DNA of 64,000 nucleotides, taken from assembly GCA_965224705.1 (NCBI GenBank), contig OZ245056.1:2880001-2944000 (forward strand), given 5' to 3'. A program made the position numbers and the translations under genes. Below are positions 1 through 64,000 of this stretch, piece after piece. The DNA is from Spirochaetaceae bacterium (GTDB lineage Bacteria > Spirochaetota > Spirochaetia > DSM-2461). The notes under the pieces are model-generated. The model had not been told where the DNA came from. It ran no database searches and was given only the letters and a program-made list of their open reading frames with translations. Position 1 is the first letter of the stretch; every line of letters starts with the position of its first letter.

Positions 1-1
1 A

Positions 2-391
2 AAACTATCGCCAAAACAGAAAGAAGCTTTTTATTCGTTGGCCAACCAGTTTATCCGCATTGATGGCAAGGTTTTAAGGTCAGAGAAACTAATTATAAAG
101 CAGCTCAAGACAGAGATGGGGTTATCCGCGGCTGACAAACCAAAGAATCTATCGATCAGCGAAGCTTGTCGGCCTTTCAAAAGCACAAAATCCAGAGTAT
201 CGGCAATTCTGGAGATGATCGGCATTGGACTTGCAGACTCAGATTACAGCAAGGAAGAAACCGCTTTTGTCAATGAGATGGCACGTAACTTTGGTTTTGA
301 TGAGATCAAATTGCTGGAAATGGAAAACTGGGCACTAAGGATGCTGACCCTATCGAAGGAAGCCGCTGAGTTCATGAAAGAGGAGGACTGA
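2..391 (+). CDS. TerB-like protein, 5' partial (runs off window)
   Basis: Frame open from base 2 (KLSPKQKEAFYSLANQFIRIDG...E...); second TerB-like motif GLADSDYSKEETAFVNEMARNFG. Confidence 0.6.
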   Translation, partial: KLSPKQKEAFYSLANQFIRIDGKVLRSEKLIIKQLKTEMGLSAADKPKNLSISEACRPFKSTKSRVSAILEMIGIGLADSDYSKEETAFVNEMARNFGFDEIKLLEMENWALRMLTLSKEAAEFMKEED

Positions 392-393
392 TC

Positions 394-1401
394 ATGCCTT
401 TACCTCTGGTTCTTATTGGAATTGCCGCTGCATCAGCGATATTTGGTGCAGGAAAGGGAGTGCAAGCCGTGAGTGACAACTCAAAGGCCAGAAGCCTGGA
501 TGATGAGGCTCAGGATATCTTTGACACCGCCAAGCGCAAAATGGTTCGTAGGAAATCGCTCACGAAAAAAGCGCTTGAGCAACTCGGAGAGGTAAAGCTT
601 AACGCCTGGAACGACCAGATCGGCAAGTTTGTCAAAACCTTTTCAAAAATCAAGTACGTAAGACTGACTGGCGGCGTCTCAAAATCCGATCACCTGACAG
701 GTATGACCAGAGATGAGTTGGCTGAGATGAAGCAGATCTCCCTGCAAGCATCTGAAGTTGTAGGCGGCGGCCTGGTCAGCCTCGGTACCGGGGTTCTGGC
801 CGGATTCGGCGCATATGGAGGGGCCACAATGTTTGCTGCTGCATCAACCGGCACTGCTATTTCTACCTTGTCAGGCGTTGCTGCAACTAACGCAACACTG
901 GCCTGGTTCGGTGGTGGATCACTGGCGGCAGGCGGTCTGGGTATGGCTGGAGGAACACTGGTTTTGGGCGGGCTGGTTGCAGGGCCGGCATTGTTAGTCG
1001 GCGGATACCTGCTTTCTGCGAAAGCGAAACAGAAACTGGCTGCAGCACGAAGCAACTATGCCCAGAGCGAAGAAGCCGCTGCGCAAATGAGCAAGGTTGA
1101 GACAGCCCTGAAAGGTATTGAAAAAGTCGCCAGGCAGTATACTCGGTTTATTGAAGAGGTTGCCAATGAAATGACCCCTGTACTTGGAGACTTAAAGAAA
1201 ATCGTCACAAAGTCCGGAATTGATTACAGGAAATACAGTAAGGAACAGCGAAAAAAGGTTCATCTATCTGTCGAGTATGCCCACCTGTTGAAATCCTCAC
1301 TGGAAGCACCCCTGCTTACAAAGAACGGTAACTTAAAGCGCGGCATCTCAAAAAACCTGAATGAACTGGGTTCTGCGAGAGAAAACCTTCTGGAAAGCTA
1401 A
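394..1401 (+). CDS. Uncharacterised membrane/coiled-coil protein with long Gly/Ala hydrophobic hairpin
   Basis: 335 aa ORF, RBS AGGAGG upstream, N-terminal hydrophobic segment, central ASTGTAISTLSGVAATNATLAWFGGGSLAAGGLG segment flanked by helical regions. Confidence 0.75.
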   Translation: MPLPLVLIGIAAASAIFGAGKGVQAVSDNSKARSLDDEAQDIFDTAKRKMVRRKSLTKKALEQLGEVKLNAWNDQIGKFVKTFSKIKYVRLTGGVSKSDHLTGMTRDELAEMKQISLQASEVVGGGLVSLGTGVLAGFGAYGGATMFAAASTGTAISTLSGVAATNATLAWFGGGSLAAGGLGMAGGTLVLGGLVAGPALLVGGYLLSAKAKQKLAAARSNYAQSEEAAAQMSKVETALKGIEKVARQYTRFIEEVANEMTPVLGDLKKIVTKSGIDYRKYSKEQRKKVHLSVEYAHLLKSSLEAPLLTKNGNLKRGISKNLNELGSARENLLES

Positions 1402-2843
1402 TGAAGAAGCAGGACAATGAGCAGGCTAAAACAGGTTCAGCCGACTCTTTCAGCTCAGGTCAGATCGGTGCGGCTTTATCAATTAATCATTCTAATGCTA
1501 CTGATGAAGTCATCACCGGCATGGCTGACTTTCTGACTGAGGCAGGGAGAAGGAGCAAGTCCCTTGCCAACCCCGAACTGATAGACATAGCCCAGGGCTA
1601 TCTGTTTGAGGCAATTGAAGTAACCAAGTTCAATAGAGCAGCCGCTGAAGCTGGAACCCCATACAGAGCAGTACTAACCGCCTCAATAAAGGGGCGGGCC
1701 ACGGATACCGTTGATATAGAGATACGGGTTGGAAATAAGGTCGTAAAAAACATCCAGGCCAAATCTTCCAGAAGTGCCGCCAGGTCGCTGCACCAGATAA
1801 CCCAGGACAGGTACAGAGGGATGGACAAGCTTATTCCGAAGGAGCAAGTTGATAAAGCAAAGCAGCTTGCTTCCAGGCGCGCATCATCCGGTTCAATTAA
1901 GGCACAGGATTATAAAGATAGCGTCAAGAACTTGAAGGGTGAAATTGAAGTCGGCAAGGTTAAATCAGGCGGGACAAAGTATAAAGAAACCCTGAAAGCA
2001 GCCAGAAAGCCGGAAGCATATGCAGCCCGGATGGAAGCCAGGTCACTTGCTGAAGAGGCCGCATCAACTGGATTGAAATCCGCGGGAGTCGGAGCGATTA
2101 TCTCTGGTGCAATCTCTGCCATTAAGAACACATACAACTACCAAAAAGGTAGGATCACAGGCGAAGAGGCCCTCGCCAATGTTGCCGCTGATACAGGCAA
2201 AGGTGCGGCAAAGACTGGAGCCGCTGCTGGGACCGGCACGCTGATCCGATATTCAGCAAAGAAATTTGGATCTAAACCCCTGGCTAAATCGAATGTAGCC
2301 GCCGCTATCGCCGCATCAGCTATCGATGCAGGAATTACCATTCATAAGTATGCCAGAGGAGAGATCTCAGGCGCTGAAGCGATGCAGGAGATAGGACAGA
2401 ACGGCACCAGCGCAGCCTCAGGCATTTTCATCGGTGCGGCAGCAGGCGCAGTGTTCGGACCCGCTGGTGCTTTAGTAGGCAGTGTAGGTGGGTTTATCGT
2501 ATCCTCAAGCGTGTATCAATCCTGTCTGGCCATCCTTAAAAATGCTGATTTAGAAGAGAAAGAGGCTGAAAGAATTGAAGCCCTTTGCGCACAATCAATC
2601 AAAGAGATTAACCAGCAAAAAAAGGAATTTGAGAAACAGCTATCAGCAATGCTTAAAGAGAAGGATGCCGCATTTGATAAGCTTATATCCAATCTCAGCA
2701 CAGCCTATGCGAGTGATAACTATATCGGGTCATTCAATGCCCTTACAGACCTTTCCTTTTTCATGGGCAGCAAGTTGAAGTTTAAAGATTTTGAAGAGTT
2801 TGACGACTTCATGACAAGCTCTGACGGCCCTCTCGTTTTATAG
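1401..2843 (+). CDS. Uncharacterised protein: possible PD-(D/E)XK-like (D..QxK) domain, glycine-zipper membrane region, coiled coil
   Basis: 480 aa, TAATG overlap with upstream gene; motifs GYLFE...DTVDI...IQAK, GAAAGAVFGPAGALVGSVGG. Confidence 0.7.
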   Translation: MKKQDNEQAKTGSADSFSSGQIGAALSINHSNATDEVITGMADFLTEAGRRSKSLANPELIDIAQGYLFEAIEVTKFNRAAAEAGTPYRAVLTASIKGRATDTVDIEIRVGNKVVKNIQAKSSRSAARSLHQITQDRYRGMDKLIPKEQVDKAKQLASRRASSGSIKAQDYKDSVKNLKGEIEVGKVKSGGTKYKETLKAARKPEAYAARMEARSLAEEAASTGLKSAGVGAIISGAISAIKNTYNYQKGRITGEEALANVAADTGKGAAKTGAAAGTGTLIRYSAKKFGSKPLAKSNVAAAIAASAIDAGITIHKYARGEISGAEAMQEIGQNGTSAASGIFIGAAAGAVFGPAGALVGSVGGFIVSSSVYQSCLAILKNADLEEKEAERIEALCAQSIKEINQQKKEFEKQLSAMLKEKDAAFDKLISNLSTAYASDNYIGSFNALTDLSFFMGSKLKFKDFEEFDDFMTSSDGPLVL

Positions 2844-3042
2844 ACAAATTGAACATAGACAGGGGTACAGCATTAAAATATGCGCCTGGAATGGTTAAAT
2901 CATCTTACATTTTGAAAGTTCAATCCGGTTTTTCACCACGAATAACGGCATCCTCTGAGCCTCTGCCCCTGCCGCTGCATTTACGGTGCAGAGTTTAACG
3001 GCAAAATCACATGTTAGTTGGAGAAGACTCACGACCGGGAGC

Positions 3043-4425
3043 CTATTCCGCCTGGTGCTCGGCCAGGTAGGTTGCGAAGGCCTTGTCTGCGACCAGAATG
3101 TGCTTGACGAGCCAGGACTCTAAAAATTCCCAGATCTTGTCTGAAAAGATATATTCCCTGTCCTTGCTGATTTCCATCACTCTCTGGGTGAGGCGTCTGT
3201 GGAGTTCATGGTGCTCATCCAGACGGGGGTAGTGATGCTTCTTCATCAAAACCTCCTCCTGGGCAAAGTGGGTCTCTGTGTACCGGATCAAATGTCCCAT
3301 CAGCCGGTCGATTTTTTCATCCGAATCCCTGTTGAGAACGGACTTCTGAAAGTCCTGGGCGTAGACAAAGAGCATGCGATGTTCGTCGTCTATCTGGGCG
3401 ATCCCCAGAGAGAGGTCGTCGGACCATTCGAGAAGGGAGATCTGTTTCAATTCCGCCCCGGATTCCTCGTCTTTGTGATTGATGAGTGTCAGCACCGAGT
3501 CTCCCTTGTTGACCACGGTTTTCTCATCTACCTCGCGGCAGATCGCACCGTCCTTGCCGTTTATCGCCAGCGGACGGATGTGGGGCCTGCCCCGAAGAAA
3601 GTCCCCCAGGGACTGGGATGTCTCGCTATTCTTAAAGAGCTTGAGCTCGTACCCCATAAGGGACTGGGAAGCCGCTGGCAATTCGCCCTGTTTATCTTCC
3701 GACTCATCGGCAATCAGCCGGGCAATCTGCTCGCCCCCCAGTCTCAGGGGGTAGACCACCTTGTCCGCTCCTGCTCTGATGAGACGGTACTCCACCCCGG
3801 GATCGCTCCCCCTGGCGATGATGTTCTGCTTCGGATTCAGTTCCCGGACAGCCAGGGCAATGTTCACATTGGTGCTGTCATCGTTGATACAGAGAAGTGT
3901 CCCTCTGGCCCGTTCAATTCCGGCAGCGAGAAGGGTCGCATCGTTGGTGCTGTCCCCCAGAATGACGGCGAAACCCTTGGCCTGGGCAATTTCAACCAGG
4001 TCCGGATCGGACTCAATCACCACAAAGTCGATGCTGCCCTCGTAGAGCTTGTGGGCGATAGAACTCCCAATCCTGCCGTAGCCGCAGATGATATAGTGAG
4101 CTGCCAGTTTATTGACCCGTTTTTGCATGCGCATCCTCCCGTATGTGTTGTTCAGTCCCGATTCGACGATGATCTGTCCCATCCGCGAAACGATGGTCGC
4201 CACCACGCCGATGCCTGAAATGATGAGAATGATCGTAAAAGTTCTGCCCGCCGGAGAAAGCTCCCGAACCTCTCCAAAGCCGATGGTGGTGAGGGTGATG
4301 ACTGTCATATAGAGGGAATCAAGAAAGCTCCATCCCTCTTCGAGCACCATGTACCCCGAGGCCCCGGCGATGAGAACGGTAAAAAGAAGACCGAGAAGGA
4401 GTAAGAGGGATTTATCCCACTTCAT
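3043..4425 (-). CDS. Potassium channel (2TM pore + TrkA_N/RCK) fused to C-terminal bacteriohemerythrin
   Basis: Filter TTIGFGE; HYIICGYGRIG Rossmann motif; hemerythrin motifs WSDDLSLGIAQIDDEH, HFAQEE, HHELH, HILVAD. Confidence 0.9.
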   Translation of the reverse strand: MKWDKSLLLLLGLLFTVLIAGASGYMVLEEGWSFLDSLYMTVITLTTIGFGEVRELSPAGRTFTIILIISGIGVVATIVSRMGQIIVESGLNNTYGRMRMQKRVNKLAAHYIICGYGRIGSSIAHKLYEGSIDFVVIESDPDLVEIAQAKGFAVILGDSTNDATLLAAGIERARGTLLCINDDSTNVNIALAVRELNPKQNIIARGSDPGVEYRLIRAGADKVVYPLRLGGEQIARLIADESEDKQGELPAASQSLMGYELKLFKNSETSQSLGDFLRGRPHIRPLAINGKDGAICREVDEKTVVNKGDSVLTLINHKDEESGAELKQISLLEWSDDLSLGIAQIDDEHRMLFVYAQDFQKSVLNRDSDEKIDRLMGHLIRYTETHFAQEEVLMKKHHYPRLDEHHELHRRLTQRVMEISKDREYIFSDKIWEFLESWLVKHILVADKAFATYLAEHQAE

Positions 4426-4620
4426 TAAGCTTGTCCATCAGGAACTCTGGCTCCGTCGTCGTGAAGTATTGGGTTGATGGTTCAGTTCCTGAGAAAGTGG
4501 ATGATCTCATCGGTAAAGTCCCTCTTTCCATCGTGAAGCTCTCTGGCAAAAAGGGCCGCCTTTTTAGCTCCCTTTTAACCTTAAAATAGGATATCATTGG
4601 CAGGGAGTGTTGTCAATGAG

Positions 4621-4770
4621 TTAATGCCTGACTGTCTGGGATCGAAATATTACACCTTGCGCTGATACAAGACAGTGCAATCCTCCGATTCCCAGCAGTA
4701 TCCTTAAAGAACGGTTGGCAAGAAACCAGCCATTCAGCAACATCAAAATAAGTTCCAACACAATTCGCAT
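4621..4770 (-). pseudogene. Short hydrophobic ORF (49 aa), possible truncated immunity gene of module A
   Basis: ATG overlaps the toxin stop (TAATG); MRIVLELILMLLNGWFLA... Confidence 0.3.
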
Positions 4771-5339
4771 TAATAAGCCTCTTTTATATTTCCATTGGGA
4801 ACTTTCACTGGCGCTGGTTTAGGCTTCTGTGGAACCTTTTCGGGACCTTCATAATGCAAATGAGATCCAGTCGTATTTCCGGTCAGTCCCACCTCACCAA
4901 GCTGTACATTCGGCGGCAGGGTAACAGGAGGAAGAAGATTCCCGCCGTATTTTTCGGTCAAACGATTGTTTTCCCGAAGTATACTACTCCAGGCCTGGTT
5001 TGACTTTGCATTGGGATTAATATGGGTATAAACCCGCTGGCCATCCGAACTGTTTGTCCTTATGTAGTATCCAAAACCGACTCCTTGGGTTTTGTTGATT
5101 ATTCTTGTTTTTGTTTTCTTATCTATTATGTCAAAGGAGAATTCAGTCCAACTCGTATCATTGCTGTCCCACTTAACCACTCCAATGGTCTCATTACCCG
5201 TAGTATAGATGGGTGCCCCTTCAGGGGCTGCTAAGTCCGTTGGAGTCTTACCGTAACTCGCCGTGTGACCGGGATAGTCAGTAACCGTGTATGGCTTCTT
5301 AATGGGGGCCCCGGTGGGGGGCTGGAATTCGTATACGTG
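4770..5339 (-). pseudogene. Module A: orphan M23-like peptidase toxin tip, 5' truncated
   Basis: Frame open from 5339: GHTASYGKTPTDLAAPEGAPIY...GFGYY...YTHI...LGEVGLTGNTTGSHLHYE; no start; IS1380 remnant upstream. Confidence 0.7.
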
Positions 5340-5359
5340 CTATCGCTTCACTTAAGGTC

Positions 5360-5493
5360 TCTTTATAGTCATGGATTTCCGATTCTCCGGTATAGTAGTA
5401 ACTCGCATCCATATTTGTTTTGTATTTATTTGCACGACAATATTTTAACATGGGAAGCCTGTTTTGTATCAAGGTAGTGGTGAGAAATAGGGG
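5360..5493 (-). mobile_element. IS1380-family left-end remnant
   Basis: 5479-5493 is the reverse complement of the IR CCCCTATTTCTCACC; the following about 100 bp resemble 22410-22570. Confidence 0.7.
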
Positions 5494-5542
5494 TTATCGG
5501 TATCTTCGCTATCCATTCTCGCTCCGCTCGCCGGAGGTAGTG

Positions 5543-5773
5543 TTAAATCATTTTAGGTGCCAACAAAAGAAATAGTAGCAGTATGAGAACAATTGCCGCA
5601 CCCGATATTAAGATAATAGAATAAATTCGAGCGGGCTTTCCGTTTATGATCCTAATTTTTGGGAAAAAAAAGACTCTTATTGATCTGCGCTTAATACCTT
5701 TTATTCCCTTCACCAGGAGATAAGCAATCAAACTTCCAAAAAGAATAACTATGCTTATGTACGATGTTATCAT
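5543..5773 (-). CDS. Module B putative immunity protein (2 TM)
   Basis: 76 aa, two hydrophobic segments, starts 2 bp after toxin stop, AT-rich. Confidence 0.65.
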   Translation of the reverse strand: MITSYISIVILFGSLIAYLLVKGIKGIKRRSIRVFFFPKIRIINGKPARIYSIILISGAAIVLILLLFLLLAPKMI

Positions 5774-5775
5774 TA

Positions 5776-7975
5776 TCAGAAATTCTCCTTATTCATGCCG
5801 TTTTCATCTGGCTTTGACGGCTGATTGACAGCATCATCTATTGATTCGAGTAAAGGATCCGCAAATCCAGTTTTATCTATAAGTATAGAAACGCCTTGGA
5901 TTACGGCTTTGCCTGGCATCAAAAGCTCTCCAACAGTTTCAGCTGCATCAGTTATGTTTTTTACTTTTTCAATAGTTTCTTCTGATGCACCAAATCTTTC
6001 CGCAATGCTCCCTGTTATTTCTTGCGGGATTGATATCGGGTCCTTATCATCGTCAAAGGAAGTCGTTATTTTTGCTATTCCTTCCACAAGACTCCTCAAG
6101 CCATCCAGAGTTCCAGCGGTTACTAAAATGGCGACAGGTACACTTAGAAGACCTACTGAAGCTGCTTCAGCAGCAACTCCTGTTGCGTAAGATACACCAA
6201 CTTCGAAAACACCTCCTATATTACCTGAAGAGTTCCTAAAATGAAATCCTTAGTACTAAATAAGCCAAAAGGATCAACCCAGTTCACCGGATCATTCCCC
6301 GTATACACATACCAGTTCATCCCATCCCGAATCGGATCCACCGTCGTAAACCGTCCCAATTCAGGCCGGTAATCTCTGTAACCGTAGTTATACAGCCCCG
6401 TAAGCGGATCAAAAGGCTTCCCAACATACCCCCTCCGGTCGGTTTCAATGCTTGCTTCTAAAGGGGAGCCAAACACATCGTAATCGTATAAATCTTCCAG
6501 CTGACCCGAAACGGTAAAGGCCGCCTGTACCGTCCCATGAAAATCCCCAGTGTAATAACTCTGATTCCCCCCGCCGTCTATCTCAGCCAAAGCACGGCTT
6601 CCGGCGATCAGAAAACTCCGGCTCCGATGGCCGCTGACCGCCGGTCTCACATCCGGTTCGCAGCGTCGGTAGCGGGTGGGGGCGGCGTTGTTAAGAGCAT
6701 CCACCCGAAGATCATTTTCCAGCTGCATGGGGATGGTGCCGATTTGGGTTCGCTCTTCCATGGGATTCAAGCCGATAGCCGCCGCTAAAATGCGCCCTTT
6801 GCGTTCCAGGCGGGGCTATCTCTTTCCAAATCGCCAAAACTTCGGCATCACCGCTGTTTTTCAGGGTGCGGAACTGATTCAAAGCCCCCTCTCCCGGTGA
6901 AAAATAGTAGGCGCTGCTTAAAGCGGGGTCAAAAAGTTCAGGATAGACTTTTGATTTATCGCTGACCAGTTTCATGATATCGGCTTTCAGTATAACTTCG
7001 CCGGGGTCGAAGTTCAACAGGTATTGGATAAAAGAATCCCCTCCGGGGGAACGCTGCTGCGGGAAAAGCCCTGCATCCAGACGATCTCTGTAGCTTTTTA
7101 TGAGAATCTCATCCGAAAAGGGGTAGCTGACACGGGCCAGGCGGTCCATATCGTCGTACTCGAATTCCCGCACCTTGCCTGTATGCCTCACGATGCGGCT
7201 TCTTTGACCCCCGGAGTTGTACACATAACCCTCTCCCCAAAGAAAATCATAGCGCATGGAGCCGGTTTCCCTGTAAGCCGATACCCCGGCCGGACGGCCC
7301 CAATCATCGTAAATGCGCCGCTGTTCCACTCCCCCGGGGAACTGGCGCAGGGTTTCCCGGCCCATCACATCGTATTCAAAGCGGATATCCTGATTCTCTT
7401 CGTCACTAACGCTTAGAAGTTCGCCCCTTTGCCCATAGGTGTAAACCTCGCGGATTATCCCGTCCCGCAGAACATGGGTCTTGTTACCCCGCTCATCGTA
7501 GCGGAAACCGATATCAGAGCTGAACCGATCATCGGTTTCCCGGATCAGCCGGTTTAATTCATCGTATTCGTAAAAAAGCCGATTTCCCTCTTCACCCGCG
7601 GCTTCCAGAAGATTTCCAACCGCATCGTAGCGATAGGAGACTTCCGTGCCCCTTTCATAACGCTCCTGGATCATCCGGTTGTAATCATCGTAGCTGTAAT
7701 GGGTCGAGTGCCCGTTAAAGTCAATGATTTCCGATAAAAGGCTCCCCTGATAGCGAAGCGTGCGGGTGTGTCCGTTCTGGCTGGTCTGTGATATCAAACG
7801 CCCCAGTTCATCATAGCGGGCATAGCGGCGATGGCCCAGGGGATCGGTGTCGTTGAGAAGATCCCCCGCCGCCGAGCGCCCGTAGCGGTAGAAAATCCCC
7901 TTGCCGGGACTGTAGCTGGTCAAATAGCCTAAATCATCGTATTCAAAACTCTCAATCCGACCGGGAGGAATATCC
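5776..7975 (-). pseudogene. Module B: Rhs core fragment plus hydrophobic toxin tip, frameshifted
   Basis: Near-identical to 16039-19986 core; ends NDPVNWVDPFGL; internal deletion near 6775; extra TA at about 6217 shifts the tip (VIGGVFEVGVSYATGVAAEAASVGLLSVPVAILV continues in another frame). Confidence 0.85.
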
Positions 7976-8006
7976 TCCTTGATGAAGGTTGCGAGGGTGA
8001 ATTTCT

Positions 8007-8065
8007 ATTGGAGATGTCCCGAATTCTGCTAAGAGATTGTGGTGGACGATTTTTGGGGCAGCACG
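8007..8065 (+). repeat. About 60-bp rve-element terminus, copy 1
   Basis: attggagatgtcccgaattctgctaagagattgtggtggacgatttttggggcagcacg. Confidence 0.85.
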
Positions 8066-8872
8066 AGACTTCCTTCCCACCGGAGATTGGAAAATATTCC
8101 TTAAGAGTCACTGGAATTCACTCTTCTGCTGTGATTTTCTGACGGTTGAGACATCAGGATTTCGACGCTTCTATGTGTTTTTATCATGGAGCTTAAGAGC
8201 CGAAAGATTGTACAGTTCGGGGTTACAAGGAATCCGGATTTTCAGTTTGTGGGTAATCAGCTTCGGGGATTCATGTTTGATCGGTAAGGTAAAAAGACGT
8301 ACCTGATTCATGATAATTCGGGAGAACTGAAGTGGTACGATTATGAATCACTGGGAATCAAAGGAATAGCAACTGTTCCCTTTTCTCCAAATATGAATTC
8401 TTTTGCAAAGCGATTTGTGGGCTCATTGCGCCGGGAATGTTTAGATCATTTCATCATCTTTGGCTACCGCCAACTCCATACGCTTGTCCGCGAGTATATC
8501 CGTTATTACAATGAAGAACGGCCGCATCAGGGTGTAGGAAACCGCTTGATTGAACCACAAAACCCGGTGAATCAAACAGGAAAAGTGAAGAGCCGTCCGG
8601 CTCTTTTTGGACTTGAGCGTTCCTATTACCGGGATGTGGCCTGAATTCTAAAGACAGCTAAACATTTATCTCATTTTCCAAGCCTGGCATAGGTGTATCC
8701 GTTTGGATTGACCGTTTGCTGGATTTCGGACTTCTCGGGGAAATCGGTCATGAAATCGGCGGGGATTTCTGTTGTTGGCTGGAAATTAGGAGCAGGGAAT
8801 GATGAATTTCCATTGGAGATGTCACGAATTCTGCTGAGAGATTGTGGTGGACGATTTTTTTGGTAGTATACG
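8066..8872 (+). mobile_element. Remnant of rve/DDE integrase-core transposase element ending in terminus copy 2 (8812-8872)
   Basis: Frameshifted WK.FLKSHW...CCDFLTVE...LIHDN...NSFAKRFVGSLRRECLDH...YYNEERPHQG. Confidence 0.8.
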
Positions 8873-8880
8873 GGATCAAC

Positions 8881-9945
8881 TCATCCCCCGGCATCTATTT
8901 CTCTCGCAACAACCCCAACTCCAGCATAAAAATAGTTAACCCGGTCATATTCAATCTTACCGATAGTCTTTCCTGCTGAATCAACATAACCCTTCTTTCC
9001 ATTAAGCTCCACAGTGAAAACACCATCACTGTAAGTAATAATGGAATCATATACCGGTGGTATAATGATCCGATTTTCTATCAAATCATAGACACCCATT
9101 TTTTCCAGAGATCGAAAAGATGCATAACGGTTGTGGTATATAGTCATCAAACCATCAATGGTAGTTTTCCTTTGGCCGAATTTATCAACCATAATATTTT
9201 TTTCCGTTGTGGTATCAATTATAAACCAGGAATCAGAATAAGCCCATACAGCGGTATATATAGGGTCTACAAAGACTTCACCTTCCCAACTCATAAAACC
9301 ATACCCTACACTGCTGTCTGCATTAAAAATAAGAGTGTCTCCCGCCATGAGTATTTTGCTAAAACAAATATCTTCATTCAAATCCCATTCATTATCCTTT
9401 AATTCAATAATGCATCGTTTTTTTCTACCTTTTACTAAAGCTATTCCCTTTCCAGGAATACTAATGGATAGTTTAATTGAACTAAAAGCCAGTGGACTCG
9501 CATAATTCCCATGTAAATCAATAATTCGATAATCAAATTTGGGCCGTGGCGGTATCCTTTTCCCTGTTCCAACAATCGCATATCCATAAGTGAAGCCTCC
9601 TACATCATCAAACCTAGGTTCAATGACAACTTCACCTTTTCGATTTAGAAAACCATATTTTCTTTTTTGAAAATCATAATAACCGATTCTGTCTTGTTCT
9701 AATGCAGCAAATGATGAAAGCCCACCTCTGGCGCGGTGGATTTCATCAAAACTGCTGTTAAGAAAAGCAAATTCTTTTCCATATTCTATGGCAATAATTC
9801 CTTCACTAAGTCTTGACACATACTCAGCTTTAGGAATCGAATGCAACACAATACCATTCCGATCAATAATTTCCCAGTCATAGGTCTCAGCATAAAGTGT
9901 GCACCTCAATAGCAATATCAATACTGGCTGAATCCATTTCTTCAT
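8881..9945 (-). CDS. Module C putative immunity protein, exported WG-repeat protein
   Basis: Signal peptide; repeats KYGFLNRKGEVVIEPRFD, YGFMSWEGEVFVDPIY, KKGYVDSAGK. Confidence 0.8.
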   Translation of the reverse strand: MKKWIQPVLILLLRCTLYAETYDWEIIDRNGIVLHSIPKAEYVSRLSEGIIAIEYGKEFAFLNSSFDEIHRARGGLSSFAALEQDRIGYYDFQKRKYGFLNRKGEVVIEPRFDDVGGFTYGYAIVGTGKRIPPRPKFDYRIIDLHGNYASPLAFSSIKLSISIPGKGIALVKGRKKRCIIELKDNEWDLNEDICFSKILMAGDTLIFNADSSVGYGFMSWEGEVFVDPIYTAVWAYSDSWFIIDTTTEKNIMVDKFGQRKTTIDGLMTIYHNRYASFRSLEKMGVYDLIENRIIIPPVYDSIITYSDGVFTVELNGKKGYVDSAGKTIGKIEYDRVNYFYAGVGVVAREIDAGG

Positions 9946-9954
9946 AATTAAAAC

Positions 9955-11583
9955 TCACTTCGGCGCAAAATCGCGCCCATTATGCTTTTTCCCCCGCAAA
10001 TGCTCAGGTGCATCTTCAGGATATTCGCCGTAGGGTGCTGTTTCCTTTCCCCCTTCACCCAGCGGATTTTCTGGTCCTGGATCAACAAAATCCCACCCGC
10101 CTTCACCATCCGGCTCCAGTTTTTCATGATGTACATGAGGCCCGCTTGAATCTCCGTCCTCATTTTCGTCCGTCTCAATTCGGCCAAGATAGTCACCCTT
10201 CTTTACAGGGTCACCATGATTCAATCCGTTATTCTTTACGGAATTTTCATTCATATGCCCATCATTATGCCAATTGCCTTTTTCATCCAATGCGGAGCTG
10301 TAATAACCAAGTCCGAAATTATGATTGTTTGGATCATCCCACTGACTCCCCTTATATGTCCCATCTACTGTGGAAAATACATTGTATCCATCTGCAGGTT
10401 TCTGCCCATCCTCAGTAGCCAGCCCCCAAAGATCCACATGATTCACCGGATCATTCCCCGTATACACATACCAGTTCATCCCATCCCGAATCGGATCCAC
10501 CGTCGTAAACCGTCCCAATTCAGGCCGGTAATCTCTGTACCCGTAGTTATACAGCCCCGTAAGCGGATCAAAAGGCTTCCCAACATACCCCCTCCGGTCG
10601 GTTTCAATGCTTGCTTCTAGGGGGGAGCCAAACACATCGTAACCGTATGAATCTTCCAGCTGCCCCGAAACGGTAAAGGTTGCCTGTACTGTTCCATGAA
10701 AATCCCCGGTGTAATAACTCTGATTCCCCCCGCCGTCTATCTCAGCCAAAGCACGGCTTCCGGCGATCAGAAAACTCCGGCTCCGGTGGCCGCTGACCGC
10801 CGGCCTCACATCCGGTTCGCAGCGCCGGTAGCGGGTGGGGGCGGCGTTGTTAAGAGCATCCACCCGAAGATCATTTTCCAGCTGCATGGGGATGGTGCCG
10901 ATTTGGGTGCGCTCTTCCATGGGATTCAAGCCGAAATCCCCGCAGCGGTAGAGGGTGCGCTCCCCGGACGATGTCGTGCGGCTCTGACGGCGGCCTAAAG
11001 CATCGTAGGTGTAGGAGAGGGTGTTGGAGCCGCTTTCAAATCCGGCAAGGCCCACCGTGCCCCGGCGGCTCATCTGGACGCCGGTCATCCGATTGCGGGC
11101 GTTATAGCTGTAATCGGCCGTCGAGCGTTCCACCCGTTCCTGAATCAGATTGCCGTTTCCATCGTAGTCAAAATGCCTTTGGCCGCCGCTAAAATGCACC
11201 CTTCGCGTTCCAGGCGGGGCTATCTTTTTCCAAACCGCCAGCACTTCGGCATCACCGCTGTTTTTCAGGGTGCGGAACTGATTCAAAGCCCCCTCGCCCG
11301 GTGAAAAATAGTAGGCGCTCCTTAAATCGGGGTCAAAAAGTTCAGGATAGACTTTTGATTTATTGCTGACCAGCTTCATGATATCGGCTTTCAGTGTAAC
11401 TTCACCGGGGTCGAAGTTCAACAGGTATTGGATAAAAGAATCCCCTCCGGGGGAACGCTGCTGCGGGAAAAGCCCTGCATCCAGACGATCTCTATTTTCT
11501 TCCTTACTAACGCTTAAAAGTTCACCCCTTTGCCCGTAGGTGTAGACCTCGCTGATTATCCCGTCCCGCAGAACATGGGACTT
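9955..11583 (-). pseudogene. Module C: Rhs core fragment plus M23-like toxin tip (in frame, no native start)
   Basis: YNYGYRDYRPELGRFTTVDP...NDPVNHVDLWGL, then GDPVKKGDYLG, GPHVHHE, HNGRDFA; two in-frame core deletions. Confidence 0.85.
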
Positions 11584-11642
11584 ATTGGAGATGGCCCGAA
11601 TTCTGCCGAGAGATTTTGGTGAATGATTTTTGAGGTAGCACG
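11584..11642 (+). repeat. rve-element terminus, copy 3
   Basis: attggagatggcccgaattctgccgagagattttggtgaatgatttttgaggtagcacg. Confidence 0.85.
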
Positions 11643-11897
11643 GGGGTTCGAGAAGAATTTTGGGAGTGCTCAAAATCTTAGCATAGCGATAGAAGTTTCT
11701 CCCGAGACGGTTCGCCGAACGATTCAGTGGGGATGAAAGCTGGAAAACATTTTTCCCACTGGAGATTGGAAAAGATTCCTAAAGAGTCACTGGAATTTAC
11801 TCTTTTGCTGTGATTTTTTGACGGTTGAGACATCAGGATTTCGACGCTTCTATGTGTTTTTTATCATGGAACTTAAAAGCTAAAAGATCGTGCAGTT
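11643..11897 (+). mobile_element. Second internal fragment of the rve element
   Basis: GSRRILGVLKIL...VSPETVRR...WKRFLKSHWNLLFCCDFLTVE; highly similar to 8075-8220. Confidence 0.8.
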
Positions 11898-12410
11898 CGC
11901 TTAGTGTCAAGCAAGTTGTCACGATCATCCTGCTTTTTTATATAAAAACTTTCTGGTTTCCCGTGAAGGATTCAGGTAGACAACCATACGCTCCCTCCAC
12001 ATCCGGGGACCCCTTTTCGGAAAACGTTCAGGGTGCTTCTTCCATGCCTCCTGAAGTGTCCGGTTCCTTCTGGCGAATAGGTTGGATGATGCACCTGTTC
12101 GACGCTGTAGTGGTGTGACATAACCGATTCCCGAATGCCTATGAATTGTGTTATACCAGTTGACGAAATCTGCCGTCCAACTCCTGGCCTCATCAATAGC
12201 GGCAAAGCGCCGTGGATAACCAGCATGGTATTTCAAAGTCCTGAAGAATGACTCTATGAATGGATTATCATTCTTCACCAGGGGCCGGGAGTGCGAAAGG
12301 AACATACCCATGTTGGCCAGAGTAACAGCAAAGGTTGCTCCCCGCATGGGATTTCCATTGTCCGCATGAAGCCAGGTTCCCTTGAGATCTCGTTTCGCTT
12401 TAATTCTAAG

Positions 12411-14379
12411 CCGAAGTTTTTGGCGAAGAAGTTAGTAATTCTCTATCAAAAAAAGATTTACAAATAAATTCTGTGTTGTTTACTGCTTACACCTCCCTAT
12501 TCGCATGGGATTGTACTGTACGTTTAGCAACTCAAATACCTTTGTATGAAAAGGATTTAACTCACTTCCCTGCGAGTAGCAGGGGGCGTTATCCACGGCA
12601 GGTCGAATGTCGATGATGGCTACAGCCGAAAGAGAATCAATAAGGGATCGAAAGCTCATCACGGGATATCCTTCTTCGTTAACTTTATGTTCTGCTTTGT
12701 GATTGCCATGAGGTGAACGCAAAGCCTTCCTCACCGGTGAGCTTTGCCTGCTTCTGTCTTGATACTCATCCATAAACAGCAGAGGTTTGAGTTTTTCCCT
12801 CATAGCAAACTCTACGTAATAGGCAAGCAAGCACAGATAAAAGTGCCCTTTAACCCGACTTGCAAGACGATGATGAATGGGACGGGCCTGTAGTCCGGCT
12901 ATTTTCAAGCAGCGAAACACTTCCTCCACTCGTTGAAGATTTTTGTAGTTCTCCACACATTCTGGTGTTTGCATTCTATCGCTTTCCACATTGGTACGCA
13001 GGATATAAATACCGTCACAGGCCTCTTCCTGTCCGATGGATTCTTCGTTTCGAGAAAACAAAAAGTCATCGTCCCTGATCTCTACATTGAAATGCTTGCC
13101 CATTTTATACTTTCCAATAATTCGGCCATAGCGTTCGGCAATCTTCACTTTGCCCCGTAAAGCTCTTTTTTCCCTTCTTGCGGCTTTCTGGATGGCACTT
13201 AACTTATCTTCAGCTGCACTCAACAGTTCCCGCCGTTTCTTCCTGCGTTCCTGAGCAAGATAAGGATTGCGGCACACGATAAGCCGTTCTCCGGGAAAGT
13301 CTTCGCTGTGTATTTCCCATAAATCCGTTTCATCAAAGAGTTCCGGGGTAATACTCTGGGTAGTAACCAGTTTCTTGACCGCTGGAGCACTCAAGGCTCC
13401 AAGCCATCTTACCCAATCCCCATTGTCAAGCATCTCTTCTTTAATGTTTTTGGCTGTAACCATTCCCCGATCACCGACAAACACTATTGCTTTGCCCAGC
13501 TTCCTTAACTTTTCAAGCTGCTCTGCTGCGGTAGTGCTGTCACTTCTATTGCCCTTAAATACTTGAGCTCCAACCGGAACGCCGTATCGATTTGTCATGA
13601 CACCTAACTCTATTTGCCGTTTACCCCTTTTCCCGTCCCGGCTATATCCGTATTCGGCAAGTGAACAGTGAGAACCTTCATACCAAAAGGAACTCAAGTC
13701 GTACAGCAAGATCGTATCATCCTTGAGATGACGGTTTCTTAATCGCTGTTCAATACTTCCCCACTGCTCTTCCAGATTATCAAGTGCTCCGTAAAGATCA
13801 GCAGGCTTGACTTCTCCCAGACCAAGAATGCGGTTCAAAGAGCTATGTGTATTCTTTTCATCAAGAGCATAAGCGGTCGCAAGCTTTGATGCAGGGTGAA
13901 TAATCCTCTGGGCGATCATTGCCTTAATCAGCATCAGGTTATCAGGAGACACACCTTTAAGAAGACTCTCTATGTTGAGTTGTTTCATGGTTTGAATGAT
14001 GGCCAGAGAGTGTCCGTGGGCGTAGGATCGTTCAATCGTGAACATTTTATCCGGAGAGATAATTCTTGCTCCCTTAAGCAGAGCATGAAATCCTTCTCTA
14101 ATTTCTGCCGGCCAATCAGTGAGATTGGCTATTGTTGTAGTCGTGGGTTTTCCATTGACGCGGGTTGATTTTCGAAGGAGCCAGCAGCCTGGAGAGTTTC
14201 TATTTTTGATATACTGGATATACATGTGCTGTATTATAGCATGTATTATTTATATGTCAAGCTATTAGCAATAGAAAAATTCATATTACATGCGTACATT
14301 TTCCTGTTTTTTTAGCGGTATATTCTTGTAACTTTTTTCAGAAAAAGAAATTAACTGGATTTTGCGCCAAAAACTTCGG
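12411..14379 (-). mobile_element. IS1634-family element, apparently intact
   Basis: 15-bp IRs CCGAAGTTTTTGGCG; 6-bp target duplication TCTAAG; removal restores IS3 orfB (ELFLR|IKAKRDLKG). Confidence 0.9.
12480..14225 (-). CDS. IS1634-family transposase
   Basis: 581 aa; LYDLSS, YGYSRDGK, FVGDRGM, YKNLQRVEEVFRCLK. Confidence 0.9.
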   Translation of the reverse strand: MYIQYIKNRNSPGCWLLRKSTRVNGKPTTTTIANLTDWPAEIREGFHALLKGARIISPDKMFTIERSYAHGHSLAIIQTMKQLNIESLLKGVSPDNLMLIKAMIAQRIIHPASKLATAYALDEKNTHSSLNRILGLGEVKPADLYGALDNLEEQWGSIEQRLRNRHLKDDTILLYDLSSFWYEGSHCSLAEYGYSRDGKRGKRQIELGVMTNRYGVPVGAQVFKGNRSDSTTAAEQLEKLRKLGKAIVFVGDRGMVTAKNIKEEMLDNGDWVRWLGALSAPAVKKLVTTQSITPELFDETDLWEIHSEDFPGERLIVCRNPYLAQERRKKRRELLSAAEDKLSAIQKAARREKRALRGKVKIAERYGRIIGKYKMGKHFNVEIRDDDFLFSRNEESIGQEEACDGIYILRTNVESDRMQTPECVENYKNLQRVEEVFRCLKIAGLQARPIHHRLASRVKGHFYLCLLAYYVEFAMREKLKPLLFMDEYQDRSRQSSPVRKALRSPHGNHKAEHKVNEEGYPVMSFRSLIDSLSAVAIIDIRPAVDNAPCYSQGSELNPFHTKVFELLNVQYNPMRIGRCKQ

Positions 14380-15323
14380 TCTAAGGAATAACTCTCTGGC
14401 ATATTTTTCCGACTCAGAATCATGGATGGTCCAGCCAACAATCTCACGGCTCCAAACGTCAATGACAGCATAGGCATACCAGAATAGACCATTCACCTGA
14501 GAGGGCATCCATGTAATATCCCAGGAATACACTTGATCCGGGCCGGTCGCTTTAAGTTCCGGCGGTCTGTAGGACTTTCTCGGCGGCTTTGAGCTTCGCC
14601 TGTGAGAAAGGAGTCCCCGCTGCTTCAACACTCGATAGAATGTTCTGGGACTTGCAAGGTAAGTGTCTTCTTCAGCAAGGATTGCAACAATTTCATAAGG
14701 ATTGGTATCCACAAACCTCTTAGAGCAGCATACAGCAACGATCGCATCCTTTTCCTGTTCGCTTAAGGCTCTGGGATTCGCCCTTGCCTTACCTGAGCGT
14801 TTATCATCGGAGCATTGAGTCCACCGGTAGTACGTTCTTGTTTGAATCCCCAGAGCATCACAGCATTTGTAGATTGGAGCCCCTAAAGCCACAGCCTCCT
14901 TGATATCAGAAACAATCTGTTTCTTCACACTACGATGAGTCACTCGTCCTCGGCCTCCTGAAACAGAAGAGATGTTTTTTTTTGAAGTGCTATGATTGTC
15001 GACATCTCTGCAAGAGCCTTGTCCTTACGGTTAAGCTCTTTATCCCTCTTTTTCAGCTCCTTGCGAATCTCCCTCATCTCCCGGGACTTATCCCCACCTT
15101 TCTGATCAACAAGAGCCCGGAGTTCTTGTTCCCATAGCCCAATTAGTCGTGTACACATACCAGTTCCGCCCATCCGAATTCCTCTGAGAGATCAGCTGCC
15201 TTCCGCTTCTCCGGGCCGATCATCTTTTGCAAGATAGTATTCCTGAATTGAACACTGTACCTCTGCATGTTGTCAGCTCCTACGTTGACTTAACTTGTGT
15301 GACAACTACTTTGGCACAGCGCG

Positions 15324-15334
15324 GGGGTAGCACG
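15324..15334 (+). repeat. Terminal fragment of rve-element end, copy 4
   Basis: ggggtagcacg, 34 bp past the stop codon of 15369-15734. Confidence 0.55.
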
Positions 15335-15368
15335 GCACGGGAAACAGCTAAAATTTCAGAAAAATAAG

Positions 15369-15734
15369 TTACCTTTCCGAATACTCAATTGTTATGTTTT
15401 TATAATTATTTTGCTTAACATAGATATGATTTGATGGACAATCGTGAGAAATTATTAAATGATCAGCATCACGCCAAGTTACACTTACATTTGTGCTATG
15501 ACTTCCAATAAAAACATTTCCTGTCACATTATTTTTTAATTTTTTTGTTGTCTTCATTATTGATACCTGAGGTGAGAATGAAGTTGTTGCCCCACAGTTT
15601 CGCAAAAAAGCGACTGCCTTTAAGTCACCAGAAGGGGACTCCTTTTCACTGATGATTTCATTTTCACACATTGCCGTACATCCTGATAAAATGAGTATGC
15701 TACAAATCCCAGTAATTATGATTATTCTTTTCAT
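15369..15734 (-). CDS. Module D putative immunity lipoprotein (DUF5412-like)
   Basis: Lipobox ILSGC; SPSGDLKAVAFLRNCGATTSFS. Confidence 0.75.
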   Translation of the reverse strand: MKRIIIITGICSILILSGCTAMCENEIISEKESPSGDLKAVAFLRNCGATTSFSPQVSIMKTTKKLKNNVTGNVFIGSHSTNVSVTWRDADHLIISHDCPSNHIYVKQNNYKNITIEYSER

Positions 15735-15782
15735 ATAAAATTCTTAATCTATTGTCCACTTGCTTTTAATGCTTCTTGTTGT

Positions 15783-16065
15783 CTAATAATCAATACCTGC
15801 TTTTATTTGAACTTGGTCAGCGGGGGCATCACCATATGGAGCAGAGCCCCAAGGGTTTCCCCACTCAGGCTTTGAAGTTCCTGCCTCTGTTTGAGCCCAG
15901 ACAGCATCTCGTAATAATACTTGTTCAGGAATACTTATTGAAGCCCCAGTAGCACCAAAGTTAAAATTACCGAAATCTTGATACTCTGAGCCTTGTTGCT
16001 TATAATCCCATTCTCCTTTGTTTTTTTACAGCATTGTACTACTCTTTGTACCCCATATCTTTTGC
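15783..16065 (-). pseudogene. Module D toxin tip, Ntox44-like, inactivated
   Basis: Manual translation: E*YNAVK/NKGEWDYKQQGSEYQDFGNFNFGATG...LLR..VWAQ...PYGDAPADQVQIKAGIDY; nonsense at 16039 and frameshift in A7 run. Confidence 0.75.
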
Positions 16066-19000
16066 CTTCCGTAGATCGCTTTCCAGCTGCATGGGGATGC
16101 TGCCGATTTGGGTGCGCTCTTCCATGGGATTCAAGCCGAAATCCCCGTAGCGGTAGAGGGTGCGCTCTCCGGCCGATGTCGTGCGGCTCTGGCGGCGGCC
16201 TAAAGCATCGTAGGTGTAGGAGAGGGTGTTGGAGCCGCTTTCAAATTCGGCAAGGCCCACCGTGCCCCGGCGGCGCATCTGGACACCTTTCATCCGATTG
16301 CGGGCGTTATAGCTGTAATCGGCCGTCGAGCGTTCCACCCGTTCCTGAATCAGGTTGCCGTTTCCATCGTAGTCAAAATGCCTTTGGCCCCTCTGGATCA
16401 GCTGATTCTCCTGCCCGTAGCGGCTTTCAATCATCCCCCAGCCGTTCTGGATGCTCGCGCGGTTTCCGGCGCTGTCGTATTGATAATACTCGCTCCACTG
16501 GCAGCCGCTAAAATGCACCCTTTGCGTTCCAGGCGGGGCGATCTCTTTCCAAACCGCCAGAACTTCGGCATCACCGCTGTTTTTCAGGGTGCGGAACTGA
16601 TTCAAAGCCCCCTCTCCCGGTGAAAAATAGTAGGCGCTGCTTAAATCGGGGTCAAAAAGTTCTGGATAGACTTTTGATTTATCGCTGACCAATTTCATAA
16701 TATCGGCTTTCAGTGTAACTTCGCCGGGGTCGGAGTTCAACAGGTATTGGATAAAAGAATCCCCTCCGGGGGAACGCTGCTGCGGGAAAAGCCCTGCGTC
16801 CAGACGATCTCTGTAGCTTTTTAAGAGAATCTCATCCGAAAAGGGGTAGCTGACACGGGCCAGACGGTCCATATCGTCGTACTCGAATTCCCGCACCTTG
16901 CCTGTATGCCTCACAATGCGGCTTCTTTGACCCCCGGAGTTGTACACATAACCCTCGCCCCAAAGAAAATCATAGCGCATAGAGCCGGTTTCCCTGTAAG
17001 CTGATACCCCGACCGGACGGCCCCAATCATCGTAAATGCGCCGCTGTTCCACTCCCCCGGGGAACTGGCGGAGGATTTCCCGGCCCATCACATCGTATTC
17101 AAAGCGGATATCCTGATTCTCTTCGTCACTAACGCTTAGAAGTTCGCCCCTTTGCCCGTAGGTGTAAACCTCGCGGATGATACCGTCCCGCAGAACATGG
17201 GTCTTGTTACCCCGCTCATCGTAGCGGAAACCGATATCAGAGCTGAACCGATCATCGGTTTCCCGGATCAGCCGGTTTAATTCATCGTATTCGTAAAAAA
17301 GCCGATTTCCCTCTTCGCCTGCGGCTTCCAGAAGATTGCCAACCGCATCGTAGCGGTAGGAGACTTCAGTGCCCCTTTCATAACGCTCCTGGATTATCCT
17401 GTTGTAATCATCGTAGCTGTAATGGGTCGAGTGCCCGTTAAAGTCAATGATTTCCGATAAAAGGCTCCCCTGATAGCGAAGCGTGCGGGTGTGTCCGTTC
17501 TGGCTGGTCTGTGATATCAAACGCCCCAGTTCATCGTAGCGGGCATAGCGGCGATGGCCCAAAGGATCGGTGTCGCTGAGAAGATCCCCCGCCGCCGAGC
17601 GCCCGTAGCGGTAGAAAATCCCCTTGCCGGGACTGTAGCTGGTCAAATAGCCTAAATCATCGTATTCAAAACTCTCAATCCGGCCGGTCGGCAGAATCTT
17701 CTCAACCATGTGACCGGATTGGTCATACCGGTAAACCTCGTAAAACCCTCCGGGAAGTGCCCCCCGGATCATCCGGCCCTGTCCGTCGTATTCGTAGCGG
17801 TATTCCCCGCCTCCTGAATCACTCACCTCAACAAGTTGATCCGCCGCATCGTAGCGGTAGGTGTAGAGTGCCCCCTCATCCCCATAGGGATCGCCACTCT
17901 GGACAAGGCGGCCCAATTCATCGTACCTCCGGCTCCACTCTCCCCCCGCTTCATCAGTAATCAAGACAAGACGATCCATATCATCATAGCTGTATAACAC
18001 TTCGCCGCCGCCAGGATCAGTCTTTTTGACAGGACGGTCATACCCGTCGTATTCCAGCTGAGTCACCCGCCCAAGAGCATCTTCTATTTCGCTTAAAAGA
18101 CCGCTCCGGCTATCGTAGCGGCGGCGCTCGATAACGGTGCTATCCGGACCTATCACCTGAATCAGCCGATCCAGATTGTCATAGATAAACCGATAGGTCA
18201 GTCCATCCTCTCCGGTTCTGGCACTCAGACGGCCCAGACGGTCGTAGCTCTGATTCTCGGATATCATCCCCCGGCCGGTTTCGGCGACCCGGCCCATCGC
18301 ATCGTAGCGGTAGAGGGTATCAAGATCCCATAAATCGCTGAAAGATCTCAGCCTCCCATACTCCCAGCTGTAATGCTGCTCGGCAAGGCTCCCCTGATAA
18401 AAGGCTCCATCAAAGCGGCCGTTTTGATAGCGTCCATAACTTTCCCGGATCAGCTGCGAATGGCTGTCATAGGCGTAGCTGACAGCCCGCCCTTCCCCGT
18501 CATGGAGTAAATCAAGACGGCCCCCGGGCCCGTAGAGGTAGCTCTCCGAAGCGGAAAGCTGATCGTTTTTGTAGGAGATTTTCCCAGCAAGATAGCCTCC
18601 CTCACTGTAGCTGTATTCTTCCCGGTACACATCGGGATTCTCTTTTCCGCCGACAAAGCGGCTCATAGGCTTCTCATCTTCCCGGTAAACCCGGTACTCA
18701 ACCCGCAGATAGCGGCTCTTAAGATCATCAAAATCAAGGGATGCGTAATCGATATTCGCATCAGGAAACCCGCTTTGATCAGCAAGTCCGTCTATCCGGT
18801 AGATCAGCTTGTGACGCCTGTCGTAGATCAAACGGCTCCATACCCCGTCAAAACTGCGCACCCAGATCAAATCCTTGCGGTTATTGTATTCATAAAGCTC
18901 TCCCCGGCTCTGCTGCCCATCGGTGCTGTGTAAAGTCCGCTCTGTCAAACGCCCCTCACCATCATAGGCGAAGCTCATCTGCCGCCCTTCGACGCTTTCC

Positions 19001-19986
19001 CCGGCCAAAAGTCCCCCGGCCGTATAGCTCCGGGTAATCTGACTCCCGTCCGGGTAACTTGCACCGATTAAGCGGCCAAAGCCATCATAACTGTAGCTGT
19101 ATTGGTTTCCATGACGGTCTCTGTAGCTTGTAAGAATACCGGCGGCCAATGGGGCATAGCTCATAAGCTCCCGGCTGCCGTCGCTGTGGAGAATCTCCTC
19201 GACCTCTCCCCGATCGCTGTAACTGTATCGTGTCTCCCTTCCCAAACGGTCGGTATGGGAGAGCAGCTGACCGTTCGCATCATCATAGTCAAACTCCTCC
19301 AGGCTCCCATCAGAATGCTCCACCCGGCTTTCCTTGTGGGGAGATGCAAACTCATACTTCTCCCATACTCCCGAAGAATTTGTATAGAGGGTGCTTTGAA
19401 CTTCTCCCTCAGCGTCAAAGCTGTATTCAAAGCTCTCGGTGTTTCCTTCCTCATCAGTTGTTCCAACCACCATCTGGTGACCTTCCACATCCTGATACAG
19501 CAGGTCAATTTGACTCCCGTCGGCTTTCACAATCTCATCAAGGCGTCCATCCAGACGGTATTGGTAACCGGTCGTATCCCCTGAAAAATCGGTGACTCCG
19601 CTTAAATAATCCCCGCTGTAACTGTAGCGGATTTGCCGATTGGCGTAATCATCTATCCCGGCCAAACGCTCTCCGTTCCACAGTAAATCAATAACTCGGC
19701 CCGAATCATCGGTAATCTCTTCCAATCGGCCTTCTTCCCAGCGTAAATCGTACCCGGCTCCAGAGCGGTTTTCAATTCGAAACACCCGCCCGTACAAGTC
19801 GTAGTACCATAAGGTCAAATCGCTTGACTTTTCCCGAACCAATACTCCGTCACTGCGCAGAAAAAGCTTATCCCCCCCGGGGTTATCAACCGGTTCTAAG
19901 GCCGTCCCCGCCGGGTAAAAGTTAAATATGGCTCCGCTGTCTTCCGGGGCGGCAGAGGTGTAACCGTTATCATAGTCCAAAGGCAT
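16039..19986 (-). pseudogene. Longest Rhs/YD-repeat core fragment (1315 aa), no native N-terminus, DPxG region deleted
   Basis: Dense YD repeats; jumps from QLESDLR directly into the toxin tip, lacking the GRFTTVDP...DPxG segment seen in other copies. Confidence 0.85.
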
Positions 19987-20026
19987 TTTGCCGGGGCTTT
20001 GGTGATGGCCGTTCAGGTACTGATGA

Positions 20027-20760
20027 TCATAACGGCGAAGCTGGAGGGGGCGGGGCTGTCACATGGACTCCCAGGATGCGGTGGCGGAGTTTGTGCCGTC
20101 TGTCGTAGAGAAAGTAGTGGCGGATTTCATCGTTGATGGTGGTGGACAGGCGGTCTTTGCGGCTGTTGTAGGCATACTCTTCCCGGTAGCTGATTCTTCC
20201 GTCTTTGCCGTAGGTGATGAGGCTCGTCAGGAGGCCATCGGGGCGGAAGGTGAAGGCTTCCCGTATTCCATTGGCATAGATTCTTTCGGCCAGGCTGCCC
20301 GCTGCGTCATAGCTTCGCTCTTCGACGGTGGTATTGTCGATCTTCACTGTGGTGAGCTGACCGTAGGGGTCGTATTGGTAGGTCCAGAGGCTGTTTTCTA
20401 TCTGCCTTGAGGCGAGCAGGCCTTCGCTGTTGTAGGTGAAGGTTTCCTCGTTTGAGATTTGGCCCATGGGGTATGTAATCCGGACCAGCTGGCCGCCGGC
20501 ATTGTAATCATAGGTGGTGGTGTTTCCCCGCCGGTCCCGGAAGCTGGTGATTTGCCGTCCGCTGTTCCGGTAGGAGCTTTCCGTGTAGCTGCCGTCTCCG
20601 TAGGTGGTTTTGGTGATGCTGCCGAAGTTGTCGTATTCGTAGCGGAGTGTTTCGCCGGTTGGGAGTACTTCCTGGGTTACTTGGCGGAGGGGGTTGTATG
20701 TTTTTTCGTGAAAGCTTCCGTCCGAATAGCTTGTCTTGGTCACCAAATGATCGTTTATCT
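20027..20760 (-). pseudogene. Fragment of a second, divergent Rhs paralogue
   Basis: YD repeats; EEYAYNSRKD...LYDRRHKLRHRILG aligns with ELYEYNNRKD...IYDRRHKLIYRIDG of the main core at low identity. Confidence 0.75.
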
Positions 20761-20891
20761 GATGGACTTCCTTTAGAACATACCCAGTATCATCCAATTT
20801 ACCTTTATCATATAATCCTTGTGTATTTTCAAAATGAGGCTTATCGTCAAATGAAGCGTCCACCCGTACTCCAGAACCTGACGCAGCAAAA

Positions 20892-22349
20892 TCACTCCAC
20901 GATACGCAACTCACCCGTCGCGAAATCCTCGAATATCTCATAACCGGGCCAGTTCCACTCCCACTCCAGATACATATTGTCAATCTCCTCCATACGTCTG
21001 ATGACTGCATCCATCGCCGCCTCATTCTCCTGCGATGAACCGGCACCGTATTCAATGCCCCTTCGCTCCATCTCTCCCTGTGCATTGAAGGTATAAAATA
21101 CCGTGGCAATCCTCTCTCCTTCAGGACCCCAATAGTATTCGTAGACTGTCTGCTGATCATAATCGGAAGCCTCGGTCCTGATCATTCTGGCAAGCATGAT
21201 TCCCTGAAATTCGGGATAGTAATAGACAGCCGAACCCTCCAGGAATCTCAGCCCTGAATTCTCCCACTCTTGCGGTAGAGGAGTGACTTTGGCTGTATAA
21301 CCATCGGGGTAGAGGATAACCTCCGTACCGGCCTGAACCGAATAGGCCGCCGAGAAAACAAAATCCTCTGCCGCCACAAAGCGCCGGATATTTCCATCTT
21401 CAAAATAGAGTCTTTCTCCGCCTTTAACGGCTATACGGCCTCCCCAGAATGAGATTGTGAAGTCATTGACAGCCGTAATGAACTTGTACTCAGTCTCTTC
21501 GGAGTCCTGATAATTTACCGCACTTCCCCCCTGAAGCGCATTATTCGGTCCCCTCGGATAATCTGAGTCCAGTATAATGTGTTGCGTCTGGCCATTCTCG
21601 AAGTAATAGATTTCAGTAAATGGTTTAACCCTGGCTTTCTTAACTACATAGCCCCGATCTGATGCAGTCAGACGTGCCGCATAGCCGTCCTCATACCAAT
21701 AAAACGGATAGCTGCGGGCCGCGTACTCCAATACATGGGAATCTGTTTTTTTATTGAGAACCGCATAGGCAGGAAGACCGTTCTCATAGAAATAAATGGG
21801 GGAATCAAAATAAAATATTCCTTCAATTGGAACCAACACTCTCACCGGGCGGTCGGAAAGAATCCGTTTGAAGTTGCCATTCTCCCAAAAAAGCAGCTCT
21901 GAACCGGAGGGAACAACCACTTTCTGATTTCCGCTGGAAACGAAGTCCTCTGCTAACACAGCCTTTTTCAAATGATTGTTGCGATGGAATTCCGCTCTAT
22001 GATTACCCTTGAGAGAGAACGTTATATCATTAATGATATAAAACCAATCGTTCTTGAAAGTAATACTCTTCAATTGACCGCCCGCATACACTTCAATGAT
22101 TTCACCGGTCTCAACCGCAAAAATACCATACCGTATTGGATGCAGAAGCATGTAACGCCGGTAACCGTCCTTTTCCTCAAGCAGCCGGGCGTTCACAGGG
22201 TTCCGGACTTCCCTGACGAGAAAATCAATCATCCTTGATACTTCAGTGACCTGTGAAAATCTACTGAAAAGATCATTCTCGTCAGTTACTGTCCGGCAAC
22301 TGACGAGAATACTTAGCAGAACAAAAGCCCATACATTTCGGGGTTTCAT
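20892..22349 (-). CDS. Module E putative immunity lipoprotein with beta-repeats
   Basis: 485 aa, lipobox ILVSC, repeated (F/Y)(Y/W)ENG motifs; starts 4 bp after reconstructed toxin stop. Confidence 0.75.
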   Translation of the reverse strand: MKPRNVWAFVLLSILVSCRTVTDENDLFSRFSQVTEVSRMIDFLVREVRNPVNARLLEEKDGYRRYMLLHPIRYGIFAVETGEIIEVYAGGQLKSITFKNDWFYIINDITFSLKGNHRAEFHRNNHLKKAVLAEDFVSSGNQKVVVPSGSELLFWENGNFKRILSDRPVRVLVPIEGIFYFDSPIYFYENGLPAYAVLNKKTDSHVLEYAARSYPFYWYEDGYAARLTASDRGYVVKKARVKPFTEIYYFENGQTQHIILDSDYPRGPNNALQGGSAVNYQDSEETEYKFITAVNDFTISFWGGRIAVKGGERLYFEDGNIRRFVAAEDFVFSAAYSVQAGTEVILYPDGYTAKVTPLPQEWENSGLRFLEGSAVYYYPEFQGIMLARMIRTEASDYDQQTVYEYYWGPEGERIATVFYTFNAQGEMERRGIEYGAGSSQENEAAMDAVIRRMEEIDNMYLEWEWNWPGYEIFEDFATGELRIVE

Positions 22350-22409
22350 AGCATTACCGCCTTACAGTTATCTGAACACTGACTTTGATCTTCGGATCGC
22401 CGGGACTAA

Positions 22410-24093
22410 CCCCTATTTCTCACCAAGACCTTGAGACAAAGCAGGCTTCCCATGCTAAAATATTTATATGAAAAAAAATAACAAACAAAAAGAAGCCCGC
22501 TTTGCTAATACAGAGTGTAAAGCCCATCAGCTCGAATTGCAAGGGATGGAAATCGGAAAATCCCGCAAAATCATTGTAAAGAATGACGGCAAGGTCAACA
22601 GTTCCGATGCCGGATTTCTTCTCCTCCAGCAGGTTGAGCAGAAGCACAGAATTATTGAAAAGCTGTCAGATTTTTTCGCCGATAAAAGAGATCAGGAAAA
22701 AATTACACATAGCCTGACTACTCTTCTGAAACAGAGAATCTTCGGAATCTGTCAGGGCTATGAAGATCTCAATGATCATGAACGATTGCGCGATGATCCG
22801 CTGCTTCAATATATATGCGGGCGGGATGATAAAACGCCAGTTGCCGGAAAAAGCACCCTGAACAGATTGGAACTCGGCCATGAGCTGGATGAAAAAACCA
22901 GGGACCGGTACAGCAAAATCACCTGGAATGCCAGGGGGATTGAAGAGCTTCTCTGTCAACTGTTTCTTGAGAGTTTCGAGGAGCCGCCGGAAACCCTGAT
23001 TCTGGATTTTGATGCCACCGATATTCCCATCCACGGCGAGCAGCAGCAGCGGTTTTTTCACGGATATTACGATCACTACTGCTACCTTCCGCTCTATGTG
23101 TTCTGTGATGATTTTCCCCTGATCGCCCGGCTGCGGCCGTCCAGCCTGGATGCCTGTGAGGGTACCGAAGAGATTCTGGTCAAGCTGGTTGGCGCGATCA
23201 GGGCCAGATTTCCTGATGTCCGTATCATTTTCCGTGGAGACTCGGGCTTCTGCCGTGAGAGTATCCTGAAGCAGTGTGAGATATTGAAAATCAGATATAT
23301 CACCGGTATGGCAGGAAATACACGGCTGCTGAAGAAGATTGATCCGCAGATGGTTGAGGCTGAAAAGCTCTTCGGTAAAAGCAAAGAAGCCGAACGTGTT
23401 TTTACCCGTTTTTCCTGGAAGACCGAAAGCAGCTGGAGTCGCAATCGGGATGTCATTGCCAGGGTGGAACATCTGCCGGGCAAGAAAAATCCCCGCTTTA
23501 TTGTGACGGACATTTCTGCTGAAGAAGGGGATGCCCAATCGCTGTATGAAGATGTCTACTGTGCACGCGGCGATATGGAGAATCGCATCAAAGAACAGCA
23601 GCTTTATCTGTTTGCCGACCGCACCTCCACCTGGTGGATGAGTTCGAATCAGCTTCGATTGTATTTCTCGACAATCGCCTATATTTTCTTTGTCCATCTT
23701 CGAAGAACAATTCTGCAGGTCAGCGGTGATGAAACTCGAAGCATGTCCTCTACAATCCGATTAAGGATGCTTAAAGTTTCGGCCGCTGTAAAGATTACGG
23801 TTCGCCGAGTCTGGATCAGTCTTCCTGAGAGTTTTCCCTGGTGGGACATCTGGATACGAACATCCCGGGCCATCTGAGCGGTAATAAAAACAGTTGATAG
23901 TTCTCATCTGGATTCCCTGGGAAAGCTGTGCACCGAGGGTTGAAAAAATGCAAAAAAATCAGAAGAAATCGACTTAAATTGGACGGAAATAACAAGGATC
24001 AATCAACTGAAAACTTTTTGTTTGATATATTAGCGGAGAGAACAGAAATCCTCCAGGATTTTTATGCCGTTTTATTTTGGTGAGAAATAGGGG
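22410..24093 (+). mobile_element. IS1380-family element, intact
   Basis: IRs CCCCTATTTCTCACC / GGTGAGAAATAGGGG; 4-bp target duplication CTAA. Confidence 0.92.
22468..23877 (+). CDS. IS1380-family transposase
   Basis: 469 aa; SSDAG, GYEDLNDH, LDFDAT, RGDSGF, YCARGDMENRIKE. Confidence 0.92.
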   Translation: MKKNNKQKEARFANTECKAHQLELQGMEIGKSRKIIVKNDGKVNSSDAGFLLLQQVEQKHRIIEKLSDFFADKRDQEKITHSLTTLLKQRIFGICQGYEDLNDHERLRDDPLLQYICGRDDKTPVAGKSTLNRLELGHELDEKTRDRYSKITWNARGIEELLCQLFLESFEEPPETLILDFDATDIPIHGEQQQRFFHGYYDHYCYLPLYVFCDDFPLIARLRPSSLDACEGTEEILVKLVGAIRARFPDVRIIFRGDSGFCRESILKQCEILKIRYITGMAGNTRLLKKIDPQMVEAEKLFGKSKEAERVFTRFSWKTESSWSRNRDVIARVEHLPGKKNPRFIVTDISAEEGDAQSLYEDVYCARGDMENRIKEQQLYLFADRTSTWWMSSNQLRLYFSTIAYIFFVHLRRTILQVSGDETRSMSSTIRLRMLKVSAAVKITVRRVWISLPESFPWWDIWIRTSRAI

Positions 24094-25508
24094 CTAACAC
24101 GCACTTCCCACGGTTTTGCGGTAAGAGTCACGAAATCGGTCACTTGGGCGGTAAGTGTGAATCTGCCATTCTCTCCAAACGGCGCACCGAGAGTTCCCGT
24201 AACCGTGGGCCCGATACTGAGTTCGCTGTCCAAACTGAAATTCGCTGTAAGACTTGTAGCAAGATAGAAGGAAGTCTTTTGGGGATCGGCATATGAAACG
24301 GTGAATCTATCCCAATCGATTTTTTTTTCTGAGACCAGAACCCAATGGACCAACAGGATCAACTGGAGTATCATCAGGATCATCATCCAAGTCACTAGCA
24401 GTTGGTGAAGGGAGTGAAGGGGGTGAGGGGGGGGGGGGGGGAAGCCGAAGGCACCTTGAGACCAATTCGTTGGGAAATTCGTTGCCTGTGGTAGATAAGG
24501 GGCTCCCTTCCACTCACCGTCAGCCTCACTGTCGTCTGGCGCAGCCCCATCCTCCGCACTCAACCCCCAAGGATCAACATAATTCACCGGATCATTCCCC
24601 GTATACACATACCAGTTCATCCCATCCCGAATCGGATCAACCGTCGTAAACCGTCCCAATTCAGGCCGGTAATCTCTGTACCCGTAGTTATACAGCCCCG
24701 TAAGCGGATCAAAAGGCTTCCCAACATACCCCCTCCGGTCGGTTTCAATGCTTGCTTCTAAAGGGGAGCCAAACACATCGTAATCGTATGAATCTTCCAG
24801 CTGACCCGAAACGGTAAAGGCCGCCTGGACCGTCCCATGAAAGTCTCCAGTGTAATAACTCTGATTCCCCCCGCCGTCTATCTCAGCCAAAGCACGGCTT
24901 CCGGCGATCAGAAAACTCCGGCTCCGATGGCCGCTGACCGCCGGTCTCACATCCGGTTCGCAGCGTCGGTAGCGGGTGGGGGCGGCGTTGTTAAGAGCAT
25001 CCACCCGAAGATCATTTTCCAGCTGCATGGGGATGGTGCCGATTTGGGTTCGCTCTTCCATGGGATTCAAGCCGATAGCCGCCGCTAAAATGCGCCCTTT
25101 GCGTTCCAGGCGGGGCTATCTCTTTCCAAACCGCCAGAACTTCGGCATCACCGCTGTTTTTCAGGGTGCGAAACTGATTCAAAGCCCCCTCGCCCGGTGA
25201 AAAATAGTAGGCGCTGCTTAAATCGGGGTCATAAAGTTCCGGATAGACTTTTGATTTATCGCTGACCAATTTCATAATATCGGCTTTCAGTGTAACTTCG
25301 CCGGGGTCGGAGTTCAACAGGTATTGGATAAAAGAATCCCCTCCGGGGGAACGCTGCTGCGGGAAAAGCCCCGCATCCAGACGATCTCTGTAGCTTTTTA
25401 TGAGAATCTCATCCGAAAAGGGGTAGCTGACACGGGCCAGACGGTCCATATCGTCGTACTCGAATTCCCCGGTTCATCACATCGCATTCAAATCGGGTAT
25501 CCTGATTA

Positions 25509-26009
25509 TTAAAAATTCTGGTTCAAATACATCCATAAAATACGATCATTTTTTTCTGGGTAATCATTGGAACTATTCTTTATATCAAACACGAGAATCC
25601 ACTTTGATGGTAACTCAATAGTATATCCCCATCCATAAACTTTTTTTACGTCAAAATTTTTATTCAATACAACCTCTTCAAATGTCATTCCAACATGATA
25701 ACCTTCAGGGGTATAGAAAGTAATATCATTCGTTGAGATATGTTTAATAATGAAATTATCATCAACTCCAACAGTAAATATCTTATTTTCTACAAATATA
25801 GTATATCCATTCAGCATGGAACTTGGAGAAGTCAATATAACTTTCTTCTTCTTTATTTCAAATTGACTTATATCAAAAAAAGCTTCAATTGCAATACTAT
25901 TCATATTTAGTATTCCCTCTCCATTCGATAGCAAGATCATATCTTCAGTAAAACCAAGTAAACAAACACATAATAAAAAATGAAATAAAAAAACTTTCTT
26001 TAACATCAC
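25509..26009 (-). CDS. Module F putative exported immunity protein (toxin removed by IS1380)
   Basis: 166 aa, signal peptide, very AT-rich; only a short toxin tail (NVEYYSGCED*) remains upstream. Confidence 0.7.
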   Translation of the reverse strand: MMLKKVFLFHFLLCVCLLGFTEDMILLSNGEGILNMNSIAIEAFFDISQFEIKKKKVILTSPSSMLNGYTIFVENKIFTVGVDDNFIIKHISTNDITFYTPEGYHVGMTFEEVVLNKNFDVKKVYGWGYTIELPSKWILVFDIKNSSNDYPEKNDRILWMYLNQNF

Positions 26010-26043
26010 TAATCTTCACACCCCGAGTAGTATTCTACATTAG

Positions 26044-27726
26044 CCCCTATTTCTCACCAAGACCTTGAGACAAAGCAGGCTTCCCATGCTAAAATATTTA
26101 TATGAAAAAAAATAACAAACGAAAAGAAGCCCGCTTTGCTAATACAGAGTGTAAAGCCCATCAGCTCGAATTGCAAGGGATGGAAATCGGAAAATCCCGC
26201 AAAATCATTGTAAAGAATGACGGCAAGGTCAACAGTTCCGATGCCGGATTTCTTCTCCTCCAGCAGGTTGAGCAGAAGCACAGAATTATTGAAAAGCTGT
26301 CAGATTTTTTCACCGATAAAAGAGATCAGGAAAAAATTACACATAGCCTGGCTACTCTTCTGAAACAGAGAATCTTCGGAATCTGTCAGGGCTATGAAGA
26401 TCTCAATGATCATGAACGATTGCGCGATGATCCGCTGCTTCAGTATATATGCGGGCGGGATGATAAAACGCCAGTTGCCGGAAAAAGCACCCTGAACAGA
26501 TTGGAACTCGGCCATGAACTGGATGAAAAAACCAGGGACCGGTACAGCAAAATCACCTGGAATGCCAGGGGGATTGAAGAGCTTCTCTGTCAACTGTTTC
26601 TTGAGAGTTTCGAGGAGCCGCCGGAAACCCTGATTCTGGATTTTGATGCCACCGACATTCCCATCCACGGCGAGCAGCAGCAGCGGTTTTTTCACGGATA
26701 TTACGATCACTACTGCTACCTTCCGCTCTACGTGTTCTGTGATGATTTTCCCCTGATCGCCCGGCTGCGGCCGTCCAGCCTGGATGCCTGTGAGGGTACC
26801 GAAGAGATTCTGGTCAAGCTGGTTGGCGCGATCAGGGCCAGATTTCCTGATGTCCGTATCATTTTCCGTGGAGACTCGGGCTTCTGCCGTGAGAGTATCC
26901 TGAAGCAGTGTGAGATATTGAAAATCAGATATATCACCGGTATGGCAGGAAATACACGGCTGCTGAAGAAGATTGATCCGCAGATGGTTGAGGCTGAAAA
27001 GCTCTTCGGTAAAAGCGGAGAAGCCGAACGTGTTTTTACCCGTTTTTCCTGGAAGACCGAAAGCAGCTGGAGTCGCAATCGGGATGTCATTGCCAGGGCG
27101 GAACATCTGCCGGGCAAGAAAAATCCCCGCTTTATTGTGACGGACATTTCTGTTGAAGAAGGGGATGCCCAATCGCTGTATGAAGATGTCTACTGTGCAC
27201 GCGGCGATATGAAAATCGCATCAAAGAACAGCAGCTTTATCTGTTTGCCGACCGCACCTCCTCCTGGTGGATGAGTTCGAATCAGCTCCGATTGTACTTT
27301 TCGACAATCGCCTATATATTCTTTGTCCATCTTCGAAGAACAATTCTGCAGGTCAGCGGTGATGAAACCCGAAGCATGTCCTCTACAATCCGATTAAGGA
27401 TGCTTAAAGTTTCGGCCGTTGTAAAGATGACGGTTCGCCGAGTCTGGATCAGTCTTCCGGAGAGTTTTCCCTGGTGGGACATCTGGATACGGACAGCCCG
27501 GGCCATCTGAGCGGTAATAAAAGCAGCTGATAGTTCTCATCTGGATTCCCCGGGAAAGGTGTGCACCGAGGGTTGAAAAAACGGAAGAAAATCAGAAGAA
27601 ATCGACTTAAATTGGACGGAAATAACAAGGAACAATCAACTGGAAACTTTTTGTTTGATATATTAGCGGAGAGAACAGAAATCCTCCAGGATTTTTATGC
27701 AGTTTTATGTTGGTGAGAAATAGGGG
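26044..27726 (+). mobile_element. IS1380-family element copy 2, transposase frameshifted
   Basis: Near-identical to 22410-24093; 1-bp loss near 27211; flanks TTAG vs ATAGGGGTTAA do not match, suggesting adjacent rearrangement. Confidence 0.9.
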
Positions 27727-27753
27727 ATAGGGGTTAACGGCGGCTTTTAAGGT

Positions 27754-27814
27754 GAGCCTTCGGCTCCTCTTCCACCATGCCGCTACTGCGGCGGATAAGC
27801 ATTCCGTGCTTATC
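27754..27814 (-). other. Three short hairpins downstream of putative DGR variable region
   Basis: Minus strand: GATAAGCA-cggaa-TGCTTATC, GCCGC-agta-GCGGC, GAGCC-gaa-GGCTC. Confidence 0.7.
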
Positions 27815-27836
27815 TCAAAAGGTAAAAACCAAAAAT

Positions 27837-29657
27837 TTACATCCTCCGAACAGGGCGGAAGCCGAAGTTGCGGTAGCTAATGCCAGGCGAACTGTCGTTG
27901 CGATAGGCAGACCGCAAGTACCCGCCGCGGCGGTTCCAGCTACCGCCGCGTAGCACGCGGAACGACCCGTTAGACGGCCCCCTGGGGTCTCTCTGCCTGC
28001 TGCTTGAATAATCTCCATACCAATCCCAGCACCACTCATACACATTCCCGCTCATGTCATACAGTCCCAGTTCATTGGCCTGCTTCTGCCCCACTGGGTG
28101 GGTTTGACCTCCAGAGTTATCATCATACCAACTCACACTGCCCAACGAATTGCCCCCAGAATACTTGTAGCCCCGGGATTTCTTTCCTCCCCGGGCCGCA
28201 TACTCCCACTCGGCTTCCGTCGGCAAGCGATAACCATCCGCACTCCAGTTCGCCGTTACACTGTTTCCGTTTATTTGGTACACCGGTGTTCGTCCCTCCT
28301 TCTTGCTTAACCAATTGCAGTACTCCACCGCTCCATACCAGGTTTGCTCTATCACCGGGGTATTCAGCGATGCGGCATACGAGGAACCGGTGAACTTAAA
28401 TCGTCCACCTGAATAGTCTATGGCTACATCCTCATCATCCATATCAATAATCTCATTGCCGTTAAGTTCCCCTGTTCGGGATACTCCGGCTGAATTCAGA
28501 AATGTCAGAAATTCCTGATGCGTTACCTCGGTAGCCTTCATATAAAACGATCCCACCGTTACGCTGTGCTGCGGCCCTTCATCATCATCCCTGGACACTT
28601 CATTTGACGGGCTCCCCATCCGAAACGTGCCCCCTTCCACCAGCACATAACCCTCAAGCCCGTCAGGCCGCTCCACCCAGCTAAAGGCCACGGCCAGAAA
28701 GCGGTTTACCTGTACCGTGATGGTTTTGCTTTCGCTTTTGCCCCCATAGCGCATCTCCAGGTTATGCCGACCGGCGGGGATGTCGGTGAGTTTGGCCCTG
28801 GAACCGGTTGGAATCCGGCCCATGGATTTTCCATCCAGGTACAGGGTGCCCGGTGTTTGAACTGATACCTCCAGGCTGCCGTAGCTCTTCTCCAGGCTGA
28901 ACGACGGGGTATTGGGGCGGGCAGATGGGGACCCCGAGACTCCGGCCAGGTAGATGTCGGTTTCCAGCATGCTGTATTCGCCGGGACGCTGGCGGTTTCC
29001 CGATGCCTGCCGCACATCACGGCGGGTGTTCATCAGAATGTCGGTGAGGCTCATTCCCGGACGGGTGAGGTACTTGAGCAGGGTGGGAGTGAACAGGCCG
29101 TCCTGGGCGGTTTCTCCGGCATCCGCCGCGTAGACGACGATGCTGTTGGGCGGCGCGTCCACACGGGCCAGGCCGCGGGCCGCGCTGCGGCCAAAGGGGC
29201 TTTCACGGCAGGCATCCAGTATCACGATGTTGGCATCGGCCCGAGCGGATGCCATCGCCGATACCACATCGGCCACGTTGATGCCCCGGGTTCGAGCCTG
29301 CCCTTCATCAGGAATGTCGCGCTCGGTGGGCAGCAGATAGTTCTGTCCGCCCACCTGCACGCCGTGGCCGCCGTAGTGGAACAGGGCAATGCCGCCTCTG
29401 GCCTTTATCTCTTCTTCAAACATGGCGAACAGGGCATCAAACCGTTCCTGGTTCTGCACGTTGTAGGCCCGTATTACCTTGAAACCGATGTTTTCCAGGG
29501 CCGCGGCCATTTTTTCGGCCTCGGGCACCGGGTTGGCCAGCGCGGCAAAGTTGTTCTTATAATTGCCGTTGCCGATGACAAGGGCTGTTTTGTTCTGGGC
29601 CAGCAGCATCATGGCTGTTATGGTAAGGGCCGCAAGTAGAAGGATGCGTCTTTTCAT
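27837..29657 (-). CDS. Exported caspase-like (C14) + PEGA + FGE-sulfatase/CLec protein; probable DGR target
   Basis: RBS AGGAG then MKRRILLL signal peptide; YGGHG and ILDACR dyad; GYRLPTEAEWEYAARGG, GLYDMSGNVYEW, RVLRGGSW...GFRP. Confidence 0.9.
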   Translation of the reverse strand: MKRRILLLAALTITAMMLLAQNKTALVIGNGNYKNNFAALANPVPEAEKMAAALENIGFKVIRAYNVQNQERFDALFAMFEEEIKARGGIALFHYGGHGVQVGGQNYLLPTERDIPDEGQARTRGINVADVVSAMASARADANIVILDACRESPFGRSAARGLARVDAPPNSIVVYAADAGETAQDGLFTPTLLKYLTRPGMSLTDILMNTRRDVRQASGNRQRPGEYSMLETDIYLAGVSGSPSARPNTPSFSLEKSYGSLEVSVQTPGTLYLDGKSMGRIPTGSRAKLTDIPAGRHNLEMRYGGKSESKTITVQVNRFLAVAFSWVERPDGLEGYVLVEGGTFRMGSPSNEVSRDDDEGPQHSVTVGSFYMKATEVTHQEFLTFLNSAGVSRTGELNGNEIIDMDDEDVAIDYSGGRFKFTGSSYAASLNTPVIEQTWYGAVEYCNWLSKKEGRTPVYQINGNSVTANWSADGYRLPTEAEWEYAARGGKKSRGYKYSGGNSLGSVSWYDDNSGGQTHPVGQKQANELGLYDMSGNVYEWCWDWYGDYSSSRQRDPRGPSNGSFRVLRGGSWNRRGGYLRSAYRNDSSPGISYRNFGFRPVRRM

Positions 29658-29724
29658 TTCAAGGCTCCTTTTTCTGTATGGAGGTGATTTTATTCGATTT
29701 TTTCGGGGGGACACAAGAAAAAAG

Positions 29725-30911
29725 TTATGAATCATAAAAAACCGCCAGTTCCCTGCCCTTAAACCCTGCCCCCAGAACAAGCAGGCGCTCAGGATGCCAC
29801 TTTTCTCTGACCCCGTCCAGATATTTTTCTACCGCCTGGGTATGGGCTTCACGGGCTAAATCTTCCAGGGCTTTGCCGTTCTTCGCTGTTCCATGTTTGA
29901 ATTCCAAAAGAACGGCTTCCTCGGCCTGGGCCGGATTGTTTCCCTTCTTGACAACCACGATGTCCGGACGGCCCTCACCGTATTCCCGATTGCTCTCAAC
30001 GGGCTTAAGTCAGAATTATCGGGGCTTAAGTCAGGACGAAGGATTTGGTTTGCAGACAAGGCGGAAAAGCCGCTTAAAAGCGCAGTGTATGCTTATACAT
30101 GAGCATTTTAAGCGGCTTTTTCAACGCCGTATGCGGGCCAAAGACGAGTTCTGACTTAAGCCCCGGCTCAGGCAGGCCAGAAGACCCAGTACCAGGCCGT
30201 GGTAGAAGTTTTCCCGTCTGGATTCCTCGTCTTCCCCCTCCTCTTTACTCCTGGCCGTATCATGGTAGCTGGCCAAACCGCGAAAAATGCGGGAAAGTCT
30301 CCGTTCTATGTGCCTGGGACTGGCTTCCTGGATGCCGATAACGAAGTCCGTGAAGTGTCGTTTATCTTTATGTCTTCTTTAAGCCAGCGGGAAATAACGG
30401 TAATCCAGGCGGTTTCCACTTCCAGGTTGGGAATGGCGAGCCGCCATGTTATGAGCCTGTGTTCCTGCTACCTTTCGGAGGCCTTCAGGTAGCCGCTGTG
30501 GAGAAGAAAGCTCCATACTACTTCCGGATCGCTTTCTATCTGGGGGTAGGGAATGTTGGTCAACAGGGGTTTGCGGACTTCTTCCTTCCGCAGGAGTTTT
30601 TCTATGGTCATTTTGGCTTCCCGGCGGTCTAATTTGATGACATCCTTGATTAGCCTGTTGTCGCTGGTGCCTATCCAGTGGGGCATCAACTCTTCCTCGG
30701 GTGAGCGCAGATAGTTGACGATGCTCCAGGGGTTGTAGATGACGGTGTCCCCGCCGAAGAGGTAGCCGTTGTACCATTCCTTGATTCCGTCCATTTCGTC
30801 TTCCAGTCTGAAGTAGGCGGCCATTGCCTCCACTTCCTCTTCAGTGAAACCAAAGCAGTCCTTCATGGCCGAAGAAAGGATGGTGGAGACCCTGGGATTG
30901 TTAAAGTCGCT
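29725..30911 (-). pseudogene. 3' half of AAA-ATPase-like / PD-(D/E)XK nuclease gene
   Basis: SDFNNP...FGFTEEEV...WYNGY...YNPWS...FYHGL...SNREYG.GR.D...LEFK; paralogue of 50376-52142; cut by IS at 30912 and MITE at 30021. Confidence 0.8.
30021..30164. mobile_element. Palindromic MITE/REP-like element
   Basis: 14-bp TIR GGGGCTTAAGTCAG; internal 15-bp IR aaaagccgcttaaaa/ttttaagcggctttt; extra end at 30001; related half at about 53670-53720. Confidence 0.7.
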
Positions 30912-31719
30912 GAGCCTCTTCAAAAACTCATCAAATTGAATTATTTTGTAATCCGCATTTGAAATCACGATGAAAAAATGGCCACATCCGCTACACTGTT
31001 TTCAACATAAAGAAGACCGGGGGACCATGAAGACCGTACCAGAAATCATAGGCGGAGCGCAAACCCTGCTGCCGCTTGACTACGAAATACAGGATTGTTT
31101 TCCCGAACTGCTGAGTTGCGAACACCGCTCTTTTCTCCATCATCTTCGGGTTAGAGAACATTTGCCACAGGGGTTCTTTATCCACAGGCAAAAGACGGGC
31201 CGTCCCTATGGAGGAGATAGGAAATACTTCCGTGCATTTTTAGCTAAAGCGTTTTTAGGTTTGGAATCGACCAAGAAACTCATCGGCCGCCTTCGTGCAG
31301 ATGTGAACCTGCGTTATCTCTGCGGTTTCGTGGGTAAGAGTGGTTTGAGCGAAGCGACGTTCAGTACTCGTTTTGCTCTGTTGGCAAAATCGGAACTGCT
31401 CCAAAAGGAGGCGGCCTGGGGTGGGAAGAAGAACTCATCGGGAAATACTTACTATTTGGAAGGGAGGTAAGCTGCATCTTGATCCTGCGAAGAAGGAGCG
31501 TTACAAAATACGTTCCTCGGTGGAGGAAGCGGCATAGATGGAATGGGCCAAGATTCCTGTTTTTGGGGAGACGTATGTCCGAAACATAGAGAAATGGTTT
31601 TTTTATGTAAAAAACTTGGCAAAAGCTCCATTTTCAATGAGAATTTGGTCGAGGTAGCATCAGGGGCAGCGACATTACTTCTCTAGCTGATACCTTGTAG
31701 AGAGTTTTTGAATTAGCTC
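30912..31719 (+). mobile_element. IS5/IS1182-like (DUF772-type) element, internally deleted
   Basis: IRs gagcctcttcaaaaactc / gagtttttgaattagctc; LRYLCGF...SEATFSTRF fused to AAWGGKKNS. Confidence 0.7.
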
Positions 31720-31730
31720 ATTAGGTGTTT

Positions 31731-32102
31731 TTATTCACCATGAATATAGCCAATTATTCTTCCATCTGATTTTGATATCTTAATATGTGGTACTCCACCA
31801 CCCCAATAGCCACTTTCTATAGTATGTGGGAATGTCCCTTTGATATACCAGACAGTTCCATTATCTGTCAACGCTGCAATAAATGGCCTTTTCTTCAGAA
31901 CTTCCTCTCCATAGACATTGACCAGTATTGCCTCTGCTATTTTGATTGCGACTTCTTCATTTGGGACGAAACCTTCTTTTTTCCATATAACTAGTCTAGC
32001 ACCGATATCAGGATCTTCTTCTTCATTTTTTTTAAAATCTTGTGATGAAGCCATTGAAACAATCAGAAATAAATAAATTGAAAACGACCATATTTTTTTC
32101 AT
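31731..32102 (-). CDS. Module G orphan immunity protein, NTF2-fold (YbbC/YhhH-like)
   Basis: VPNEEVAIKIAEAILVNVYG...RPF...WYIKGT...GGVPHIKISKSDGRII...HG; signal peptide; RBS GAGG. Confidence 0.8.
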   Translation of the reverse strand: MKKIWSFSIYLFLIVSMASSQDFKKNEEEDPDIGARLVIWKKEGFVPNEEVAIKIAEAILVNVYGEEVLKKRPFIAALTDNGTVWYIKGTFPHTIESGYWGGGVPHIKISKSDGRIIGYIHGE

Positions 32103-32124
32103 GTTTACCTCAATCAATTATTTT

Positions 32125-32376
32125 CCTTATATAGGTTTTCAGTGTAACTTCGCCGGGGTCGGAGTTCAAGAGGTATTGGATAAAAGAATCCCCTCCCGGG
32201 GAACGATGCTGCGGGAAAAGCCCTGCGTCCAGACGATCTCTGCAGCTTTTTAAGAGAATCTCATCCGAAAAGGGGTAGCTGACACGGGCCAGGCGGTTTA
32301 TAGAAAATCATAGCGCATGGAACCGGTTTCCCTGTAAGCCGATACCCCGACCGGACGGCCCCAATCATCGTAGATG
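32125..32376 (-). pseudogene. Multiply deleted Rhs core scraps fused to the module G immunity gene
   Basis: Matches core segments YDDWGRP, RVSYPFSDEI, DSFIQYLLNSDPGEVTLK. Confidence 0.75.
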
Positions 32377-32448
32377 TAATGGGACCACGGCTTTTCTCCC
32401 TGATTACGGGTGAAGATAGATATGGTAGCGCACCCGGTGTTGATTTGT

Positions 32449-33402
32449 TTAATGATATTCCATTATGCAGAGCAGCAGCCAATTGTCATCCGAGCGAGTT
32501 AAAAAGCTGTAGTGCGTTTCATCCACTTTTTGTGGGAAAAATAATTCTCTGGGGAAAGATTCAAGAGCTACAACCTTTTGTGTTCCGGCTTCAAGATCGA
32601 GCTCCACTACTTCGTATTCATTCTTTTGCCCACTCAGGTTTAGAAACCGTTGTCCGTCAATGTGAATGAAAGATCTAAGTCCAATTCCTTCTGATGCAAA
32701 TTCTACATTCGGGAATGCCTGCCCGGTTCGAGTTTCTGTATCAAAGATATAATATTGGTACTCACCTTCATTTCGGGTGCGGCAAAGTACCTGTAGTGGA
32801 TTTCCATACATGGCGTAAATCTGCATCGCTTCACCGAGTAAATCAATCCGCTCAATAAACTCCCGGATTTCCATATTGAAAACGAGAATATCCTTATCAT
32901 AAAATGGATGTATATATACAAACTTTTTTTCCGGGTTGTATGTATACCGATAAACGATTCCCCGCAACTCTGGGACTTCCTCCCATGCGTCGTCATCAAG
33001 ATGCAACAAGTAGTATAAGGGAACAGTGGTGTTTTCTTCTGGTCGGTGTTCACTTACAACGACATGAAGAACATTGGTGGTATGGTCATGATATAAGTTC
33101 CTGATATTCCTAATCCGTCTTTCATCCCATTCCGCCGGAGAGGAAATAGAGCGGGTTTCCTGTGTCCTCAGATTGTATACAGTAAAATTGATTCCCGGTT
33201 CCCGCATTGGCAGGATGATAGTGTCCTCTCCCATAAAAGCATATTCAACAGATGCCCCCGTTTGGGCTATCGGGAAGGCTATAATATTGTGCTCTTCCCG
33301 CAATTCTTTCCGAAGTTCTGCTTCCGACTGCCCTCCGGCAAACAGGAATGATGAGGCCATACTGGATAGGAATAGACTGAGACTAATTATTCTTGGATTC
33401 AT
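32449..33402 (-). CDS. Module H putative exported immunity protein
   Basis: Start MNPRIISL overlaps toxin end; signal peptide ending FLFAGGQSE; beta-rich. Confidence 0.7.
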   Translation of the reverse strand: MNPRIISLSLFLSSMASSFLFAGGQSEAELRKELREEHNIIAFPIAQTGASVEYAFMGEDTIILPMREPGINFTVYNLRTQETRSISSPAEWDERRIRNIRNLYHDHTTNVLHVVVSEHRPEENTTVPLYYLLHLDDDAWEEVPELRGIVYRYTYNPEKKFVYIHPFYDKDILVFNMEIREFIERIDLLGEAMQIYAMYGNPLQVLCRTRNEGEYQYYIFDTETRTGQAFPNVEFASEGIGLRSFIHIDGQRFLNLSGQKNEYEVVELDLEAGTQKVVALESFPRELFFPQKVDETHYSFLTRSDDNWLLLCIMEYH

Positions 33403-34265
33403 CAGTCTTTCCACTACCATCACCAATACCAAGGCCACTACCATCGCCACCACCACTTCCAATGCCCAATAGGGAGGAAAGAAAGGTAGTGATTTTCTCC
33501 GGTCCCACAGAGGGTGTACCTGAAGTATTGGTTCCTGTTGTTATGGATTTAGGTATCTTTTTGTTAAGAGCTTCATTGGTCTGATTCCACCATATCTCCT
33601 TACCTGGCGGGTTATATGATCTGACATCGGCTACACCGGTTTCTGATTTCCATCGGCGGCCTAAAGCATCGTAGGTGTAGGAGGGGGCGTTGGAGCCGCT
33701 TTCAAATCCGGCAAGGCCCACCGTGCCCCGGCGGCTCATCTGGACGCCTCTCATCTGGCTCCTCTGGATCAGCTGATTCTCCCGGACGCAGCGGCTTTCA
33801 ATCATCCCCCAGCCGTTCTGGATGCTCACGCGGTTTCCGGCCCTGTCGTACTGATAGTACTCACTCCACTGGCAGCCGCTAAAATGCACCCTTTGCGTTC
33901 CAGGCGGGGCGATCTCTTTCCAAACCGCCAGAACTTCGGCATCACCGCTGTTCTTCAGGGTGCGGAACTGATTCAAAGCCCCCTCTCCCGGTGAAAAATC
34001 GTAGGCGCTGCTTAAATCGGGGTCAAAAAGTTCAGGATAGACTTTTGATTTATCGCTGACCAGTTTCATGATATCGGCTTTCAGTGTAACTTCGCCGGGG
34101 TCGGAGGTCAAGAGGTATTAGATAAAAGAATCCTCCTCGCTGCGGGAAAAGCCGCGCTGCATTCAGGCTCTCTTTATCCTCTTCGTCACTAACGCTTAAA
34201 AGTTCACCCCTTTGCCCGTAGGTGTAGACCTTGCTGATTATCCCGTCCGCTAAAACATGGGTCTT
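33383..34265 (-). pseudogene. Module H: Rhs core scraps fused to tail of an unknown toxin tip
   Basis: YTYDALGRR joined directly to WKSETG...; DPxG region missing. Confidence 0.8.
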
Positions 34266-34324
34266 ATTGGAGATGTTCCGAATTCTACCGAGAGATTGTG
34301 GTGAACGATTCTTGAGGCAGCACG
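34266..34324 (+). repeat. rve-element terminus, copy 5
   Basis: attggagatgttccgaattctaccgagagattgtggtgaacgattcttgaggcagcacg. Confidence 0.85.
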
Positions 34325-34377
34325 GGAAAGACCAGAATAATTAGTTGAAAGTAGAATTATCATTTAGGTTAAAATAA

Positions 34378-34932
34378 TCACCAGCCTTTTATATTTAGGG
34401 ATTGATATTTGTCTTTTCGATAATTCAAAAAATATGAAATAGTCTTTTTTTCTTCCTTGCCGTTCTGAACAATACCCAGTTCTACTTGTAATGTAATCGG
34501 TTTTTTATTATCAACAAGAATAGACTTGTCACTAAACAAAGTTATACCTGCATATGGATACTTTATCTTCAAATCCCCCCGATAATTTTCCTTAAAGGGG
34601 ACTTTACTGTTCGGAGTGTCAGAGATTTCTCGTTTGGAACCATTTTCAAAATAAGTGAAATTATATTTATATACTTTCATGTATTCATAACCTTCACTGT
34701 TAGCGAATGCACCTAAATGACCAGAATAAGAATTAGTTTGTAAATCTCGAAAAAAGGGATGAATAATAGAACCGGAAACTATATAATTGTTATCAATAAA
34801 TTCATCAAACTTTAGCTCTTTGATAAAATCTTCTGTTTTTTCATTGTATATACTTTTATATTCACTTATACTACATCCTAACATTATCAAAATTGTTAGT
34901 GAAATTAGAACTAAATTTGATATCTTTTTCAT
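34378..34932 (-). CDS. Module I putative immunity lipoprotein
   Basis: MKKISNLVLISLTILIMLGC lipobox; very AT-rich. Confidence 0.75.
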   Translation of the reverse strand: MKKISNLVLISLTILIMLGCSISEYKSIYNEKTEDFIKELKFDEFIDNNYIVSGSIIHPFFRDLQTNSYSGHLGAFANSEGYEYMKVYKYNFTYFENGSKREISDTPNSKVPFKENYRGDLKIKYPYAGITLFSDKSILVDNKKPITLQVELGIVQNGKEEKKTISYFLNYRKDKYQSLNIKGW

Positions 34933-34946
34933 AAATAATCTCACTA

Positions 34947-35559
34947 TTATTTTCTATCAATTCCAAGTATATAACACGGGGCAACATCCATAACACCGTG
35001 ACCTACCATTGTGCCGCCAACTTTCAACCATTCCCCAGCATCGTACCACTTTTTTAGATTTGGAGCAACATTTATATAATTGTATGTACCATGATACTTG
35101 TCAGTTAAAATTTGACCAGTATCTCCATCATAAACAACCTCACGTCCGTCTAAATCATTAACCCATTTTTCATCTCTTGTTTCACCATTTTGATGAAAAG
35201 CACCCTTATACTCATGTCGCCATTCAGGCTGATTACCAATTTCATCTTTTGAAGAAAGATTTATATTATTTGCATCTCGGTTCTCAAAATTAAACTTTGT
35301 TAAGCCTGTGACAAGAGCATCCACTTTGCTTTTCACTTTATCCCAAAGACCAGGTTCGGAATTCGCAGGGGTTCCACCACCCAAAGTCCCCCCCGAGGCA
35401 CCATATAATTCCTCACTGCCGTCTGACGCGGCCCCATCCTCAGCCGCCAGCCCCCCGCAGGGATCCACATAATTCACCGGATCATTCCCCGTGTACACAT
35501 ACCAGTTCTGCCCATCCCGAATTAGGATCCACCGCAGTAAACCGCCCCAATTCAGGCCG
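34947..35559 (-). pseudogene. Module I: end of Rhs core plus toxin tip (GTYNY...H...DVAP type)
   Basis: RPELGRFTAVDP...NDPVNYVDPCGGL; tip FHQNG...KWV...GREVVYD...GTYNY...HGVMDVAP. Confidence 0.8.
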
Positions 35560-35817
35560 TGCTAAAGAAATCTTCCGTTCGTTGCTGGAAGACTCAATAC
35601 CCATAACTGATAGAGTACCATTCTTGAGTTTCGCCTTCCACCCGTGGATGGTTGCGACCGAAATCCCATACTCCTCCGACAACTCAGGTGCTGTCCTTTT
35701 CTCCGGACCAATCATCTGCTGCAGGATGGGGTGTTTCGAAACTGAGCGCTGTACCGTTGCATATTGTCACCTCCCAAGCTGATTCAGCTTGTCTGACAAC
35801 TACTTTGGCACAGCGCG
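35560..35817 (-). mobile_element. IS3-family left-end remnant
   Basis: Same end (gacaactactttggcacagcgcg) and orfA N-terminus (MQRYS...IGPEKR) as 15200-15323. Confidence 0.75.
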
Positions 35818-35862
35818 CCCTTCAAAAGAAGAGGGCTGACTGTGATAGGTATGTTTCTCGTT

Positions 35863-36261
35863 TCACCGCTCTGGCCAGAGCGTGTTAATAACATATTTAC
35901 AATTTTCTTTTAAATTAGGGAATTCAGTAATAAAAGTTGTTAAATCAATTTTTATTGTCTCATAATCATCTATTTTTTCTGAATAAATATCCTCTCGATA
36001 AAAATGGGTAAAATAGTACATAACATTATTTCCAGCTGATAAACTTTTCATATCATCTATAAAAACTGAAACTTGGTTATTATTACTTTTTCCCAAAATA
36101 TCAGTTGAGCAACCATTATAGATACAAAAATAAATAAATAACTTTTTCGCACTAAGAAATACACTTTGTGAAATTTTTGAACTATTCGCATCTTTGTAGC
36201 ACAAGTGAAGCGTGCTGATATTCATCTGTGTTGGAATACCAATTGTTATAAAATAACTCAT
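35863..36261 (-). CDS. Module J second putative immunity protein
   Basis: 132 aa AT-rich ORF abutting 36262. Confidence 0.55.
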   Translation of the reverse strand: MSYFITIGIPTQMNISTLHLCYKDANSSKISQSVFLSAKKLFIYFCIYNGCSTDILGKSNNNQVSVFIDDMKSLSAGNNVMYYFTHFYREDIYSEKIDDYETIKIDLTTFITEFPNLKENCKYVINTLWPER

Positions 36262-36489
36262 CTAAAAATATGATTTCCCATAAACTTTTGTAATAGCTTC
36301 GTTGCCCTGATTTACACCATACTCTTTAACTGAAATTTCCTCAATTCCAAGTATATTTAATCGTTCTTCTTTTGCTTTATCGAATGCCAAATTTATGACA
36401 TTTTGTTCATTCTCCGCTAATACTTCAATTGTAACTAAATACCTTCTATCTAAATCTTCACCTTCAAGCATTACATTAAAACGGTTCAT
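36262..36489 (-). CDS. Module J putative cytoplasmic immunity protein
   Basis: 75 aa acidic ORF 17 bp after toxin stop, AGGA RBS. Confidence 0.65.
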   Translation of the reverse strand: MNRFNVMLEGEDLDRRYLVTIEVLAENEQNVINLAFDKAKEERLNILGIEEISVKEYGVNQGNEAITKVYGKSYF

Positions 36490-36506
36490 TTAATTTGTCC
36501 TATCCT

Positions 36507-38340
36507 TTACCAAAAAGAGTGACCACCCTTTCTATTCTTTCCATAATAATGCGGCGAGTAACCTTCTCCATGCGGCAAGTTTCTAACGGCACCGCCTGAT
36601 GCCTCTCTTTGTAATTTTTTAGCCATCTTTTTAGACGAAGACACTACATCGCCACCATTTTTTAGTCTCTTAACAGCGTTTGTTTTTGATATCTGCTTTC
36701 CGACATCTAATCCACCTTCAACTCTATTTGCCACTCTAACAGCATCACTAACTTTATCAGCTGCTTTTACTCCATTTTTTACCCACTTCCCACCAGTAGC
36801 AAACTGACCAGCGATAGGTATCATAGCAGCAGCACTTAATCCTGCATCTACCCAATTACCACGTCCAAGCGAGATTAACGTATTAATTGCGTCAGGAATA
36901 ATACCAACAGCAGGAATTAAACCTGCTCCATCTAAGCCTGCCTGTAACCCATCGAGCCACGTAAATCCAGATTTATCCGAACCTCCCCCCGATGTACCAT
37001 ATAATTCCTCACTGCCGTCTGGCGCAGCCCCATCCTCAGCACTCAACCCCCAAAGATCAACATAATTGACCGGATCATTCCCCGTATACACATACCAATT
37101 CATCCCATCCCGAATCGGATCCACCGTCGTAAACCGTCCCAATTCAGGCCGGTAATCTCTGTAACCGTAGTTATACAGCCCCGTAAGCGGATCAAAAGGC
37201 TTCCCAACATACCCCCTCCGGTCGGTTTCAATGCTTGCTTCTAAAGGGGAGCCAAACACATCGTAATCGTATGAATCTTCCAGCTGACCCGAAACGGTAA
37301 AGGCCGTCTGGACCGTCCCATGGAAATCACCAGTGTAATAACTCTGATTCCCCCCGCCGTCTATCTCTGCCAAAGCACGGCTTCCGGCGATCAGAAAACT
37401 CCGGCTCCGGTGGCCGCTGACCGCCGGCCTCACATCCGGTTCGTAGCGACGGTAGCGGGTGGGGGCGGCGTTGTTAAGAGCATCCACCCGAAGATCATTT
37501 TCCAGCTGCATGGGGATGCTGCCGATTTGGGTGCGCTCTTCCATGGGATTCAAGCCGAAATCCCCGTAGCGGTAGAGGGTACGCTCTCCGGCCGATGTCG
37601 TGCGGCTCTGGCGGCGGCCTAAAGCATCGTAGGTGTAGGAGAGGGCGTTGGAGCCGCTTTCAAATCCGGCAAGGCCCACCGTGCCCCGGCGGCTCATCTG
37701 GACGCCGGTCATCCGATTGCGGGCGTTATAGCTGTAATCAGCCGTCGAGCGTTCCACCCGTTCCTGAATCAGATTGCCGTTTCCATCGTAGTCAAAATGC
37801 ATTTGGCCCCTCTGGATCAGCTGATTCTCCCGGACGCAGCGGCTTTCAATCATCCCCCAGCCGTTCTGGATGCTCACGCGGTTTCCGGCCCTGTCGTACT
37901 GATAGTACTCACTCCACTGGCAGCCGCTAAAATGCACCCTTTGCGTTCCAGGCGGGGCTATCTCTTTCCAAACCGCCAGAACTTCGGCATCACCGCTGTT
38001 TTTCAGGGTGCGGAACTGATTCAAAGCCCCCTCATCCGGTGAAAAATAGTAGGCGATGCTTAAAGCGGGGTCGAAAAGTTCAGGATAGACTTTTGATTTA
38101 TCGCTGACCAGCTTCATAATATCGGCTTTCAGTGTAACTTCGCCGGGGTCGGAGTTCAAGAGGTATTGGATAAAAGAATCCCCTCCGGGGGAACGCTGCT
38201 GCGGGAAAAGCCCTGCGTCCAGACGATCTCTGTAGCTTTTTAAGAGAATCTCATCCAAAAAGGGGTAGCTGACACGGGCCAGACGGTCCATATCGTCGTA
38301 CTCGAATTCCCGCACCTTGCCGTAGCAAAACATGGGTCTT
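36507..38340 (-). pseudogene. Module J: Rhs core fragment + PT-TG pre-toxin + basic His-containing tip
   Basis: NYVDLWGL; LDGAGLIPAVGIIPDAIN...RGNWVDAGLSAAAMIP..G; tip PHGEGYSPHYY...GHSFW. Confidence 0.85.
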
Positions 38341-38399
38341 ATTGGAGATGTCCCGAATTTTGCCGAGAGATTGTGGTGAACGATTTTTGAGGCAGCACG
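38341..38399 (+). repeat. rve-element terminus, copy 6
   Basis: attggagatgtcccgaattttgccgagagattgtggtgaacgatttttgaggcagcacg. Confidence 0.85.
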
Positions 38400-38447
38400 C
38401 GGGTGCTTTTTAAGAGGCTGGAATTTTCTGACGACATGGATTCACCT

Positions 38448-39218
38448 CTACCATCCACTCAAAAGAAGATAGCTAATACTGGTATCCTGCCACACCGTGC
38501 CAGGGTACACTTCCAGAATCTCCAATTTCACCGGGTAATCCGGGTTGATGGCTATGGGAAACGGGTGGGGAGAATTCGGTATCCCGACATCACTGGATTC
38601 CCCGTTCTGCCATACCCGGATCTTCTTTATACGGGAATTCTTCCTGTAGAGGGACGGATTTGAATAGGAGATGAACCCGTTCATAAAATGAATGCGTATA
38701 GATCCTGGTGCTGTTGTCTTAGGGAATTCAATCCATTCCCCAATGCCCGGCCCGGGTACTCCCTCCACCCACGGGTTCAGATCCAAATCTTCCAAATTGG
38801 ATGCCTTGTAGGCAACTGCAACTTCCGACAGAAAGGACGATGCATGAACAACTTCATAAGGAGTACTAAGAAACTCCAACTTCATGATTCCTGCGGATAT
38901 AGCCCTGTAGCAGAGTTCACCATCGGAATCGAACCAATACATGATGTCGTCGTTGAACAGAACAAGCTTGCGGTTTTCTACATCTCCATCAATGGTGAGA
39001 AAAGGAACTCCATGTTCATAATCCAATCGATACTCGCGACGGACGGCTACATCTTTATGTGAGGGAACTCTATCCCATGTGGTATACAGTAAATAATTAT
39101 CAAAAAATTCGTATTCCGACTCCCATTCACGATACACACGGCCATCCAGGCTTTGAGCGAAGACTGAGGCATTTAACAGAAACGACAGAATTACTAATGC
39201 AAAATTTCTTATTATTAT
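38448..39218 (-). CDS. Module K putative exported immunity protein with discoidin-like (NADase-type glycan-binding) domain; start codon reads ATA
   Basis: AAGGAG then ATA ATA ATA AGA (IIIRNFALVILSFLLNASVFAQ); ASSFL...PWVEGVPGPGIGEWI...NG...NSRIKKI. Confidence 0.65.
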   Translation of the reverse strand: MIIRNFALVILSFLLNASVFAQSLDGRVYREWESEYEFFDNYLLYTTWDRVPSHKDVAVRREYRLDYEHGVPFLTIDGDVENRKLVLFNDDIMYWFDSDGELCYRAISAGIMKLEFLSTPYEVVHASSFLSEVAVAYKASNLEDLDLNPWVEGVPGPGIGEWIEFPKTTAPGSIRIHFMNGFISYSNPSLYRKNSRIKKIRVWQNGESSDVGIPNSPHPFPIAINPDYPVKLEILEVYPGTVWQDTSISYLLLSGW

Positions 39219-39430
39219 TGATTCTCCTTCCCCGAAGCGATCGTTACCGGAATACTATCTCCAGGCTTGAACCCCAAGCCGTTCAGTTCATTTTTTCCTT
39301 TATCAAAGTACTCATCGGGAATTACCTGGCATTCGGCAACGATAGAGCCCAATAACGTAAATCGACCGGCACGGTGAATCAGATAGGCATCCATAGGGCC
39401 AACTGGTGTCTTTGGATTAATTAAGTGAAT
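39215..39430 (-). pseudogene. Module K toxin tail, cut by IS
   Basis: Manual translation IHLINPKTPVGPMDAYLIHRAGRFTLLGSIVAECQVIP...GFKPGDSIPVTIASGKENQ*. Confidence 0.5.
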
Positions 39431-40236
39431 GGCATCGGGAAATCTCTGTCCTTAAGAAGGGAGAGGAGCAGTCCAAAGAGCTTACTGAGATAGAGAAACA
39501 GGTGGACCGGAGCAGCAAAGAATCTCTTGCGGCACTTAATAAGGAGGCGGCCTGGGGTGGAAAGAAGAACTCATCGGGAAATACTTACTATTGGAAGGGA
39601 GGTAAGCTGCATCTTGATGTTACCGACAGCGGACTGCCGGTAACCGTACTCTATACAGGGGCGGATGTTCACGATTCGCAGCTTGCGATTCCGATGGAGC
39701 AGATCACCTTTTCAAAAATAAAGTACTGTTACACGGTGATGGATTCAGCCTATAACTCTTGCGTAATAGAAGAAATTATCAAGAGTCAGGGACACGTGCC
39801 GATCATAGACCAAAAAAACCCAAAGGATGGGTAAAGATTCCTCTTGATCCTGCGAAGAAGGAACGTTACAAAATACGTTCCTCGGCGGAGCGGGCCAACT
39901 CCCATCTGAAGGATTCGTTTTTTCCCAAGCAGCTTTGCGTCAGAGGGAATGAGAAGGTGTTTTTTCAGTTAATGTGTGGAGTTCTTTGTCTTACCGCACA
40001 AAAGATACTTCAATATTTCATTCTTCCAGCTCTGAACAAAGAAGCGGCATAGAAGGAATGGGCCGAGATTCCTGTTTTTGGGGAGAAGTATGCCCGAAAC
40101 ATAGAAAAATGGCTTTTTTCATGTAAAAGGCCTGGCAAAAGCTTCATTTTCAATGAGAATTTGGTCGCAGTAGCATCAGAAGTAGCAACACTCCTCCGCT
40201 GACTGATATTTTCATGGAGAGTTTTTGAATTAGCTC
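39431..40236 (+). mobile_element. 3' remnant of the IS5/IS1182-like element
   Basis: AWGGKKNS...KLHLDVTD...VHDSQLAIP...MDSAY...RSSAERANSHLK; same right IR as 31702-31719. Confidence 0.75.
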
Positions 40237-40263
40237 AGAAGCTATGGATTTAGGGGTTAGCTA

Positions 40264-40280
40264 ATTTTTGGGGTAGCACG
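40264..40280 (+). repeat. Terminal fragment of rve-element end, copy 7
   Basis: atttttggggtagcacg, 2 bp past the stop codon of 40283-40639. Confidence 0.7.
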
Positions 40281-40282
40281 GC

Positions 40283-40639
40283 TCATATAATTATAAACAC
40301 AAGGAAGCGCAAAAGTATAATGATATAATAAACAATCTCCCAAGCTATCAGTAAGATTTTCGTCACCTGCTTTTTTTTCCAAGTATACAGGGCAACAAAA
40401 AAAAACTGTAAAAACACCCTCACACCCTCACGTATCCAGTCATCGACCATATAGCCATCATCAAATGGAGTGAGATAAGGGTAGTAGGTTGGATAAGTGA
40501 AAAAAAGCTGGGTGTAGAGTTCTATAATTTCGGGATCGAAATCAATAATCCATTCATAAGTAAGAAGCAGGAAAATTAAAAGAAGCGGAGCCTCTAAGAG
40601 AAGAAGGGTTCTAAAATACCTTAGCAGAAATCTCTTCAT
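40283..40639 (-). CDS. Module L putative membrane immunity protein
   Basis: MKRFLLRY start 1 bp after toxin stop, GGGAG RBS, three hydrophobic segments. Confidence 0.7.
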   Translation of the reverse strand: MKRFLLRYFRTLLLLEAPLLLIFLLLTYEWIIDFDPEIIELYTQLFFTYPTYYPYLTPFDDGYMVDDWIREGVRVFLQFFFVALYTWKKKQVTKILLIAWEIVYYIIILLRFLVFIII

Positions 40640-40640
40640 A

Positions 40641-41437
40641 TCAGAACTCCCTATAGTCGCTATCCTCATTATGGGGATTTATGTCATACTTCTTGTGCGT
40701 TTTGTAAGAATCCCCATAATCATAAGTCCCTTGAAACTCGCCGGTAACACGTTCTTTAGTTTCATTGTCAAAACATATCTGCATGCCTTCGGTCGGAGTG
40801 CCTTTCTTCCCTCTAAATCCTATAGTGCTATCATTATCATGGTGGTTAATTTTGATACCTAATTTTTTGAGGAAGTTTAACACAGTCTTTGGTTGAGCAT
40901 CTGTTGTCCTATCCGCAATGTCTCTTTCCCATAACCCGCCTTGTTCATCCTGGTATTCTTCTTCGCTGGGAATCTGATATGTCATTCCTGCAACAGTGTA
41001 TTTCTGCATCACTGGAGTCAGCATATCCGTTGTTGCGTCCTTTTGGAAATAATTTCTGTCTTTGTGGACATCAAATCCGGGGATTCCTCCTGCAAATGCA
41101 TCATCTATTGGCGTCCTATGGACTGTGCCATTCTTCGGCATCCAATAGAATGCTTTCTCATCTCTGCTATAGCTTAAATTGATCCCACTTAAATACTCTT
41201 CTTTTGTAGCATCCTCAGTAACCAGTCCCCAAAGATCCACATAATTCACCGGATCATTCCCCGTATACACATACCAATTCATCCCATCCCGAATCGGGTC
41301 AACCGTCGTAACCCCCCCAATTCAGGCCGGTAATCTCTGTAACCGTAGTTATACAGCCCCGTAAGCGGATCAAAAGGCTTCCCAACATACCCCCTCCGGT
41401 CGATTTCAATGCTTGCTGCTAAAGGGGAGCCAAACAC
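40641..41437 (-). pseudogene. Module L: end of Rhs core plus toxin tip (GTYDY...H...DINP type)
   Basis: GYVGKPFDP...NYVDLWGL; tip HHDNDSTIGFRG...GMQICFD...GTYDY...HKKYDINP. Confidence 0.8.
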
Positions 41438-41466
41438 AGTTAACAGGGTCATTATTTGGGTGTTTT

Positions 41467-41838
41467 TTATTTTCCATGAATATAGCCAATTATTCTTCCA
41501 TCTGATTTTGATATCTTAATATGTGGTACTCCACCACCCCAATAGCCACTTTCTATAGTATGTGGGAATGTCCCTTTGATATACCAGACAGTTCCATTAT
41601 CTGTCAACGCTGCAATAAATGGCCTTTTCTCCAGAACTTCCTCTCCATAGACATTGACTAGTATTGCCTCTGCTATTTTGATTGCGACTTCTTCATTTGG
41701 GACGAAACCTTCTTTTTTCCATATAACTAGTCTAGCACCGATATCAGGATCTTCTTCTTCACTTTTTTTAAAATCTTGTGATGAAGCCATTGAAACAATT
41801 AGAAATAAATAAATTGAAAACGACCATATTTTCTTCAT
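41467..41838 (-). CDS. Module M orphan NTF2-fold immunity protein, near-identical copy of 31731-32102
   Basis: Three aa differences (N/S, K/E, terminal E/K); same fused Rhs scrap upstream (41860-41929). Confidence 0.8.
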   Translation of the reverse strand: MKKIWSFSIYLFLIVSMASSQDFKKSEEEDPDIGARLVIWKKEGFVPNEEVAIKIAEAILVNVYGEEVLEKRPFIAALTDNGTVWYIKGTFPHTIESGYWGGGVPHIKISKSDGRIIGYIHGK

Positions 41839-42367
41839 GTTTACCTCAATCAATTATTTTCCTTATATCAGCTTTTAGTGTAACCTCACCGGGGTCGGAG
41901 GTCAACAGGTATTGTGGATAAAAGAATCGAGATATAATCAAAAGTTGTGGATAGGATGGGGGAAAAAGGGCAAATCCTCTTGTAGAATAAATGCTAATCA
42001 ACCAATACAAGAAGCAGATGCCTATGGGTAAAGAGACTATCACAGAAATGACTTCCCATGAAGAGTGCGAAAGCTGGTCCATATTGAAAAAGGTTCTACG
42101 GGGAGGTGCACGGAGAATGTTGAAACAGGCGCTGGAGGAAGAACTTGCCCTCTCAAAAAGTGGGGGTTGATGCCTCTTCTGAACCCTGAAAAGTGTTACC
42201 TATGTCCTGAACCCGTACCGAGCAGTTTATTCATCATGCCCTCCTAAATGACGAAAACATCTCCGTGAATAGAATTACCTGATTGCCTGGGTTAAATCCA
42301 GGACATCGGGGAAAAAGGGGGGGGTGGCAGGGACATATCTGAGACAGATGGCGGGCCTGGTTCTTCC

Positions 42368-42820
42368 CTACTTGATGAAACTTGTGTAAACCTGTAGCGC
42401 GGCGAGCAAGGCGAATCCAAGCATAATCATCCATTTCATGAACCCCACCTGATCTTTGAGCCCTTTGAATTGCTCTTTGAGTCCATCAAATTGCTCTTTG
42501 AGTCCATCAAATTGCTCTTTGAGCCCATTAAATTGCTCCTTGAGCCCGTTAAATTGTTCTTTGAAAGCATTGAATTCGGTTTTGGTAACCATCTGCTCGT
42601 CCAGATGGGCGATGTGGTTGTACTGGGATTTGAGCATCAATGGAATGGCGTTTTCCATAGACAGTTTACCCTCATCCGCTATTTGCTGCCTGGCCTTTTC
42701 TGTCGATTTGGTTAAGAATGCCGATATTAATTCATCTTCAAATGACTGTTTTTTATCTTCAGACACTGGCCCGCCCCCTCGGATGCTAACCATTAAATCG
42801 TATTGCTGAAAACCCGTCAA
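42368..42820 (-). CDS. Coiled-coil heptad-repeat protein with C-terminal membrane anchor (Bdr/DUF1640-like); true start may be GTG 42766
   Basis: KEQF(N/D/K)GL x5, then MKWMIMLGFALLAALQV. Confidence 0.7.
   Translation of the reverse strand: MTGFQQYDLMVSIRGGGPVSEDKKQSFEDELISAFLTKSTEKARQQIADEGKLSMENAIPLMLKSQYNHIAHLDEQMVTKTEFNAFKEQFNGLKEQFNGLKEQFDGLKEQFDGLKEQFKGLKDQVGFMKWMIMLGFALLAALQVYTSFIK
42456..42563. repeat. 21-bp tandem repeat, about 5 units
   Basis: (tttgag(c/t)cc.t.aaattgctc)n. Confidence 0.85.
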
Positions 42821-42902
42821 GGCTTGATAAAAGAGTATTTTCGGCTCTAAATACCAGTATAATGAATCAAAACTGCATTACAAGTGAACCAGGAGGAATT
42901 CT

Positions 42903-43237
42903 ATGAATTCTGACGAACATTGAGACATCTTTACAGATGTCACAATCAGACGACTACAAGGCGAGCGATATTAAAAACTTACGTAGTGTCAGCAAGCTTG
43001 TTAAATCTTTATTATTCTCAATTATTACAAGGTTTTAAGCCATTAACAGAGTTGCATTGAAGATGCATTTTTCTGGTTTAACAAGCTTTCTGACACTCCA
43101 TATTTCTTAAATATATGAGCAAAACACCTCTGCAACAGAGGGAAAGGGGATGCCTCCAGAGGGTTGACCGATTTGGGAAAACGTGCAATCTCTATCATGC
43201 AAGAAAAGAAAATGATATTAAATACTTCTCATTTAAT
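42903..43237 (+). pseudogene. Decayed tandem duplicate of the 5' half of the dipeptidase gene
   Basis: 42903-42981 matches 43241-43323; 43114-43237 matches 43629-43753; carries the AGGAGG RBS. Confidence 0.75.
42985..43097. mobile_element. 113-bp MITE
   Basis: IRs agtgtcagcaagcttgttaaa / tttaacaagctttctgacact. Confidence 0.7.
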
Positions 43238-43240
43238 GCC

Positions 43241-44215
43241 ATGAATTTTGACGGACATTGCGACATCTTTACGGATGTCACCATCAGACGACTACAGGGC
43301 GAGCGTCAGATATTAAAAACTTATCATTTAGATCGTCTGCGCAAAGGAGATTTTGCTGGAGGCTGTTTTGTATTTTGGATTGATCCTCCCTATACAGAAA
43401 ATCCAGCGAACCGCTTGAAACAACTCCTTACCTGCGCAAGAGAGGAACTAAATGAATGTGAGGATGTTGTTGCGGTACGCTCCCCTTCGGAAATCGAAAA
43501 AGCCAAAGAAGATGGTAAGTTTTATATTCTTTTAGGTATGGAAGGTCTTTCTGGATTGGGCAGTGATCCAGACTTTTTGTATTCCTTATATGACGATCAT
43601 CATGTTCGTCACACTATGTTGACATGGAATGAGCAAAATGCCTTTGCAACAGGGGTAAAAGGAGATGCCTCCAGGGGGTTGACCGATTTGGGAAAGCGTG
43701 CAATTTCCATCATACAAGAAAAGAAAATGATACTGGATATTTCTCATTTAAATGAAAAATCCTTCTGGGATGTAGTGAACTATTCAACGACCCCACTGGT
43801 TGCCTCTCATTCTAATGCACGAGCGTTGGCATCTACTCCAAGAAATCTAACAGATGATCAACTTTTTGTAATTCGTGATACAGAAGGATTGGTTGGTCTC
43901 AACTCCTTCAATCAATTTGTACACGATGACATCAAGGAACAAACCATTGATAGTTTTATCCGGCATGCAACATATATTGCAGAGAAAATAGGTGTAGAAT
44001 ATCTTGCCTTTGGATTTGATTTCTGTGAATTTCTTTTTGATCAATCTATGGCTGGCTTCAGTAATAAAAGAGAGCCATTTCTCACTGGACTAGAAGATTG
44101 TACAAAAACTCCTGTTTTCTTAAAAGAGATGAGAAAAGCAGGATTTACAGAAAAAGAATTGCAACTGGTTGCAGAAGAAAACTGGTTGCGCATCATCCAG
44201 ACGGTATCGGGTTAA
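43241..44215 (+). CDS. Membrane dipeptidase (peptidase M19)
   Basis: FDGHCD, LGMEG, LTWN, DISHL, ASHSNA, RNLTDDQL, G.DF. Confidence 0.9.
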   Translation: MNFDGHCDIFTDVTIRRLQGERQILKTYHLDRLRKGDFAGGCFVFWIDPPYTENPANRLKQLLTCAREELNECEDVVAVRSPSEIEKAKEDGKFYILLGMEGLSGLGSDPDFLYSLYDDHHVRHTMLTWNEQNAFATGVKGDASRGLTDLGKRAISIIQEKKMILDISHLNEKSFWDVVNYSTTPLVASHSNARALASTPRNLTDDQLFVIRDTEGLVGLNSFNQFVHDDIKEQTIDSFIRHATYIAEKIGVEYLAFGFDFCEFLFDQSMAGFSNKREPFLTGLEDCTKTPVFLKEMRKAGFTEKELQLVAEENWLRIIQTVSG

Positions 44216-44277
44216 GCCTCATAGCTGAAATCTACTCGAACGCCCTTTGAAGTAAGAGGTCGAGTTATAAGATTGAC

Positions 44278-44500
44278 ATGAAAACCAGACGGGAATTAAC
44301 AAGAGATGAGGCTGTACAGTATAGAAAAGCCTCACGAAAGGAATGTGATTCTGACTCATTTTGTACGGATAACCAACTATAATCGCTCTTATGCCGCGAC
44401 TCTTCTTCGCAGATATGACACGAGAGTAAGAAAGGCTCCCGCTGCGCGACTACTGGAGAGTCCCTCTGTTGGAGAGGGTATAAAGCGGTCATCAGGGAGC
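44278..44500 (+). mobile_element. N-terminal fragment of ISNCY-type transposase
   Basis: MKTRRELTR...YRKASRKE / ILTHFVRITNYNRSYAATLLRR. Confidence 0.55.
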
Positions 44501-44559
44501 AGCGTGAAAGAATCGACCCGGTTGCTCTGGCTCTGGAAGCAGCAAATCTTCAGAAGAAG

Positions 44560-45588
44560 CTAATCAGCCAGAACGCATATCTGATTCCTGGGAAAATTAA
44601 TCCCCATGGTATCCCCATGGCCCATGGCCAGATTATCACCCGTATTGACGACAATCACACCCAGTTCGGTTTCCAGTTCGTACTGGTAGGTCTCCCCAAG
44701 GTAGGTCCGCACCCTTACCGTTCCCTCAAGGAGGGCCTGCCCTTCCTTATCAACGGCAATATTCTGAGGCCTGATGGCTATCTTCCTGGCATTCTCCACG
44801 TCTTCAGCCTCAATCTCGCTGCCGTTGCTGAGCCTGTATCGGCCGGGCCCGACCCTTGTGACATCGAGGAGATTCTTGAAGCCCACAAAATCGGCCACAA
44901 AGATGGACCTGGGGTTGCTGTAGATCAGTTCGGGGGTGTCGTACTGCTCAATCTTGCCCTGATTCATGATGGCCACCTTGTCGGAGATGGAGAAGCATTC
45001 CTCCTGATCGTGGGTAATGAGGATGGTGGTAATGCCGAATTGCTGCTGCATGCGCTTAATCTGGGACCTCATCTCAATACGGAGCTTGGCATCGAGATTG
45101 GAGAGGGGTTCGTCCAGGAGGAGCAGCTTAGGAGAGATAACCAGAGCCCGGGCCAAAGCGACCCTCTGCCTCTGACCACCGCTCAGGTTCTCAGGTTTTC
45201 TATCCCTCAGAGGAAGAAGGTCGACTGTCTGGAGCATATCCAGAACCTTCTTCTCAATCTCTTTCCGGGGAACCTTCCTCAGCTTCAGCCCGTAGGCCAC
45301 GTTCTCGAAGACCGTCATATTGGGGAAGAGGGCGTAGGACTGGAACACAATACCGAAATTGCGCTTATTGATGGGAACCCTGGAAAAGTCCTCGCTGTTG
45401 ATGAGAATCTGACCCTCATGGGCCTTTAGAAAACCCGCCACGGCCTTCAGGGTCGTGGTCTTTCCGCAGCCCGAGGGGCCCAGAATGGAAACCAGCTTTC
45501 CCTCCTCAATCTCCAGATTGTAGTCTTCCAGTATATTGGTCTTCCCGTCATAGGAGACCTTAAGGTCTATAAGTTCTAATCGTGCCAT
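44560..45588 (-). CDS. ABC ATPase, PotA-like
   Basis: GPSGCGKTT, VFQSYALFP, LSGGQRQR, LLLDEP, TOBE domain. Confidence 0.95.
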   Translation of the reverse strand: MARLELIDLKVSYDGKTNILEDYNLEIEEGKLVSILGPSGCGKTTTLKAVAGFLKAHEGQILINSEDFSRVPINKRNFGIVFQSYALFPNMTVFENVAYGLKLRKVPRKEIEKKVLDMLQTVDLLPLRDRKPENLSGGQRQRVALARALVISPKLLLLDEPLSNLDAKLRIEMRSQIKRMQQQFGITTILITHDQEECFSISDKVAIMNQGKIEQYDTPELIYSNPRSIFVADFVGFKNLLDVTRVGPGRYRLSNGSEIEAEDVENARKIAIRPQNIAVDKEGQALLEGTVRVRTYLGETYQYELETELGVIVVNTGDNLAMGHGDTMGINFPRNQICVLAD

Positions 45589-45590
45589 CT

Positions 45591-46385
45591 TTACCTTCCG
45601 TAATTACTCAGGCCCAGAGTCTTTTCTATTAAAAATGTTATGCCTATTGTCAAAAACAGCAGTAAAACAGACACCGCCGCCACCGCGGGATTACCATACT
45701 TCTCCACATCCTGCATCATGATAATGGGCAGGGGGGTGGCCCCTCTTCCATAGAGGAAGATGGATATGGGAATATTGTTGAACGATGTGATGAAGGAGAG
45801 TACCGAAGCCGATACTATGGCCGGTGTAATACTGGGCAGCAGTATCTGCAGCACAAAGTCCCTCTTCGACGCCCCCAGGCTCGTCGCGGCATCCTCTACG
45901 ATAAAGTCAAACTTATCGAAGGCCCCGCCCAGTACCCTGATGGTATAGGGGAAGAGAATAATAATGTGGGCCAGCATGAGAACCAGCAGCTTGGGCAGCT
46001 TCGTATCAAACTCCTTTGCTATGAAGACCCACCCCAGAAAGAGGGAGTAACTCAGGACAATTCCGGGAATAAGCACGGGCGAGAAGAACACATTCTTGAT
46101 GGCCCTGGTGAATCTGTCATCGTACTTAGCCAGACCATAGGCCGCGGGTACTCCGAAGCACAGGGATATCAGGGTGGCCAGGATTCCTACCTGGAAACTT
46201 ATGATAAACCCCGATATATAGCTGCTGCTGAAGGCGGCACTGTACCACTTCATGGAAAAGCCCTCTATGGGGAAGGTGAGGATGTCATTGCTGTTGAATG
46301 AGGCCGCCACCGTGATAAAGAGGGGATAGATGAGATAGAAAAATACAAGACAGACGAAGATGGTCAGAATTTTACTTTTTTTCAT
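45591..46385 (-). CDS. ABC permease, PotC-like
   Basis: Multiple TMs, EDAATSLGAS loop. Confidence 0.9.
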   Translation of the reverse strand: MKKSKILTIFVCLVFFYLIYPLFITVAASFNSNDILTFPIEGFSMKWYSAAFSSSYISGFIISFQVGILATLISLCFGVPAAYGLAKYDDRFTRAIKNVFFSPVLIPGIVLSYSLFLGWVFIAKEFDTKLPKLLVLMLAHIIILFPYTIRVLGGAFDKFDFIVEDAATSLGASKRDFVLQILLPSITPAIVSASVLSFITSFNNIPISIFLYGRGATPLPIIMMQDVEKYGNPAVAAVSVLLLFLTIGITFLIEKTLGLSNYGR

Positions 46386-47235
46386 TATACCTCCCGTTCT
46401 TATTAGCTCCCGTTCTTGAGACACCGCCGGCCAGGTCGGCAGCCTTGTTAATCACAGTAATCACCATAACGGTCAGCACAAAGAGGAAGATGGAAATAGA
46501 GGAGACCAGCTCCCATTTTCCCAGAGTGCTGCCGTACTGCTGCACCAGAGTCGCCAGGACCACCGTGCGAGTGCCCCCCAGAATGTTGGGGGTGGTGTAG
46601 GCCGTCAGGGTCGCCGTGAAGACCAGGACCATGCCCACTATAATCCCGCTTACCGAGTTGGGGATAATAACGGTGAAGAAGGTCTTCAGCCGGGAAGCCC
46701 CCAGGCTAATAGAGGCATTCTCAACCTCCTCGGAGATATTATCCATCACACCAATCAGGGAGACGATCATCAGAGGCAGAAAGATATAGGTGGAACCTAT
46801 AATGACGGCCGCCCTGGAGTACATGAAACTGATGGGCTCGCTCAAAAGGCCCACATTGTTCAGGAACCGGCTCAGGACACCGTCATGGCCCAGGATAATC
46901 ATCCAGGAGATACTCCGCACCACGGCGTTGGTCAGAAGGGGAAAGAGAACCAGCAGGAGGTAGACATTCTTCATCCTTCCCCTGGTTCTTGAAATAAAGT
47001 AGGCCGTAGGCAATCCGATAAGCAGGGTGGCAAAAACCACGTAGAATGAGATCGTAAAGGTATTCCTGATGGCCTTGTGAAAGGTCGTATCCCTGAAGAG
47101 CTTCATATAATTCGCCAGGCTCAGGGAGCCCTCAACCATAAGCGATTTCTGGGCCAGCATAATAAGGGGCATAACGACCAGAACGGCAATCAGACACAAA
47201 CTGGGTATAAAAATTATCCCCTTTTCCTTATTCAT
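46372..47235 (-). CDS. ABC permease, PotB-like
   Basis: Multiple TMs, ENASISLGAS loop. Confidence 0.9.
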   Translation of the reverse strand: MNKEKGIIFIPSLCLIAVLVVMPLIMLAQKSLMVEGSLSLANYMKLFRDTTFHKAIRNTFTISFYVVFATLLIGLPTAYFISRTRGRMKNVYLLLVLFPLLTNAVVRSISWMIILGHDGVLSRFLNNVGLLSEPISFMYSRAAVIIGSTYIFLPLMIVSLIGVMDNISEEVENASISLGASRLKTFFTVIIPNSVSGIIVGMVLVFTATLTAYTTPNILGGTRTVVLATLVQQYGSTLGKWELVSSISIFLFVLTVMVITVINKAADLAGGVSRTGANKNGRYNEKK

Positions 47236-48583
47236 CTTCTCCTTCTTTATTCACCCGTTCCATGAGCTCCTGAGATTCGGACTTCACGGCCTCGTAGGCC
47301 CGCCCGAACTTCTCCATAACCTCACTCTCGGTGGTACTCACCAAGCTTGAATCCCTCACCACAAGAGTGCCGTTAACCAGGACATGCTCAACATTACGGG
47401 GTTCCATGGCGTAGACAATGGCCGCGTAGTAGTCGTAAAGGGGCAGCATGTTGATGGTGTTGGGATTTATAATGACCAGATCGGCCTTCTTGCCCACCTC
47501 AACGCTGCCCACCAGATGGTCGATGTTCAGGGCCTTCGCCCCGCCCATAGTGGCCATCCTTACTATGTCCTTCGCCGGAAAGAGGGAGCGGTCTTTGTAG
47601 CGGACCTTCTGCATCTTTGGGGTCATGTTCATGACGCTCATCATGTCCATATGGTTCCCGCTCATGGGTCCATCGGTGGCCAGGCTGACATTGACCCCCG
47701 CCCGGACATAGTCACGAACCGGGGCTATGGCACGGCCGCTCTTGCTGTTACCCGCGGGGCAGTGGGAAATGGAAGCAGCATTGCGGGCCATAATCTCTAT
47801 GTCCTCATCATCCACCAGGATACCGTGGGCACCCACAAAGCGCTTGCCGAGTACCCCTATGTTCTCCAGGTACTTTGCCACCGAACCGTGGTTCTTAAGG
47901 AAGGGCTCGGCCTCCCACAGCTGCTCCGCCATGTGGATAAGAAGGGGTACCCTGTGGCTGTCCGACAGCTCACGGCACCGCTTCAGCAGTCCCTCGGAAG
48001 CCATATAGACCGAATGGGGCGCCAGGGCCCCGCAGATGAGGGGGTGAGCTTTGTAAGCCCCCATAAACTCCTCAAAAAGGGCAAAGCCGTGGTCGGCATC
48101 CCGCTGCTCACCGCTCCTCAGATCTGTAATCCCCTGACCGATAAAGGCCCGGATTCCAAGCTCTGAAGAAGCCTGGGCCGTGGCCCTGGTAAAGGTATAC
48201 ATGTCGGCATAGCAGGTCGTCCCGCTCAGGAGCATCTCCGACAGGCTCAGCAGAGAAGAGCCGTAGACGATATCTCCATTGAGGCAGTTGTTCTCCAGGG
48301 GAAGGAGCAGCCGGATCAGGCGGTCCTTCATGTCATCGCCCAGGCCCCGGAACACCGTCATGGGCACATGGGTGTGGGTGTTAATAAACCCCGGAAGCAA
48401 TAGCCGGCCCGTACCGTCTATCACCAGGTCGTAAGCCTCAGATATATCGTGGCTGCCGCCCGTCTCAATATCAAAAAAAATGCGACATATCTCATCATTT
48501 TCGATAGAGATATTCGCATTTTCCAGGATATCAAGATCATCGTTAACCGTAATAACGGTAATGTTCTTGATTAGGGTTTTCAC
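47228..48583 (-). CDS. Amidohydrolase, MTA/SAH-deaminase (AtzA/TrzA-like) family
   Basis: PGFINTHTH, APHS, IHMAE, HCP..N, ATDG..S, GSVEVGKKAD. Confidence 0.9.
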   Translation of the reverse strand: MKTLIKNITVITVNDDLDILENANISIENDEICRIFFDIETGGSHDISEAYDLVIDGTGRLLLPGFINTHTHVPMTVFRGLGDDMKDRLIRLLLPLENNCLNGDIVYGSSLLSLSEMLLSGTTCYADMYTFTRATAQASSELGIRAFIGQGITDLRSGEQRDADHGFALFEEFMGAYKAHPLICGALAPHSVYMASEGLLKRCRELSDSHRVPLLIHMAEQLWEAEPFLKNHGSVAKYLENIGVLGKRFVGAHGILVDDEDIEIMARNAASISHCPAGNSKSGRAIAPVRDYVRAGVNVSLATDGPMSGNHMDMMSVMNMTPKMQKVRYKDRSLFPAKDIVRMATMGGAKALNIDHLVGSVEVGKKADLVIINPNTINMLPLYDYYAAIVYAMEPRNVEHVLVNGTLVVRDSSLVSTTESEVMEKFGRAYEAVKSESQELMERVNKEGEDE

Positions 48584-49575
48584 TATTTTGTAAACAGTTC
48601 ATTCCATTTGGCAATCCAGGCCGCCCTGTTCTGATTAACCAGATAGATGTCGGTCAGGATGGCATTGGGGAAGGCAGCCAGGTTGGTCTTGGCATTCTCC
48701 TGATCCCCCTCAAAGGCGACCTTCTTATTGACAGGTGAATCGATACCGCGGTCGAGAGACTCATTCTGTACCGCCTCAGAGAGGAGGAAGTCAATGAACT
48801 TCATGGCCAGGTCCTTGTTCCTGGTGCCCTTAACAATGTTCACCGTGTTCCCGTTCAACAGAACCCTGTCCAAATCGCCCCAGGTCAGGTCGGGGGTGTA
48901 ACCGAAGTCAGCCAGCAGGGCGTAGTCGAATTCACCATTGATGACGGCCTTTCTTGTGCTGAAGGTACTGGTGTAAGCATCAACCTTGCCCCTGGCGGCC
49001 CAGTCTTCGATGACAGCAATGTTGGCAGCCGCGTCACCCTGAACCTCACCGACACCATAGAGAACCATGGGGCCGTATGTTGCCGTCATGTGGGGAATGG
49101 CAACCTTGCTGGTGGTATCGGCAAAAATCTCTTCCCAGGTGGCGGGAATCTTATCGGAGTTACCGGCCACTCTCAGTCTGTTCACGGTATAGCAGGTACC
49201 GTAGTCAGCGCCATTGGGGTTCTTCGCCAATTCATAGAGGCTATCAAAGTTTTTCAGCCTGGACTTGTCCATTTTTTCAAACAGACCAGCCTCAATCGCC
49301 TTCTGCGCCGTAGCCTGGGTAGCCAGAAAAACATCAATCTCTGTAATATCAATCTCGTTGACCAGCTTGGTAAAGCGGTCTCCGTCCCGTCCCAGATCCA
49401 GCTCGATCTTGACGTTGTGTGCCTCTTCAAAGGGGGTAAACACGAACTCTGTAAAGGCGTCAATGTCGAAGTCCCAGGTAGATACAACCATGGTTGTGGG
49501 GCCTTCTTCCTTTACCCCGTTGGCAAATGCTGCAAATGCACACATGGTTAACAGCAATACTGTTAGTTTCCTCAT
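48583..49575 (-). CDS. ABC substrate-binding protein, PotD-like
   Basis: Signal peptide AFANGVKE; PFEEAHNVKI; NKDLAMKFIDFLLSEAVQ. Confidence 0.88.
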   Translation of the reverse strand: MRKLTVLLLTMCAFAAFANGVKEEGPTTMVVSTWDFDIDAFTEFVFTPFEEAHNVKIELDLGRDGDRFTKLVNEIDITEIDVFLATQATAQKAIEAGLFEKMDKSRLKNFDSLYELAKNPNGADYGTCYTVNRLRVAGNSDKIPATWEEIFADTTSKVAIPHMTATYGPMVLYGVGEVQGDAAANIAVIEDWAARGKVDAYTSTFSTRKAVINGEFDYALLADFGYTPDLTWGDLDRVLLNGNTVNIVKGTRNKDLAMKFIDFLLSEAVQNESLDRGIDSPVNKKVAFEGDQENAKTNLAAFPNAILTDIYLVNQNRAAWIAKWNELFTK

Positions 49576-49699
49576 CGCTTTCTCTCCTTGCCCCCTTAGA
49601 AAGGGGTCTTCAGCAATTATTTAATAAATCGGGATTAAAAACAATCTGTAATCTGCATATTTTAGAAATTCCCCAACCGCCTCCGACATTCCCCTACTC

Positions 49700-50320
49700 C
49701 AGCAGAGATGCATCCTCTTCTCCCAAAGCATAAAAGGTGGACCGAGTTGTCCCGACAAGGAGACACAGGAGTTTTCAATGAATTCAATGACCGGCTTAAA
49801 ACGGTCCCTGCTTCAACCGATATCCGCTTAAGTTAGATCAACACCGTATGCCTCAGGACCTTTTCCCAGAATATTGATTGAAGATTCTTCATCCAGATCA
49901 CTGCAAACGGCAAAAAAGCTCTCATCTCTTCGACCTTCAGCCCGTTTGCCATAGTGCTCATCAACTCTACGGCTTTTTACGATGAAATGAGCCCCCAATC
50001 CGTTAACGATCTTCTCAAAGATCCCCTGATTAAAGTACAATGAATCCATCAGAAACAGTTCAGGAGAGCTTTTCTGTAGGATTTGGGGGATCTGGTCGAG
50101 AATCTTGTGAGAAGCAGCGAGTTCCTTGCCTCTCTTAAGGTAAGGTTCGACCAGAATGGGAAGGTTGATTTTGTCGGCAAGACTTAAGAACACTCACCCA
50201 ATGTCCTCCCATAAAAGAGCCGTCGATGATGCCAGAGCAACGGCTCCTGCCCTTTTGTGTGAGCTTGATTTTCAAGGCATCATACTCTTCAAAGAGATAG
50301 GGTGGATGATTTTTTTTAGC
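49700..50320 (-). mobile_element. Degraded DDE transposase remnant
   Basis: EPYLKRGKELAAS...LMDSLY...HFIVKS; related remnant at 60003-60240. Confidence 0.55.
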
Positions 50321-50375
50321 CTGGGGAATTTCTGTTTCCTATGCCTTTTGTTTGAGCCATGCTACACTCAACACC

Positions 50376-52142
50376 ATGAAGAAACGCTTGTCCCAGGGTA
50401 TCTCTGATTTCAAGGAATTCATCGACGAAAACTGCTATTTTGTCGATAAAACCCATCTCATCAAGTATCTTATCGACAATCCCAGCAAAGTACACCTGAT
50501 TACCCGCCCCCGGCGTTTCGGCAAAACCCTGAATCTGAGCATGATCCGCTATTTCTTTGAGGCTCCCTGTCCGGGGAGTTCCGAACCCGCCAACAGCTAC
50601 CTCTTCGAGACTATGTCCATAAGCGAGCATCCCCGGTGTTTCCAGTACCAGGGGCAGTATCCGGTGATACATTTAAGTTTCAAGGATGCCAAGGGGGCTT
50701 CGTTTGATGAATGTATGGATCCTGTTCGGAAGATGATCTCATCGGAGTATCGACGGCATGAATATTTACAGAATTGCGGTATTCTGCGTGGTTCCGAACA
50801 GGAATTGTTCGACAGAATAGTCGATAAAACCGGCACCGTTCAAGATTATCCCCAATCCATTGAGTATCTCTCATCCTGGTTAAAGCGAGCCTACGGCAAA
50901 CCAGCTTACATTCTGCTGGACGAGTACGACACTCCCATGATGGCCGCCTACCTTGGGGGGTATTACAGCCAGATGACATCCTTCATCCGCAGCTTCATGG
51001 TGCAGAGCTTCAAAGACAACCCCAACCTGAAGCAGGGGGTGGTCATCGGCATACTCAAGGCGGCCCAGGAGAGCATCTTCAGCGACTTTAACAATCCGGC
51101 GGTGTCCACCATCCTGGACCCGGATATGGAGGACTGTTTTGGATTCACCGATAGCGAAGTGGTGCAAATGGCATCGTATTACGGCCTGAAAGACAGAATG
51201 GAGGAGATACGGCAGTGGTACAACGGCTATGTTTTCGGCAGCGACACCGTTATCTACAACCCCTGGAGCATTGTCAGTTTTCTTAACAAGCCTGCAGCGG
51301 GTCTACGCCCCTACTGGGTAAACACCAGCGACAACAGGCTGGTGCGGGAGGCCCTGCAGTTGGAAAGAAACGAATCCATCGAAATTGTCTCCCGCCTGCT
51401 GGGGGGAAGGGAGGTGAGAAAAGAGGTCTACCACCACATCGTCTACCCGGAGATAGCGAAAAGCCCTGACGCGGTGTGGAGTTTTCTTCTCCACGGCGGC
51501 TATCTGAAGGCCACCGACCGGCAGCAGCATGAATACGGCCAGGATTATCGTCTGTCGATTCCGAACAAAGAAGTGCATTATGTTTATAACAAGATCATCA
51601 AATCCTGGCTGGATGACGAGTTTCAGGCCAGGGAAGATTTTTTAGCCTTCATCCGGGGGGTGAGGGAGATAAATCCCCGCCTGATTGAGCTTAGCCTGGC
51701 TGCGATGCTGCGGGTGCTGGCCAGCTTTCACGACATGGCCCCCACCGGGCGGCCGAAGTCGGATAAGAAGGATAAGAAAAGCGGAGAGATGTTCTACCAC
51801 GGCCTTCTTCTGGGGCTTCTGGCCTATCTTGGCGGAGAGTACATGGTGGACAGCAACCGGGAATACGGCACTGGCCGGGCGGACATAGTGCTGGCCAAGC
51901 GCGCCGCCCGGGGGTGTAGCTGGAGCGATGAGGCCCTGCTCTTTGAACTGAAGCAGGAGGACAGCGGCGGCGAAACTCCGCTAAAACAACTGGCCGCCGA
52001 TGCCTTAAGTCAGGCCATGGAAAAGTACACGGCTGGTGCAATGGCCAGGTGGCAGCCCAAACGCTCGCTGGTGCTGGGGGTGGGTTTTCGCGGGAAGGAT
52101 CTGGCACTGGTCTACGAAAGCCTGCCGCATGCTGAGCGTTAA
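50376..52142 (+). CDS. AAA-ATPase-like domain + PD-(D/E)XK nuclease protein
   Basis: GISDF...YFVDKT...RPRRFGKTL...LDEYDTP...YNPWS...FYHG...SNREYGTGRAD...FELK. Confidence 0.92.
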   Translation: MKKRLSQGISDFKEFIDENCYFVDKTHLIKYLIDNPSKVHLITRPRRFGKTLNLSMIRYFFEAPCPGSSEPANSYLFETMSISEHPRCFQYQGQYPVIHLSFKDAKGASFDECMDPVRKMISSEYRRHEYLQNCGILRGSEQELFDRIVDKTGTVQDYPQSIEYLSSWLKRAYGKPAYILLDEYDTPMMAAYLGGYYSQMTSFIRSFMVQSFKDNPNLKQGVVIGILKAAQESIFSDFNNPAVSTILDPDMEDCFGFTDSEVVQMASYYGLKDRMEEIRQWYNGYVFGSDTVIYNPWSIVSFLNKPAAGLRPYWVNTSDNRLVREALQLERNESIEIVSRLLGGREVRKEVYHHIVYPEIAKSPDAVWSFLLHGGYLKATDRQQHEYGQDYRLSIPNKEVHYVYNKIIKSWLDDEFQAREDFLAFIRGVREINPRLIELSLAAMLRVLASFHDMAPTGRPKSDKKDKKSGEMFYHGLLLGLLAYLGGEYMVDSNREYGTGRADIVLAKRAARGCSWSDEALLFELKQEDSGGETPLKQLAADALSQAMEKYTAGAMARWQPKRSLVLGVGFRGKDLALVYESLPHAER

Positions 52143-52194
52143 GGGATGGTGTTCCTCATCGTTCATCTGTGTAATCAGGTACAGGGCGGACCGG

Positions 52195-52327
52195 GGACTT
52201 TTCCTATGCTTTTTATTGAGCCATGCTACACTCAACATTATGAAGAAACGCTTGTCTCAGGGTATCTCTGAATTCAGGAAATTCATCGGCGAAAACTGCT
52301 ATTTTGTCGATAAAACCCCCATCTCAT
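52195..52327 (+). pseudogene. Duplicate of promoter and first about 29 codons of the AAA-ATPase gene
   Basis: Near-identical to 50335-50463. Confidence 0.8.
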
Positions 52328-52485
52328 CGTAGGGATTACAAGAGTGGGTTGTGGGGTTCACCAAGTAGGTATAACCTGGTTCCACGCTCCCTGGGGGATT
52401 GGTTGAAAAAGGATGGGGCCATCCTCGAGGGCTTCAAGAAATACCTTGAGGAAAGGGCATTGGATGTCCTCGGTTGAGAGCCCGG

Positions 52486-53469
52486 TTATGGCTGTCTGTT
52501 GAGAACAGCATCGATATCGGACATCTGGGACTCTGTCAGCGGGCCGAACTCCAAAGCGCCGGTTAAGTCCTCCACCTGCGATACATTCCGGAACCCAGGA
52601 ATAGGAATTGTTTGGGTGCTTCGCGCCCAGAGCCATGCGATGGCCCCCTGCGCCACGGTGCGGCCCCTGCTCCTTAGGATATCCTGGACCGCTTCCGCCT
52701 TCTCCAACCACTCGGGGGCTGGACGACCGTCACTGAAAAATCGCATCCACTGCGGCGCCTTCTTTCCGCGGACATCAGAATCCGCTGGGCGGGAGGCGGC
52801 GCTATACTTTCCTGTCAGCAACCCCATAGCCAGCGGCCCCCTGTTGATGCTGGCAATCCCGTGCCGCTCAACAAGGGAAATCATCTCGGCGTTATCACTA
52901 ATGACATTGATCTCATGCTGTATAGCCCCGCAATGTCCGCCCTGGGCAAAGATCTCCGCCCGATCGACATCGTCAGTGCTCCAGGCGTAGGCGCGGATTT
53001 TTCCTTCTCTCACCAGAGCTTCCAGAGTATCCCGTACCTCCACGGCTTTTTCCGTATCGTATTCATTGATGTGAAACTGATACAGATCAACGTAATCCGT
53101 CTGAAGACGCCGCAGGGATGCTTCGCAGGCTTGGCGGATGTATGCCGGCTCCGCGCTTGATCCCGTTATTTGCCGACTTGTTTCATTGAAGCAGTTCCCA
53201 AACTTGGTGGCAATAACTACCTTGTCACGTAGAGATTTTAGTTCCCTTCCCAGGACACGCTCACTATGTCCGGCGCCGTAGACGTCGGCTGTGTCAAAGA
53301 ATGTAATGCCCGCATCCAACCCCTTGCGTATGGCCCGGGCAGATTCCGCATCATCGACTTCTCCCCAGCCGCATGGTATCTCATTGTCCCAGAAGGGTCC
53401 GCCAATAGCCCAGCACCCCAACCCCATTGCGCTGATGCTTATATCCGATTTTCCTAATGTCCGTTTCAT
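52486..53469 (-). CDS. Aldo/keto reductase
   Basis: GLGCWAIGG, FFDTADVYG, IATKFG, SLRRLQTDYVDLYQFH, PIPG. Confidence 0.93.
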   Translation of the reverse strand: MKRTLGKSDISISAMGLGCWAIGGPFWDNEIPCGWGEVDDAESARAIRKGLDAGITFFDTADVYGAGHSERVLGRELKSLRDKVVIATKFGNCFNETSRQITGSSAEPAYIRQACEASLRRLQTDYVDLYQFHINEYDTEKAVEVRDTLEALVREGKIRAYAWSTDDVDRAEIFAQGGHCGAIQHEINVISDNAEMISLVERHGIASINRGPLAMGLLTGKYSAASRPADSDVRGKKAPQWMRFFSDGRPAPEWLEKAEAVQDILRSRGRTVAQGAIAWLWARSTQTIPIPGFRNVSQVEDLTGALEFGPLTESQMSDIDAVLNRQP

Positions 53470-54031
53470 AAAAACTATTATACCACATTCGGCAATAAGC
53501 TTCTACCTTAGGGCTTGCTGAACAAGTCTTTCAGGCAGCCTTCCTACTGATTTTTCACGGTTCAGCATAATGACTGAAAGATGTATTTTACACGCACTTT
53601 TTTCTTTCAAGGGACCTCTAAGAAATCCCTCCGTGGATTTTTCAGAGGTGTAAAAAACCTGACTAAATCCGGCTTTTTTAGTGCCGTATGCGGGCCAAAG
53701 ACGAGTTCTGACACAGCCCCTATAGAAGACCATTTATCAGCTCATCTCAATGAATCTCCTCTCTTACCCTGTATCGCGAGCGTTTCTCGATATGTGCTGA
53801 TTATCTCCAGGATGTTACTCGGATACGTTGCACGAAACCCAAATGCGGACACGACTACTTCCGGCCGTTTTCCTGCAAGGGCTTTTACCTATGCCCGTCC
53901 TGCAGCCGAAAAGACACTCCTCTCCGGATGGTTATTGCTCATCAAACGTTTGGGGGCAGGTATGGTGGAATCCGCACTTTCACCCATCGTGCTGGAAGGA
54001 GGATTTGATAACGAGAGGACATTCTTTTATG

Positions 54032-54800
54032 TCAGCGGATGCGTTCCCAGTTCTTCAGGTCAAAGAGATTGTCAGTTACATAATAGTACTCTTCTATGAT
54101 GTATTCCTGTGAGTGCTGCAGCATCCGGGTTTCCCAATGCCTGGTAGTGTAGCAGGGCAAGGTCCTACCATCAATTACTGCATCAAAATCCTTTAGATCT
54201 TCTCCATAGACCAGGCTCATGGTGTCCCCATTGCTCATAAATTGGTTTGATACCTGTAGGGGGCCTTCGCTGTCAAAATCCTTCATCATTAGAAGAACAT
54301 TCAATCTATTTCTGGTCCCGCTGTTAATATTGAGTTTTGAGGCCTCTTCCAGAGACTGATAAGGCACATCAAAGGCGTTGGGATAATAATGATTCCCATG
54401 GTCTGAAACCAGAATTATTCTGCTGTTATCATATACTTCAGCCTCCTTCATCCAGTCCATAAAATCCGCCACATAATTAAGCGCCCAATAGGCACTGTAG
54501 TAGGCATTCAGACCTCCTGTTTCTGTAGGATGTGACGGGTCCGGTACCCCGCTGGTCAGCACTTTTCCTTCTTTATCAATGGCAAAGGGAGAATGGGTTA
54601 TTTCACTTATAAAAAATTTGAAGGTTGCGCTTTGACTTTGATTATTGGCCAGTAGAGGCATGGACCGCAGAAAAGATACTTTCTTAATCGTTTGGGTGTA
54701 ATTGGATTGCTCAATGGTGAACCAGGTACCCTTGTTATACACCGGTGCCTTGAAGGCGTAGGGAAGCACTCTGAACAGAGAAATAGCTGTCAATAACCCT
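54032..54800 (-). pseudogene. 3' fragment of sulfatase/alkaline-phosphatase-fold protein
   Basis: THSPF, VYDNSRIILVSDHG; 5' end replaced by the TA promoter. Confidence 0.55.
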
Positions 54801-54809
54801 CTTCGTAAC

Positions 54810-54842
54810 TTGACAAAAACGTACAGAATACTGTACGTTTTT
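54810..54842 (+). promoter_or_regulatory. yefM-yoeB promoter/operator
   Basis: TTGACA at 54810; perfect IR aaaaacgtacag-aata-ctgtacgttttt. Confidence 0.8.
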
Positions 54843-54857
54843 AAGAGGAGGTTTACC

Positions 54858-55112
54858 ATGGATGCTGTAAACTATTCAGATCTTCGTCAGAATCTAAAAA
54901 AATATCTCGATTCTGTATATAGGGATCATGAACCTTTGATTGTTACCAGAAAGAACAATGAAAATGTTGTGATTCTGTCTGTAGATGATTATAATTCACT
55001 AAACGAGACACAATACCTTATGTCCTCTAAAGCCAATGTGGAACATCTTCAAAAATCGTTAGCACAACTGCGTGAAGGAAAAGGGGAAGAGAAAGAGTTA
55101 ATCGAATCATGA
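54858..55112 (+). CDS. yefM: Antitoxin, Phd/YefM family
   Basis: MDAVNYSDLRQNLK...EPLIVTRKN...ETQYLMSS; RBS GAGGAGG. Confidence 0.92.
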   Translation: MDAVNYSDLRQNLKKYLDSVYRDHEPLIVTRKNNENVVILSVDDYNSLNETQYLMSSKANVEHLQKSLAQLREGKGEEKELIES

Positions 55113-55366
55113 GAAAACTTGTTTTTTCAAATGAATCGTGGAGTGACTATTTATATTGGCAAAAAACCGATAAGAAAAATTTTGAAAGAATTAATTCATT
55201 GATAAAAGAGATTGAACGAAAACCCTCTGAAGGGATAGGAAAACCTGAACCGTTAGAACATCAATTGCAGGGGTGTTGGTCAAGAAGAATAAACAAGGAA
55301 CATCGCCTGGTATATGAAATAACTGATTCAGCAATATGGATTATTTCCTGCAGATTCCACTATTGA
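55109..55366 (+). CDS. yoeB: Toxin, Txe/YoeB family
   Basis: WSDYLYWQ...GIGKPEPL...WSRRINKEHRLVY...CRFHY. Confidence 0.93.
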   Translation: MRKLVFSNESWSDYLYWQKTDKKNFERINSLIKEIERKPSEGIGKPEPLEHQLQGCWSRRINKEHRLVYEITDSAIWIISCRFHY

Positions 55367-55503
55367 AAAAGTCATTCAGATTAAAACTATTTCATTAGTA
55401 AGGTCATTAAGATGAAAAAAATTTTCCTAATTTCTCTCTATATGAATATATACTGGAGAAATGTAAACCTCCAGGAACTATTGATGGTGATTTCAGCTAT
55501 TCC

Positions 55504-55608
55504 CTCGACTTCATCGCCAGGCTTACTCAACACATCCTGTCGAAGGGTCTTCAGTGTATCCGACGATACGGTTTGTATGCATCGCGCACAAAGGGGCGGT
55601 GGGAGGAA
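55504..55608 (+). mobile_element. IS91-like (Y2) transposase fragment
   Basis: Manual translation LDFIARLTQHILSKGLQCIRRYGLYASRTKGRW. Confidence 0.55.
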
Positions 55609-56009
55609 TACCCTTTTCCCGGTAAATTATACCGCCTTCATCCTTAGATTGTAAGGGAAGATGCCGTGTCAATTCACCGTCTTGCAAGCCCAACTTCCTT
55701 AAGTTCTTATCCCGGATTACCGTTTGATTCTGTGTCGGAAGTTAACTTTTCCTATTACTAACCTTATTAGTTATATGGCAAGACTATGTATGCAGAAAAA
55801 TATAGAGATCATCTAAACACCGATGAGCATAAGGCCTATAAACATCTTAAAAAAACTTGATTCCGGGGATCCGGAGATTCAACATCAGAAGACAGCCTCA
55901 AAGAAGGACAGGAGGCGATCCATTATTTGTGGGCAACTATGTTGATCGGCAAATAAGAAAGGGTCAGATCATGTCCGGGAGACCATTCAATTTATCAGGT
56001 GTCCCAGCG

Positions 56010-56245
56010 CAATGATGAGCCGGAGGCAATCTATCGGTAGGGGTATTGAAGCCAGGAAAGGCAGCCCGGAAACCCACGCAGAGTATGCAGGACTTAAGCG
56101 GTAGATTGGGGCCAAAGGTTCCGGTTAAGGCGAATGTTCCAGATCAAGCTACCCCTGAGTAAGGAGGAAAGAAAAACCTGGCTTCGTCAGTGGCGCAATC
56201 CGGGGGTAAATACAGGCCGACATTTGTTCAGGTACATCCGGACAT
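56010..56245 (+). ncRNA. Structured intergenic segment, possibly group II intron domain I remnant
   Basis: Complementary pairs 56027-36/56099-108, 56039-45/56150-56, 56048-56/56177-85; no RT or domain V. Confidence 0.35.
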
Positions 56246-56289
56246 AAATGGGGTAGACATTACACAATCTTTTGATCACTATCAGATGC

Positions 56290-57621
56290 ATGAGTAATAT
56301 TTTTATTGGAGACCATGAATACTTCCCTGGGATTTGTGAAATTGCCTATGAGGGCCCGAAATCGGATAACCCCCTTGCATTTAAGTTCTATAACGCCGAT
56401 TGCCTGGTGGCAGGCAAATCCATGCGGGAGCATTTGCGCTTTTCCATCGCGTACTGGCACTCCTTCTGTGCCGACGGCACAGATCCTTTTGGTAGTGCTA
56501 CAATAGTTCATCCCTGGTGGGATAAGGATCCACTTACTGCGGCACGTAAAAAGCTGGATGCGGCCTTTGAATTTATTACCAAGATTGGAGCTCCTTTTTA
56601 TGCCTTTCATGATGTGGATATGGCCCCTCCCGGTGCCAATCAGGTTGAATTTGAGAAAAATCTTATCGCCATGACCAGAATTGCCAAAGAACGGCAGGAC
56701 GCAACCGGAGTCAGGCTGCTATGGGGTACATCTAACATCTTTACCCACCCTCGCTACATGAATGGTGCTGCCAGCAACCCGGATTTTGCTGTTCTTGGCC
56801 ATGCGGCGCATCAGGTAAAAGCTGCTCTGGATGCTACCATCAGTCTTGGCGGTGCAGGCTATACTTTCTGGGGTGGTCGAGAAGGGTATATGACTCTCTG
56901 GAATACGGACATGAAGCGGGAGCAGGATCATATTGCTACATTCCTTATTATGGCAAGAGATTATGCCCGGAGTGCCGGCTTTAAAGGAACCTTTTATATC
57001 GAACCCAAGGCCATGGAACCGGCCAAACATCAGTACGATTTTGATGCTGCTGCGGTGATTGGATTTTTACGTCGTTACGGTCTGGAGCAGGATTTTAAGT
57101 GCAATATTGAAGCTAATCACGCTACCCTGGCGGGACATGATTTTGTTCACGAACTACGGGTGTGCCGGGATGCTGGGTTACTGGGCAGTATTGATGCCAA
57201 CCGCGGCGATCTTATGAATGGATGGGATACTGATGAGTTTCCTACCGATGTCTATCAGACTACCATGGCCATGTTGGAAGTACTTTCCATGGGTGGTTTT
57301 AGCTCTGGGGGGCTTAATTTTGATGCCAAACGCCGCCGGAACTCCACGGATGTGCGGGATTTGTTTTATGCCCACATTGCCGGTATGGATGCCTTTGCCT
57401 TAGGGCTTACTGCTGCCCAGCGCATTATGGAAGATGGCAAACTTGCTAAAATGCGCAAAATCCGCTATGAAAGTTGGGATTGTGCTGAGGCGGCCAGATT
57501 TGAATCCGGTAAGATGACTTTGCCGGAATTGGCAAAACTGGGGGAAAAAGGTGAACCAGATATTGTCAGTGGTAAGCAGGAATACATTGAAGGTTTGATT
57601 AACGGTTATCTTTTTGGATGA
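56290..57621 (+). CDS. xylA: Xylose isomerase (class II)
   Basis: [52 protein letters not shown]. Confidence 0.96.
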
Positions 57622-57674
57622 TTTTTTATTGGATGCGGCAGAAATAAATAAAAAACTACAAGAAATAATATTGA

Positions 57675-58175
57675 CCTGAATCCGTATTCCACTCCCCAAA
57701 AAGTTAAACCACCAGATCTCTGCCCAGAGATTTCATGGGTATAGCCCAAGCATTGCCATACCAGAAGCAAGTCTCCTGCTTGCTTCTTCCGAGCCGCCTT
57801 CGTTCGCTTTTGCCGCCTTGTATCGGAAAAAAATCATCAAAAATCGCATCGAAGCCTTAAAGTCCGACAGACTCCTTGATATAGGTGTTTTTTTAAGGTG
57901 CCCAATGTATGATCTTTGGCATTTCTGCTTATCCGCTCCATATAGAGCCGCAGGGTTTCCCGAGCATATACATATTTTAACGAGAGCTTTTTGAGAAAAA
58001 TGAGCAGTTCCGAAGAAGATTGAGCTTTTATTTTTTATGTTGTGTCTCGAAGAATGTGGAAGCGTATTATTCTGCTCTAAAATCCTCTCAAAAGTGGGAA
58101 AAACCTGCGATTTAGTGCCGATTTTAGGAAATTCCACATTTTTCGAGACACGATGTATTTTTATACGGATTCAGG
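57675..58175. mobile_element. Non-autonomous IS derivative (IS1380-like ends)
   Basis: 13-bp IRs CCTGAATCCGTAT / ATACGGATTCAGG with 5-bp target duplication ATTGA. Confidence 0.75.
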
Positions 58176-58273
58176 ATTGACTATACAATGATGTTCGCAT
58201 ATAGTCATTAAAAAGATGACTTCGGTCAAATATTACAATTAAAAGGAGAATTGTATGAAATAGATGTATTTAA

Positions 58274-58697
58274 CCCCTATTTCTCACCAGCATAAAACGG
58301 CATAAAAAATCCTGGAAAATTTCTGTTCTCTCCGGCAATATATCAAGCAAAAAGTCTCCAGTTAACTGATCCGTGTTATTTTCGTGTTATTTCCGTCCAA
58401 AGCAAGTCGGTTTTTTCTGATTTTTTTTCATTTTTTCAACCCTCGGCGCACAACTTTCCCAGGGAATCCAGATGAGAACTATCAACTGTTTTTATTACCG
58501 CTCATATGGCCCGGGATATTCGTATCCAGATGTCCCACCAGGGAAAACTCTCCGGCAAACTGATCCAGATTCGGCGAACCGTAATCTTTACAGCGGCCGA
58601 AACTTTAAGCATCCTTAATCGGATTGTAGAGGACATGCTTCGGGTTTCATCAACGCTGACCTGCTGAATTATTCTTCGAAGATGGACAAAGAAAAGA
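58274..58697 (-). mobile_element. IS1380-family right-end remnant
   Basis: IR CCCCTATTTCTCACC and transposase C-terminus FFVHLRR...FPWWDIWIR. Confidence 0.85.
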
Positions 58698-60002
58698 GGC
58701 TCTTCAGACTGTTGTGTGGAATCCATAAAAGTGTAAAGCTGTCACCATGGAAGAAACAGTAGAAGATTTTTACAAATATTTATTGAAGATAGACGGCCCC
58801 TGGAAAGTACTGACAATCACGCGCAAAGACGAAACAGAAGAAGTAATCGTCGAAGTCGGCATCAACAGCAAAGAGGGTCTTCAATGTCCGGTTTGCGGGA
58901 TCAAAGCGAAACGCTATGATTTTCGAATTCGTCGCTGGAGACATCTGGATTCATGTGAGTACCATACCTTGATTGAGGCAAAAGTCCCAGGAGTGGAATG
59001 TACGGAACATGGCATCAAACAAGTGAAAGTTCCATGGGCTGAGGACAGGTCTCGATTCACGGCAAAATTTGAGTCCCGGATTATAGAGTGGCTGGAGGAG
59101 GCATCGATTTCCAAAGTGGCCAGACGTTTTGAATTGAGCTGGGACGAGGTGGACGGCATACAATGCAGAGCCGTGAAAAGAGGGCTTGCAAGACGAAAAA
59201 AAGTCAATGTGAGAGACATGGGAATTGATGAGACTTCGTTTCAAAAACGGCATGAATATGTCACGGTCCTTCTGGACAAAGAGAAGGACTGTGTTATGGA
59301 TATTCTTGATGACAGAAAGGCATCAACATTGAATAAGTGGTTTATTGAACAAGAAATATTTGATCTAGAAACCGTAAGAAGTATTTCCATGGATATGTGG
59401 GAGCCTTTCATCAGTGCGGTGAAAAAGTACTTCGCCAATGGAGCCGAAATAATCGCTTTCGACAGGTTTCATGTCTCAATGCATCTGGGCAAAGCCCTTG
59501 ACAGGGTACGATTACAGGAGAATAGGCAATTAATGAATGAAGGCATCCGCACACTGATTCGCTCAAAACATCAATGGCTGAGAAGTTCTTCAAAAACCGA
59601 CAATAGAAGCTCCCGGCGGAAAGATTTTATGGCACTGACAAAGATGAATCTTAAGACGGCAAGAGCCTGGCGAATTAAAGAAGCCGCTTCACTTCTCTGG
59701 GATTATACATATATGGGAGTTGCTGAAAAACAATGGAAAAAACTGCTGTATTGGATGAGCCATTCCAGACTGAAGCCCATCATTGCGGTTTATAAAACTA
59801 TTAAGAAGAATTTGTGGGGTATTCTTAATGCGATTCGTTTAAAAGCGAATAACAGCATGGTGGAAGCCAAAAATGCGCGTATTCAGAGAATCAAAAAAAT
59901 AGCTTGTGGATATCGCAATAAAGAGCGGTTCAAAACTGCCATTCTCTTCCATTTGGGAGGACTGGATTTGATGCCTTGTTCCACATGATACCCGGAAGAG
60001 CC
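58698..60002 (+). mobile_element. ISL3-family element
   Basis: Ends GGCTCTTC...GAAGAGCC. Confidence 0.88.
58747..59988 (+). CDS. ISL3-family transposase
   Basis: CPVCG zinc finger, RRWRHLD, GIDE, SMDMW, FDRFHV, EAKNARIQ...GYRN. Confidence 0.93.
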   Translation: MEETVEDFYKYLLKIDGPWKVLTITRKDETEEVIVEVGINSKEGLQCPVCGIKAKRYDFRIRRWRHLDSCEYHTLIEAKVPGVECTEHGIKQVKVPWAEDRSRFTAKFESRIIEWLEEASISKVARRFELSWDEVDGIQCRAVKRGLARRKKVNVRDMGIDETSFQKRHEYVTVLLDKEKDCVMDILDDRKASTLNKWFIEQEIFDLETVRSISMDMWEPFISAVKKYFANGAEIIAFDRFHVSMHLGKALDRVRLQENRQLMNEGIRTLIRSKHQWLRSSSKTDNRSSRRKDFMALTKMNLKTARAWRIKEAASLLWDYTYMGVAEKQWKKLLYWMSHSRLKPIIAVYKTIKKNLWGILNAIRLKANNSMVEAKNARIQRIKKIACGYRNKERFKTAILFHLGGLDLMPCST

Positions 60003-60240
60003 AAAAAAATCATCCACCCTGCACCAGCAATTCAGAAATATCCCTCAGTCCAGATTAAAATCTATGAGTAAAACGACTTGGCGGGTGTATAAAGAATATA
60101 ATCAGACTACTCAAAAGCAAGGTTGATCTGCCCGGAAGAATCGGCTCCTGCTTCACCGATACCCGCCGCAAGCCTCAGATCCCCTTTGAGAAGATCGTTA
60201 AAGGATTGGGGGTTCATTCTATCATAAAAAGCCGTGATGC
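60003..60240 (+). mobile_element. Degraded transposase remnant related to 49700-50320
   Basis: Shared aaaaaaatcatccaccct and tttgagaagatcgttaa.ggattggggg.tcatt segments. Confidence 0.55.
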
Positions 60241-60336
60241 AGGCTTTAGATGAGAAGAAGATGCATCTCTGCTGGATTAAGGGGGATCTCCAGAACATGT
60301 TTGCAATCGAATCCCCATAGAGATAGAATGGGAGCG

Positions 60337-61050
60337 ATGAAAACCTGGGTCAGAATAGCCCATCGCGGCGGCAGGTCGGATTTCCCGGAAAACACCATTG
60401 CGGCAATCAATGCATCACTCAGACTCGGCGCCGATCTTGTCGAGATTGATATCCGCGGCAGTCGTGACAATGTTCCTGTTGTTGTACATGACGAAACTCT
60501 TCATCGTCTGTTCGGGTTGAATCGAAGAATTGACGAGATGGATGCCCTTGACCTGTTTGCACTGCGGCATGAAAGCGGAAGTCCGCCGGATTCACATCGA
60601 GTATTCAGTTTTGAAGAAACACTGGCGGCTCTGGATGCTCCGAAACTGCTTCTCCATATCAAAGAACCTTCGGATGGGTTGGAGGAAACGATTGAGATTC
60701 TGATGGACGGTACGACAGATATGAGCGGTATTGTTTTCGGGGCGGTTACTCTGGATGCCTATTCGGTTATTCGATCCGCCAATCCCGACTGGGCTATACT
60801 TGGATTTGTCCCGAAACCGGAAGACATCCCGGGATTTATCCGGGCCGGTGTGGACATCGTTCGTCTCTGGGACGAATGGGTGACACCGGAACTTATTGAG
60901 GGCATTCACCGGGAGGGGGCGGCTGTCTGGGTGATGGTTGGCAGACCCTTTGACGGGGAAGTGGGAGAGACCACTCCTGCAAGGATCGCACAGCTCTGGG
61001 AAATGGAGATTGACGGAATCCTGATCAACGATATCCGATTGCTTCCCTAA
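60337..61050 (+). CDS. Glycerophosphodiester phosphodiesterase family protein
   Basis: IAHRGG...PENT...VEIDI...VVVHDETL...DGILIND. Confidence 0.88.
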   Translation: MKTWVRIAHRGGRSDFPENTIAAINASLRLGADLVEIDIRGSRDNVPVVVHDETLHRLFGLNRRIDEMDALDLFALRHESGSPPDSHRVFSFEETLAALDAPKLLLHIKEPSDGLEETIEILMDGTTDMSGIVFGAVTLDAYSVIRSANPDWAILGFVPKPEDIPGFIRAGVDIVRLWDEWVTPELIEGIHREGAAVWVMVGRPFDGEVGETTPARIAQLWEMEIDGILINDIRLLP

Positions 61051-62207
61051 TCAGAAGGAAGATTAAAAATATCCATTCTCTTGAATGCTTCCATCGCCTC
61101 ATACTCGGCCAGTCCCAGGGCATCGTAACGTTCTGCCAGTTCCCGGTTTCGATCCTCGGCCCGCTGCCAGAATTCCCTGTTGTCATCACCGGGAAACCGG
61201 GCGGTATCTTTCTGGGACTGATGCCTGAAGATGGCCTGCCGCTTTCGCTTCACCTCATCCGGACTCATGGGCACAACCATATCGATCTCATCAATCGGCC
61301 ACTCATGCCAGGCTCCGCGATAGAGCCAGAATCGGCAGTCCTCCAGCCAGGAGGAATTCGGCATTTTGTTCAATGCTTTATAGATGGCCCTCAGACAGAT
61401 TTTATGGGTACCATGGGGATCGGCCAGATCACCGGCTGCATAAATCTGATGGGGACGCAGCCGATCCAGAAGATCTATAATCAGCTCAATATCCCGGTCC
61501 CCCAAAGGCAGTTTCTCCGGCGCACCGGAATGGTAGAACGGCATGTTAAGGAAATGGGCGCGGTCATCGGGAATGCCGATCATACGGCATGCCGCCAAAG
61601 CTTCACTGACCCGTATGATGGATTTCGTCCTCTTCACCGAATCTCCGTCGGGCATCCCTTCCGCCCTGGCATCCATCTCTCTCTTAACCTGGCCGAAAAA
61701 GTCCGCAGCAGGAGTATTTCCGCTGTTGAGCTCTTTCAGGAGGAGACGAAAAAAATCCCCGATCTGGACAACATCTTCATCAAAAACCGCTAAGTCCCCG
61801 GAAGTCTGGTAGGCCACATGGACTTCATGTTCCTGGTCAACCAGCCGGATGAAAGTCCCTCCCATTGAAATGACATCGTCATCCGGATGGGGACTGAAAA
61901 TCAGCACCCGCTTTTGGGGAGGGTTGGCCCGCTCCGGCCGGTTGGTGTCATCGGCACCGGGTTTTCCCCCAGGCCAACCGGTGATAGTATGCTGGAGTTC
62001 ATTGAATATCCGGATATTGATCCGATACGCCGAACCGAAGGTGTTCCGAAGGTTTTCCAGACCATGTTCTCGATAGTCGGAATCCGTCAGTTTCAGTATG
62101 GGTTTTCCAACCGTCGAACAGAGTTCCACCACAGCTTTACGAACCGAAGCATCGTCATCAGGGCAGGCCGAAAGCCGATTCCCGGGAGTGCTGCCGTCGA
62201 AGGTCAC
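61047..62207 (-). CDS. PIG-L-family deacetylase-like protein resembling the C-terminal half of long-form NagB
   Basis: GTGA overlap with permease; LQHTITGWPGGKP, FSPHPDDDVISMGGT, AGDLADPHGTH, HQSQKD. Confidence 0.8.
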   Translation of the reverse strand: MTFDGSTPGNRLSACPDDDASVRKAVVELCSTVGKPILKLTDSDYREHGLENLRNTFGSAYRINIRIFNELQHTITGWPGGKPGADDTNRPERANPPQKRVLIFSPHPDDDVISMGGTFIRLVDQEHEVHVAYQTSGDLAVFDEDVVQIGDFFRLLLKELNSGNTPAADFFGQVKREMDARAEGMPDGDSVKRTKSIIRVSEALAACRMIGIPDDRAHFLNMPFYHSGAPEKLPLGDRDIELIIDLLDRLRPHQIYAAGDLADPHGTHKICLRAIYKALNKMPNSSWLEDCRFWLYRGAWHEWPIDEIDMVVPMSPDEVKRKRQAIFRHQSQKDTARFPGDDNREFWQRAEDRNRELAERYDALGLAEYEAMEAFKRMDIFNLPSD

Positions 62208-63025
62208 CCTTTCACGCCCGTCGAAGTGATGCCCTCGATAAACTGCTTCTGCATGATGAGGTAAACCGTAAATATCGGAATCACGGAAATAACGGCACCG
62301 GCAAGAAGATAGTTCCACAGAGCAGAAAACTCGCCGATGAAGCTCACCAGTCCAAGGGTCAGTGTATAAAGCTTCTTGCTGTTGAGGTACACAAGGGGAC
62401 GCAGGAAGGCGTTCCAGTTTATCAGGAAAGAGATGATGAAAAGTGCCGAAAGGGATGCTTTGGAAACCGGAAGGAAAATCCTGCGGTAAATAGCGAATGG
62501 TTTTGCGCCGTCAACTACAGCCGCTTCCTCCAGTTCCTTCGGGACATTCTCATAGAAACTGCGCATGAGAAATACACCTGTGGTTCCGATAAGGAATGAG
62601 GGAACGATCAGCGGCAAATAGGTATCAATCCATCCCAGCTTCGCCATTAGAAGGAACTCGGGGATGATAACAACCTCTATGGGGACCATTATTGTTGCGA
62701 GAATGAGACCGAACAGCAGTTCCCGTCCCGGAAATTTCATTCGGGCAAAAGCAAATCCGGCGAGGCTGCAGGTGAAGAGCTGCCCCACCGCAGCCGTGGT
62801 TGCTATGAAAAGACTGTTGATCGTGAATCTCAGGAAGTTGTACTTGGAGAAAATCTCCCTGTAGTTATCCAGCGTTGGATTTTTGGCCAGGAATTCCGGA
62901 GGATCCGCATAGACGGCTTCCAGCGGCTGAAGCGATACATTCAGCATCCAGTAAAACGGAAATACGGCGACAACGGCAAAAAGTATCAGTATGCAGTACA
63001 GAATGATTTTGTGGGAGATTGTCAT
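62204..63025 (-). CDS. Carbohydrate ABC permease (MalG/UgpE-like)
   Basis: PKELEEAAVVDGA, WNAFLRPL, QKQFIEGI. Confidence 0.93.
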   Translation of the reverse strand: MTISHKIILYCILILFAVVAVFPFYWMLNVSLQPLEAVYADPPEFLAKNPTLDNYREIFSKYNFLRFTINSLFIATTAAVGQLFTCSLAGFAFARMKFPGRELLFGLILATIMVPIEVVIIPEFLLMAKLGWIDTYLPLIVPSFLIGTTGVFLMRSFYENVPKELEEAAVVDGAKPFAIYRRIFLPVSKASLSALFIISFLINWNAFLRPLVYLNSKKLYTLTLGLVSFIGEFSALWNYLLAGAVISVIPIFTVYLIMQKQFIEGITSTGVKG

Positions 63026-63034
63026 TTCGCCCGC

Positions 63035-63907
63035 CTAGCCCTGAGTCTGAACCCATCGGCTCTTGTAATAGAAATTGATGAAGGCAATACCGCCGACCAT
63101 GAGCATAAGCGTCATGGAAAGACTGGCCGCCTGGCCCATCTGAAACAGTTCAAAAGCATGCTGATAGATATAGTAGGCCATTGTCGTTGAAGAGGTCCCC
63201 GGCCCTCCCCGGGTCATCGCATAAATGATGTCAAAGTTCTTGAATGAATCGATCAGCGCCATGATCATCACAAAAAACATCGATGGTGTGATGAGGGGCA
63301 CTGTAATACGCCGAAAGAGGGCAAAAGGACCGGCACCGTCAATGCGTGCCGCTTCGTAGAGAGTTTTGGGGATATCCTGTAGGCCGGCAAGGTAGATAAC
63401 CATGTAATAGCCGACACGCTTCCAGGCGAATACGAAAGAGACGACAAGCAGCGAGTATTGCCGGTCGGAAATCCAGGACGGCGGCGATTCGACACCAAGA
63501 GATCTGAGAAGGAAATTGATCATTCCAACATCGGCTCCAAATATCCATCGCCAGACGATACCCACCGCTACGGTGGATGTGATGACCGGAGCAAAGTACA
63601 TCGCACGGAAAGCGGTCGTGCCTTTTACACCCTGATTGAGCAGTACAGCCAGAATGAGGGAACCGAAGACGATGGAAGGAACGAAAATCAAACTGAAACG
63701 AAGCGTGTTCCAAACAATCTTCCAGAATGTCGAGTCCCTGACGAATTCGGAATAATTCTCCAGACCCACCCAACTCGGATTGCCGAACATACTCCAATCG
63801 GTCAATGAAATCCCTCCGGCAAATCCAAGGGGACCGAGGCGGAACACGAACAGTCCTATCATGGCCAGGAGTATGAAGAGATAGGGGACGTAAAGTTTGT
63901 ATCTCAT
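63035..63907 (-). CDS. Carbohydrate ABC permease (MalF/UgpA-like)
   Basis: WVGLENY, LAGLQDIP..LYEAARIDGA, MTRGGPG. Confidence 0.93.
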   Translation of the reverse strand: MRYKLYVPYLFILLAMIGLFVFRLGPLGFAGGISLTDWSMFGNPSWVGLENYSEFVRDSTFWKIVWNTLRFSLIFVPSIVFGSLILAVLLNQGVKGTTAFRAMYFAPVITSTVAVGIVWRWIFGADVGMINFLLRSLGVESPPSWISDRQYSLLVVSFVFAWKRVGYYMVIYLAGLQDIPKTLYEAARIDGAGPFALFRRITVPLITPSMFFVMIMALIDSFKNFDIIYAMTRGGPGTSSTTMAYYIYQHAFELFQMGQAASLSMTLMLMVGGIAFINFYYKSRWVQTQG

Positions 63908-63924
63908 GGATCCATCCTGTCGAC

Positions 63925-63964
63925 ATTGCCGCGGAACCGGAAACAGCCCCGGTGCCGCAGCAAT
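63925..63964 (-). promoter_or_regulatory. Intercistronic hairpin upstream of permease
   Basis: attgccgcggaaccgg...ccggtgccgcagcaat. Confidence 0.5.
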
Positions 63965-64000
63965 TCAAATATCAGCGATACGCCTTGTCCAGCATTTTAT

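Follow-up and report, generated by a model that had tools for sequence, protein, structure and literature searches.

Right ends of an rve_3 transposable element behind putative immunity genes in a spirochaete Rhs locus

By comparison with relatives, a short repeat that bounds cassettes in the Rhs locus of a Spirochaetaceae bacterium was shown to be the right end (hereafter R) of a DDE element of the rve_3 type with a single ORF. We analyzed a window of 64,000 nucleotides (contig OZ245056.1, positions 2,880,001 to 2,944,000) together with the rest of the genome and with related elements. The same association of element end and Rhs genes recurs in three bacterial phyla. At Rhs loci, the element is placed downstream of a putative immunity gene, in antisense orientation. 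The recurrence of the end just behind the antitoxin gene suggests that, in the exchange of toxin-antitoxin modules, the second junction, which lacks matching sequence, is the work of the transposase. Our best model, to which we give an even chance, is that tip-immunity modules owe their 3' boundary to one-ended joins by the transposase and are spread by core homology.

Copies of the right end in the Rhs locus

The terminus occurs in seven copies, all on the plus strand and confined to the Rhs locus of the 3.0-Mb genome, in agreement with the positions and single orientation given by the first-pass annotation. Five are full 59-mers beginning at 8007, 8812, 11584, 34266 and 38341, with pairwise identities of 47-55 of 59, and two are fragments (15324-15334 and about 40264-40280). 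The copies at 8812 and 34266 deviate from the motif quoted for the terminus. Whole-genome BLASTN of the five copies (3,005,944 bp) gave no match outside the locus better than E about 0.1, so the terminus is not abundant, and all seven Rhs-core matches of the genome lie inside the window. Neither the window nor the genome contains an inverted partner end, and no intact element or transposase is left in this genome. A search of metagenome and genome collections for close copies of the terminus gave no match, and none of 13 same-genus genomes had a DNA match to the region.

The locus has the layout of an Rhs orphan array, with a main rhs gene, core fragments bearing variable tips, and pieces to either side of the main gene; it is also crowded with IS debris and broken Rhs pieces. 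The main Rhs/YD-repeat gene (16039-22349, minus strand, three ORFs) is without its last core segment. An Ntox44 toxin tip (15786-16025, minus; Pfam E 4e-9), in a different reading frame from the main gene, is followed by a DUF5412 gene (15369-15734, minus), whose stop lies 34 bp from the fragment at 15324-15334, the last 11 bp of R.

Farther out, an orphan core fragment of two ORFs (6216-7964, minus; RHS_repeat, TIGR03696) is 97% identical to the main core at 16501-17687 and has a tip and a small gene downstream (5543-6099). Copy 1 (8007-8065, plus; homology back to about 7998) abuts the broken 3' portion of the gene for the rve_3 transposase (8066-8644, plus), which has a frameshift near 8175, a stop at 8285-8287 and a third catalytic position other than Glu. 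The 3' untranslated tail (8645-8872, plus) closes with copy 2 (8812-8872), the natural right end. Next come a WG-repeat gene (8881-9945, minus; stop 8 bp from copy 2) and an orphan core fragment whose tip has a weak M23 peptidase match (9955-11583, minus). Copy 3 (11584-11642, plus) joins core position 17205 on its inner edge and, on its outer edge, a second internal rve piece (11643-11899, plus; 91% to 8074-8219). That piece is interrupted by an unrelated multicopy IS3/IS481-like element outside the system (11897-15323, minus), in which a DDE_Tnp_1 element is nested (12480-14225).

On the other side of the main gene, an orphan core fragment with a short tip and a 337-aa downstream gene (32449-34265, minus) precedes copy 4 (34266-34324, plus). 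This end faces, at 53 bp, the stop of a putative immunity gene without Pfam match (34378-34944), which belongs with the tip at 34947-35498 (together 34378-35498, minus). An orphan core plus tip (36507-38333; TIGR03696) with two small downstream genes (35863-38340 in all, minus) leads to copy 5 (38341-38399, plus), 48 bp from the stop of a gene with an NADase-type glycan-binding domain (38448-39137, minus), an orphan putative immunity gene with no tip directly upstream. The same domain also faces an end in a Breznakiella locus (L015). The last fragment (40264-40280, plus; the last 17 bp of R) lies 2 bp from the stop of a membrane-type putative immunity gene (40283-40669), followed by its tip (40641-41282) and a short core piece (together 40283-41438, minus).

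The distances from stop codon to end, 8, 34, 53, 48 and 2 bp, are those first reported, with 8872 as the last base of the 8812 copy. Likewise, the copies whose outer edges lie at 8065 and 11642 adjoin internal rve sequence, at two different points. At least five of seven joins near a stop would be expected with P about 7e-8 from random permissive sites in 4700-42100. Among the 12 small post-tip genes of the window, five carry the terminus, three abut unrelated IS ends (at 10-43 bp) and four abut core pieces or another gene. The tip at 8065 was seen on other flanks in contigs from other runs. The five end-facing genes had been called immunity genes. Three of them match a WG repeat, DUF5412 and an NADase-type glycan-binding domain, the other two match nothing, and no match is to an Imm family; the label is positional and putative. 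Small genes do come after the tips, and Imm-NTF2-2 matches occur elsewhere in the window, at 31731 and 41467.

Copies 11584, 34266 and 38341 share one inner junction, at core positions 17205-17208, where their three orphan cores begin; the first two also share a second internal core deletion, and the copies of the junction are about 10% diverged. The first-pass annotation had noted the same Rhs codon in three cassettes. The junction is indeed common, but judged by its sequence it is one duplicated ancestor, inherited and not repeatedly made.

The element family and its joins

The 8812 copy had been taken as the natural end of an rve/DDE remnant, and relatives bear this out, ending 180-250 bp past the stop in ...CACTACG. 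The transposase in this genome is, by its coding sequence, dead, and the element here a fossil. Relatives of 343-370 aa keep the D, D and E positions, and the transposases of Acanthopleuribacter pedis are intact, with dN/dS of 0.19-0.30. In having a single-ORF rve-type DDE transposase the family resembles IS481, whose members also duplicate 2-15 bp of the target site, mostly 6. Six long members scored 60-107 bits with the IS481 model (NCBIfam NF033577, cut-off 224) and 64-93 bits with the IS3 model (NF033516, cut-off 160); profile matches to IS481, IS3, IS630 and IS21 models were all below cut-off, no ISAs1 model matched, and a solved-structure search gave no match. The IS3 family has overlapping orfA and orfB, and we rejected IS3 membership on the single ORF and the lack of duplication.

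Terminal inverted repeats, mostly CGT...ACG, are present in 48 two-ended relatives; the inverted repeat is absent in the window and was not found, or is degenerate, in Holophagae and several spirochaete copies. The earlier observation of no matching inverted end is therefore right for this genome but not for the family: relatives do have inverted left ends, and the one missing here has been lost or has decayed. None of the 48 two-ended elements had a target duplication of 4-30 bp; 49 of 61 elements had none at all and 12 had one of 1-3 bp. For 19 elements one flank was seen empty elsewhere, and in 0/19 did the other flank lie beside that site; no empty site with both flanks was found for 56 elements. 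The 51 transposase stops at which the automatic end call failed were left out of the automatic set, and ten were added by hand for the duplication, empty-site, target-context and two-ended analyses. As a sequence pattern, this showed that the family makes no target duplication and that its two ends join unrelated sites. One pair of loci from two genomes (L158/L129) had an apparent common site with 3 bp missing between the flanks, a single case.

Outer junctions bear a ^(G/C)G signature, within a site of the form A-N-N^(G/C)G. G at +2 was found in 68% of 121 tips, against 20% in the background, and G or C at +2 in all seven window junctions (P about 6e-4). Among 94 empty-site contexts, +2 was G in 78% and the mirror positions C in only 21-30%, an asymmetric target; without Marinacidobacterales (32 contexts), the mirror positions were C in 12-28%. 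The outer junctions thus look transposase-made. At the inner boundaries of solo ends, sequence variation in the tail confounds a comparison with this signature.

In Acanthopleuribacter, a Holophagae MAG and Breznakiella, 26/36 end clusters faced an antisense Rhs core within 5 kb and none a sense one (chance about 1%); by set, the core was downstream and antisense for 13/21, 10/12 and 3/3 clusters. Counts from kin genomes do not stand as independent. The first ORF past a terminal end was antisense in 66/81, at a median of 7 bp, and 13 ended at the tip's TAG, with non-Rhs genes included; distances of -10 to -12 belong to ORFs that extend over the end, and some ends of the Planctomycete set are inverted left ones. 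Two A. pedis loci (L291/L294) share one inner junction yet carry different tips, on a piece 95% identical to the locus's own core. In A. pedis, no two of eight tips, and no two of eight downstream genes, are related. In homologous ankyrin genes, the cut falls at three different codons.

The association with Rhs has its limits. The element is not Rhs-specific. Nor is it required for Rhs arrays, which three same-genus genomes (G012, G001, G009) have without an rve match or an end stack. Only 13/47 Rhs cores in G054 and 9/42 in G055 carry an end, only 3/28 clusters in three Planctomycete genomes face an Rhs core, and only 4/24 Treponema ends have an Rhs tip nearby. One right end in G015 is directed away from an Rhs gene and faces a tRNA-synthetase-like gene, and the L093 end faces an RNase H-like gene (both labels by sequence reading).

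Possible origins of the cassette boundaries

In the one-ended joining model, the transposase would link a single end to each A-N-N^(G/C)G site and not join the partner end there; the pattern is seen in the junctions, and from it we infer the chemistry. R, lying either in front of a core-tip-immunity module or behind the resident one, would be joined just past the immunity gene, and this join would either copy out a circle or capture incoming DNA, the other junction coming from homologous recombination in the Rhs core. The old R-core junction would pass to each displaced tip, and a new immunity-R junction would arise each time. Joins within the immunity gene would be lethal once the new tip is active, so that survivors would have their joins at or just past the stop, a role which the tip's own TAG can play. 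The element would be a frequent hitchhiker providing the non-homologous junction and not a required part. No circle or capture intermediate was seen in the assembled contigs. The earlier proposal of one junction at the element end and the other by core homology survives in this model, but acquisition and adjacent deletion both fit the junctions.

Adjacent deletion is the core of the first alternative, which we regard as possible, though somewhat unlikely: core-to-core recombination through Jackson-type circles brings the cassettes, and R makes only one-ended deletions outward to the first selected gene, often the immunity gene, marking a boundary with no role in acquisition. Ends do halt at housekeeping-type genes and eat into final codons, they form stacks on interior sequence of the element itself at 49-805 bp, and R-free arrays exist; adjacent deletions are named as a cause of missing target duplications in the accessible text of PMC11708052. 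Such erosion should often come to rest in silent orphan cores or tips, yet 0/7 window ends do. It also needs duplication and then deletion for one inner junction with three tips, and leaves unexplained why 19/21 A. pedis clusters with element homology lie at Rhs-like loci, none sense.

We consider it unlikely that the element instead prefers the 3' ends of genes, in convergent orientation, or recombination breaks at Rhs loci, and later decays on its left side. The convergent ends, which include non-Rhs genes, fit such a preference, and the accessible part of PMC11708052 proposes that IS481 and IS5 enter rearrangement breaks and leave no duplication; but ready-made breaks would not yield the ^(G/C)G signature, independent events cannot give an identical core junction three times, and left and right flanks derive from different sites. 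Much less probable still, and largely refuted by the flank signature, is a neutral history in which a single ancestral junction underwent duplication, with random deletions and selection producing the remainder of the pattern, the outcome that the first-pass annotation had set against its own reading. The single diverged ancestor of the inner junction and the debris of the locus agree with the duplication, but random deletions do not account for seven exact outer edges that carry the family target signature and avoid coding DNA, or for a layout recurring in at least three separate transposase-tree clades (a quick tree of 74 rows with hand-made labels, from which all but three Marinacidobacterales loci, as well as six duplicate loci, were omitted). 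Finally, it is hardly credible that another enzyme reads the repeat as an attC-like or RNA-guided recombination site, a reading which the integron-like look of gene-plus-repeat arrays in Treponema invites and which we rejected on structure and Rfam searches: the 59-mers form no hairpin (z -0.3 to +1.2), 13 tails have no consensus structure or Rfam match, no tyrosine recombinase, IntI included, is among 62 window proteins scanned, and the repeat is the inverted-repeat tip of a DDE element.

Relation to known systems

As the first-pass annotation supposed, we found no description of a transposon end bounding Rhs cassettes in the open-access literature. Rhs C-terminal displacement and orphan arrays (Jackson 2009, PMC2935791; Poole 2011, PMC3150448) likewise have core fragments, variable tips and immunity genes behind the main gene, and their accessible text proposes exchange by core homology via circles; here, the 3' junction differs, since a transposon end bearing a target signature forms it. 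Homology-facilitated illegitimate recombination of T6SS effector-immunity and Rhs arrays also combines one homologous anchor with one non-homologous junction, at which we find a DDE end; the accessible text names no enzyme and gives no evidence of integrase-helped insertion (Kirchberger 2017, PMC5361080). For gain of a tip-immunity module by one-sided homology, the accessible parts of PMC5361080 and PMC2935791 thus propose circles or illegitimate recombination, with no enzyme named. The element is a concrete candidate for making this second junction, with a short cis site and a target signature.

The H-repeat (ISEc1) belongs to the ISAs1 family, a transposase family different from that of the rve_3 element. 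It is likewise a specific IS tied to Rhs tips, in E. coli, and its transposition was not observed according to the accessible text (PMC3032704). We found no account in the literature of one-ended joins or end stacks as an immunity boundary for it. IS91/ISCR and ISEcp1 mobilize DNA in a one-ended manner, one end being fixed and the boundary on the other side variable; IS91/ISCR enzymes are HUH (Y2) rolling-circle enzymes, whereas the protein here is an rve_3 DDE transposase. Telomeric TnsB transposons resemble the element in the same way, but still move with two ends and 5-bp duplications, as far as the accessible text describes (10.1101/2024.11.13.623437). IS481 and IS3 share the rve-type DDE domain and the (T/C)GT...AC(A/G) inverted tips of two-ended members, IS3 having target duplications of 3-5 bp (accessible text of Kojima and Bao 2023, PMC10045372); the element differs in its scores below both NCBIfam cut-offs, its lack of duplication, its flanks from unrelated sites and its many solo right ends. 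Xer-associated poly-immunity loci also place a recombinase or IS beside immunity arrays, but through a tyrosine recombinase or unspecified IS sites, in the accessible parts of the sources (Zhang 2012, PMC3482391; Xenorhabdus/Photorhabdus via 10.64898/2026.07.13.738213).

Intact genes in A. pedis KCTC 12899 and B. homolactica RmG30 make the question directly testable. A DDE family that joins its ends to unrelated sites without duplication would represent an unusual mode of transposition and might serve as a tool in one-arm DNA capture. More tentatively, and on balance doubtfully, this unclassified and widespread rve_3 family may be a one-ended integrase building gene-cassette arrays, whose right end captures DNA past stops and even supplies the stop codon, which was co-opted as an Rhs 3' anchor in Holophagae and spirochaetes, and which strings single genes without core homology in Treponema. 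If true, the integron would have a counterpart among DDE systems, and the illegitimate junction of polymorphic toxin arrays would have its missing enzyme.

The terminal repeat and the Rhs region of the window

A search of the window recovered all seven copies of the terminus reported by the first-pass annotation, five full (at 8007, 8812, 11584, 34266 and 38341) and two fragmentary (15324 and 40264), on the + strand only. The distances of 8, 34, 53, 48 and 2 bp to the stop codons of five putative immunity genes, so labeled by their position, were likewise reproduced, and the two remaining copies abut the interior of the rve gene at two different points. The terminus is not abundant genome-wide, as the whole 3.0-Mb genome holds no extra copy; the transposase fragment is likewise matched nowhere else in it, and no Rhs core lies beyond the window. 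The Rhs region is decayed: the main gene is split into three ORFs, its Ntox44 tip (the variable toxin C-terminus) is out of frame, and several ordinary multicopy ISs are dispersed through the region. Among 12 small genes following Rhs tips, five face the rve_3 element end, three face other IS ends, and four abut core pieces or another gene. The inner junction shared by three cassettes is not a repeatedly made site and goes back to a single ancestral junction, since a second deletion is common to two cassettes and the copies are about 10% diverged.

Other features were observed in the same region. At 22407-27729, a 166-aa gene and a core-tip piece lie between two DDE_Tnp_1_4 elements of 98% identity, in an arrangement resembling a composite transposon; the first of these elements is directly upstream of the main Rhs start. 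A caspase and FGE-sulfatase gene at 27837-29780 has related copies elsewhere in the genome, an Imm-NTF2-2 gene lies within a 470-bp block present in two copies of 96% identity (31721-32190 and 41456-41928), and in a 150-aa gene at 42368-42820 six 21-bp tandem repeats encode a heptad coiled coil.

Identity of the element and joining of its ends

The repeat is the right end of an rve_3 element. In transposase relatives from Treponema, Breznakiella, Holophagae, Planctomycetes and others, the element end lies 20-250 bp past the stop codon as a T-rich motif with a final AC(G/A); an inverted left tip is present in many relatives and absent or degenerate in others, including Holophagae and several spirochaete copies. 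The relatives' transposase is one rve_3 ORF of 343-370 aa that retains the acidic triad positions, scores under both the IS481 and IS3 cut-offs and falls into protein clusters with generic names only, and membership tests placed the element in none of IS481, IS3, IS91 and the H-repeat family. In a quick tree, family-level relatives cluster with Spirochaetota records. The transposases of Acanthopleuribacter pedis (three intact and one with a stop) gave dN/dS values of 0.19-0.30. Five A. pedis loci (L291, L294, L285, L293 and L288), in which a clear inverted left end is absent, have in common a GC-rich hairpin that precedes the transposase start by about 100 bp; two of them, L293 and L288, have an Rhs piece fused where this hairpin begins. 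An attC-like reading of the repeat was rejected because it forms neither a hairpin nor a conserved fold and matches nothing in Rfam. The proposed likeness to an integron array holds in appearance, but the window array is no integron by the tests for an IntI recombinase (among 62 window proteins) and for attC hairpins, both negative.

None of 48 two-ended elements carries a target duplication of 4-30 bp. Their left flanks finish in CC (33/48) and their right flanks open with GG (29/48). An unoccupied version of one flank is known elsewhere for 19 of the 48, and in none of these 19 is the other flank adjacent. Empty-site contexts are asymmetric (78% have G at position +2 and 56% have A at -3) with no mirrored C run, as seen in 94 contexts, mostly from Marinacidobacterales, and in 32 contexts without this group. 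The missing duplication, the unmatched flanks and the lopsided empty sites suggest that each element end was joined independently, or rejoined after insertion. The identity of the end, its flank signature, the missing duplication and the orientation and position of the ends are seen directly in the sequences; the joining chemistry, the circles and capture considered below and the immunity function are inferences. Ends are frequently fused onto the interior of their own element, with 49 to 805 bp to the next tip. In the window, position +2 is G or C in all seven outer flanks (P about 6e-4), so that the outer junctions look transposase-made rather than the result of random deletion. In a single case from two genomes (L158:8995 and L129:7524), an element type is joined by both its left and its right end to one spot of a sister element, one end on either side, and 3 bp are missing between the flanks.

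Association with Rhs modules in relatives

The link between the element end and Rhs is general and extends beyond the window. Around relatives, in a locus survey that omitted 51 transposase stops without an end call, the Rhs core motif was downstream and antisense at 10 loci, upstream and antisense at two, and sense at none. Genome-wide tip searches were compared with TIGR03696 positions, the criterion being an antisense core within 5 kb, which was faced by 13/21 end clusters in A. pedis, 10/12 in a Holophagae MAG and 3/3 in Breznakiella homolactica. These clusters faced no sense-oriented core; the chance expectation is about 1% or less. Six of the eight A. pedis misses have less than 2.4 kb of contig remaining, and two are without element homology.

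The same tip searches found the nearest ORF beyond the terminal end to be antisense in 66 of 81 cases, at a median of 7 bp; 13 terminate at the TAG within the element tip, and three homologous ankyrin genes are truncated at three different codons. The A. pedis locus L291 has the left side of its element fused to a 95% copy of its own core, and L294 carries the identical junction with a different downstream gene, which parallels the cassettes of the window. Eight A. pedis tips and eight downstream genes show no mutual similarity. In other spirochaetes, the end is located behind M23 or NlpC/P60 toxin-type modules. On the quick tree, the toxin-linked state requires 10 changes and occurs in at least three clades; it is absent from a clade of 14 rows that are mostly two-ended and short-tailed. 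Contigs from public runs, some labeled mollusc metagenome, carry the terminus of the copy at 8007-8065 on other flanks, one beginning with GG; these loose ends, of 85% likeness, give no more than a hint. Elsewhere, a piece of the element's 5' part rather than a right end (L112:15972-16176) is found 24 bp away from the stop codon of an SH3-domain gene, itself located behind a long toxin-type ORF, and a putative short toxin-immunity-like gene pair precedes an element in the same orientation (L016:8478-9343).

Origin of the cassette boundaries

That end joins participate in mobilising or capturing modules has, in our judgment, an even chance of being correct. A deletion ratchet, in which ends reach the boundary by successive deletions, is a less likely alternative that arrives at the same final state and accounts well for the housekeeping-gene cases, but requires more steps. 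A true one-ended cassette integrase is unlikely. Against such a dedicated machine, three genomes of the same genus (G012, G001 and G009) have Rhs arrays (18, 5 and 6 core motifs, respectively, within the fetched regions) with neither a transposase match nor an end stack. An end accompanies 13/47 and 9/42 Rhs cores in two Holophagae genomes, only 3/28 clusters face a core in three Planctomycetes genomes, and in one genome (G015) a right end is directed away from Rhs. Marinacidobacterales islands hold up to nine same-way tips per 20 kb around non-Rhs genes, and in a Treponema MAG only 4/24 ends lie near an Rhs tip, the majority being behind small unknown genes. Targeted insertion appears distinctly improbable, neutral debris very improbable, and the work of another recombinase hardly credible.

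Three further observations concern these genomes. A long array in G012 (C2:136000-202000; 20 matches) bears no element trace and is a possible control for element-free cassette boundaries. The Marinacidobacterales loci L135 and L141 also carry, over the same 20 kb, three or four tips in inverted orientation near putative restriction- or toxin-antitoxin-like genes, so stacking is not confined to Rhs loci. The Treponema MAG contains strings of small unknown genes with an antisense end fragment 0-94 bp past each gene (L329:8700-15500, L330:10100-12600 and L331:7600-12200), the units mostly without an intervening Rhs core; L329 contains two divergent strings of this kind in head-to-head arrangement.

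A fixed IS-end cassette boundary is apparently undescribed, as we found no account of it or of the behavior of this rve_3 family in the open-access literature. ISs near Rhs/CDI orphans are already known, appearing as disrupters or neighbors (PMC3150448; 10.1101/2025.05.08.652813; PMC3032704). One-arm recombination, as outlined for toxin-immunity arrays (PMC5361080), would work similarly to end-bounded cassettes.

In the model outlined in PMC2935791, core-to-core recombination moves the immunity-end-core block intact, and by this route alone one inner junction therefore cannot gain several outer partners; where it has several, an end-joining event is required for every new outer junction. If end joins do mobilise modules, the end heading a module would join past the putative immunity gene of that module, giving a circle that could integrate through core homology. 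The displaced tip would keep the old inner junction, and the incoming module would supply the new outer one. Alternatively, captured linear DNA would yield the identical product in one step. The position of the end would be set by selection for a whole immunity gene.
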